In this document: piece by piece, positions 1-32,000 of the stretch
Layout: the number at the start of each line of letters is the position of its first letter
Position numbering within the stretch: the first letter of the stretch is position 1
Assembly: GCA_963766255.1 (NCBI GenBank)
Contig: CAVXZZ010000037.1
Coordinates: forward strand, 16,960 to 48,959
Reading direction: 5' to 3'
Length of the DNA: 32,000 nt
Origin: an uncultured delta proteobacterium
GTDB lineage: Bacteria; Desulfobacterota; Desulfobacteria; Desulfobacterales; JAFDCJ01
The notes under the pieces: generated by a model
Seen by the model: only the letters and a program-made list of their open reading frames with translations
Told to the model about the DNA's origin: nothing
The model's database searches: none
Position numbers and translations under genes: made by a program

Positions 1-194
1 CCTTTTACTGCTATTTCTTTTAGGAAAATAGCAAACTCTCAAATATAGGCATGACAACTAAGAAACGTGTACTTCAAAGGATTTCAATAAAATAGCCCCC
101 AAGGAGTTTGGATCCCTTGGAGGCTTTTATATTGGAAATTTTAAGATTACCATGCTCATCTTGAGTTGCTCACTGATTTGCTGATATTAATTAG

Positions 195-233
195 GCAGAA
201 TAAAAAAGCTGGCCTAAATATTCAGTCCAGCTT
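195..233 (-). terminator. Putative intrinsic terminator downstream of the methyltransferase-ribK-HAD operon
   Basis: 7-bp stem aagctgg (206-212) / ccagctt (227-233). Read on the minus strand, the hairpin is followed by a T-run (plus-strand A-run 202-207). It lies about 190 nt after the HAD stop codon. Confidence 0.4.
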
Positions 234-422
234 CAATTCAGATACAGTAGAGGCAACGAGAGCCAAATTCTTTATGAGATAATGCTCATAATTAACACCG
301 CGTAAGAATGAAAGTCAAGAAAAATATTGAAATTCAGAAAAACAACAAACTGAAAACGGTTTTGTGAAAAGTAAAACCATACCTTCATAAATTGATGTTT
401 TTCAAAACTTGTTATCGGCAAA

Positions 423-1124
423 TTAAATAATGATGGTTTCATCCAGATAAGGAATGCTGTCGATGATGGCATCGGGGTTTTCTCTCTCCAGGGCCTTGAA
501 GTCATCAAACCCCGTTAACACACCCACTGTTTTCATACCGGCGGCATTGCCTGCCCTGATATCCACGCGGGTATCACCAACATAGACGCAGTGATCAACA
601 GCCACTCCCAGCTCTTTACTGCCTTTGAGAAGGGGTTCGGCATGGGGTTTTTTGTTGATGACATCATCGGCCGTGATGATGACCTGAAGAAGTTTTTCAA
701 TGCCGGCTTTTCGTAAAGGAGCAAGCTTAAAAGATATATAATCCGTAGGGGTCGAGGTGACCAGTCCGATTTTCATGCCCTGGGCTGCGATCTTTTTACA
801 GATCTCCGCCGCACCCGGGATCAATTTAATCTGCTTGCGAAAAATTGGCGGTGCAATGTCATCGATGATTACCCGGGCTTCTGCGATCAATTCTTCTTTG
901 CGGGGTTTCATGGAGTCGGGAAGCACAAAATCCCAATCGAAGTCGCCATCATCCATGGCCTCCTGCAAAGTTTTCCTGGAAACGGGCGGCACCCCGAGTT
1001 TTTCAAATACAATATCAATGATTTGATAGTAGATCGGCGCTGAATCAATCAGGGTGCCGTCCAGATCAAACAGTACGGCTTCAACTTTTAATTTTTTATT
1101 TACAATTGGCAAGCTGCTCTCCAA
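423..1124 (-). CDS. HAD-superfamily hydrolase (phosphoglycolate phosphatase / beta-phosphoglucomutase-like subfamily)
   Basis: 233-aa ORF. HAD motif I is FDLDGTLIDS, motif II is LVTSTP, and motif III/IV is K...YVGDTRVDIRAG. It starts 14 nt after the upstream ribK-like gene ends, which suggests one operon. Confidence 0.8.
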   Translation of the reverse strand: MESSLPIVNKKLKVEAVLFDLDGTLIDSAPIYYQIIDIVFEKLGVPPVSRKTLQEAMDDGDFDWDFVLPDSMKPRKEELIAEARVIIDDIAPPIFRKQIKLIPGAAEICKKIAAQGMKIGLVTSTPTDYISFKLAPLRKAGIEKLLQVIITADDVINKKPHAEPLLKGSKELGVAVDHCVYVGDTRVDIRAGNAAGMKTVGVLTGFDDFKALERENPDAIIDSIPYLDETIII

Positions 1125-1138
1125 AGGATGTCCGTTGT

Positions 1139-1567
1139 TTATGGTATGTTGGCAGTTGTTTTTGATGAAAGCCTATCGATTGCCAAAGTAACCCAATCAC
1201 CGTCCTTAACCCCCAGCGATTCTTTCAGCATTTCCGGCGAAATTATTTCGATAATATTCTTGGCGTGCACCCTGACATCTTCGGCAGGAATGACAATGGC
1301 TGCCGGGAGTCCTTCGATCGAAACCGGGAAGACATGCCCGCTGCAAAAATTCGAATCCGGCGATACCAACTCAAGCCCCTTTGTCGCCTTCAATTCTTCG
1401 ATCACAGCCACGTGATCCATCGCAATTTCCAGATTGAGCGTCCCGGGCCAGGGTGCAAATCCTAATTTGTTCAGACACTGTTCCCGAACCCAATCCAGCT
1501 GAGTGAAAAAGGCGCCCTGTTTTGCACCACTGAGTATTTTTCCGGATATGTTTATTTGGTCTGTCAT
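1139..1567 (-). CDS. ribK: Archaeal-type (CTP-dependent) riboflavin kinase, DUF120/COG1339
   Basis: 142-aa ORF. The pattern ISGKILSGAKQGAFF...LGFAPWPGTLNLEI...IPAEDVRVHAKNIIEIISPEMLKESLGVKDGDWV follows, as I recall it, the Methanocaldococcus MJ0056 pattern (GEGRYF...GFEPYEGTLNLKL...VPKKTYHSSEIIEIIAP...LKDGD). Confidence 0.7.
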   Translation of the reverse strand: MTDQINISGKILSGAKQGAFFTQLDWVREQCLNKLGFAPWPGTLNLEIAMDHVAVIEELKATKGLELVSPDSNFCSGHVFPVSIEGLPAAIVIPAEDVRVHAKNIIEIISPEMLKESLGVKDGDWVTLAIDRLSSKTTANIP

Positions 1568-1627
1568 TCTGACTCGCTTCTAAACACAAAATACAAAAAA
1601 CTAAACACCTTGCAACACACTACTTCG

Positions 1628-2215
1628 TCAACTTAATCCTGATTTCCCTTGCCCCCTCTTGGATCTCGATACATTTTCAAATCCGGCGGCTTCGATCATG
1701 GGAACCACATCGCTCTTGCGATAGACGGCTATGGGTTTGTGCAGGCCCAGCAGTCCGAAGATCCATAGGAAAAATCGTTCACGCAAGTTGAGCGATGCCT
1801 TCCATTTTTTTCTATCGATATACTGGATAACATTAGCCGGGTCATATATCCAGGCATCAGCGCCTGGCTTCAAAACCCGGTTGATCTCTTTCAGGACACT
1901 CACCGGCTTTTTAAGAGAATGAAGCATTCCGGTACTGATCACCATATCGAAGACAGCGTCATCAAAGCGCAACCGTGCCGAGTCTCCAACCTCGAAACTT
2001 AGTTGAGATGCGTACCCCGCTTTTTGAGCGTTAGCCCGGGCCATATGAATTAATTTGCGACTCAGGTCCACCCCGGTAATGTTGATTTCCGATGCGCGTT
2101 TGACAATTTCAATCGGCAAGTACCCGGGTCCGGTGCCAAGATCAAGCATGTGACCTTGCCGGATATGGGATATGATTTCATCGGCCACCTGGCTGTAATA
2201 GCCATCAACAACCAT
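1628..2215 (-). CDS. Class I SAM-dependent methyltransferase
   Basis: 195-aa ORF with SAM motif I LDLGTGPG and a Methyltransf_11/25-like layout. The N-terminus is uncertain. An upstream ATG at 2285 (MKPWFKYE...) is in another frame and would join this frame if one base of a T-run at 2261-2263 were removed. Confidence 0.7.
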   Translation of the reverse strand: MVVDGYYSQVADEIISHIRQGHMLDLGTGPGYLPIEIVKRASEINITGVDLSRKLIHMARANAQKAGYASQLSFEVGDSARLRFDDAVFDMVISTGMLHSLKKPVSVLKEINRVLKPGADAWIYDPANVIQYIDRKKWKASLNLRERFFLWIFGLLGLHKPIAVYRKSDVVPMIEAAGFENVSRSKRGQGKSGLS

Positions 2216-2292
2216 CCGGCTGGCTTTCTCGTAGGAAGATGCCAGCGGCGCCGGGTATTCTTTCGTATTTAAACCATGGTTTCATAGCTGAA

Positions 2293-2619
2293 GGTTCAAA
2301 GGTTCTGGGTTCGAGTTCAGGGTTAAAGCGTTACTCCCGCACAACAGGCGCTGTCGCAATGCTCAGAGCTCGCTGATATTGCTGTTTTGTCATTACCGGT
2401 CCTCGATCGCCTTAATCCAGGATGACGGATCCGGAATCCAGTGTTCTTTCTAAATCTTACGTTTCTGGATGCCTGGATTCAAGTCCGGCATGACAGACCG
2501 GAGACTTTATGAGTAAGTTGAAATTCGGACACAGTCTCACAAACAGTGTTCAAAGTGTTTGTCTGAAAGATTCTGGAATAGCATTTGTGTACTAAACCCT
2601 GAACCGATGAACCTGAGCC
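2293..2619. repeat. About 327-bp intergenic element bounded by low-complexity inverted arms
   Basis: The left arm is ggttcaaaggttctgggttcgagttcagggtta (2293-2325). The right arm is taaaccctgaaccgatgaacctgagcc (2593-2619), which is the reverse complement of the same ggttcag-type oligomer. The interior has gtcatt..ccgg / ccggcatgac and ggaatccag motifs, also seen at 21250-21277. Confidence 0.55.
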
Positions 2620-2738
2620 AGTAAAACAATGCCGCATGGAAAAGTCAATTAATTTGCGGTTTACAATTGCTAATTTATTGTATTAATGTGTCAGTGTTTT
2701 CTAATATCAAATATGATAAAGATGGAAGGATTAATATA

Positions 2739-3218
2739 ATGACAAAGCACCCGAAGTATTTTACTGGCTTCCTTGTACCGTGGTTTTTGTCAGCACCGCC
2801 CACGGGGAAGACGTGACATCATGACAGCCACGGCCATGTTTGTCTCGGAAAAAGAACCATTGCTTATGATCAGCGTCGCCAAAGACCATCTGACAGAGCA
2901 ATTGATCAATCAATCCGGAAAATTTACCCTGGTAATCGCCGGAGAAGACCAGCGCAAGCTGGCCATGCAGATCGGCAGTTATCAAAGGCGAGGCTGCAGA
3001 CAAATTTGAAAAATTTTCCATTCCAACCTTAAGCGAACAATCCGGCAATGCCCTGGTACCGGAAGGTGCGGCCGCCTGGATGGAATGCGAATGTGGAAAG
3101 CAGCCAGGATATCAAAGGGTACCGGCTGTTCATCGGCCGGGTGGTCGATCAACATGACACCGGCACACCGCCATTGATGTGGCAGAAGGATAAGTTTTTT
3201 GGCCTGAAACCGATTTAG
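2739..3218 (+). pseudogene. Flavin reductase-like (FMN-binding split-barrel) gene disrupted by about four frameshifts
   Basis: The homology runs through frames 0 > 2 > 1 > 2 > 0. The segments are MTK / APEVFYWLPCTVVFVSTAHGEDV / (N)IMTATAMFVSEKEPLLMISVAKDHLTEQLINQSGKFTLVIAGEDQRKLAMQIGSYQ / GEAADKFEKFSIPTLSEQSGNALVPEGAAAWMECECGKQ / QDIKGYRLFIGRVVDQHDTGTPPLMWQKDKFFGLKPI*. Joined together they read as a typical flavin reductase domain. Confidence 0.7.
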
Positions 3219-3338
3219 GGGATTTGGGATTCGGGATTTCGGATTTTGGATTGTAGAATAAAGCAAATTAATATTAGGTTTCAGGTGTCAGGTTTCAGAA
3301 GAACTGCGGACATTACTGACGACCTTAAACCTGAAACC
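3218..3338. repeat. Degenerate tandem heptamers followed by a ggtttcag-type inverted repeat
   Basis: The run gggattt gggattc gggattt cggattt tggatt occupies 3218-3251. It is followed by ggtttcaggtgtcaggtttcag (3277-3298), which faces aaacctgaaacc (3327-3338). Confidence 0.5.
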
Positions 3339-3404
3339 AATTCATAGGACTTATATATAGAAGCTCTACCAATAGTTATATTTGCATAGCCGGAAAGATA
3401 AATT

Positions 3405-4629
3405 ATGGAAAAACCACCCGCGATTGCCGTCCTTGGAACCTTCGACTCGAAATCCGAAGAGCACATTTTCTTAAAAAACCAGATTGAACAACGGGGAATC
3501 GGAACCTTGACCATCAATGTGGGAACCCGTATGCCTTCCCCGGTGCCGGTGGATCTGGATTTGCTCGAAATCGTCAAAGCCGGCAACCCGGCTATCGCCG
3601 ACGGCCGGGATAATATCATCAATGCCATGCTGCAGGAGGCCAAAGACCAAATCAAGAAACTGCATGGGGATGGCAAAATCAGCGGCATCATATCCGCCGG
3701 AGGCGGCACCGGAACCCATATCTGCACCACCATCATGCATGAACTGCCATTAGGGGTTCCCAAAGTCATGGTATCCACCGTGGCTTCCCGTGACATGTCC
3801 CGGGTCGTCGGCACCAAAGACATCGTTATGATCCACAGTGTCGCCGATTTATTGGGCGTAAACAGTATATCCGGCTTAATACTGGACAAGGCCGCAGCGG
3901 GCATATGCGGCATGGTTAAAAGCCACTGGCAACCGTCAGGGCAAAAAAAACGCATCGCCCTGCCCTTTTTCGGATTCATTACTCCGGGTGCCGAAGCCAC
4001 CCGCCAGGCCTTGGAATCACTGGGGTATGAAGTCATTGCCTTCCATGCCAACGGCATCGGCGGCATGGCGATGGAGGAGCTGGCCGCAGAAGGATATTTC
4101 CACGGCATTCTGGATCTGGCCACCCACGAACTGGCCGATGATTTAATGGATGGCTATTGCGGCGGAATCGGGCCCGCAGCGTTTTGAACCGGTGCCGGGC
4201 AGATCAATTCCCAGGCTGGTGGTTCCCGGGGGACTTGACTGTGCGGTGCTGGAATTTACCCGCACCAGCATTCCGAAACAATACGAAGATCGCAAAATCT
4301 TTTTTTACGACTTTCGCTCTGCCATTCGTTTGAATGAGGAAGAAACTTCTTTTTTAGCAGCTCAACTGGCAGAAAAGCTCAATAAGGACCCTGCTCATAT
4401 CAGGGTACTGGTGCCCACCAGGGGCTGGTCCGGTGCCGATAAACAAAACGGTCCCTTGTACGACCCGGACATGAATCAGGTCTTTCTCCAGAAATTCAGG
4501 CAAGTTATAGATTCTCAAATCGAAATCCAGGAAGTTGAACATCACATTAACGATAAAGCCTTTGGGCAAATTGCCGCAACTGTTATGGATAATATGGTAA
4601 AATGTGCTAAATTAGACAATCATTCATAA
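3405..4629 (+). pseudogene. UPF0261 (Tm-1 N-terminal-like, putative ATP-binding) family gene with a single +1 frameshift near 4165-4175
   Basis: ORFs 3405-4187 and 4150-4629 are collinear with the intact paralogue at 5435-6661. For example, GVPKVMVSTVASRD matches GLPKVMISTMASRD, and IPRLVVPGGLD...VRVLVPTRGWSGADKQNGPLYDPD matches IPTILVPGNID...VKILVPMNGFSAFDHKEGPLHDPE. Removing one base from ggg/ccc at 4170-4175 restores GGIGPQRFEP. Confidence 0.75.
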
Positions 4630-4757
4630 TACTATATAAGCACACCAAACTCTGATTGTGACCGGTTAATAAACCCTATCAAATACAAAACCTGTTTCCT
4701 TGACAATTGGCTTATGGGATATTAGACGAGTCTTGAACCAGTCTAAGGAGGTCAATT

Positions 4758-4997
4758 ATGGAAACTGTCGGTGCTTACCATGCGAAGACGCATCTGCCCA
4801 AGTTAATAGAGCGCGTACAAAAAGGGGAACGTATTATCATCACAAAGCACGGGGTTCCAGTAGCGGTATTGCAAGCCCCTGATCCTGAAAAAAATTTTGA
4901 TTTCAAATCAGTTGTCGACGAACTGTGCAAATTCCGGGACAGGCACAGCCTCGGCGGGCTTTCAATCCGTGAGATGATTGAAGAAGGCAGACGATAG
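4758..4997 (+). CDS. Type II antitoxin, Phd/YefM family
   Basis: 79-aa ORF beginning METVGAYHAKTHLPKLIERVQKGERIIITKHGVPVAVLQ, a typical Phd/YefM N-terminus. A perfect SD (aaggagg) sits 7 nt upstream. Its stop codon directly abuts the ATG of the PIN gene (tagatg). Confidence 0.8.
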   Translation: METVGAYHAKTHLPKLIERVQKGERIIITKHGVPVAVLQAPDPEKNFDFKSVVDELCKFRDRHSLGGLSIREMIEEGRR

Positions 4998-5417
4998 ATG
5001 ACCAAACATTTTGTGATCGATAATTCTGTGGTCATGTCATGGTGTTTCAAAGATGAAACAAACAAATATGCCGATGCTATTTTGCACAGGCTTTCCGAGG
5101 CCACTGCTTTCGTGCCTTCGATTTGGCCCTTAGAGGTCGTAAATGTGTTGCTTGTAGCAGAACGTAAAAAGCGTCTTAGCGAGGCCGACAGTGCACGTTT
5201 CATAACCTTGTTAACAAAGCTTCCGATAGTCGTGGAAGTTGACCACCCCGAAAAATCGATGAAAGCGCTTTTATCCTTTGCCAGGGCGAATAGCCTTTCG
5301 AGCTATGACGCTTCATATCTCGACCTGGCAATGAAAAGTGGTTATCCCATAGCCACGTCGGACAAGAAACTAATCCGGGCCGCGAGAAAAATTGATGTTC
5401 CGATTCTATCTGGGTAA
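4998..5417 (+). CDS. vapC: PIN-domain ribonuclease toxin (VapC family)
   Basis: 139-aa ORF with acidic PIN residues in the expected places (FVIDNSV, PLEVVNVL, SYDASYLDLA, ATSDKKL). It is abutted to the antitoxin gene. Confidence 0.8.
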   Translation: MTKHFVIDNSVVMSWCFKDETNKYADAILHRLSEATAFVPSIWPLEVVNVLLVAERKKRLSEADSARFITLLTKLPIVVEVDHPEKSMKALLSFARANSLSSYDASYLDLAMKSGYPIATSDKKLIRAARKIDVPILSG

Positions 5418-5434
5418 TCTTCAGGAGGGAAATT

Positions 5435-6661
5435 TTGGCGAATTCACCAACAGCGCTGATGGTTGCGACCATGGATACCAAAGGCCAGGAAGCCATGTTC
5501 ATAGTTGAATGCCTCAAGGCCGAGGGCATTACCGTAAAGATAATGGATGCCGGTATTAAAGGTCAATGCCCGACCCCGGTGGATGTAACCCGCGAAGAAG
5601 TCGCCCGGGCCGGCGGAAAATCACTGCAGGACGTCCAAAATTTGGGTCATGAAGGCAAGGCCCTCGAAGTCATGACCAGCGGCGCCATTCAATGCGCCCA
5701 GGAATTATACCGCCAAAACCAGGTCCAGGGGGTCATTGGCCTGGGAGGATCCATGGGGACCACCCTTGGCAGCGGGGTGATGCGCAGCTTTCCGGTGGGC
5801 CTTCCCAAAGTCATGATATCCACCATGGCATCCCGCGACACACGCGCCTTTGTGGGAACCAAGGATATTCTCATGCTGCACTCGGTTTGCGACCTCGCGG
5901 GCCTGAACCGAGTCACCCGGAAAATTCTGCGCAACGGGGCCCTGGCCCTGGCGGGTATGCTGCGCTCGGCAGTACCGGATGACGCAGCCGATCAAAGGCC
6001 CCTGGTGTTTGTCTCCACTCTGGGAACCACCGAAGCCTGTGCCCAGCAGATCCGCAGAACCCTGGAAGAAAAGAACAACGAAGTCGTTATCTTCCACACG
6101 GTGGGATCAGGCGGAAAAGCCATGGAAGAGATGATCCAGCAGGAAGATATCTCAATGCTGATAGATTTATCGCTGCATGAAATGGCAGACCACCGATTTG
6201 GCGGTGACTACGATGCCGGTCCCCAACGCGGAACGGTGGCTCTGGATAGAAGAATCCCCACCATCCTCGTTCCCGGCAATATTGACTTTCTGGTCACCGG
6301 CCCTTTGGAAAACGCGCAAAAGCAATTTCCCAACCGCCCCTATCACTGTCACAATGCGGCCATTACGGTTGTCCGAACGAAGCAGGAGGAGATAAAGATA
6401 ATGGGCGAAACCATCGCCAGCCTGTGCAACAACGCCCAGGGACCTGTGAAGATTTTAGTCCCCATGAACGGTTTTTCGGCCTTTGATCACAAGGAAGGCC
6501 CTCTGCACGACCCCGAGGCGCCTGGGATCTTTATAAAAAGCCTGGAGAAAAATCTTAATGATAAATCCTGTTTGGAAGCATTGCCTTTCTACATCAATGA
6601 TTCCGAATTTGCCCGGGAAATTATAGATACGTTGTATCGCATCAACCCTGATATCTCATAG
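5435..6661 (+). CDS. UPF0261 family protein (Tm-1 N-terminal-like putative ATP-binding/kinase-like), intact copy 1
   Basis: 408-aa ORF with a TTG start and an aggaggg SD 5 nt upstream. It is collinear with the 403-aa ORF at 16996-18207 and the split ORF at 3405-4629 (VATMDTKGQE, GLGGSMGT, GLPKVMISTMASRD, GTKDI.MLHSV.D, ILVPGNIDF). Confidence 0.75.
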   Translation: MANSPTALMVATMDTKGQEAMFIVECLKAEGITVKIMDAGIKGQCPTPVDVTREEVARAGGKSLQDVQNLGHEGKALEVMTSGAIQCAQELYRQNQVQGVIGLGGSMGTTLGSGVMRSFPVGLPKVMISTMASRDTRAFVGTKDILMLHSVCDLAGLNRVTRKILRNGALALAGMLRSAVPDDAADQRPLVFVSTLGTTEACAQQIRRTLEEKNNEVVIFHTVGSGGKAMEEMIQQEDISMLIDLSLHEMADHRFGGDYDAGPQRGTVALDRRIPTILVPGNIDFLVTGPLENAQKQFPNRPYHCHNAAITVVRTKQEEIKIMGETIASLCNNAQGPVKILVPMNGFSAFDHKEGPLHDPEAPGIFIKSLEKNLNDKSCLEALPFYINDSEFAREIIDTLYRINPDIS

Positions 6662-6868
6662 AAATCATTAAAATCAGCTTCCAAACAAAAAAATTTCGAA
6701 AAAAAGCACATACGGGTCGATAGTAATAATGCTTATTAATATCAAATTCTAAAAAGATATTCTTATCTCCGAGCGCCATACTGTTGACCTTTTGCGCCAT
6801 TATCGATAGCTGTTTAACATACTGAAATAAATAAAAAGAAAGGCAAGTCTAAAAAGGAAAATCAGCAT

Positions 6869-7906
6869 ATGGCTGTAACGCATCCTTTATCTCCAGCAGA
6901 TATTCTATGGAATATATTAGAAGACTATGGCCATGACGCCGAATCTATATTTCTTGAGGAGGGCATCGATCGTGAAATGATTTTAAAACCGGGGGCGCGT
7001 ATTACCCACGCGAGGGTTGACAGCCTTTGGTCTAAAGTAAACGAACTGATAGACGATCCATGTTACGGGGTGCGGGGCGTAAAATTTTGGCACCCTTCCC
7101 ACTTTAATGCCTTAGGTTATGCCTGGCTTGCAAGCGGTACTTTGCGCGAAGCTCTTAGCCGTGCTGCCCGCTATGCTCACGTTATCGGGGAAGATAGGGA
7201 ACATCGGCTGGAGGATACGGCTGAAGGACTGACCGCTACGTTGTCCCATTCTCTGAAGCTGCCCGCCTTCATGGATTTGTCAATGGCAATTTTGATGTCT
7301 ATGTGTCGGCTTAATTACGGAGCGGAGTTAAACCCGGTGAATGTCAATTTTATCCACGCCAAGCCTGCCTGTGCCAGCGAGCACGATTCCTATTTCAATG
7401 CTCCGGTTAAGTTCAACGCTGATACCGACTGCCTTGCCTTACCGGCAGATGCTGTTGATAAACGCCTGCCGATTGGCAACCCACAGCTTGCCAAAATTCA
7501 CGACCAATATATCATCCGTTATTTAGCAAGATTGGACAAAAATAGCATTGTCCAGCACGTTAAAGGCGTGATTATTGACATGCTGCCTTCGGGTGGGGTT
7601 TCCAATGAAAAGGTGGCAAAAAGATTGAACATGAGTAAGCGAAACCTGCAGCGCAAACTGCAACTCGATCATACTACTTTTCGAACACTGCTGGGCAAGG
7701 TACGCCAGGAGTTTGCAGAAAATTATGTACACGATTCAGCCGTCAGTCTGATGGAGGTGGCATTTATTTTAGGATATTCGGATTACAGTTCTTTTTCGAG
7801 AGCTTATAAGCGTTGGACGGGGGTGTCGCCTGGTGAGGGAAGGCATGAGGCGTTGAATTCAAATCACAATCCACATACAGATATCATCGATCAGTACCGA
7901 GATTAG
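6869..7906 (+). CDS. AraC-family transcriptional regulator with N-terminal AraC-type ligand-binding domain
   Basis: 345-aa ORF with a C-terminal double HTH (VAKRLNMSKRNLQRKLQ...TFRTLLGKVRQEFA...VAFILGYSDYSSFSRAYKRWTGVSP). Confidence 0.8.
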   Translation: MAVTHPLSPADILWNILEDYGHDAESIFLEEGIDREMILKPGARITHARVDSLWSKVNELIDDPCYGVRGVKFWHPSHFNALGYAWLASGTLREALSRAARYAHVIGEDREHRLEDTAEGLTATLSHSLKLPAFMDLSMAILMSMCRLNYGAELNPVNVNFIHAKPACASEHDSYFNAPVKFNADTDCLALPADAVDKRLPIGNPQLAKIHDQYIIRYLARLDKNSIVQHVKGVIIDMLPSGGVSNEKVAKRLNMSKRNLQRKLQLDHTTFRTLLGKVRQEFAENYVHDSAVSLMEVAFILGYSDYSSFSRAYKRWTGVSPGEGRHEALNSNHNPHTDIIDQYRD

Positions 7907-8474
7907 CCGTTTTTTCGCCTTCACGCTTACCCAGTTTTTCTGAAGCCACCTTCCTGGCAGTCACCGTAAAAAACCATCCGGATAGGTTGGATCGCAGCCT
8001 ATCTAACCCTTCCCCATGTGATTCACCGAATCTGTCGATGTCGGTATAAAAACCGGATTTAGTGTAACGCCAGAGTTTATCAGCGTCTTTAACGATCATG
8101 TCATTTAGCGAACGCGGCTTTTGGCGGGAATCATGACCGTCGATGATCTCCAGAATCTTTTCCGTTTTAGAAGAATCATATTTTACTTGCTGCAGTATTT
8201 CCTGGGCGATTTTTACCCCTTCCACTTCATGGAGCCGATTTAACTCGGGTCTGCTTGTGTTGGGACCGAATGCCTTGAGATGCATATCGGCCGGCACGCC
8301 TTTCCAGCCGGTATCGTGCAGGATAATGGCCGGAATCACAATATCTTCTTCACCGCCTTCCCGTTCCAATAGCTCAAAAGCCAGCAGAGTCGATATTTCG
8401 GTATGAACATCATTGTGACGGGTGTTCAGAAAAGGCCTGGCAAGTTGCCGGATTTTTTCGAAAACAGATTTCAT
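7884..8474 (-). CDS. HD-domain metal-dependent phosphohydrolase
   Basis: 196-aa ORF with H...HD signature residues (VHTEIS..., AIILHDTGW, IDGHDS, KDADKL). It overlaps the lysR-type gene by 4 nt (ATGA), which suggests one operon. Confidence 0.7.
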   Translation of the reverse strand: MKSVFEKIRQLARPFLNTRHNDVHTEISTLLAFELLEREGGEEDIVIPAIILHDTGWKGVPADMHLKAFGPNTSRPELNRLHEVEGVKIAQEILQQVKYDSSKTEKILEIIDGHDSRQKPRSLNDMIVKDADKLWRYTKSGFYTDIDRFGESHGEGLDRLRSNLSGWFFTVTARKVASEKLGKREGEKTANLGTDR

Positions 8475-9430
8475 TTGGCAGCTGTTCTTCGTTGGGCAAG
8501 TATTTTAGTCATCATCGCGCCTATACCCATGGGATCGATATCTGATGCCCTCAATTTTATCAAGGTATCCACAAAGGCCTTAGCGGGCGGCGAAAGGGGT
8601 TGATTTTTTAAATACGCAATGCTGACATCCAAATATATTTGCGGATTTTTTAATGGCACAGAAGCCAGTTTTTTTTCCCTCAACTCTAATGCGACGGCCT
8701 CTTTTACCACCATCGAGATACCGTCACTGCGCTGAACCAGCTGTTTGATAAATTCGGTATTACTGGTCTCCATTAAAATATCGGGCTCACAGTTCGCATT
8801 CGCAAATGACTGCTCTACCAGTTTCCGCGTTCCCGATCCTTTTTCTTTCATAATAAATGGCTCTTTCGCCAGATCTTCGAAAGACACAGCCTTTTTGCGC
8901 CTAAAAGGATGTTCGGGCGCTACGATGAGCGCCATTTCCTCTTTACTGAAGGGATGGAAATTAACTTCGGGCACGTCCTCTGCTTTGGCAATCACGGCTA
9001 CTTCATTTTTAAATTCAAGAAGGCTGTAGGTCATGTCCAGGGAACTGCCTTCATTTAACTGGATTTTGATGTCGGGGTGGCTTTCGTGAAAGCTAGTCAG
9101 CATCAGCGGCATGAAATAGCGGGCGTAGGCTTTAGTGGTTCCCAGGCTGAGGACTCCCCGCTTGAGTTCGTGCATGTCTTCAATGGCATTTTCGATTTCT
9201 TTTTCATGTTTAAAAATTTTTTCCGCATACCCATAAAGTGTCCGCCCCTCGTCGGTCAGGAACAAATTGCGTCCTTTTTTCCTGAACAGCTTTAAATTGC
9301 AGACCTCCTCAAAAGCCTTCATCTGGGCGGTCACGGCCGGCTGGGTGATAAAAAGCTCACCGGCCGCAACCGTATAATTCAAATTTTTGGCCGCGTGGTA
9401 AAAGACGCGCAATTGGTTGAGGTTTAGCAT
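8471..9430 (-). CDS. LysR-type transcriptional regulator (LTTR)
   Basis: 319-aa ORF with the N-terminal wHTH LNQLRVFYHAAKNLNYTVAAGELFITQPAVTAQMKAFE and a C-terminal LysR substrate-binding fold. It is divergent from the pps-like cluster. Confidence 0.85.
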   Translation of the reverse strand: MLNLNQLRVFYHAAKNLNYTVAAGELFITQPAVTAQMKAFEEVCNLKLFRKKGRNLFLTDEGRTLYGYAEKIFKHEKEIENAIEDMHELKRGVLSLGTTKAYARYFMPLMLTSFHESHPDIKIQLNEGSSLDMTYSLLEFKNEVAVIAKAEDVPEVNFHPFSKEEMALIVAPEHPFRRKKAVSFEDLAKEPFIMKEKGSGTRKLVEQSFANANCEPDILMETSNTEFIKQLVQRSDGISMVVKEAVALELREKKLASVPLKNPQIYLDVSIAYLKNQPLSPPAKAFVDTLIKLRASDIDPMGIGAMMTKILAQRRTAAK

Positions 9431-9444
9431 GTTTCTCCAGAGAT

Positions 9445-9478
9445 CAGATGGCAGAAGACAGAAAACAGATGGCAGATG
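9445..9478. repeat. cagatg/gcagaa low-complexity repeat immediately upstream of the lysR start
   Basis: The sequence is cagatggcagaagacagaaaacagatggcagatg. The reverse complement of 9455-9478 matches 13237-13260 at 23 of 24 positions. Confidence 0.6.
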
Positions 9479-9613
9479 CCATTGAATTCAGAAGGGTCTG
9501 GCTTTCACCGCGTAACCCGCAACGCGCAACCCGTAACAGAATCCAGTGGCCAGCAGCCACTGACAAGTGACGAAAAATTTTGCCTAAAAATTATTTATAT
9601 ATCCAATTGATAG

Positions 9614-9628
9614 ATAAGCTGAGCTTAT
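9614..9628. promoter_or_regulatory. LTTR-type binding box (ATA-N9-TAT / T-N11-A palindrome)
   Basis: ataagc-tga-gcttat is a perfect 6-bp inverted repeat. Its centre lies about 65 nt upstream of the start site predicted from the promoter at 9651-9679, the classical LTTR recognition-site position. Confidence 0.45.
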
Positions 9629-9650
9629 GGGTAACATAAATTTAATTGGT

Positions 9651-9679
9651 TTGACAGTTTTATTTTAATTGTTCATAAA
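9651..9679 (+). promoter_or_regulatory. Candidate sigma70 promoter for the pps-like cluster
   Basis: TTGACA (9651-9656), a 17-nt spacer, then CATAAA (9674-9679). This would give a leader of about 180 nt before the ATG at 9869. Confidence 0.35.
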
Positions 9680-9714
9680 AAACTGAACGTTATTTAACAA
9701 TCCATGGATTTCAA

Positions 9715-9730
9715 AAAAGTGCGCACTTTT
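9715..9730. promoter_or_regulatory. Perfect 16-nt palindrome in the leader of the ppsA-like gene
   Basis: The palindrome aaaagtgcgcactttt is followed by gttttg. The 10-mer aaagtgcgca recurs in reverse complement at 11905-11914, upstream of the ppsB-like gene. Confidence 0.35.
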
Positions 9731-9868
9731 GTTTTGTGGTTCTGACCGGTGTCTTGTTCTCTGTCACTATCTCTTCCTGGTTTGATGGGCGCAATCAAAC
9801 ATCTCTATTCAAGCCGCTTGAGGCTTTTTCAAATATGAATCAATCTCACAACGCAAAGGAGGACGACA

Positions 9869-11725
9869 ATGGCAGATGACAAAGGCAGATTTCCGGATCC
9901 TCACGAGTTTAAAGTCCCCCCGGAGCTTGAAGGCTGGGAGGAAATGTATCCAACCCATCACCTGTTTTCGGAAGATCGGGCTGATTGGGAAAAAGCCCAA
10001 TTCTGGTATGCAGACAAAATCCACGCACCCGAACCTTTGCCTCCTCTGGACCTGATCTTTCAGGAAGCATGGCAGATCTCCCTGTCCCAGTATACGACCC
10101 GCGTATTTTGCATCCCCCCTGCCCAGGGAATTGCCCAGCGACTGGTGGGCTGTTATCTGTACATCTGCGCCATTGCCCCACCGCCCGATGAAATTATCGG
10201 TGAAAAAGCCGCACATTTTGAAAAACGGGTATTTTATGTCTTTGAACACTACGATGAATTGTGGGACAAATGGCTGACCAAATTTAAGGCCCTGGGGGAG
10301 GAAATGCGGGCGGTTAACGTGCCCTCGGAATTGCCTAAATATGTTGCCGATGACAAGGTTTTTCCAGCCCCCACGGGTTACTATGAAAGTTACGACCTGA
10401 TCGAGTCTTTCGACAAACTGGTCAACCAGATGTTCAAAGGCTGGCAGTATCATTTTGAAATGCTCAACTTGACCTACCTGGCCTATCTGATGTTTGCCGA
10501 TGTGTCCCGCAAGCTTTTCCCCGGAATCAGCGAAAGCGCCATCGGAAAGATGGTCGCCGGCGCCTATGTCTCCATGTTTCGACCGGAGGAGGAACTTTGC
10601 AGACTTTCCCGGCTGGCGGTGTCGTCTGATGGTGTCGGTGCTATTCTTGGCAGCGAAAAATCCGCCGCCGATAAGATTGCCGAGCTTCAACAATCAGAAG
10701 CCGGCAAGAACTGGCTGGCCGAATATGATAAATCAAGTGATCCCTGGTTTTATGTATCCAACGGCAGCGGCTGGTATCACCATGAGGGCAGCTGGCTGAC
10801 TGATCCTGACATTCCCTACAGTTATATCAAAGGCTACGTTCAAAGGCTGGAAAAAGGTGAGACCATTGAGCGCTCCCTGGATGAGATCGAGAAGGAACGC
10901 GATGAAATTGTCGCCGAGTACACCAAAATGATACAAACCGACGACGACCGCAAAGCCTTTGACGATGCCTACAACACCATTCGAACCATCTACCGCTACG
11001 CCGAGGATCATCTTTTCTGGGTGGAACATTGGTTTCACACCATCTGGTATAAAAAAATCAGAGAAATTGGATCCGTCCTGGTAGCCAGCGGAATGCTTAA
11101 TGATGTGGACGATATATTTATGTTCAACCGCTACGAAATTCCGCAGCTTCTGACGGAAGTGGCAACCGCCTGGGCCCTGGGTGTGGATATACCGACCCGG
11201 GGGGATCAGTATAAGGCCAAGGCCGCCAAACGCCGCAAAATCCTCGCGGCTGCCGCCGAATGGAACCCGACACCGGCGTTGGGCGTACCACCCGAAGAAG
11301 TGGCCGAGCCCTTCACCATCATGCTCTGGGGTATTACCACCGACAAGGTAAAAGAATGGCTCAAAGGTGTCGATGCAACCAGTGGCGCGGATGTCTCTGA
11401 AATCAAGGGGTTTGCCTCTTCGGCCGGCGTGGTTGAAGGTCCGGCCCGGGTCCTCAAGAGGCTCAAGGACATCACCAAGCTGCAACCGGGTGAAGTTCTG
11501 GTGTGTCCGTCAACCAATCCATCCTGGGCACCGGTTTTCACCAATATCAAGGCCGCGGTAACCGACATCGGTGGATTGACCAGCCATGCAGCAATTGTCT
11601 GCCGTGAATACGGCGTCCCGTCGGTAACCGGCTGCGGTTACGCTACAGCGGCTATCAAAACTGGAGATATTGTTAAAGTCGATGGTGATACCGGTGTTGT
11701 CACGATTGTCAAAAGAGCGGGTTAG
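9869..11725 (+). CDS. ppsA: Phenylphosphate synthase alpha-subunit-like protein (PEP-utilising enzyme with C-terminal mobile phosphohistidine domain)
   Basis: 618-aa ORF with an aggagg SD 7 nt upstream. The C-terminal GGLTSHAAIVCREYGVPSV is the PEP-utilizer phosphohistidine motif. The N-terminal EGWEEMYPTHHLF...FWYADKIHAPEPLPPLD resembles what I recall of Thauera PpsA. The size matches the 70-kDa subunit. Confidence 0.7.
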   Translation: MADDKGRFPDPHEFKVPPELEGWEEMYPTHHLFSEDRADWEKAQFWYADKIHAPEPLPPLDLIFQEAWQISLSQYTTRVFCIPPAQGIAQRLVGCYLYICAIAPPPDEIIGEKAAHFEKRVFYVFEHYDELWDKWLTKFKALGEEMRAVNVPSELPKYVADDKVFPAPTGYYESYDLIESFDKLVNQMFKGWQYHFEMLNLTYLAYLMFADVSRKLFPGISESAIGKMVAGAYVSMFRPEEELCRLSRLAVSSDGVGAILGSEKSAADKIAELQQSEAGKNWLAEYDKSSDPWFYVSNGSGWYHHEGSWLTDPDIPYSYIKGYVQRLEKGETIERSLDEIEKERDEIVAEYTKMIQTDDDRKAFDDAYNTIRTIYRYAEDHLFWVEHWFHTIWYKKIREIGSVLVASGMLNDVDDIFMFNRYEIPQLLTEVATAWALGVDIPTRGDQYKAKAAKRRKILAAAAEWNPTPALGVPPEEVAEPFTIMLWGITTDKVKEWLKGVDATSGADVSEIKGFASSAGVVEGPARVLKRLKDITKLQPGEVLVCPSTNPSWAPVFTNIKAAVTDIGGLTSHAAIVCREYGVPSVTGCGYATAAIKTGDIVKVDGDTGVVTIVKRAG

Positions 11726-11851
11726 TATTTAGTTGAAGTGTTGATTGGTTGATTAGTTGTGGCCGTAGCTGAAATTCAGCTGAATCATACCGATTCGATT
11801 TCAACCAATTAGAAAATGCGCAAAACCTTCTAATCCAAAACGATAGTTCTC

Positions 11852-11889
11852 TCCCGGTTCCCGCCCCCTGATGGGGCTGGGAACCGGGA
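11852..11889 (+). repeat. Extended GC-rich hairpin with CUGAU loop
   Basis: The structure is tcccggttcc-c-gcccc-ctgat-ggggc-tg-ggaaccggga. It has a 10-bp outer and a 5-bp inner stem. It is related to the cccggtttc-ctgaa-gaaaccggg hairpin at 16698-16724. Confidence 0.55.
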
Positions 11890-11947
11890 AGAAGGTGATT
11901 AACTTGCGCACTTTCAAAGATCCCCTATAATTTGCGGGAGAACGCTA

Positions 11948-13018
11948 ATGGACTTAATCCTGGATTTTAAAAAGCTCAATAAAAGTTCCCTGCCATTGGT
12001 CGGTGGTAAAAATGCCAGCCTGGGAGAAATGATCAATGCCGACATCCGGGTGCCTCCGGGCTTTGCCGTCACCACCGACAGCTATGCGGTGTTTATGGAA
12101 AAAGCCGGCATTAATGATACGATATTTAGTCTGCTGGCGGACCTGGATCCGGATAATATCGATGCACTCAACCAGGCCGCCGAAAAAGTCCAGGAAATGA
12201 TCAGAACTGCGGTCATCCCCGATGATGTCCAAAAAGGCATCAGCGACGGGTATTCTCTGCTGTGCGAACAATGCAAAGTTGATGCCCTTCCGGTGGCTGT
12301 AAGATCCAGCGCAACCGCCGAAGATCTGCCCACGGCCAGTTTCGCCGGGCAGCAGGACACGTATCTCTGGATAATGGGCGCTGACCGGGTTATTGAAAGC
12401 GTCCGCAAATGCTGGGCCAGCCTGTATACGCCGCGGGCCATCAGCTACCGGGTCAAAAATGACTTCCCCCATGAAAAGGTTCTGATCAGCGTCGGTGTTC
12501 AGAAAATGGTGAACTCAAGGGCAGCCGGCGTGATGTTCACCCTGAATCCCACCGACGGTGATATTTCCAAAGTTGTGCTTGAAGGCAGCTGGGGACTGGG
12601 AGAAACAGTCGTATCCGGTTCGGTCAACCCGGACAAATTCGTCGTCGACAAGGTCATGGGGGAGATCAATGACCGAACCATCTCTACCAAACACATCGAG
12701 TGTGTCTTTGACGTTGAAAAAGGAGAAACCATCGACGCCGATGTGGACGAAGACATGCAGTGCACCTGCTGTCTCGAGGACGAGGAAATAAAAGAACTGG
12801 TCAAAATAGCCAAAACAATAGAGGCCCACTACGGCCGCGCCATGGATATCGAGTGGGCCATCGACAAGGATTTTTCGTTCCCGGAAAGTATTTTCATTGT
12901 CCAGGCACGCCCGGAAACGGTCTGGAGCCAGCGCAAGGTAGAATCCAAGCTCGGCAAAAAAACCGGATATCAATTGTTGATGGATCAGGCCATGAAACGG
13001 ATTAAACTGCCGGGATAA
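11948..13018 (+). CDS. ppsB: Phenylphosphate synthase beta-subunit-like protein (PPDK_N ATP-grasp, PEP/pyruvate-binding domain)
   Basis: 356-aa ORF with the N-terminal LVGGKNASLGEM and the signatures RSSATAEDLPTASFAGQQDTYL and MDIEWA, which mark the nucleotide-binding domain of PEP synthase/PPDK. The size matches the 40-kDa PpsB. Confidence 0.7.
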   Translation: MDLILDFKKLNKSSLPLVGGKNASLGEMINADIRVPPGFAVTTDSYAVFMEKAGINDTIFSLLADLDPDNIDALNQAAEKVQEMIRTAVIPDDVQKGISDGYSLLCEQCKVDALPVAVRSSATAEDLPTASFAGQQDTYLWIMGADRVIESVRKCWASLYTPRAISYRVKNDFPHEKVLISVGVQKMVNSRAAGVMFTLNPTDGDISKVVLEGSWGLGETVVSGSVNPDKFVVDKVMGEINDRTISTKHIECVFDVEKGETIDADVDEDMQCTCCLEDEEIKELVKIAKTIEAHYGRAMDIEWAIDKDFSFPESIFIVQARPETVWSQRKVESKLGKKTGYQLLMDQAMKRIKLPG

Positions 13019-13027
13019 CGAAACAAA

Positions 13028-13231
13028 GAATTCGGAAGTAGGAATGCGGAATGTGGAAATCAAGGGAGGGTAAAGGGAGAAGGGCTTAGAATGCAAAATG
13101 GTAAAGGCCGCCAGCTAACGTCACGTTAAAGCCTGAGTATGTCACAGCAGGCAAGTGTTAAAACCCAGAAGTAAAAAACCAGATACGTGGCCTTTTGTAA
13201 TTCCACATTCCATATTTCAACTTGCGAATTC
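13028..13231. repeat. About 204-bp palindromic intergenic element
   Basis: The arm gaattcggaagtaggaatgcggaatgtggaaat (13028-13060) pairs with the reverse complement of 13199-13231 (gaattcgcaagttgaaatatggaatgtggaatt) at about 27 of 33 positions. Inner pairing involves aaaggcc (13103-13109) and ggcctttt (13190-13197). Confidence 0.6.
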
Positions 13232-13236
13232 AAATA

Positions 13237-13260
13237 CATCTGACATCTGTTTTCTGTCTT
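13237..13260. repeat. 24-nt motif shared with the lysR leader
   Basis: catctgacatctgttttctgtctt matches the reverse complement of 9455-9478 (catctgccatctgttttctgtctt) at 23 of 24 positions. Confidence 0.6.
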
Positions 13261-13360
13261 TGCTTGAGAGATACTTATGCATCTCCGAAGTAAGACCCAC
13301 TTAGGATAGAAATAAATATAATTCGTTAACTAAAAAATAAGAGAGGAGAACTGTATCAAA

Positions 13361-14794
13361 ATGAAAGACATGAGAGATTTTGTAGCAAAGGGCGAAGAAG
13401 TTGGTTTGTGCCAAAGGATCACCGCCGAAGTCGACTGGAACCTGGAACTGTCGCATATTGCCAAGCTCAATGAAGAGGCCGGCGGCCCGGCGCTTCTTTT
13501 TGAAAACGTGAAAGATTATGATACGCCGGTTATTACCAGTGTATGCACCACAACTAACAGGCTGGCTTTGATAATGGGCCAGCCCCTTGGATCCTCTCTG
13601 ACCGAGCTTTACGAAGAATGGGCCCGGCTCGGTGAAAACCTGGTTAAACCCAAAATGGTGGAATCCTCAGCCGCCCCCTGTAAGGAAAATATCCTGACGG
13701 GTGATGACATCGATCTTGCAAAGTTTCCGGTGCCGCACTGGTATCCCCGGGACGGCGGACGCTATATGGGCACCGCCCATTTCATCATCAGCAAAGACCC
13801 CGAAACCGGCTGGGTTAACCTGGGAACCTACCGCGGCCAGATGCTTGGCAAAGATAAGATGGGCACTTTGTTTATCAAGGGCAAACATGCCGACATCATG
13901 CTGAAAAAATACCAGGCCATGGGCAAGCCCATGCCGGTAGCTTCGGTAATCGGCTGCGATCCCTTGCTGTTTATCCTGGGCGCGGCCCGGGTCTCGGCAT
14001 TTACATCGGAATATGACGTCGCTGGGGCATTGCGCGGTGAACCCGTGGAAGTCGTCAAGGGGGAAACCGTGGACCTTCCCATACCGGCCCACGCGGAGAT
14101 CGTCATCGAAGGCGAAGTGGATGCCGACAAATTTATGGAAGAAGGCCCCTTCGGCGAATACACCGGGTATTATTCCGGTGTCGGCACGAACCCGCGCAAT
14201 TTCATCGATGTCAAATGCATAACCCACAGAAACAACCCCATTTTTTGGGGAACCACCGTGGGCCGGGCCGTCACCGACACCCATATGACCATGGCGCTTT
14301 CATACGGCGCAACCCTGTGGCAGCAGCTGCTGGCTATGAAAATTCCCGGACTCAAAGCGGTGTACTGCCCGCCCGAAGGCTCCGGACGATTCCTGGCCAT
14401 CATCTCCATTAAGCAGATGTATCCCGGACACGCCGACCAGGTACTCACCGCCGCCATCTCAACCGAGATGGGTGCCTACGGGCTCAAAACCGTCATCGTG
14501 GTGGACGAAGATATCGACCCCTGGGATATTCCCCGGGTCATGTATGCACTAAGCTTCCGCTTCCAGCCCAACCGGTCCCAGGTTATCAAACGCGGCCGGT
14601 CAACACCCCTGGATCCCTCGCTGCCCATCAGCGCCAGAGACATCACCGGCAGGTTGCTGCTGGATGCCACCATACCTTACGACTGGAAAGAGAAACCAAT
14701 CCCCATCAAATTGGATCCGGAAATGGTTGAAAAGGTCAAAGGCCGATGGAAGGAACTGGGCTTGGATAAAATTTCTTCGGATAAATACTTATAG
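13361..14794 (+). CDS. ubiD: UbiD-family prFMN-dependent (de)carboxylase, phenylphosphate carboxylase alpha/beta-subunit-like
   Basis: 477-aa ORF with UbiD hallmarks: GPALLFENVKDY, EGPFGEYTGYY and an IEGE acidic patch. ITAEVDWNLELSHIAKL at the N-terminus and ATIPYDWKEKP at the C-terminus resemble what I recall of PpcA/PpcB. Confidence 0.8.
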   Translation: MKDMRDFVAKGEEVGLCQRITAEVDWNLELSHIAKLNEEAGGPALLFENVKDYDTPVITSVCTTTNRLALIMGQPLGSSLTELYEEWARLGENLVKPKMVESSAAPCKENILTGDDIDLAKFPVPHWYPRDGGRYMGTAHFIISKDPETGWVNLGTYRGQMLGKDKMGTLFIKGKHADIMLKKYQAMGKPMPVASVIGCDPLLFILGAARVSAFTSEYDVAGALRGEPVEVVKGETVDLPIPAHAEIVIEGEVDADKFMEEGPFGEYTGYYSGVGTNPRNFIDVKCITHRNNPIFWGTTVGRAVTDTHMTMALSYGATLWQQLLAMKIPGLKAVYCPPEGSGRFLAIISIKQMYPGHADQVLTAAISTEMGAYGLKTVIVVDEDIDPWDIPRVMYALSFRFQPNRSQVIKRGRSTPLDPSLPISARDITGRLLLDATIPYDWKEKPIPIKLDPEMVEKVKGRWKELGLDKISSDKYL

Positions 14795-14866
14795 CCGATA
14801 GCCCATAGCCCCGCCTTAGGCGGGGCTCATAGCAAAGGATTTCACTGCTATGGGCGTCAGCTATTG
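14794..14866. repeat. Inverted-repeat element with central GC hairpin just after the ubiD-like stop
   Basis: The arm gcccatagc (14801-14809) pairs with gctatgggc (14847-14855). The central hairpin is agccccgcc-tta-ggcggggct (14807-14827). No U-tract follows, so it is not a canonical terminator. Confidence 0.5.
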
Positions 14867-14972
14867 TTTAATAAATATCTTAGGCTATTTGCTTTCATTC
14901 AAAGTTAAAAGACCGCTGTTCTAACAATCAGATTACAGCTATGAACTATGGGCTTCTACTAGGAGGTATTAA

Positions 14973-16628
14973 GTGAAACCAATTCGCTATACACAGGAAA
15001 TGGTGGATGAATTTTTAAATGACGGATATTGGACCCAGGAGCTTTTTTATGATTTCTGGGAAAGAAACGCCCGCGAATTCGGCGACCAGGAAGCCCTGGT
15101 GGATTCAAAGTACCGCGTCACCTGGGCCGAGGCTAAAAAATTGGTGGATGCCATCGCCTACACCTGGGTACAGATGGGCATTCCCAAATCGTCCCGCATT
15201 ATTATTCAGTCGCCCAACAGTGTCTATGGATTCCTGGCACGCATCGCAGCTGAAAGGGCCGGTCTTATTTCTCTGACCGTCTACCCCTATTTGCGGGAAA
15301 GAGAATTGACCTACATGGTGGAGAGAACCGAGGCATCCGCCGTTGTTATTTTGAATGAATACCGCAATTTCAATTATCTTGAAATGTACCGCGATCTTCA
15401 GAAGAAATTCCCCCATCTGGAAAAGATTTTTCTCTTCGACGATGAAGTTCCGGCCGGAGCACCGGAAGGAACCTATTCGCTAACCCAACTGGCCCAGGCG
15501 GCGGCTGAAAAGCCCATCGACGAAGAGGCCCTTAAAGCACGCCGATTGGACCCAATTTGGGATATCGCCCTGCTGACAACGACATCGGGAACCACCGGCA
15601 TACCCAAACTGGTGGAATGGCCCACCGCCCCCCGGGTATGCACCTCGAAAGGCCGGGTGGATATCTGGGGCCTTACCAACAAAGATACCACCATGGCGAT
15701 TGCACCCCACGCCGGTGGTGCCGCCGGCACCCTCACCTATTTTGCCGCTCCCATAGCCGGTGCCAAGACGGTCATGCTGGAGGAATTCAATCCGGAAGCC
15801 GCTTTAGCCCTGATTGAAAAAGAGAAAGCCACCGCCATCGGGGTGGTGCCGACCCATCTGGTGCGAATGCTCGAAGTAGATGCCTCCAAGTACGACTTGA
15901 GCTCCCTGCGCTTTATCCGTTCCGCCGGTGGCTATCTCTCTCCCCAGATTGCTGAAGAAGCCGAAACCGCCTTTGGTGCCAACATTACCAGTGACCTGGG
16001 CACCCAGGACATGGGATCGGTTTCGGGTTGCCGGGTGGAGGATTCCAAAGACCTTCGCCGCCGAACCGTCGGGCGCATGCTACCGGGCAACAAGGTGAGA
16101 CTGCTCGACAAGGACACCAACGAGCCGGTGGCCGATGGCGAACCCGGGGTGTTGTATTTCAGAGGCCCCCATGCACCGGCCGGCTATTATCGCGACGAAG
16201 AATTGACGTCCACGGTTTTCGATCCCAAGGGCTGGACCACTACCGGTGATATTGTGAAATTTGACCAGGAATGCCTGTGGATCCTGGGCCGGGCCAAGGA
16301 CATGATTATTCGCGGCGGTCAGAATATTTATCCCGCGGAAATCGAAGGCCTGCTCAATGATCATCCCAAGGTCGCCTCGGTGGCCGTTGTGGGATATCCG
16401 GACCGGGAAATGGGGGAACGGACCTGCGCTTATGTCATCGCCAAAGGCGGCCAGGATTTCAGTTTTGAAGAAATGGTTGAATTTCTCAAGGGCAAAAAAC
16501 TGGCCATGTACAAACTGCCCGAACGCCTCGAAGTCGTTTCCGAATTCCCGGCCGTAGGTGATTCCGGGAAAGTAAATAAAGAAACGCTCAAAAAGGAAAT
16601 TGCAGAAAAAGTAGCCAAGGGCGAATAA
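14973..16628 (+). CDS. AMP-forming acyl/aryl-CoA ligase (ANL superfamily, aryl-acid DhbE/EntE-like N-terminus)
   Basis: 551-aa ORF with a GTG start and an aggagg SD. The AMP-binding motif is TTTSGTTGIPK. The N-terminal GYWTQELFYDFWERNAREFGDQEALVD resembles aryl-acid adenylating enzymes. The C-terminal A10 lysine context is GDSGKVNK. Confidence 0.8.
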   Translation: MKPIRYTQEMVDEFLNDGYWTQELFYDFWERNAREFGDQEALVDSKYRVTWAEAKKLVDAIAYTWVQMGIPKSSRIIIQSPNSVYGFLARIAAERAGLISLTVYPYLRERELTYMVERTEASAVVILNEYRNFNYLEMYRDLQKKFPHLEKIFLFDDEVPAGAPEGTYSLTQLAQAAAEKPIDEEALKARRLDPIWDIALLTTTSGTTGIPKLVEWPTAPRVCTSKGRVDIWGLTNKDTTMAIAPHAGGAAGTLTYFAAPIAGAKTVMLEEFNPEAALALIEKEKATAIGVVPTHLVRMLEVDASKYDLSSLRFIRSAGGYLSPQIAEEAETAFGANITSDLGTQDMGSVSGCRVEDSKDLRRRTVGRMLPGNKVRLLDKDTNEPVADGEPGVLYFRGPHAPAGYYRDEELTSTVFDPKGWTTTGDIVKFDQECLWILGRAKDMIIRGGQNIYPAEIEGLLNDHPKVASVAVVGYPDREMGERTCAYVIAKGGQDFSFEEMVEFLKGKKLAMYKLPERLEVVSEFPAVGDSGKVNKETLKKEIAEKVAKGE

Positions 16629-16634
16629 ATTGAG

Positions 16635-16911
16635 GAATGGATTCTGTTTAAATTTAAAAAAGTAGACAGGATTTACAGGATTATTAGGATTATTTTATTC
16701 CCGGTTTCCTGAAGAAACCGGGAATAGCCTATCCGCTTCGCGGAAGGAGTATCTTGTCACTACCAAACCTTCTAAACTAATATAGGATGTGGTCTTAACT
16801 CTTTTCCGCCGGCAGGCGGATGATACTTTCACGGTTTCTTCTGGAAACCGTGAAAATCTTGTAGATCCTGTTAATCCTGTCAAAATGTTTTTTAAAAATA
16901 GAATCCATTCA
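16635..16911. repeat. About 277-bp MITE-like element with roughly 55-bp imperfect terminal inverted repeats
   Basis: The left arm is gaatggattctgtttaaatttaaaaaagtagacaggatttacaggattattaggatt (16635-16690). The reverse complement of 16853-16911 is gaatggattctatttttaaaaaacattttgacaggattaacaggatctacaagatt. Internal hairpins lie at 16698-16724 (loop ctgaa), 16806-16819 and 16829-16851. No ORF is present. Confidence 0.65.
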
Positions 16912-16995
16912 TTTTTCTATCTCAGATATGCTGGACCGCTTCTCATTACCTTGTGGCATCCAATAAATTCTTAACCGCGTATAGCAGGAAAATTT

Positions 16996-18207
16996 ATGCC
17001 AAAACCAGTTCTAGTTATTTCTACTCTGGATACCAAGGGGCAGGAGACCCTGTATCTCAAAGACAAATTAAGCGCCATCGGATTATCGCCCGTTGTAATG
17101 GACATCTCCGGGCGCGGCAGTGATATTGCCGGAATCGATGTTCCTGCGGCCCGTGTCGCGGAAGCGGGCGGCGGCGACTTTGAAGAAATGAAAAATTCCC
17201 GCGATCGAACCCGCATCACCAACATCATGATGGCAGGCGGTGCCCAGATTGCAGCTGATTTGCTGGCCGGGGGAAAGCTCGCCGGGGTTATTGCCCTGGG
17301 GGGATCAACGGGTTCTTTGATGGGCTCCGAGATAATGAGGTCACTGCCCTTCGGGATTCCCAAAGTGATGATTTCATCGACAGCTGCCCTGCCCGGTCTA
17401 TCCACCCGCTACATCGGGACCGGGGATATCGCCCTCTTCCATTCGGTGGTCGAAATATCCGGCGTTTCCAATCTGCTTAAAAATGTCATGGACCGCGCAG
17501 CCCACGCTTTAGCGGGAATGGTTGCCGATGATATCTCCTCACCCAAGGCTGAAAAGGGCAAAGCCATTGCCCTGACCATGCTGGGACCCTGTGAAAAATG
17601 CGCCAGTGCGGTGCGAATGGCATTGGAGCAGCACGGTTATCAGGTCATCGGATTTTCAGCCGCCGGCATAGGCGACCGCGCCATGGAAGACATGATCGCA
17701 GCAGGTTTTTTCCAGGGTGTCATCGATCTGGCACCGGGTGGTGTCGGCGAACATCACTTCGGTTTTATGCGGGATGCCGGCCCCCATCGTCTGGAAACCG
17801 CCGGGAAATCAGGCATCCCCCAGATTATTTCCACCTGCAGCGTAAACCACATGACCCCGGCCCGGTCCAAGTATAAATCGGAATACCACGAACGGCGCAA
17901 GTTCGATCTGGACAAATTGCGCACCTGGATCCGGCTGTCCCCTGATGAGTTAAAAGAGGTTGCCGGCATTTTTGCCGAAAAACTGAACCAGGCCAAAGGG
18001 CCGGTAACCGTCATAATCCCGACGGATGGATGGTCGGCAGCGGATTTACCCGGCAACGACACCCATGACCCGGCCGAAGACCGACTTTTTATTGAAGTGT
18101 TGCGGGAAAAACTCAAACCCGATGTTCAAATACTGGAAGTTGATGCCAACATGGAAGATCCCGAGTTTGCCAAAGCAGTGGTTGAAAACGCGTTAAAAAT
18201 ATTTTAA
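16996..18207 (+). CDS. UPF0261 family protein (Tm-1 N-terminal-like), intact copy 2, embedded in the UbiD/UbiX cluster
   Basis: 403-aa ORF that is collinear with 5435-6661 (ISTLDTKGQE, ALGGSTGS, GIPKVMISS, VIIPTDGWSAADLPGNDTHDPAED). It ends 35 nt before ubiX. Confidence 0.75.
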   Translation: MPKPVLVISTLDTKGQETLYLKDKLSAIGLSPVVMDISGRGSDIAGIDVPAARVAEAGGGDFEEMKNSRDRTRITNIMMAGGAQIAADLLAGGKLAGVIALGGSTGSLMGSEIMRSLPFGIPKVMISSTAALPGLSTRYIGTGDIALFHSVVEISGVSNLLKNVMDRAAHALAGMVADDISSPKAEKGKAIALTMLGPCEKCASAVRMALEQHGYQVIGFSAAGIGDRAMEDMIAAGFFQGVIDLAPGGVGEHHFGFMRDAGPHRLETAGKSGIPQIISTCSVNHMTPARSKYKSEYHERRKFDLDKLRTWIRLSPDELKEVAGIFAEKLNQAKGPVTVIIPTDGWSAADLPGNDTHDPAEDRLFIEVLREKLKPDVQILEVDANMEDPEFAKAVVENALKIF

Positions 18208-18242
18208 TATGGGACACAGATAAATAACGACAAGAGGTTGTC

Positions 18243-18848
18243 ATGAACAAACGATTAGTTGTTGGAATATCAGGTGCCAGCGGGGTGACCTATGGCGTCA
18301 GGTTACTGCAGGTGCTTCAAGATACGGATTATGAAACCCATTTGATCATTTCAAAATCCGGTGAGTTAAATATCCAAATTGAAACGGATTATGATCCGGC
18401 TGATGTTAAAGCCATGGCCGATTATGTCTACGATCACAAAAACATCGCGGCATCCCTGGCCAGCGGATCCTTTTTGACCGCCGGCATGGTGGTGGTGCCG
18501 TGCACCATCAAGACCCTGTCGGGAATTGCCAACTCCTACAACGAAAACCTGCTGGTAAGAGCGGCCGACGTGACCTTGAAGGAAAAACGTAAATTAGCGC
18601 TGGTAGTCAGGGAAACCCCGCTGCACAAAGGGCATCTGCGATTATTGACCATGGCCGCCGACATGGGCGCCCATATCCTGCCCCCGGTGCCCTCCTTTTA
18701 CCACATGCCCAAGACCATCGAAGATATAATCGATCAAACCATCGGCAAAATTTTCGACTTCATGGGCATCGAGCACAATCTTTTCAACCGCTGGGGGGAA
18801 GAATCGAAAAATGCCGGGAAAAACGGCTCGCCGTTGAAGGCGGTTTAG
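18243..18848 (+). CDS. ubiX: Flavin prenyltransferase UbiX (prFMN synthase)
   Basis: 201-aa ORF containing RLVVGISGASGVTYGVRLLQ, VVVPCTIKTLSGIA and RAADVTLKEKRKLALVVRETPL. This is the classical UbiX/Pad1 pattern. Confidence 0.9.
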   Translation: MNKRLVVGISGASGVTYGVRLLQVLQDTDYETHLIISKSGELNIQIETDYDPADVKAMADYVYDHKNIAASLASGSFLTAGMVVVPCTIKTLSGIANSYNENLLVRAADVTLKEKRKLALVVRETPLHKGHLRLLTMAADMGAHILPPVPSFYHMPKTIEDIIDQTIGKIFDFMGIEHNLFNRWGEESKNAGKNGSPLKAV

Positions 18849-18893
18849 CACAAGCCGTCATATGAGATGATTATTTGAGATATGGAAGAATGT

Positions 18894-19319
18894 TTATTTC
18901 CGATCTTCTACTTTGATCTCCATCGCGATGTGTCCCCAGCCCCCGCATTGGATACCCACGTCGAAACAGCCGACCCGGTTCAGTCTCATATCGTTGGGGT
19001 CTATCCCCGCATAAAACAGCTCATTAACAACAACCATGGGGCCGGAAAGGACACTCAGCGCGTGAACACATATACGCTTGGGATTCAATTTGGTTATCAG
19101 GTTTCCGGCGCCGTCAAAATAGAATTTATCACCGACATGATGTTGACTGGCGCATCCATGTGATGCGACGACTTCAGCAACAATGGTTTTATTCATTAAG
19201 TCGGGCGCTTTTGACATGATTTCTACGTTCTTGGGATTACTGCGAAATTTTTCCAGTTCCTCATCGGTATATCCAAGATGCTGCTGCATGAATTTCCAGG
19301 TCTCTTCATTAACTTCCAT
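18894..19319 (-). CDS. Small Cys/His-containing conserved protein, possibly TIGR04076-like
   Basis: 141-aa ORF. The C-terminal 95 aa (HGCASQHHVGDKFYFD...RICVHAL...VGCFDVGIQCGGWGHIAMEIKV) resemble the TIGR04076 pattern as I recall it. It starts 3 nt after the HD gene ends. Confidence 0.4.
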   Translation of the reverse strand: MEVNEETWKFMQQHLGYTDEELEKFRSNPKNVEIMSKAPDLMNKTIVAEVVASHGCASQHHVGDKFYFDGAGNLITKLNPKRICVHALSVLSGPMVVVNELFYAGIDPNDMRLNRVGCFDVGIQCGGWGHIAMEIKVEDRK

Positions 19320-19322
19320 TTA

Positions 19323-19961
19323 TCATCTCCTTTTTTGAATATCCTCCAATTTTTCTAAGAGCCTCTCGATATTTTTCTGCTTCTCTTTATCTCTCATTTT
19401 TTTCTGGGACTCGGTATAATATTGATGGTTGGTTATAACTGCCAGTGTACCCTGGTACCATTTTTCATCATCACTGACATCGATCCCCCTTATCCGCCGC
19501 CCTTCCCTTAACTTTCCATCCAATTCGAAAAAATCCTCCCGGCCGAAGTGGTCGAGATCGGCATCACAAAGAATCTTCTCCACATGGGTCTGCGGTTTTA
19601 CCGCAAGATCGGTTGCCAGTATCATTTTCTGGATCTTTTCGATTTCGTCCGGCTTGTAGCCGATCAATTTAAGAATTCTGCCTGCCATGCGAGCGGCTAT
19701 GGGCTCATTGGGTGCATATTCTCTTATATAACCCGAGTCATGAAAATAGGCTGCAGTTAGAAGCAATTCCCTATCATGATCTGAAATCTTCTCGGATAGG
19801 GCAATACGGTTCGCAGAAGCAACCACGCCCTTGGTGGGATGAAGGGTATGCTTGGCATCATGATATTTCAGTCCGCGGATCAACTCATCTTTGAATAAAT
19901 CCCGAATATACTCATCCACGACTTTCAGCCGGGGTGTGTGGGGCTTGTAATATGGATTCAT
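19323..19961 (-). CDS. HD-domain phosphohydrolase
   Basis: 212-aa ORF with KYHDAKHT, AAYFHDSGY and CDADLDHFG. Confidence 0.7.
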   Translation of the reverse strand: MNPYYKPHTPRLKVVDEYIRDLFKDELIRGLKYHDAKHTLHPTKGVVASANRIALSEKISDHDRELLLTAAYFHDSGYIREYAPNEPIAARMAGRILKLIGYKPDEIEKIQKMILATDLAVKPQTHVEKILCDADLDHFGREDFFELDGKLREGRRIRGIDVSDDEKWYQGTLAVITNHQYYTESQKKMRDKEKQKNIERLLEKLEDIQKRR

Positions 19962-20213
19962 ATCTAAACCTGTATTAATTTTGCTTATGTTGGATTTTTA
20001 ACAGAAACGCTGTACCAGATGAGAGGCAAAACTTGATTCAGTAGTTAGAAAACCGCTTCAGGTCAGGTAGAATAGGTGCTTCAGCAATTGATTAACTTCG
20101 TTTATAAACAAATCGATGGCATTTAGTCAATCATAATTGAGGGAACGGAAAATGGCGAGCCAATAAATCCTGATATGAGCAACTGCTGATACACTGGACG
20201 GCCATCTGTAAAG

Positions 20214-20248
20214 CAAAAAAAGGCAGTGCCGAACTTGGCCCTGCCTTT
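20214..20248 (-). terminator. Intrinsic terminator after the His/Gly-rich protein gene
   Basis: The stem is aaggcag (20220-20226) / ctgcctt (20241-20247), with 3 further inner pairs. On the minus strand the hairpin is followed by a run of 7 T (plus-strand A-run 20215-20221). Confidence 0.6.
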
Positions 20249-20299
20249 AATTGAGGAACTCTTTAATTTCTTTGATAGTTGGAAACCTAAATGATTAAT

Positions 20300-20941
20300 C
20301 TATTTATTCTTACCGCCCTTGCCGCCTCCATTACCGCCGCCTTCGCCACCCCCATTGCCACCGCCGTGACCACCACCGCGATTGCTGCTTTTGTTTTTGC
20401 TATGTCCTAACGCAAGTCCTTTGCCTTGATTATTCTGGCGGCTGTCGGCATAGGCTATATCAGAATCTTTTTGCACCATTTTCGCTTTGGATTTCATACC
20501 TGAATGTTTTGAGTGATGAACGCTCTCTTCGAAAGATTTTGGAGAATGACCCAATCCCAGCACAGAAGGATGTAAGTCGTAATTATACTCTCTATTTATT
20601 TTATGTACGATATCCCCCCAACCCATGCCGGCGGCTCGCATACGTGTAATCTGCCGGGAAATCGTCTCCACTTGCTCACGATAAACCGCTCTGGCGGCTT
20701 TATAGCGCCCAAGCTCAATTAACTCAATAACTTTAGGGTCTTGCAACGCGGCCTGTCTGGCAACATTGTCTGCATGCTGAGCCTGGGCAGCGTTCTGAAA
20801 TGTCACTTCAGGTTCATCAGCCCTCAGGTCAGTTAACCCGAACCAAGCAACCATAGAAATACAGACGAAAAAGACTAGAAGCAAATATTTTGCGGAAATT
20901 TTCAATTTGTTTTTTTCTGCTGATAACAGCTCAATCATCAT
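20300..20941 (-). CDS. Exported protein of unknown function with His-rich middle and Gly-rich C-terminal tail
   Basis: 213-aa ORF with a strong SD (gagggaggaaaa). An N-terminal hydrophobic segment (YLLLVFFVCISMVAWFGL) could be a signal or anchor. The motifs GLGHSPK and GLALGHSKNK are repeated, and the tail is GGGHGGGNGGGEGGGNGGGKGGKNK. Confidence 0.6.
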   Translation of the reverse strand: MMIELLSAEKNKLKISAKYLLLVFFVCISMVAWFGLTDLRADEPEVTFQNAAQAQHADNVARQAALQDPKVIELIELGRYKAARAVYREQVETISRQITRMRAAGMGWGDIVHKINREYNYDLHPSVLGLGHSPKSFEESVHHSKHSGMKSKAKMVQKDSDIAYADSRQNNQGKGLALGHSKNKSSNRGGGHGGGNGGGEGGGNGGGKGGKNK

Positions 20942-21171
20942 TTTCCTCCCTCAATATCAGGATAAGTTTCGGCTTTTTGGAAAATCAATTTAATTCTTAG
21001 CAAGCAAAAATCATGCAAACATTTGGTCGTAACGGACAATCATTTAATATCAGGTGGTTAGCTCAAAATAGTTGAAATCTATGGAAAAACATAAGAAAAA
21101 AAGTAAACAAAAGGGGTATATTTTTTTCACAGCTGCAATAAAGGGGGGGATTCCATTTTGATCAATTAAAT

Positions 21172-21307
21172 GAGCAGTCGGGGAGTTTTTCCCGTCTTAC
21201 CCTCAAATGCGAGCATCGGGAGGCAGCCAGAAAAGCCGACAAACATATTCTGGATTCCAGCCTTTGCGGGAATGACAAGGAGTGAATGAAAAACTCCCCG
21301 ACCCCTC
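21172..21307. mobile_element. 136-bp MITE-like derivative carrying the termini of the adjacent IS
   Basis: The left end gagcagtcggggagttt (21172-21188) and right end aaactccccgacccctc (21291-21307) match the IS inverted repeats. There is no coding capacity. Confidence 0.6.
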
Positions 21308-21376
21308 AGATATATACAGTTCAAACTATAAGGCAGAGCAACTGAATGACTCTGCCTTTTAGGTGATTAATTATTT

Positions 21377-22528
21377 GAGGGGTCGGGGAGTTTATCCCAA
21401 AACCCGCTCTTTGATATTCCAAGTTGATTTACCTAGTTTAAATGCTTCGAGTTGATGCATTTGGATAGTCAAACCCATTGCTGCGAACAACCAGCGGTTA
21501 TTTTCATCACCGCGCATCCAGCAACGGTTTAACTCGAAAATATCTTTTACCAATCCTTGCATGGGCTCGACTTTAAACGATCTTTCACGGTAGATCTTTT
21601 TATGTTTTTTCTTTTTCATAAACTTGATCATCTTTTTTCGGTGCGGCGACTTATCCATGTTTTCACGACACCAAGTAATCAAGTTTATTTTACGTTGTCT
21701 TTGAACTCTCGAAATAAATCGAAATCGTCAGCTTTGGAGTCCATGGCAACGTAGTCAAGCTGATCTTTGATATGAAAAGTTTCAAGCCACATGCGCTTGG
21801 CTTCACTGGCAGAGTTTTTCATCCATACAAAACAGCCCAAAACAGGGTGCTGATGTGAAGTCAATGAAAATGAACCATGGCCATAAACCCACCCATCGGC
21901 ATTTGATTTACACCAAGTCGCTTGTTGGTCCAGACCGCGCAGGCCCTTGGGGATAAAGCCTTTTTCCTTATGTTTTTTGTGCCAAACAGGGCCTTTGGCT
22001 TTGTTCATCATTTTATCAGCGCTGATGATGTTGTCTTTACTCAAGCTCAGGAAATAGCTGAAAAATGAACGCTGCTGGTTTTCCAGGGAAATGACGGATT
22101 TTTTTTAAACGCTCTCGCAGTTGTCTTTCGCTAATCGGCGTTAAATCTAATCCTTGTGCTATCACGTCCCAATATTTAGTAGCAGTTTTATGAATCTGTA
22201 CATATGTTTTGATTTTCAACTTTACTGACAAAATAGCGATGAACATAATCAACCACTCAGGATATTTGAAATTCGGTCCACGCTCACCCATTCTTTGTGG
22301 ATCCGGGAAATCAGTTTCATCTAAAAAGGCCCTGAAATCATTGCGGGTTTCACGAATCCAGCGGGTTGAAATTTTGTTCGATTTTATGCCCATGAATAAT
22401 CTCCTTTGTTATTGAATTTATTGAGATTATTCATAACAATTACAAAAGCTTATGTCTAGTTATATTTTTGCATTAATATTAATAAGTTACGGTCGGTGGC
22501 AGAGTTCTAAAAAACTCCCCGACCCCTC
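21377..22528 (-). mobile_element. 1152-bp insertion sequence (IS4/IS5-superfamily DDE type) with an 8-bp target-site duplication
   Basis: The terminal inverted repeats are perfect 17-mers: gaggggtcggggagttt (21377-21393) and aaactccccgacccctc (22512-22528). The element is flanked by direct aattattt at 21369-21376 and 22529-22536. It is inserted 7 nt after the mscL stop codon. Confidence 0.8.
21392..22393 (-). pseudogene. DDE transposase split over three reading frames
   Basis: ORFs 22393-22037, 22044-21685 and 21682-21392 are contiguous. A YRERSFKVEPMQGLVK (Y-x2-R-x4-E-x6-K) signature and AMDSKADD are present. The frame changes sit at a T5 run (about 22056-22060) and an A4 run (about 21688-21691). 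A good SD (aaggag) precedes the first ATG. Confidence 0.7.
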
Positions 22529-22543
22529 AATTATTTAGGTTGC

Positions 22544-22990
22544 CTACAACTCTGATGTACAAAAACCACATCGGGTAGCTTTGATGGAAATTTCTGAAAA
22601 ACAGTGGGGGCATTCCTTAGTGGTTGGCTCTTCCGGTGGCGCTTCTTCTTGTTTCTTCATATTGTTTAAACCTTTGATTAGGAGAAAAACAGCAAAGGCA
22701 ACAATCAGAAAGCTGATTATGGTATTAAGAAACATGCCATAATTAATGGTGACCGCTCCGGCCTTCTGAGCCTCCGCCACAGTGGCAAATGATCCGGCAA
22801 CCGCGCCCTCTTTAATAACAACGAATAGATTTGAAAAATCGACATTCCCAAGCAGCAGACCGATCGGGGGCATAATCACATCTGCAACCAGCGATTTGAC
22901 GATGGTACCGAAAGCTGCACCGATAATAATGCCGACAGCCATATCAACGACATTGCCCCTCATTGCAAATTCTTTAAATTCTTTAAACAT
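22544..22990 (-). CDS. mscL: Large-conductance mechanosensitive channel MscL with C-terminal CxxC-x10-CxxC zinc-ribbon tail
   Basis: 148-aa ORF with [24 protein letters not shown]...PPIG and two TM helices. The tail is [24 protein letters not shown]. Confidence 0.9.
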
Positions 22991-23156
22991 ATAAATTCTC
23001 CTTTCGTTGCCTAATATTCTTGTGGATTCTATGCCTCAACTTGAGCTACATCAGATATAGGTTGATGTCAAACAATTATCCAAATAGGACATTTAGAGCT
23101 ATCTGAATTCTTGCAATAGTAAAGAGAGTGAACTAAGAGCTGGCCTTTTCAACCCC

Positions 23157-23546
23157 CTAATTAAAAAGCTTTTGATCTTCATAAACCGTATGGCCAACAA
23201 ACCAATCTGTTAAAAAGCCAAGGAACTGCCCCACAGATATCAAACCTTTTTTTAAATCTTCAGCATGATGATTAAACTCCTCAAGGAGTTCTAAGTGACG
23301 CTGATGGTGACTACTGACTCCTTGGAGATCACAGGATGTCGCTATATTCTCCTCTGAAGTAAAATGAAAATCAGCGTACTTCCTTAACTCGCTTATCAGG
23401 TTTTGTGTATAAGCAGCATCATCGGTTTCTTTAAAATTTTTCCCGACGCGGTTTATCAGGTCCACAAAAAAGCGATGCTGTAAATCGACATTTTTATTGC
23501 CGGTCTCAAAATTTGATTCCCATTCTAATTCCATAATTGCTTCCAA
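23157..23546 (-). CDS. Bacteriohemerythrin (hemerythrin-like metal-binding protein)
   Basis: 129-aa ORF with W-x5-G-x3-D-x-QH (WESNFETGNKNVDLQH), HFTSEE, HHQRH and WFVGH...D iron-ligand motifs. Confidence 0.85.
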   Translation of the reverse strand: MEAIMELEWESNFETGNKNVDLQHRFFVDLINRVGKNFKETDDAAYTQNLISELRKYADFHFTSEENIATSCDLQGVSSHHQRHLELLEEFNHHAEDLKKGLISVGQFLGFLTDWFVGHTVYEDQKLFN

Positions 23547-23574
23547 TTGGCAGGGCGTCTGCGAAAGAAAAAAT

Positions 23575-23760
23575 CCCCTTATCCCGCTTCTGGCAACCTG
23601 TTTTCAAAGGGGAGAAATTGAATGGGGACTTCCCTATCCAAAGTAGGGCGGGCCACCGTGCCCGCCTTTAAGGGAGGTTACATTCTAAATTTTGGAAGGT
23701 GGGTCCTTTCCTGGATGTTCCCCCCTTTGGAAAAGGGGGGCCAGGGGGGATTTTGAACAC
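23575..23760. repeat. Cluster of cccc-ttt/aaa-gggg type palindromic repeats
   Basis: Examples are ccccccttt-gga-aaagggggg (23720-23740), gggcgggc...gcccgcc (23646-23666) and ttttcaaaggggag (about 23611-23624). The ORFs called across this region (23685-23933, 23699-23992) look like translated repeats. Confidence 0.45.
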
Positions 23761-23853
23761 CGATCAGACAGAGCAATTTTCTGATATTTGCTATTGTTGC
23801 ATCTATTTTTTGCCGGAAGTGGCCATACTTTTCGTTGATAACTGCTTATCAGA

Positions 23854-25284
23854 TCAACCACAGCGACGGGGCGTCTCCCACCAGGCGATGATGGAGCCAA
23901 GTCGCTTAAAACAAAGTTTTTCCCTGCGCTCAATCTCCCTGATCCATTGCCCCAGTCCCGATGCGTGGTGGATGATCAGGGGGGTGCTGTGAGGAGGTAA
24001 GATATCGTTTTGCAAGCCATAAAGGGCAATGTTTTTTTGAATGCTTGCTGCCGTCTCGCCGGTATCCCAGGGCGTGGGGTGTATGAATCCGTGGATGGCA
24101 CCCTCTCTGGACGCGTATCCCAGCTGCTTGGGGAATTCTTCTTTCAACTGCCTGATATGACGAACCGTGTCGATATTTTTCCTGACATCCAGTCCCTTAT
24201 TGAGATTTTTCAGAATGGTATCGTCAAAGGATTCAAATCCAATGGAACTCAAAAGCACATAAACTCCCTGTTCACCGCCTATCATCAGCGCCTGCTTTAA
24301 ATGCCGGATCCCTGTCATCAGCCAATCCGCCCTTAGGGTGAGGTTTATTTGTGAAAGTTTAATGCCCCGGGAACTGACTTCTCTCATTATATCGGGCAAA
24401 CCCGGCAGCGGGTTCTCATTGATGAGTTCAAAGGGGATTTTCCTGCCATCTGCGGCTTCGGGCAGACACTGAATTTGACTGAACACCGTCTCGCCGTCCA
24501 GTTTTCCGAAATACCCTTTGTCAGCGGCCACATCACAGAAGCTGCACCCCTTTAAAGATAGTTTGATAGGCTTTCCCTGACCTTCGTTAATGGAAACAGG
24601 GTAATCGATCTCCAGCGGGGTTGTCCTGGTGGCGTGGGGGCATCCAATGTGCTGCAATACTTGACCCAGGCCGATATCAATAGGCACAAGCCCCTCCCCT
24701 GCTGCTTTGTATATATTATTCCAGCGAACTTTTCCCAGATACTCGGAATTCCATTCATTTGGCGGATTTTGTATGAAGTTGCCGTTGGGGTCGATATACA
24801 AAAGACCGGGGATCCGTGGCCATTCTTCTTTTCCATCGAGGTGATCTAAAAGCTCGACTACCTGCTCCGCCGGCCCCTGCAAACCAAAGTGGAAATTTTC
24901 AGACAAACCCTGAAATCGATGCGGATGATCCTGCCATCCCTCCTCGCCGACAAAATCAACATTGGCCTGGGGTCCTGCAAGCAGGGTGACGGCACCTTCA
25001 CCCTTAAGCTCTTTTGCCAGGCCGAAAAGGTCCTCGCGGCCACTCAGAGCAGAAAATCCAACCAGCGGCCTATTGGTGCCAAAGTAATCCGCCAGGTGTT
25101 TCTTGAGAACGGCCCGGTCATATTCCCGGGTAACAGCGATGACGATACACTCATAGGGGCTATGATCCTGAATAATGGTGGCGGCCATTTGAGGACCCAG
25201 GAGGCCATAATTTTCATTTTCAAAATAGCCAACGATAATGGCCATTTTCTTCCCGGAGCGGTTGTCTTTGTTGAACTTTATCAT
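23854..25284 (-). CDS. B12-binding-like domain / radical SAM domain protein with atypical cysteine spacing
   Basis: 476-aa ORF. The true start may be the ATG at 25245 (MAIIVGYF). It has an N-terminal Rossmann-like cobalamin-domain-like segment. The radical-SAM core contains KGCSFCDV and IGFESFDDTILKNLNKG. The only upstream Cys of the triad is in HIGCPH, giving C-x31-C-x2-C. Confidence 0.6.
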   Translation of the reverse strand: MIKFNKDNRSGKKMAIIVGYFENENYGLLGPQMAATIIQDHSPYECIVIAVTREYDRAVLKKHLADYFGTNRPLVGFSALSGREDLFGLAKELKGEGAVTLLAGPQANVDFVGEEGWQDHPHRFQGLSENFHFGLQGPAEQVVELLDHLDGKEEWPRIPGLLYIDPNGNFIQNPPNEWNSEYLGKVRWNNIYKAAGEGLVPIDIGLGQVLQHIGCPHATRTTPLEIDYPVSINEGQGKPIKLSLKGCSFCDVAADKGYFGKLDGETVFSQIQCLPEAADGRKIPFELINENPLPGLPDIMREVSSRGIKLSQINLTLRADWLMTGIRHLKQALMIGGEQGVYVLLSSIGFESFDDTILKNLNKGLDVRKNIDTVRHIRQLKEEFPKQLGYASREGAIHGFIHPTPWDTGETAASIQKNIALYGLQNDILPPHSTPLIIHHASGLGQWIREIERREKLCFKRLGSIIAWWETPRRCG

Positions 25285-25300
25285 CAGATTTTTTTAAAAG

Positions 25301-25388
25301 GAATGGATTCGATTTTTATTAACAGCTTTTTGACAGGATTTACAGGATTTACAAGATTTTTTTCTTTTTCATTTCCCTGAAGGAAATG
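25301..25388. repeat. Half-copy (one arm plus hairpin) of the 16635-16911 element
   Basis: gaatggattcgatttttattaacagctttttgacaggatttacaggatttacaagatt (25301-25358) aligns with both arms of the 16.6-kb element. It is followed by the hairpin catttcc-ctgaa-ggaaatg (25370-25388), which has the same ctgaa loop. Confidence 0.6.
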
Positions 25389-25498
25389 AAAAAACTTCAT
25401 GCGATCTATCGAATAATATACTGCCAGATCGGAAATGGAATGGTTCTGGGATGTCTGCCGGTCGGAGGAAGAGATAGGAAGCGGCAATGAACTATAAA

Positions 25499-25529
25499 GG
25501 GAGGTCTCCGCACAGAACAGAGACCTCCC
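25499..25529 (-). terminator. Hairpin downstream of the ferredoxin gene, possibly a terminator
   Basis: 10-bp stem gggaggtctc (25499-25508) / gagacctccc (25520-25529). On the minus strand it is followed only by tttatagtt, a weak U-tract. Confidence 0.4.
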
Positions 25530-25568
25530 CGGTAATTTAATTAAGAACTCTGGGCTGAAGATTATCAG

Positions 25569-26066
25569 CTAAATCTGGGCCTGCAAATCAGCAGCCTGCT
25601 TGCCGGCATCCGATACCCGCTGGGCAGCCTTTCGGCTTTTTCGAATGGCCACTTCGCCCGCGTCAATAAATTCTACGGCCTTCACGTCACAGAACCTGAC
25701 GCACTGGGGATCACCGTCACAGACGTCGCATTTGAGAACCCGCCGATCGGTGGTATTAAAATTCATGGCGCCAAAGGGGCAGACGCTGACACATGACCGG
25801 CAGCCAATACAGGTATTGTGGTCAACGGACACGCGGCCCAGCTCCTCATCCCGGGAGATGGCCTTGACCGGACAAACAGTTAAACAGGGAGCATCCTGGC
25901 ATTGCTGGCATGTCATCGGAATGTAAAGGCCTATGGCCTCCCATTTAAGCACCCGGATCCGACTCCTGGCAGGATTGGATATCCCATCATGGGAAACAGA
26001 GCATACCAGCTCACACAGCCTGCAGCCTGTGCATTTCTCGTGATCGACAAATAATACTTTAGCCAT
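25569..26066 (-). CDS. Poly-ferredoxin, four [4Fe-4S] cluster motifs (AOR electron-transfer subunit, AorA-like)
   Basis: 165-aa ORF with four Cys groups: CTGCRLCELVC, CQQCQDAPCLTVC, CIGCRSCVSVC and CDVCDGDPQCVRFC. Confidence 0.85.
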   Translation of the reverse strand: MAKVLFVDHEKCTGCRLCELVCSVSHDGISNPARSRIRVLKWEAIGLYIPMTCQQCQDAPCLTVCPVKAISRDEELGRVSVDHNTCIGCRSCVSVCPFGAMNFNTTDRRVLKCDVCDGDPQCVRFCDVKAVEFIDAGEVAIRKSRKAAQRVSDAGKQAADLQAQI

Positions 26067-26149
26067 TTATTTTCTCCTATCATATAGGCAAAAAACGTTC
26101 AATTAGAGTCTTAAGTGAAAGTTCTTTGCATTTTATGAAAAAACGTATT

Positions 26150-26235
26150 TCACCACAAAGGGCACGAAGTTTCCGAAGAAGGTACAAATTCAAATAATCA
26201 ATTATTATCTTTGTGCTCTGCGTGTTCTTCGTGAT
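26150..26235. repeat. cacaaag/cacgaag low-complexity inverted repeat between the aor and ferredoxin genes
   Basis: tcaccacaaagggcacgaagtttccgaagaagg (26150-26182) faces ctttgtgctctgcgtgttcttcgtgat (26209-26235). Confidence 0.5.
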
Positions 26236-26276
26236 TTAATTCCATTTTGGTTGCCAATTTTTTAACTTAACTGGGA

Positions 26277-28217
26277 TCACACCAAATGTGACGGCTCATT
26301 CTCAAGGCCGAGGGCTTCGAGGGTCTCCGGTTTCGGAACACCGTTTTTATCCAGGCCCTGATGCCCATATAATTCATCCACCATCTTGACAAATTTTTTC
26401 TTATCAATCGTTGTCCCGATAACATCAAGGGCACCCCTTCTGCAGGGTTCATCGAAATAACGGTGGTTGAGCATATCGCCTTTTTCCAAATCATTTCTTT
26501 TCAGCCCTTCCCTCAGATTGAAAAGCCTTTCGATCATATTGCAACGTCGGGCCACTTCCCAGATTTCCTCGGGGGTCATTTCGATGCCGGTATTTAAATA
26601 CAGGACTTTGGACCACTCTTCAAAAGTCGGCAGGGTGACACCCAGAAAAACCGTATGATATTTACAGATACCCAGGCTATCGACTCCCATATACAGGTTT
26701 TCCTGCCAGAATACCTGCCAGGGTTTACCGATGTATTCCGTATGCTCGGAGCTCAACGGCCCGTCATAGGCGACCGGGTTGCTGTAGATCTTTCTTAAAA
26801 CCTCTTCGGGTAAGTGATAAAGATCAATGGCCGGCCGGCTTCTCAAATGATCCGAACCTCTGGATGCCGTGGCGACGTTGAGTGCCAGCGCAGGGGTGGC
26901 TCTTTCATCCGAATGCAGATTGCTCATCCCTTTGACCTGGACGAGATAATCAAATGATTTTTTGCCAATCTTCTTGGAGGCCGGAATGCCGCCATCGGCA
27001 AGGGCATCTCCGATAAAGCCTTTGCGGTAAGCGATCCGTTCGATCATCTCAAGGACGGCCTCGTCATTGCCCCAGCTTAAATCCAGTCCATCGGTCTCCT
27101 TGTCGGTGATAATGCCCAACTCGTAGAGCTCCATGGCCCAGGAAATCAGGCTGCCGGTTTCAAGATTATCCATCCCGTACTGATCGACCAGGTGATTGCC
27201 GGTGAGAACCGTCGTTGACCGCGGGGTATCTGTTTCCGCCCCGAAAGCACCCAGCGAAGTGTACTCCGGCCCTTCGTCATATCTTCCCGCCAGGGGACCA
27301 TCCGGAATTTTATACTGGGCCCGGCAATGCACCTGACAGCCAAAGCAGCCCGTCATATGATAGGGCCCCATGGTCTCTTCACAAATTTCATCGATGCGCT
27401 CGGGCTCGATATCATCGGAATATTCACACTGGTTGTACTGGAAATTACGGGTTCTAACACCGCCCCAGGAATTCGTGGCACCCCAGATAAAGGGAGTTCC
27501 CAGGGTTCCCTGGGTTTGACTTACCTTGGCGCTGGTGATCTGGGAGATGAAGCTTTTGTTGTATTCCAGGGCCTCGACCGGGTGAGCGATCTGGATATCC
27601 ATGGTGCCACGGGCCGAGACGGCCTTGAGGTTTTTAGATCCCATGACACACCCCATGCCGGTACGGCCGGCGGCATTTTTTACCCCGGTCATCACATTGG
27701 CAAACCGCACCAGGTTCTCACCGGCCGGTCCGCATACGCAGCTTTTGATTTCCTCATCCCCCATCTCCTGCCGGATGGCCCACTGGGCATCGGTGACGGA
27801 TTGCCCCCAGATACCGCGGGCATCCCGAATCTCGATCTCGCCGTTGTTGATGTAAATATAAGAGGGATTTTTGGCCTTGCCTTTAATGACAAGGTGGTGA
27901 AACCCGGCCCAGGCCAATTCGGGGGCGAAAAAGCCACCCATATTGGCGCTGCCGAGCATATTGGTCAGGGGCGATTTGGCCATGACGTGCGTTCTTGCGG
28001 TAGCAGAAGCACAGGTGGCCGTCAGGATACCCGCACTGATAATAAGGGCATTGTCCGGCCCCAGGGGATCACAGCCTTTTTTTGTGTGGTTGTAAAGTAG
28101 ATATGCATCCAGACCCCGGCCGCCCAAAAATTTCTTTCTGACCTCGAGCGGGATAGCTTTTGTCTGGATATCACCGGTGGTAAGATCGATATATGCTATC
28201 TTCCTGTTTAAAGCCAT
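26277..28217 (-). CDS. aor: Tungsten/molybdenum-pterin aldehyde:ferredoxin oxidoreductase family protein
   Basis: 646-aa ORF with an AFOR_N-like N-terminus (YIDLTTG...LGGRGL). The C-x2-C-x3-C cluster motif is CFGCQVHC, and the pterin-binding motif DSLGICKY is present. Confidence 0.85.
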   Translation of the reverse strand: MALNRKIAYIDLTTGDIQTKAIPLEVRKKFLGGRGLDAYLLYNHTKKGCDPLGPDNALIISAGILTATCASATARTHVMAKSPLTNMLGSANMGGFFAPELAWAGFHHLVIKGKAKNPSYIYINNGEIEIRDARGIWGQSVTDAQWAIRQEMGDEEIKSCVCGPAGENLVRFANVMTGVKNAAGRTGMGCVMGSKNLKAVSARGTMDIQIAHPVEALEYNKSFISQITSAKVSQTQGTLGTPFIWGATNSWGGVRTRNFQYNQCEYSDDIEPERIDEICEETMGPYHMTGCFGCQVHCRAQYKIPDGPLAGRYDEGPEYTSLGAFGAETDTPRSTTVLTGNHLVDQYGMDNLETGSLISWAMELYELGIITDKETDGLDLSWGNDEAVLEMIERIAYRKGFIGDALADGGIPASKKIGKKSFDYLVQVKGMSNLHSDERATPALALNVATASRGSDHLRSRPAIDLYHLPEEVLRKIYSNPVAYDGPLSSEHTEYIGKPWQVFWQENLYMGVDSLGICKYHTVFLGVTLPTFEEWSKVLYLNTGIEMTPEEIWEVARRCNMIERLFNLREGLKRNDLEKGDMLNHRYFDEPCRRGALDVIGTTIDKKKFVKMVDELYGHQGLDKNGVPKPETLEALGLENEPSHLV

Positions 28218-28218
28218 A

Positions 28219-28479
28219 TCACAGTACTCCCTTCTCTTTTAATTTTTCTTCCGCCAATTTGCGGTTTACATCCCAAACCGGTCCCCGAATGCGGGGCAAG
28301 GTGGGATTGACCCAGTGAACCCGGTATTCCATGCCGCAGGTCGGGCATTTGGCGGTCTTATCACCCTTGCCCGGCTCAATTCGTTCCATGCAGCTGGGAT
28401 TATGGCATCTAAACTTACCATAGGTCCGCTTTTTGAGCAGGCTTGCGGATGTTGACTGGCCTTTTTTCTTGGTTGCCAT
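28219..28479 (-). CDS. Small basic zinc-ribbon protein, translationally coupled to aor
   Basis: 86-aa ORF with a strong SD (aaggaggcgatcATG). The Cys pattern is C-x4-C-x14-C-x2-C (CHNPSC...CPTC). Its TGA stop lies 1 nt before the aor ATG. Confidence 0.6.
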   Translation of the reverse strand: MATKKKGQSTSASLLKKRTYGKFRCHNPSCMERIEPGKGDKTAKCPTCGMEYRVHWVNPTLPRIRGPVWDVNRKLAEEKLKEKGVL

Positions 28480-28681
28480 GATCGCCTCCTTTATGTCTTT
28501 TATCTTCGCTGAGGTTCATTATCCTGAACTTTTTAATCAACCATTTTCATACCACGACAAACCCCACAGATCAAGAGAAAATATCTGTTTTAGTTATTTT
28601 TAAGGCAAATTTTACGATTATACTTATATTTTTCAACCGCTGATTAGAATGTTATTTGGTTGGGAGAAGTCTATAATCATC

Positions 28682-28709
28682 AAGTTTGTTCATCTGAATG
28701 AACAAACTT
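28682..28709. promoter_or_regulatory. Perfect 12-bp inverted repeat, candidate IclR operator
   Basis: The sequence is aagtttgttcat-ctga-atgaacaaactt. It lies in the 470-bp divergent region between the aor operon and the iclR-type gene. Confidence 0.45.
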
Positions 28710-28758
28710 GCTTGGTTGCATCAAAATCCGTAAACAGAATGGCTTTTTCAATCTATTC

Positions 28759-28774
28759 TGTTCATTATTATGAA
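28759..28774. promoter_or_regulatory. Second TGTTCAT-N4-ATGAA palindrome, candidate operator
   Basis: tgttcat-tatt-atgaa shares the half-site TGTTCAT with 28687-28704. Confidence 0.35.
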
Positions 28775-28949
28775 TTAATTTTTTGTACGATCTAATTCTT
28801 AATTTATGATTCAGTGCTAAAATGGATATTCATTTTCCCTGGAATTTAAACCTAACCTATTAATTTTAAGCAGAATTTAAAAGGTTATTGACAAATCCGG
28901 GCATGGATTATATCCTTCAAAAAAAAGTTTATAATGGTGAACGCTAATT

Positions 28950-29723
28950 ATGAAAAAGTATGGAGCACCTTCGGTAAAAAAGGCCTTTGCAATTCTTAGC
29001 GCCATTTCGTCATCCAAAGACGGGATGGGCGTCAGCGATCTGGCAAAGAAACTCAAAATGGCCAAAAGCACGGTCCATGGCATGACCTCGGCCCTGGAAG
29101 AGCTGGGTGCTGTCATGCGATACCCTTTGACAAAAAAGTATAAGCTGGGCTTTGCCCTTCTTGAAATCGGCCGCTCGGCCTATTCCCAGATCGATCTGCA
29201 AACTTCGGCCAGACCGGTCACCGAAGAACTGATGGAAAAAACACAGACCTCGGTTTTTTTGGGCATTTTGAACTGGGACCAGGTGACCATCCTGGACATC
29301 GTTGAAGCGCGAGGGGATCTTAATATTACCGCCCCGGTAGGATCAACCATCCCGCTGTTCGCCGGAGCTGCCGGCAAAGTCTTTCTGGCATCCATGCCCG
29401 ATGAACAGGCGGAAAAAATAGTCCAATCAAAAGGGCTGCCGCAATTTACCGACAATTCCATTGTGGACCCGCAAATGTATTTCAATGAATTGAGGCAGGT
29501 CAGAGAAAAAGGCTATGCCGTCGATGACGAGGAATACATCATGGGTGTCAGGGCGGTGGCATCACCATTGATCGGATTGGGGCAATTGCGGTCAGCCATC
29601 TGGGCGGTGGGGTTCAAGGCCAGTTTGGATGAGAAAAAGATGCAGGTGCTTACCAGGGAAACCCATTTGGCGGCCCAAACAATCAGCCGGCGGATTCAAG
29701 ATCAACTCCTTGGCAAACAATAG
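28950..29723 (+). CDS. IclR-family transcriptional regulator
   Basis: 257-aa ORF with an N-terminal wHTH (GVSDLAKKLKMAKSTVHGMTSALEELGAV) and a C-terminal IclR effector domain (GYAVDDEEYIMGVRAVASPL). Confidence 0.85.
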   Translation: MKKYGAPSVKKAFAILSAISSSKDGMGVSDLAKKLKMAKSTVHGMTSALEELGAVMRYPLTKKYKLGFALLEIGRSAYSQIDLQTSARPVTEELMEKTQTSVFLGILNWDQVTILDIVEARGDLNITAPVGSTIPLFAGAAGKVFLASMPDEQAEKIVQSKGLPQFTDNSIVDPQMYFNELRQVREKGYAVDDEEYIMGVRAVASPLIGLGQLRSAIWAVGFKASLDEKKMQVLTRETHLAAQTISRRIQDQLLGKQ

Positions 29724-29815
29724 AACCCAGCCGAATTAATTCAATAATACCTCGAAGCAAAAATAAGTCACTTTTCGATTTTCTAATATAGCCTTACACT
29801 GGTGGGATAAATATC

Positions 29816-30238
29816 ATGCATAAACATATTATATTCGTTCTAATAATAGCCGCCGCACTGTCGTGCGGACGAAATGAGCCGCTGAGAACTTACGAGCCCA
29901 AATCCCCCCAGGAACAAGCACTGAAAAGCGTTTTGTTAGATTTTCAAGATGGCGTAAACAAACGGGATTCCAAAAAAATTGAAAACCTTATCCACGAAAA
30001 CGCTTCGCTAATGACCGGCAGGGATCGAAAGATACTTTCCAAGACTGAGTATACTAAAATTCTTCCTAAAAGACTTGCTGAAAATCCTTCTATCGCGTTG
30101 GGAATCCCCAAGATAAAAGTTTCCGGCGATGCAGCTGAAGTAAAAATTTATATGACACGTGGCAACTATAATGGACTAATTGTTTACAATATGAAATCAG
30201 AAAACAACAAATGGTATATTCGAAGCTGGAAATATTGA
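29816..30238 (+). CDS. Putative lipoprotein or exported protein with NTF2/SnoaL-like (DUF4440-like) fold
   Basis: 140-aa ORF with a signal peptide ending AAALSC (lipobox-like), then LLDFQDGVNKRD...NNKWYIRSW, which is typical of NTF2-like domains. Confidence 0.5.
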   Translation: MHKHIIFVLIIAAALSCGRNEPLRTYEPKSPQEQALKSVLLDFQDGVNKRDSKKIENLIHENASLMTGRDRKILSKTEYTKILPKRLAENPSIALGIPKIKVSGDAAEVKIYMTRGNYNGLIVYNMKSENNKWYIRSWKY

Positions 30239-30253
30239 TATAGGGAAGGCGCT

Positions 30254-30814
30254 TTGCCAACAATCATAACCCATTCAGTCGTTGCTGGTTCCGCGGCGTA
30301 TGGCTTTCGCCCCGGAAAGGAATCCTTGAAATTCTGGATTTTGAGCATCCTATGTTCGAGCCTTCCGGACGCAGATGTCATCGGCTACCGCTGGTTTTAC
30401 ATATCGTCCTATGAATTGTTCGGGCATAGAGGTTTCTTTCACTCTCCAGTTTTTGCAATACTGCTCAGTATCGTAATAGTTTGCATTTTTTATCGAAAAG
30501 AAGCGTGTTTTTCAAATAGGTGGTGGAAATATTTTCTCTATTTTTTTCTTCTCACTGCCAGCCACGGACTGCTGGATGCTCTTACCAATGGTGGCAACGG
30601 AATTGCCCTGCTATCACCGTTTACCAATGAAAGGTATTTTTTCCCGTGGACGCCCATCGAAGTCTCGCCTCTGAGTATTAAAGGATTTTTAAGCCAACGC
30701 GGTTTCACGGTTCTAAAAAGTGAACTGGTATGGTTATGGGTGCCTTGCCTTTTGATCGTTCTTCTGTTGGGAATAAAACGCAGGAGTTCTAAAGCTCACC
30801 GTATTAGGAATTAA
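30254..30814 (+). CDS. Membrane-bound metal-dependent hydrolase (DUF457, YdjM/YbcI family)
   Basis: 186-aa ORF with a TTG start. It contains the N-terminal ITHS, then DADVIGY and GHRGFFHS motifs, and several TM segments. Confidence 0.65.
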   Translation: MPTIITHSVVAGSAAYGFRPGKESLKFWILSILCSSLPDADVIGYRWFYISSYELFGHRGFFHSPVFAILLSIVIVCIFYRKEACFSNRWWKYFLYFFLLTASHGLLDALTNGGNGIALLSPFTNERYFFPWTPIEVSPLSIKGFLSQRGFTVLKSELVWLWVPCLLIVLLLGIKRRSSKAHRIRN

Positions 30815-30946
30815 GAGATTCAGGAATTTAGAAATTCTGGTATCGGAGAATTAAATCTGCAGATGACAAATAATTCCTAAATGCCCGGTACGGTGATTCC
30901 CTAATTAAAAGATAGCTGAAACTTGATATGAAATGCCTTTAAATAA

Positions 30947-32000
30947 CTACTCACCGTGAAAAACTAATGACTTTACCGTAACCGGAAACACCTGATCACC
31001 TACCAGGGGCTCGCCTATGTCAATCCAATCGCCTTCTTTCAGCTTCAGCTCGTCAAGTGACAGTAAATTTGTTTTGACCTGGGTTTCGCGACGAATGACA
31101 TTTCCCACACTGCATGCAATGTCCGTTTCAAAGATCAAAATGACGGGCAGGTTGTTCTTAATCGTGCTGGCAAGCGCCGCTTCAATGGATTTGGCAAACA
31201 GCTCCATCTGCGGATAAGAAACCCGGACGGGATCCTTGAAATATAAGGCAATAATTTCATCGCCTTCCTCCAGATCAAATCGCTGGAAGGAGGTATTTAT
31301 CTGGGATATCACATGCTCAAAACTTAATTGGGCTTGATCGACATCCACCCGTATGACGGGAACATTCCTGATTGGAAACGATACCTTGTCATCCCTGAAA
31401 CCCGAGCAACCGGAAATTGACAATGAATAAGCACCCGCACCAATGACGGTTGCCCTGATCTTATTGGGCAGCTCAATGACGGGGGCGGATAATTCTAGAG
31501 CCGACAATTTTATTTTATCGGCCAAGAGGTGCCCGATATCGTCAAAATTGTTCAATCCCCCATACATCAATTCAGCCACGCCCCCTGAAAAAGAATATTC
31601 ATCTATGCGGCCCGGGAAATTGAGGTCGGCCGTCTGCATGAGCTGCCGGGCCAGCGGGGAACTAGCGGGACCCGTCATGACCTCAAGCAATATGTCAGCA
31701 AATTTTCCAGCGATTCTTTCGATATCAGCTTTGGAGATGCGGTCTCCGACTTGATGCTTCAATCCAAGATCTGCCATCACCGTTTTTGCCGGCTCGTCCA
31801 TGCGCCAGATTTTTCTTTTCGAATCGATGCCCAGCAAGCGGCCCCCGACCGATACGCAACTGGTCGATAGCGTCTCACCATTTCTGGATATGGCGATATT
31901 GGAGGTTCCACCGCCGATATCGCAGGATAATATGGTTTTGTTTTCATTCTTTGAGCGGGCTGCCGCTCCCGAGCCCATGGCGGCTATTAAACTCTCGAAA
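30947..32000 (-). CDS. eutA: EutA-like reactivating factor (ASKHA ATPase), 5' end beyond the window
   Basis: The reading frame stays open to position 32000. CDIGGGTSNIAISRNGETLSTSCVSVGGRLL, IRATVIGAGAYSLSISG and the C-terminal GDWIDIGEPLVGDQVFPVTVKSLVF are collinear with Salmonella EutA as I recall it. Confidence 0.75.
   Translation of the reverse strand, partial: FESLIAAMGSGAAARSKNENKTILSCDIGGGTSNIAISRNGETLSTSCVSVGGRLLGIDSKRKIWRMDEPAKTVMADLGLKHQVGDRISKADIERIAGKFADILLEVMTGPASSPLARQLMQTADLNFPGRIDEYSFSGGVAELMYGGLNNFDDIGHLLADKIKLSALELSAPVIELPNKIRATVIGAGAYSLSISGCSGFRDDKVSFPIRNVPVIRVDVDQAQLSFEHVISQINTSFQRFDLEEGDEIIALYFKDPVRVSYPQMELFAKSIEAALASTIKNNLPVILIFETDIACSVGNVIRRETQVKTNLLSLDELKLKEGDWIDIGEPLVGDQVFPVTVKSLVFHGE

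Follow-up and report, generated by a model that had tools for sequence, protein, structure and literature searches.

A close described relative of the genes reported here is MarK (Saro_1862, PDB 9MPY, JBC 2025), a UPF0261 'multiple aromatic kinase' from Novosphingobium aromaticivorans (PMC12624787). MarK phosphorylates phenolic hydroxyls, converting ATP to ADP, and functions as a homodimer without a partner protein; its phenol site comprises G195, H219 and H304, which are kept in >90 % of MarK homologues (PMC12624787). The original prediction for the present locus, which regarded the biochemical function of the family as unknown, is outdated in this respect, given that for the partner-less MarK both a structure and an ATP-dependent kinase activity on phenolic compounds have been reported. 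A second point of reference is Desulfatiglans anilini, in which UPF0261 proteins are encoded in both a phenol and an aniline cluster. They go undiscussed in both papers on this organism, where the neighbouring ligase 02058 is given as 'function unknown' (PMC6114531, PMC7500099), and phenylphosphate carboxylase activity could not be demonstrated in its extracts (PMC6114531). Proteome areas from replicate 1, taken from one supplement sheet, were 0, 5.0e7, 5.3e7 and 2.5e9 for H567DRAFT_02057 on 4-aminobenzoate, aniline, benzoate and phenol, respectively, and 5.4e9, 6.5e8, 0 and 0 for 03869 of the aniline cluster in the same substrate order (PMC7500099 Table_1). The protein 02057, which resembles copy C described below, was approximately 50-fold more abundant on phenol in that replicate (PMC7500099).

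The window, a 32,000-nucleotide stretch of DNA from an uncultured delta proteobacterium, carries three UPF0261 genes on the forward strand, which we designated copies A (3405–4629), B (5435–6661) and C (16996–18207). Pfam searches matched PF06792 in all three (E 4e-52, 1e-59 and 6.6e-49 for A, B and C, respectively) as well as PF23189, which in copy A is spread across two frames. Both domains were collinear in each copy, read over two frames for A, and scored 84–227 bits per domain against a gathering cut-off of 27 bits. Pairwise identities over ~400 aa were 30.7 % (A–B), 32.4 % (A–C) and 31.8 % (B–C), and the tree placed the copies in separate clades (SH-aLRT 100 for clade A, 98–99 for B plus MarK and 99 for the C superclade). 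A, B and C are old paralogues, since the orthologues grouped with each belong to other families and other orders. The original prediction of three anciently separated UPF0261 paralogues sharing about a third of their residues is thus borne out. Its observation that the window lacks a TIM-barrel partner extends to the whole genome (5.5 Mb, 92.7 % complete), where profile searches returned these three PF06792 matches only and no match to PF09370. Such a partner, which had been described as usual, is however rare in this order: PF09370 was present in 3 of 151 genomes and adjoined just 2 of ~70 UPF0261 genes (G010:C41 and G145:C19, both other paralogues). The missing barrel is therefore the norm rather than a loss. 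With no fused or adjacent PEP-hydrolase-like TIM-barrel gene, the locus does not constitute a Tm-1-like two-part system.

One of the three copies had been placed in a UbiD/UbiX cluster, and this proved to be copy C, which is flanked by an AMP-ligase gene and ubiX and follows ppsA/ppsB-like genes and a UbiD gene. The operon is preceded by a divergent LysR-type regulator (8471–9430, reverse strand; Pfam), found in 52 of 87 orthologous loci, and an HD-domain phosphohydrolase gene beside it (7884–8474, reverse strand; PF01966 E 3.1e-9), homologues of which lie in relatives either beside LysR or between UPF0261-C and LpdD. It then runs on the forward strand through genes for a phenylphosphate-synthase alpha-like protein with a PEP-utilizing mobile domain (9869–11725; PF00391 E 5.2e-25; NF006153 854 bits, cut-off 578), a beta-like protein with a PPDK_N ATP-grasp domain (11948–13018; PF01326 E 5.8e-122), a UbiD-family carboxylase (13361–14794) and an AMP-forming aryl-acid ligase homologous to D. 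anilini H567DRAFT_02058 (14973–16628; Pfam AMP-binding). The carboxylase is the sole PF01977 match in the genome and passes the phenylphosphate carboxylase beta-subunit equivalog (TIGR02724, 504.8 bits versus a cut-off of 468.95). Between ligase and copy C, a non-coding element with terminal inverted repeats, read from the sequence (16635–16911), widens the spacer to 367 nt, whereas the median for orthologous loci is 43 nt. The ubiX gene (18243–18848, forward strand; flavin prenyltransferase, NF004685 260.8 bits versus a cut-off of 188) starts 35 nt after copy C and is the genome's only UbiX-type gene; in G000, one UbiX-type match was accompanied by one longer flavoprotein match (E 2.4e-33), which we read as CoaBC-type. 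A second HD-domain gene follows (19323–19961, reverse strand; PF01966 E 1e-6), and its position after ubiX is conserved in L008, the closest relative.

The neighbourhood census that had been proposed for this family tied copy C closely to its ligase. The AMP-ligase gene was the immediate upstream neighbour of C orthologues in 64 of 70 loci, with the two genes overlapping by 1–4 nt, stop codon with start codon, in 14. Clade C operons of the type PpsA-PpsB-PpcB-ligase-UPF0261-UbiX were found in Desulfobacterales, Desulfatiglandales, Syntrophus and Syntrophorhabdus, alike in metagenome and genome relatives; the arrangement varied by order, with C remaining next to the ligase. The core order of the D. 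anilini 'phe' type (carboxylase, AMP-ligase, UPF0261 and UbiX, with ppsA and ppsB) occurs in the window and also in 80 orthologous loci. In Syntrophorhabdus-type loci, ppsAB lies between C and UbiX, and a clade-A-like paralogue precedes LpdD-UbiX. Across 151 genomes of the order, UPF0261 was present in 25 of 27 PpcB-positive genomes versus 9 of 124 PpcB-negative ones, lending strong support to the predicted link with aromatic activation. These data show that UPF0261 tracks the single-subunit phenylphosphate carboxylase and not UbiX. Three genomes with a higher-scoring PpcB (650–675 bits) carried two delta-like HAD genes beside each and no UPF0261 there, whereas single-PpcB operons contained UPF0261 and no adjacent delta-like gene; this complementarity compares 3 with ~22 genomes that are related and hence not independent.

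The same neighbourhoods bear on an alternative reading, in which at least one paralogue makes or handles a prFMN precursor for UbiX/UbiD (e.g. converting dimethylallyl alcohol to DMAP, or acting on flavin) instead of an aromatic substrate. In 43 of 61 loci, UbiX followed C at a distance of at most 3 kb, with an LpdD-like gene, a prFMNH2 chaperone (PMC10865409), between the two in 20, and copy C itself directly precedes ubiX. Clade A genes immediately precede LpdD-UbiX or CBS-UbiX, or else adjoin an HpaC-like flavin reductase of the family of the prFMN maturase PhdC (PMC13040415), and face a riboflavin-kinase-like operon. In genus g42, ppsAB-ubiD and a UPF0261-CBS-LpdD-UbiX block are found on different contigs. 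Set against this, UPF0261 occurred in 34 of the 151 genomes versus roughly 90 with UbiX-type genes (by our count), following PpcB instead, and C stays with the ligase where ppsAB has split it from UbiX. The phenol and aniline clusters of D. anilini have separate paralogues whose abundance depends on the substrate, and a DMAP kinase of generic function would not require such a division. G146 retains HD-LpdD-UbiX intact but only a remnant of the UPF0261 gene upstream of it, and the window's genome is without any LpdD. A search for a prFMN accessory fold (LpdD PF21758, or a PhdC/HpaC-like flavin reductase) within the UPF0261 proteins found neither; LpdD-like and flavin-reductase-like genes are their neighbours in relatives. 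We consider a precursor role unlikely overall. The cofactor supply floated in the original prediction is disfavoured for copy C, which tracks the ligase and the PpcB-type carboxylase but not UbiX in general, whilst the copy A lineage, beside LpdD/UbiX or flavin-reductase genes, may have such a role.

Copy B is the paralogue most similar to MarK, matching 9MPY over its full length at E 3e-100 with 39.8 % identity. It retains the D-T-K motif together with G195, T196, H219, F283, H302 and H304, H348 being replaced by F. Because all three phenol-site residues (G, H and H at 195, 219 and 304) are kept, copy B would be classed as MarK-type by sequence, and as part of the joint explanation favoured below it is probably a MarK-like kinase of phenolic hydroxyls. 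In contrast, copy C shares 31 % identity with MarK (9MPY E 5.5e-52 over its full length; UPF0261 by Pfam) and carries S219, H283, T285 and L304, with the D-T-K ATP motif kept. Copy C keeps G at position 195, but in its clade H219 gives way to S (33 of 36 members) and H304 to L (34 of 36), and judged by these positions copy C is not to be classed as a MarK-type phenol kinase. As two of the three phenol-site residues are replaced, its substrate may not be a simple phenol, or C may not be a kinase. Copy A is intermediate, with 29 % identity to MarK, a D-S-K form of the ATP motif, partly MarK-like phenol-site positions (G, H and Y at 195, 219 and 304), and F196, I197, C283 and Y304. The ATP motif (D14-T15-K16) is invariant or nearly so inside each of clades A, A', B and C, and the pocket, strongly conserved within every clade, differs from one clade to the next. 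That of clade A is hydrophobic (F196, I197, C283, V285, F302, Y304), which would also suit a cofactor role, and that of clade C (P196, C197, E198, S219, H283, T285, L304) is kept in 33–36 of 36 members. The ketone-binding H348 of MarK is missing from all three copies.

The AlphaFold model of copy C (pLDDT 87.9) had 9MPY and Tm-1 as its best PDB folds, the sole two-domain matches, and by Foldseek was at least as close to Tm-1 chains (TM 0.72–0.75) as to MarK (E 3.6e-31, TM 0.64). Since tomato Tm-1 acts via ATP-bridged protein binding and not catalysis, copy C, and perhaps A, could bind the ligase or carboxylase as a non-catalytic subunit with a nucleotide-dependent regulatory or scaffolding role. 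The loss of His219 and His304 in clade C and the tight coupling of C to the ligase gene would fit such a partner. The strong conservation of the clade C pocket, however, suggests a bound ligand, and the sole bacterial family member studied is an enzyme, and a non-catalytic role appears quite improbable.

Copy A and the gene upstream of it are interrupted. Copy A is split by a +1 frameshift, apparently due to one extra base at ~4176 relative to the orthologues in L038 and L149; orthologues elsewhere are intact (401–411 aa). Upstream lies a broken HpaC-like flavin-reductase gene (2773–3218, forward strand, in frames 2773–3009 and 3048–3218; PF01613 E 1.7e-25), detected by tblastn with relatives' proteins as pieces in differing frames (2809–2976 at 91 % and 3087–3215 at 81 %); the gene is intact (159–171 aa) directly 5' of copy A orthologues in relatives. 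With both genes frameshifted, the copy A module is perhaps non-functional here. A Phd-family antitoxin (4758–4997; TIGR01552 E 1.3e-9) and PIN-domain toxin (4998–5417; E 5.9e-10), both on the forward strand, constitute an insertion between A and B, which abut in L004, L038 and L149. On the reverse strand, a divergent operon encodes a UbiE-like SAM-dependent methyltransferase (1628–2215; Pfam methyltransferase families), a CTP-dependent riboflavin-kinase-like protein (1139–1567; DUF120, PF01982 E 3.8e-29) and, last, a phosphoglycolate-phosphatase-like HAD-family phosphatase (423–1124; HAD_2 E 2.7e-35, with NCBIfam matches under cut-off). This operon recurs beside clade A genes, with HAD within 3.5 kb in 6, the RibK-like gene in 7 and the methyltransferase in 9 of 35 loci.

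These features raise the question of whether the three paralogues lie together by chance, with A and B as a decaying, unrelated module beside the phenol operon in this genus. The frameshifts, the inserted toxin–antitoxin pair and an inserted AraC gene are compatible with this, as is the separation of the A–B pair from the C operon in G085 and G147. Nevertheless, clade A has phenol-operon genes (LysR, PpsA, UbiD, UPF0261-C, UbiX, CBS) no more than 3.5 kb away in most of the 35 loci and across several orders, usually lying just before CBS/LpdD-UbiX or beside flavin reductase, and B-type genes also adjoin LysR-ppsA in L032 and L114. Mere coincidence is therefore very hard to credit.

On balance, we marginally favour an explanation in which A, B and C represent three anciently separated UPF0261/MarK clades that carry out phosphoryl transfer on phenolic intermediates within the strict-anaerobe gene set for phenol phosphorylation and carboxylation. 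The analysis establishes membership of the family and fold, the conservation of motifs and operon, the phylogenetic profile and the phenol-specific abundance of the D. anilini orthologue; we infer that A and C act as kinases, which compounds they act on and how they are tied to carboxylation. In each protein, the N-terminal domain would hold ATP via the conserved D-T/S-K motif, and the phosphoryl group would be moved to or from an aromatic intermediate seated in the clade-specific pocket of the C-terminal domain. Copy C would form part of the operon core, co-transcribed directly behind the aryl-acid AMP-ligase (PpcB-type UbiD, ligase, UPF0261, UbiX), copy B would phosphorylate phenolic hydroxyls as MarK does, and copy A, broken here, would belong to a lineage that elsewhere either adjoins flavin reductase or stands 5' of UbiX with just a PpsC-like CBS gene or LpdD in between. 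In single-PpcB systems, UPF0261 may take over phosphoryl handling from the delta phosphatase subunit, and possibly from other missing subunits, of the Thauera-type phenylphosphate carboxylase. A Pps-type dikinase occurs in nearly all of the UPF0261/PpcB genomes concerned and already makes phenylphosphate, so a second phenol kinase looks redundant. A more speculative and distinctly doubtful variant is that copy C, possibly paired with an A-type paralogue in a heterodimer, catalyses the reverse of the MarK reaction, passing the phosphoryl group of phenylphosphate to ADP and phenolate to the prFMN carboxylase, with the ligase pulling the product. If true, this would replace the wasteful Thauera delta phosphatase and regain one ATP per phenol, explain what makes phenol activation affordable to sulfate reducers and syntrophs, and account for the undemonstrable phenylphosphate carboxylase activity in D. 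anilini extracts (PMC6114531). Under the favoured explanation of phosphoryl transfer by all three clades, the UPF0261 genes are conserved, never-assigned members of the strict-anaerobe phenol-breakdown gene set.

Compared with described systems, the window proteins share with tomato Tm-1 (PDB 3WRV–3WRY) the UPF0261 two-domain fold and ATP-binding lysine. In Tm-1, however, UPF0261 makes up the N-terminal half and is fused to a TIM barrel (PF09370), whereas the window proteins are bacterial, stand in an operon and give no hint of a protein-inhibitor role. A, B and C resemble MarK in family, two-domain fold, length (~400 aa) and stand-alone form. MarK belongs to aerobic acetovanillone catabolism, ahead of biotin carboxylase, whilst the window genes adjoin a prFMN/UbiD-type carboxylase in strict anaerobes and co-occur with a Pps-type dikinase instead of replacing it. 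The PpsABC/PpcABCD system of Thauera aromatica shares the phosphorylate-then-carboxylate logic, with PpsA-, PpsB- and PpcB-like proteins and a UbiX-like gene in the window, but here no alpha, gamma or delta subunit adjoins PpcB, and UPF0261 genes occur instead. A further close system is the 'phe' cluster of D. anilini DSM 4660 (PMC6114531, PMC7500099), the one cluster of this type whose induction by phenol is known. The window differs from it in that ppsAB immediately precedes the carboxylase, that the operon has no genes for 4-hydroxybenzoyl-CoA reductase beside it and that two extra paralogues, A and B, lie upstream. The two nevertheless share the order PpcB (02059), AMP-ligase (02058), UPF0261 (02057, 403 aa) and UbiX (02056) with ppsA and ppsB nearby, and in the aniline 'ani' cluster, too, a UPF0261 gene (03869) is paired with that of a ligase (03870).

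A Pfam search found both UPF0261 domains in all three ORFs, confirming the paralogues of the original prediction, and their computed pairwise identity of 30.7-32.4 % agrees with the one-third of shared residues estimated by eye. These genes, termed copies A, B and C, were exactly the PF06792 matches in the 5.5-Mb genome assembly (49 contigs, 92.7 % complete). The window was mapped from an ORF listing together with Pfam and NCBIfam scans. A reverse-strand operon at 423-2215 has three products: a phosphatase of the HAD family, a protein resembling CTP-dependent riboflavin kinase and a UbiE-like SAM methyltransferase. It is followed on the forward strand by a broken flavin-reductase gene split over two frames (2773-3218), copy A, also in two frames (3405-4629), a Phd-family antitoxin and PIN-domain toxin lying exactly between copies A and B (4758-5417), and copy B (5435-6661). 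An AraC regulator and, on the reverse strand, an HD protein and then a LysR regulator separate copy B from a forward-strand operon at 9869-18848, which opens with phenylphosphate synthase-like genes (PpsA-like and PpsB-like) and continues with those for a carboxylase of the UbiD family, an AMP-forming ligase, copy C and UbiX. Against TIGR02724, the phenylphosphate carboxylase beta equivalog, the carboxylase scored 504.8 bits, passing the cut-off of 468.95, and genome searches placed the sole UbiD-family gene and the sole UbiX-type gene of the genome within the window. A second HD protein is encoded downstream of the operon. The reverse-strand block at 23854-28217 encodes a 646-aa member of the aldehyde:ferredoxin oxidoreductase family, a ferredoxin-like 4Fe-4S protein and a third protein, of 476 aa, that matched neither Pfam nor NCBIfam families; this block is kept a few kb past the operon in many relatives (loci L004, L008, L009, L014, L070, L105 and L119).

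Relative to its orthologues in loci L038 and L149, copy A as assembled carries one extra base, at ~4176, that splits its reading frame; a metagenome scan across this site returned a single contig, from another strain (~88 % identity), carrying the intact form. The upstream flavin-reductase gene is likewise frameshifted in the assembled sequence. In same-genus relatives (L004, L038 and L149) copy A is intact and directly abuts copy B. Here, copy B is flanked by two insertions, the toxin-antitoxin pair and the AraC gene, and the LpdD-like and response-regulator genes that are standard in most orthologous operons are missing.

The biochemical function of UPF0261 had been described as unknown, a statement since overtaken by the characterization of MarK (Saro_1862) from N. 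aromaticivorans, which uses ATP, releasing ADP, to phosphorylate acetovanillone and related aromatics at their phenolic hydroxyl (PMC12624787, 2025). MarK is a homodimeric, stand-alone UPF0261 protein (PDB 9MPY), in which the authors identify D14-T15-K16 as the likely ATP site and G195, H219 and H304 as the phenol-binding site, the latter conserved in >90 % of homologues (PMC12624787). Copy B matched 9MPY with an E value of 3e-100 and 39.8 % identity, and copy C with 5.5e-52; the AlphaFold model of copy C (mean pLDDT 87.9) had MarK and Tm-1 as its only two-domain structural matches. Two quick IQ-TREE phylogenies, one with 69 and one with 111 UPF0261 proteins from related genomes and both unrooted in effect, placed the copies in three separate clades (SH-aLRT 98-100), in keeping with the view that they are old paralogues. 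Copy B grouped with MarK (98-99), copy A fell in a clade of 25 members (100) with a seven-member sister, A', from Syntrophus- and Syntrophorhabdus-type loci, and copy C belonged to a superclade of 52 (99).

The D-T/S-K motif is retained across clades A, A', B and C. By MarK numbering, the pocket of copy B is that of MarK (G195, T196, H219, F283, H302 and H304), with H replaced by F at position 348. The clade C pocket differs yet is equally conserved (P196, C197, S219, H283, T285 and L304), and that of clade A is hydrophobic (F196, I197, H219, C283, V285, F302 and Y304). As far as sequence can indicate, three distinct conserved pockets argue for three substrates rather than redundancy, and so predict a different substrate for each paralogue.

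The absence of a TIM-barrel partner was borne out on a larger scale, with zero PF09370 matches genome-wide (5.5 Mb, 49 contigs, 92.7 % complete). The description of this partner as usual did not hold within the order: UPF0261 was present in 34 of 151 genomes (~70 genes), and PF09370 in just three; a UPF0261 gene adjoined it in two cases only, and both of these genes were other paralogues. UPF0261 without a TIM-barrel partner is therefore the norm in this order. One same-genus genome carries six UPF0261 genes, among them a long-branch paralogue, not orthologous to A, B or C, that adjoins a PF09370 gene (L041; G010:C41).

To describe gene neighbourhoods, we fetched three sets of loci: every UPF0261 site in the 151 genomes, the clade A sites of the phylum and, from a search across all GTDB species, 80 copy-C orthologues. 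Annotation was by BLAST, with the window's proteins and recurrent neighbour families as references. The ortholog search, which used a five-sequence alignment, returned copy-C orthologues only; these shared 55-89 % identity and came from Desulfobacterales, Desulfatiglandales, Syntrophus, Syntrophorhabdales and one Acidobacteriota MAG. The Desulfobacterales order is LysR / PpsA PpsB PpcB (response regulator) ligase C (HD) (LpdD-like) UbiX, where PpcB denotes the beta-type carboxylase. Desulfatiglandales loci read LysR / PpcB ligase C UbiX, with ppsA at another genome site, and the Syntrophus/Syntrophorhabdus type reads PpcB ligase C PpsA PpsB A' LpdD UbiX. Replacement of Pps by UPF0261 at loci without ppsAB was rejected, as the Desulfatiglandales genomes carry ppsA elsewhere. 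A NUDIX hydrolase gene, absent from the window, recurs in relatives beside the operon end that carries HD and LysR (L014, L018, L020, L022, L024, L076, L077 and L103-L105); one route proposed for the supply of DMAP is its formation from DMAPP by NUDIX enzymes.

A same-strand ligase gene lies immediately 5' of copy C in 64 of the 70 loci with enough upstream sequence, at a median spacing of 43 nt and with an overlap of 1-4 nt in 14 of those 64. The spacer is 367 nt in this genome because of a non-coding 277-bp element with terminal inverted repeats (16635-16911). UbiX was found within 3 kb downstream of C in 43 of 61 loci. Of the neighbours expected (ubiD, ubiX and pps-like genes), C follows the PpcB-type carboxylase, along with the ligase, but not UbiX in general.

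The original prediction had allowed for either aromatic activation or cofactor supply, and a less likely reading is that the copies serve prFMN supply rather than an aromatic pathway. Real support for this comes from two neighbours. In most relatives, C and UbiX have a small LpdD-like gene between them (PF21758, E 1.7e-35), with LpdD chains as its sole real PDB matches, and LpdD is a prFMNH2-binding chaperone (PMC10865409). The gene preceding clade A encodes an HpaC-like flavin reductase, a family to which the prFMN maturase PhdC also belongs (PMC13040415); the PDB matches of this neighbour were generic HpaC-like reductases and did not identify it as PhdC itself. Across 35 loci, clade A genes have several settings: close to LysR/ppsA or to C-type genes, ahead of CBS-UbiX, behind UbiX and beside the flavin reductase, or opposite the HAD/riboflavin-kinase-like/methyltransferase operon. 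That operon and the flavin-reductase gene recur beside clade A in several families of the order. Since adjacency to LpdD, UbiX and flavin reductase persists, a cofactor-related role is possible for the clade A lineage.

For copy C, three results speak against cofactor supply. UPF0261 was present in 25 of 27 PpcB-positive genomes vs 9 of 124 PpcB-negative ones, whereas UbiX-type genes occurred in roughly 90 genomes, and where ppsAB part C from UbiX, C remains with the ligase. Furthermore, D. anilini has separate UPF0261 proteins in its phenol and aniline clusters, each abundant solely on matching substrates: areas on 4-aminobenzoate, aniline, benzoate and phenol were 0, 5.0e7, 5.3e7 and 2.5e9 for the phenol-cluster protein (H567DRAFT_02057) and 5.4e9, 6.5e8, 0 and 0 for the aniline-cluster protein (03869) (PMC7500099 Table_1, replicate 1). 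Decay of UPF0261 upon Pps/UbiD absence gave a mixed picture: genome G146 fits, and G139 keeps ppsA/ppcB fragments with a broken UPF0261. Upstream of intact LpdD-like and UbiX genes, UPF0261 is degraded to 118- and 129-aa fragments in G139 (L025; contig C35) and to a 121-aa remnant in G146 (L027).

In Thauera, the delta subunit is a HAD-type phosphatase that removes the phosphate of phenylphosphate (PMC6114531). A second type of PpcB cluster (G003:C24, G035:C82 and G087:C61) gave the order's highest scores against the Thauera-based TIGR02724 model (650-675 bits), with two delta-like HAD genes beside each PpcB, ubiX on the same contig and no UPF0261 next to PpcB, whereas in ~22 single-PpcB operons, which score about 490-520 bits, UPF0261 is present and an adjacent delta-like gene is lacking. 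Delta-like genes were judged by position beside PpcB, these being the sole informative matches to TIGR02726; the search gave none over the cut-off and mostly apparent housekeeping KdsC-like phosphatases. Drawn from a small count of genomes related to one another, this pattern is a hint that fits UPF0261 supplying phosphoryl handling at the carboxylation step. Internal stops reported in PpcB of G115:C15 (one TAA), G042:C614 (one TAA) and G139:C65 (two TGA) were absent from a later family search and are probably alignment-end effects.

In sum, copies A, B and C are best read as MarK-family paralogues belonging to an anaerobic phenol-type pathway, with copy C as the ligase-coupled core component and probably an aromatic compound as the substrate of its predicted phosphoryl transfer. 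Literature searches found no paper connecting UPF0261 or 'Tm-1-like' proteins with phenylphosphate. Cell extracts of D. anilini formed phenylphosphate but gave no demonstrable phenylphosphate carboxylase activity, and the authors labelled the ligase (02058) 'function unknown' and did not discuss 02057 (PMC6114531). In strict anaerobes, phenylphosphate carboxylase is represented by the beta-type subunit only, and our census gives this subunit two conserved, previously unassigned gene partners, a ligase-coupled UPF0261 clade and a clade adjoining UbiX and accessory genes, one or more of which are abundant specifically on the matching substrate. A first enzymatic activity for the UPF0261 family, the phosphorylation of phenols, did not appear in print until 2025, and the present reading would extend the range of the MarK family beyond the aerobic catabolism of lignin monomers to the anaerobic degradation of phenol and aniline.

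Follow-up and report, generated by a model that had tools for sequence, protein, structure and literature searches.

Results

The window, a 32-kb stretch of DNA from a member of the Desulfobacterales, contains six consecutive genes on the forward strand, which encode a PpsA-like protein, a PpsB-like protein, a UbiD-family enzyme, a DhbE-like ligase, a UPF0261 protein, and UbiX. A LysR gene is transcribed divergently from them. The open reading frames occupy exactly the positions assigned to them in a preliminary description of the sequence, and the identities proposed there are upheld by domain and profile searches. Each of the six core genes is complete and keeps its motifs, and they are 86–96% identical to their closest relatives.

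The first gene (positions 9869–11725) encodes a 618-residue PpsA-like phospho-histidine subunit of an aryl dikinase (NF006153, 854.5 bits). The protein contains a PEP-utilizers mobile domain (PF00391, E = 5e-25) with the conserved phospho-histidine motif GGLTSHAAIV, and its segment GGLTSHAAIVCREYG aligns to the same motif in Azoarcus PpsA. It is 41% identical to Azoarcus PpsA, 40% to a CreH-like protein of Rhodococcus, and 45% to a haloarchaeal homologue. Phenol, alkylphenol, and haloarchaeal homologues thus lie at much the same distance from it (39–45%), and its sequence alone cannot fix the substrate. The adjacent gene (11948–13018) encodes a 356-residue PpsB-like ATP-binding subunit with a PPDK_N domain (PF01326, E = 6e-122), which is 54% identical to Azoarcus PpsB. 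The features of both the α and β subunits of phenylphosphate synthase are present, and the pair is predicted to be active on phenol. A tblastn search of the whole 32-kb window with Azoarcus PpsC, the CBS-domain γ subunit, returned only noise; the γ subunit is also absent from the cluster of Desulfatiglans anilini (PMC6114531).

The third gene (13361–14794) encodes a 477-residue protein with all three UbiD domains and the retained motif EGPFGEYTGYY. The protein scores 504.8 bits against the profile of the phenylphosphate carboxylase β subunit (TIGR02724, phenyl_P_beta), above the NCBI PpcB equivalog cut-off of 468.95, and 230 bits against that of the α subunit (TIGR02723), below the cut-off of 564.6. 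It is 49% identical to Azoarcus PpcB, 35% to PpcA, and 30% to the ORF7-type UbiD. Judged from its sequence, it is a prenylated FMN (prFMN)-dependent carboxylase of the PpcB type. It was previously suggested that in an ordinary phenol cluster the UbiD protein would nest among PpcB orthologues and the UPF0261 gene would not be co-expressed. This is borne out in part: the UbiD protein does exceed the PpcB cut-off and branches as a sister clade to classical PpcB, but in D. anilini UPF0261 is expressed together with the cluster.

The ligase gene (14973–16628) encodes a 551-residue aryl-acid adenylating or CoA ligase with AMP-binding domains. The enzyme is DhbE-like overall, and its nearest solved structures are the DHB-AMP ligases 6E8O and 1MD9. 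However, it scores 261.7 bits against the (2,3-dihydroxybenzoyl)adenylate synthase profile (TIGR02275), for which the cut-off is 723.55, and in the alignment to 1MD9 the DhbE pocket residues H234-N235-Y236...S240 are lost and replaced by AGGA-AGT. The DhbE/EntE-like N-terminus had been taken as a hint of a hydroxylated or aminated benzoate product; this does not hold, since the pocket motif is not retained. The enzyme is only 24% identical to the T. aromatica ORF14 or Azoarcus type of ligase. A 551-residue ligase of this kind is encoded in 27 of the 32 related clusters for which at least 5 kb of sequence is available downstream of the UbiD gene.

The UPF0261 protein encoded within the cluster (16996–18207; 403 residues, PF06792 and PF23189), which we call c-type, belongs to the MarK/Tm-1 family of ATP-binding proteins. 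It matches both domains of MarK over its full length (PDB 9MPY, E = 5.5e-52, residues 4–399). MarK (Saro_1862) is an ATP-dependent phenol kinase, which in 2025 provided the first catalytic function for UPF0261 (PMC12624787). By contrast to the cluster studied here, MarK serves the aerobic breakdown of acetovanillone together with a biotin carboxylase. The ATP motif D14-T15-K16 of MarK is kept in the c-type protein; however, its pocket reads G-P-S-H-T-L-A in place of G-T-H-F-I-H-H, a change in six of seven residues. Residues G195, H219, and H304 of the phenol site, which are more than 90% conserved among MarK homologues, correspond to G, S, and L. The c-type protein lacks His219, His304, and His348, which in MarK hold phenol and its ketone, and the remodelled pocket is small and hydrophobic. 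Copies of the c-type gene directly follow the gene of the 551-residue ligase in 28 of 29 cases, and in two further loci UPF0261 genes of other types overlap that of a 443-residue ligase by 4 nt (L050 and L069). Each of the 32 related loci whose sequence extends 5 kb or more downstream of the UbiD gene carries a UPF0261 gene. The locus L039 encodes the same PpsA family together with classical PpcB and a PpcD-like protein and lacks UPF0261; this is one locus only, on a contig that stops shortly after the cluster.

The last gene of the cluster (18243–18848) encodes a 201-residue UbiX flavin prenyltransferase, the prFMN synthase. It passes the cut-offs of both NF004685 (260.8 bits; cut-off 188) and TIGR00421 (241.9 bits; cut-off 108.9), is 53% identical to Azoarcus UbiX, and is found in 28 of the same 32 loci.

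The divergent regulator (8471–9430, reverse strand) contains HTH_1 and LysR_substrate domains, and its gene adjoins that of PpsA in approximately 60 related loci. A predicted LysR box with the dyad ATAAG-N5-CTTAT (T-N11-A), read from the sequence, is located at 9614–9628, upstream of the likely operon promoter (9651–9679, forward strand), which consists of the −35 element TTGACA (9651–9656), a 17-nt spacer, and the −10 element CATAAA (9674–9679). In an alignment of 37 loci the core of the box, CATAA-N7-TTAT, is at least 80% conserved, and TTGACAG and CATAA are conserved with fixed spacing. A LysR-type regulator gene divergent from the operon and a T-N11-A dyad upstream of the promoter are features of regulated catabolic operons of this kind. 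The leader between the promoter and the ATG of the PpsA gene is approximately 190 nt long, and an Rfam search of it found nothing.

Several accessory genes are located upstream. A second UPF0261 gene (b-type; 5435–6661, forward strand) encodes a protein 40% identical to MarK, with the ATP motif DTK and a MarK-like phenol pocket (G-T-H-F-V-H-F). Residues G195, T196, H219, F283, and H304 of MarK are kept only in this copy, which is conserved upstream of the operon in approximately ten loci. A third UPF0261 gene (a-type; 3405–4629, forward strand) is split into two open reading frames by a frameshift near 4170–4185; tblastn with the intact orthologues from loci L003 and L004 changes frame at residues 256–260. 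A decayed flavin-reductase-like gene of the HpaC/PhdC class (2741–3215, forward strand) matches the PF01613 family of related loci in three frames in tblastn. An HD-domain phosphohydrolase gene (HD1; 7884–8474, reverse strand; PF01966) lies beside the LysR gene. Its product shares 31% identity with the HD protein from a cre-type cluster of Rhodococcus, and members of the family occur in ten loci including the window, either adjoining the LysR gene or inside the cluster. A DUF120 or CTP-dependent riboflavin-kinase-like gene (1139–1567, reverse strand; PF01982) encodes a protein 32% identical to the DUF120 protein encoded after UbiX in the phenol cluster of Azoarcus.

The local absence of PpsC, PpcA, PpcD, and the small carboxylase subunit, previously noted for the gaps of the operon, extends to the whole 32-kb window. 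In tblastn searches over it, queries with PpcA and with the second UbiD paralogue matched only the one UbiD gene, and the Azoarcus queries for PpcD (δ, phosphatase), PpcG (γ, small subunit), and NUDIX returned only noise. Genes of 4-hydroxybenzoyl-CoA reductase or of the benzoyl-CoA pathway are likewise absent from the window. The claim that the gaps contain no open reading frame of at least 60 residues is correct except for 16629–16995, where there are two mechanically called frames of 61–62 residues with TTG or GTG starts. Both fall within a nested inverted-repeat element composed of four inverted-repeat pairs (16635–16910), which fills the gap between the ligase and UPF0261 genes, and one arm of which recurs at 25315–25366.

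Relatives of the PpsA-like protein are encoded in 269 species-level Desulfobacterota genomes, and the best 80 of the 269 are 77–95% identical to it. The gene order, shared by dozens of independent genomes, is conserved far beyond chance. The usual layout of this family of clusters includes a receiver-domain protein, which in many related clusters has a complete phospho-aspartate site, and the prFMN chaperone LpdD; both are missing from the window and its closest relatives. The cluster is stripped-down, as it was initially described, only in this narrow sense. The missing subunits do not mark it as unusual or re-targeted because the phenol clusters of G. metallireducens, with only ppsA-ppsB-ppcB (PMC1924859; PMC6114531), and of D. 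anilini are similarly short. A short gene list is normal for sulfate-reducing bacteria that activate phenol without oxygen.

The phe cluster of D. anilini (H567DRAFT_02049-02059), which is induced by phenol (PMC6114531; PMC7500099), has the same order of ppsα-ppsβ, a single ppcβ, an approximately 552-residue ligase, an approximately 403-residue UPF0261 protein, and UbiX, as judged from annotation, order, and sizes rather than from alignment. Its ppsα and ppsβ products are approximately 70 and 40 kDa, and ppcβ (468 residues), a ‘DHB-AMP ligase’ (552 residues), UPF0261 (403 residues), and UbiX have the consecutive tags 02059–02056. The cluster lacks ppsγ, ppcα, ppcδ, and ppcγ; α-like and δ-like subunits are encoded outside it, and γ is absent. 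Therefore, it is possible that a second UbiD is encoded elsewhere in the genome of the source organism. The ppsα and ppsβ products are 42% and 38% identical to those of T. aromatica, and phenylphosphate synthase activity has been measured in extracts (PMC6114531). The two clusters are at similar distances from the enzymes of denitrifiers (41–42% for PpsA and 49% for PpcB). In contrast to the window, the phe cluster includes a phenylacetate-CoA-ligase-like gene (02049) and subunits of 4-hydroxybenzoyl-CoA reductase, whereas the divergent LysR gene and the two further upstream UPF0261 paralogues belong to the window. In the published proteome tables, UPF0261 02057 reaches 2.5e9 on phenol compared to 0 to 5e7 on other substrates, the ligase 02058 reaches 1.26e10 compared to approximately 7e8, and UPF0261 03869 of the aniline cluster was detected only on 4-aminobenzoate and aniline (PMC7500099 supplement); these UPF0261 and ligase proteins are not discussed in either paper (PMC6114531; PMC7500099).

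Other known systems are more distant. The ani cluster of D. anilini, with the order pasβ, UPF0261, acyl-CoA synthetase, pasα, and ppcβ (PMC7500099), shares a two-part dikinase, one UbiD, an approximately 550-residue ligase, and a UPF0261 gene adjoining that of the ligase, but it differs in gene order, lacks UbiX, and encodes a Pasα whose identity is only about 27% with Ppsα and 28% with T. aromatica PpsA. The classical denitrifier phenol cluster (T. aromatica type; plasmid pAZKH of Azoarcus sp. KH32C) shares PpsA, PpsB, PpcB, and UbiX (41, 54, 49, and 53% identity) and a nearby DUF120 homologue. By contrast, it adds PpsC, PpcD, PpcA, PpcG, a second UbiD-like protein, NUDIX, and a 432-residue ligase, is controlled by a sigma-54 regulator instead of LysR, and lacks UPF0261 and the DhbE-like ligase. 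The CreHI and HpeHI systems of Actinobacteria have a two-subunit kinase of the PpsAB type (40% and 47% identity) and an HD-domain phosphohydrolase in the cluster, the one related to HD1; however, they belong to aerobic pathways with P450 or biotin carboxylase and lack UbiD and UbiX (PMC9618137).

Discussion

We consider the operon to be a LysR-controlled system of the strict-anaerobe type that activates phenol, or a phenolic compound very similar to it, without oxygen, with a probability of roughly 60%. The substrate is probably phenol. The phenol induction and enzyme activities on which this reading draws were recorded in D. anilini (PMC6114531; PMC7500099), not in the source organism, for which we infer the following steps. 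PpsB would bind ATP, and a phosphoryl group would pass to the histidine of PpsA and on to the phenolic oxygen, with ATP converted to AMP and phosphate. The PpcB-type UbiD, with prFMN from UbiX, would carboxylate the ring para to the oxygen, yielding 4-hydroxybenzoate. The DhbE-like ligase would then form the CoA thioester, pulling the unfavourable carboxylation forward.

It is very improbable that decay or an assembly error accounts for the short gene list and that the system does not work. The a-type UPF0261 and flavin-reductase-like genes upstream are both broken, and repeat elements have swollen the gaps of the operon, but the core genes are intact and highly similar to those of the closest relatives (L003–L008), which have the same short layout. 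It is rather unlikely that the same chemistry serves another substrate, such as hydroquinone (giving gentisate), catechol (giving protocatechuate), cresol, or aniline. Carboxylation of hydroquinone and catechol has been reported for Desulfobacterales, and we know of no genes assigned to these reactions. The equidistance of PpsA from several types of dikinase and the divergence of the ligase from the T. aromatica and Azoarcus type agree with another substrate, as does the grouping of PpsAB-type kinases into substrate-specific clades (PMC9618137). Furthermore, in one related locus (L081) the neighbour of the window-type pair is a second, more classical PpsAB pair, whose PpsA and PpsB are 57% and 37% identical to the Azoarcus proteins, and therefore the window-type pair might serve another phenolic. 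Against this, the UbiD protein passes the PpcB cut-off, the DhbE ortho-hydroxy pocket motif is absent from the ligase, and the 41% identity of PpsA to Azoarcus PpsA agrees with the value for D. anilini Ppsα (42% to T. aromatica), unlike that for the aniline enzyme Pasα. In addition, the one studied cluster with such a gene order is induced by phenol (PMC6114531).

The cluster is a further case of an already known type of phenol activation, and its loose end is UPF0261, a conserved kinase-family gene so far without explanation, whose role we likewise infer. The protein may be an ATP-binding partner of the ligase. It is unlikely that it instead contributes to the supply or maturation of prFMN, by providing dimethylallyl phosphate for UbiX or by oxygen-free loading or maturation of the cofactor. 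In most related clusters a UPF0261 gene directly precedes LpdD, UbiX, or both, and in L087 the stop of this gene falls on the start of LpdD. The small, hydrophobic pocket without phenol-binding histidines would suit such a role, and the classical Azoarcus cluster holds the cofactor-supply genes DUF120 and NUDIX at the equivalent position. To our knowledge, the way in which prFMN matures in strict anaerobes is unsettled. Published maturation assays take oxygen or ferricyanide as the oxidant, and the a-type paralogue repeatedly adjoins a flavin reductase gene of the HpaC/PhdC class (PMC13040415). However, the strict pairing of UPF0261 is with the ligase, and the UPF0261 gene of the D. anilini aniline cluster is located between pasβ and the ligase gene, in a neighbourhood that lacks both UbiX and LpdD. 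UbiX was absent from the proteins detected in D. anilini cells grown on aniline, and the sole known activity of UPF0261 is on phenols (PMC12624787).

It appears quite unlikely that UPF0261 replaces PpcD and PpcG by binding phenylphosphate, transferring its phosphoryl group to ADP or water, and delivering phenolate to UbiD, which would save one ATP equivalent. UPF0261 is present in 32 of 32 clusters without PpcD and PpcG, is missing from L039, which has PpcD, and is induced by phenol in D. anilini. MarK produces ADP, so that the reverse reaction would give ATP, and Xie and Müller took the lack of the γ subunit to mean that the carboxylase works by a different mechanism, and noted that the energy cost is unexplained (PMC6114531). 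Nevertheless, the c-type protein has lost the histidines that contact phenol, the receiver-domain protein of many clusters could equally accept the phosphate, and L039 is the sole informative counter-example. Moreover, phenylphosphoamidate was carboxylated in vitro without UPF0261, and the aniline steps of D. anilini proceeded with only Pasαβ and two UbiD proteins (PMC7500099); therefore, UPF0261 is not strictly required for those steps.

Our best guess for the ligase-coupled protein is that it may transfer a phosphoryl group onto or off the para substituent of an aromatic acid or CoA-ester intermediate. The step could remove or recover phosphate after carboxylation, or it could activate the substituent, which is later removed by reduction. 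More broadly, it is possible, although we hold this tentatively, that the ligase-coupled UPF0261 is an aryl phosphotransferase of a new kind and the component so far lacking in the picture of how strict anaerobes carboxylate phenol and aniline. It would either take over the phosphate handling of the δ and γ subunits, possibly with transfer to ADP, or phosphorylate the para-hydroxy or para-amino group of the aroyl-CoA to ease its reductive removal. If the former were true, with the phosphoryl group passed to ADP, it would show how sulfate reducers, with their low energy yield, can meet the cost of the pathway. In either version, a second, widespread class of phenylphosphate carboxylase systems would be defined by its UPF0261 subunit.

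Gene content of the operon

The operon starts with the gene of a 618-residue PpsA-like protein (positions 9869–11725; PEP-utilizers mobile domain; 854.5 bits against NF006153), followed on the same plus strand by those of a 356-residue PpsB-like protein (11948–13018; PPDK_N, E 6e-122), a 477-residue UbiD-family enzyme with three UbiD domains (13361–14794), a 551-residue AMP-binding ligase (14973–16628), a 403-residue UPF0261 protein (16996–18207, here called c-type) and the 201-residue UbiX (18243–18848). A LysR gene lies divergent to the operon at 8471–9430. The open reading frames and their domain and family-model matches bear out this arrangement, which the preliminary description had read from the DNA. 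PpsA has an intact GGLTSHAAIV motif around the phospho-accepting histidine, and the UbiD protein an intact EGPFGEYTGYY motif of its enzyme family.

The cluster on plasmid pAZKH of Azoarcus sp. KH32C was used as the classical reference; it contains ppsA, ppsB, ppsC, ppcB, ppcD, ppcA, ppcG, a further UbiD gene, UbiX, DUF120, NUDIX and a 432-residue ligase. Searches of the whole 32 kb by tblastn returned no match to the Azoarcus PpsC, PpcD, PpcG or NUDIX proteins, and PpcA and the extra UbiD matched solely the one UbiD gene. The absence of PpsC, a second UbiD, and the HAD and small Ppc subunits, noted earlier for the gaps between the genes, thus extends to the entire window. Judged from sequence, the cluster is not a four-subunit Ppc system, as α, γ and δ were tested and are absent locally.

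Profile and BLAST comparisons with Pps and Ppc proteins uphold the assignment of the two kinase subunits and identify the UbiD protein as PpcB-type. It passes the NCBI equivalog model of the phenylphosphate carboxylase β subunit (504.8 bits, cut-off 468.95) and remains below that of the α subunit (230 bits, cut-off 564.6). Its identity to the Azoarcus proteins is 49% for PpcB, 35% for PpcA and 30% for the extra UbiD. A simple neighbour-joining distance tree, built on a small set of references, groups the window-type UbiDs tightly as the sister of classical PpcB and places PpcA at a greater distance. The exact UbiD protein of the window has no record in the assembly collection. PpsB is nearest to Azoarcus PpsB, with 54% identity. 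PpsA is about equally distant from the homologues of Azoarcus (41%), Rhodococcus (CreH-like, 40%), haloarchaea (45%) and Thermomicrobium (39%), and therefore the kinase sequence does not point to one particular substrate. The ligase is nearest overall to DHB-AMP and salicylate-AMP ligases, yet it scores far under the family cut-off. A ligase pocket pointing to ortho-hydroxybenzoates was ruled out, because the DhbE motif H234-N235-Y236...S240 is not kept.

Among annotated proteins, the PpsAB-like pair nearest to that of the window (45% and 47% identical) occurs on haloarchaeal megaplasmids. On the one from Natribaculum luteum (locus L084, 8950–11979), it adjoins genes for a metallophosphoesterase, a HAD phosphatase, a Rieske dioxygenase and an aldehyde dehydrogenase. 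By its gene content, this cluster has the appearance of an archaeal, aerobic pathway that phosphorylates phenol.

Correspondence to the phenol cluster of Desulfatiglans anilini

The phenol-induced phe cluster of D. anilini (H567DRAFT locus tags 02049–02059) encodes ppsα and ppsβ subunits 42% and 38% identical to those of T. aromatica, a 468-residue ppcβ (49%), UbiX (02056) and a phenol-induced 552-residue 'DHB-AMP ligase' (02058), the function of which was stated as unknown (PMC6114531). The ppsγ-, ppcα- and ppcδ-like genes of this organism sit outside the phe cluster, and γ is absent (PMC6114531). Geobacter metallireducens was reported to have a ppcβ homologue only (PMC6114531; PMC1924859). 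Protein sizes of the phe cluster and the window match closely, and the equivalence is based on order, annotation and size. The window cluster belongs to an already known kind, the phenol cluster of strict anaerobes, with phenol as the probable substrate, and is not a new system.

The proteome table of D. anilini, the column order of which was checked, covers growth on 4-aminobenzoate, aniline, benzoate and phenol (PMC7500099). Its supplementary Table_1.XLSX lists 02057 as a 403-residue 'Uncharacterized protein, UPF0261 family', the area of which is 2.5e9 on phenol, as against 0 on 4-aminobenzoate, 5.0e7 on aniline and 5.3e7 on benzoate; the 02058 ligase rises from about 7e8 to 1.26e10 on phenol (PMC7500099). 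The ani cluster of the same organism has the order pasβ (03868), UPF0261 (03869, 411 residues), acyl-CoA synthetase (03870, 549 residues), pasα and ppcβ, and 03869 was detected on 4-aminobenzoate and aniline only (PMC7500099). Both UPF0261 proteins are thus strongly condition-specific, and the source papers draw them merely as uncharacterised genes. The in vitro work on aniline required two different UbiD proteins, from two clusters (PMC7500099), and the ppcα-like gene outside the phenol cluster of D. anilini is phenol-induced; therefore, the description as a single-UbiD system may hold for the window locus only.

Distribution and conservation of the cluster

The PpsA-like protein has hundreds of homologues with 80–93% identity. 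With each species represented by one genome, PpsA relatives turned up in 269 genomes; the best 80 of the 269 are 77–95% identical and all belong to uncultured Desulfobacterota, among them Desulfobacterales, Desulfatiglandales, an Olavius symbiont and Ca. Desulfacyla. The order divergent LysR, PpsA, PpsB, UbiD, in most cases the ligase, UPF0261 and UbiX recurs across the related loci. Gene content was counted in the 32 loci where the sequence extends 5 kb or more beyond UbiD. UPF0261 is present in all 32, UbiX in 28 and the 551-residue ligase in 27. Sediment Desulfobacterota share the short cluster very widely and in tightly conserved form.

Two small genes accompany many of these clusters; both are absent from the window and its nearest relatives (L003–L008). 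A stand-alone receiver-domain protein of about 175 residues, with a complete DD / D / T / K phospho-acceptor site, is encoded between UbiD and the ligase in 22 of the 32 loci, and an LpdD-type prFMNH2 chaperone (PF21758; PMC10865409) of about 130 residues between UPF0261 and UbiX in 15. Examples of such small genes are at 7732–8259 and 11236–11631 in L087 and at 14726–15241 in L002. The receiver protein might accept phosphate in place of the missing PpcD phosphatase.

Some loci combine window-type and classical components. In L039 (2968–13955), which offers a ready comparison, PpsA of the window family (79%) and PpsB precede an Azoarcus-type ligase, an ORF7-type UbiD, UbiX, a PpcB of the classical kind (58% identity to that of Azoarcus) and a PpcD-like gene; UPF0261 and the 551-residue ligase are absent from this single case, a short contig. 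L081, from a member of Desulfatiglandales, has a second PpsAB pair (5512–8517, minus strand), with 57% (PpsA) and 37% (PpsB) identity to Azoarcus, directly beside the window-type pair (10001–13040, plus strand); the two types may act on different substrates. A further UbiD gene lies 12 kb upstream in L075.

Regulatory region and intergenic repeats

Scans of the window with consensus promoters and terminators performed no better than on shuffled sequence, and the probable promoter was identified through conservation among the loci. The spacer between LysR and PpsA contains a conserved T-N11-A dyad of the LysR type, ATAAG-N5-CTTAT (9614–9628), a −35 box TTGACA (9651–9656) and, after a 17-nucleotide spacer, a conserved −10 box CATAAA (9674–9679). 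These elements are at least 80% conserved in 37 loci, whereas the flanking proteins are merely 60–85% identical. A search of the whole window against Rfam gave two sub-threshold chance matches only, and nothing in the operon leader or gaps.

The possibility that the large gaps conceal small genes was considered and discarded; they contain dispersed inverted repeats. These short elements fill the wide gaps of the operon and another spacer near 25.3 kb; paired copies are found at 9455–9494 and 13221–13260, 13028–13058 and 13201–13231, and 16665–16699 and 25332–25366, and an element at 16635–16910 occupies the gap between the ligase and UPF0261. They account for gaps of 178–367 nucleotides in the window, compared with 0–150 in the compact Desulfatiglandaceae locus L087.

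UPF0261 proteins of the window

The first catalytic activity of a UPF0261 domain was described in 2025 for MarK (Saro_1862, PDB 9MPY), which phosphorylates phenolic hydroxyls while converting ATP to ADP; its ATP site comprises D14, T15 and K16, and its pocket G195, T196, H219, F283, I285, H304 and H348 (PMC12624787). That paper makes no mention of phenylphosphate, and a full-text literature search ('UPF0261', 'PF06792', 'Tm-1-like') found no report linking UPF0261 to anaerobic phenol or aniline carboxylation. A full-length match to 9MPY (E 5.5e-52) settles the fold of the c-type protein. The D-T-K motif is kept, and the residues at the MarK pocket positions read G-P-S-H-T-L-A.

Two further paralogues are encoded upstream of the operon. 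The b-type protein (5435–6661, plus strand) is 40% identical to MarK and keeps the ATP motif. Its pocket, G-T-H-F-V-H-F, retains five of the seven residues of the MarK pocket, G-T-H-F-I-H-H, differing by I285V and H348F only. About 10 related loci keep this gene upstream of the operon. This protein is likely to be a true phenol kinase and a better candidate than the in-cluster copy. The a-type gene (3405–4629, plus strand) is frameshifted near 4170–4185.

The c-type gene directly follows that of the 551-residue ligase in 28 of 29 copies from related loci. Other UPF0261 subtypes, in clusters without this ligase, occupy the slot between receiver or UbiD and LpdD or UbiX, and in L050 and L069 the UPF0261 gene overlaps that of a 443-residue Azoarcus-type ligase by 4 nucleotides. 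NCBIfam models do not separate the subtypes, a plasmid search with the c-type protein gave nothing above 37% identity, and D. anilini was not among the homologues of a Desulfatiglandales UPF0261 query.

Neighbouring genes

A flavin-reductase-like gene (PF01613, the class of the prFMN maturase PhdC) at about 2741–3215 (plus strand) gives matches in three frames; together with the broken a-type UPF0261 gene, it could reflect real decay or assembly indel errors. Genes for a HAD hydrolase, a homologue of DUF120 / CTP-type riboflavin kinase and a UbiE-like methyltransferase lie upstream (423–2215, minus strand) and keep their arrangement in L001, L003 and L005. The DUF120 protein shares 32% identity with the one encoded after UbiX in the classical phenol cluster of Azoarcus, a similarity that hints at a common function in supplying flavin cofactors. 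HD-domain phosphohydrolase genes flank the operon at 7884–8474 and 19323–19961 (both minus strand). The former shares 31% identity with the HD protein in a Rhodococcus cluster of the cre type, for p-cresol phosphorylation, and a related gene lies between UPF0261 and UbiX in L047, L057, L063 and L066. The substrates of these phosphohydrolases may be aryl phosphates or DMAPP.

Genes at 26277–28217 and 25569–26066 (both minus strand) encode an aldehyde:ferredoxin oxidoreductase and its Fe-S subunit. About ten related loci, L004, L016, L059, L063 and L087 among them, have an AOR gene no more than 10 kb from the cluster. Identification of the tungsten enzyme as the benzoyl-CoA reductase BamB was rejected, as the nearest proteins are the true aldehyde:ferredoxin oxidoreductases 1AOR and 9MQX, with Aromatoleum 8C0Z also among the nearest, and BamB ranks eighth with a partial match. 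Open reading frames without a Pfam match encode 476 (23854–25284), 213 (20300–20941) and 141 (18894–19319) residues, all on the minus strand; the last is shared with L006 only among the related loci.

Proposed function of the cluster

From homology and the D. anilini data, LysR would switch on the operon, and PpsAB would phosphorylate what is probably phenol. The PpcB-type enzyme, with prFMN made by UbiX, would then carboxylate the para position, and the ligase would capture the acid as a CoA ester. For the c-type UPF0261 protein, we favour the role of a phosphotransferase partnered with the ligase and acting on the para substituent of the acid or CoA ester, because the pairing with the ligase is strict and MarK prefers para-acyl phenols. 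The protein may instead be a phosphate-handling partner of the single-UbiD carboxylase, or a helper of prFMN supply or maturation, as the position of UPF0261 genes next to LpdD or UbiX might suggest. The reconstitution of the D. anilini aniline steps in vitro without UPF0261 counts against an essential role (PMC7500099).

The authors of the D. anilini study call the mechanism of phenylphosphate carboxylation in strict anaerobes without γ and δ unresolved, and raise as equally unresolved how these organisms meet a cost of up to four ATP equivalents (PMC6114531). The UPF0261 gene is present in every short cluster examined and co-induced in the one studied organism, and it has not been discussed in the literature searched. 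The 2025 finding of an ATP-dependent phenol kinase makes the cluster UPF0261 a testable candidate. The cluster also collects several prFMN helper genes, which bears on the maturation of the cofactor without oxygen.
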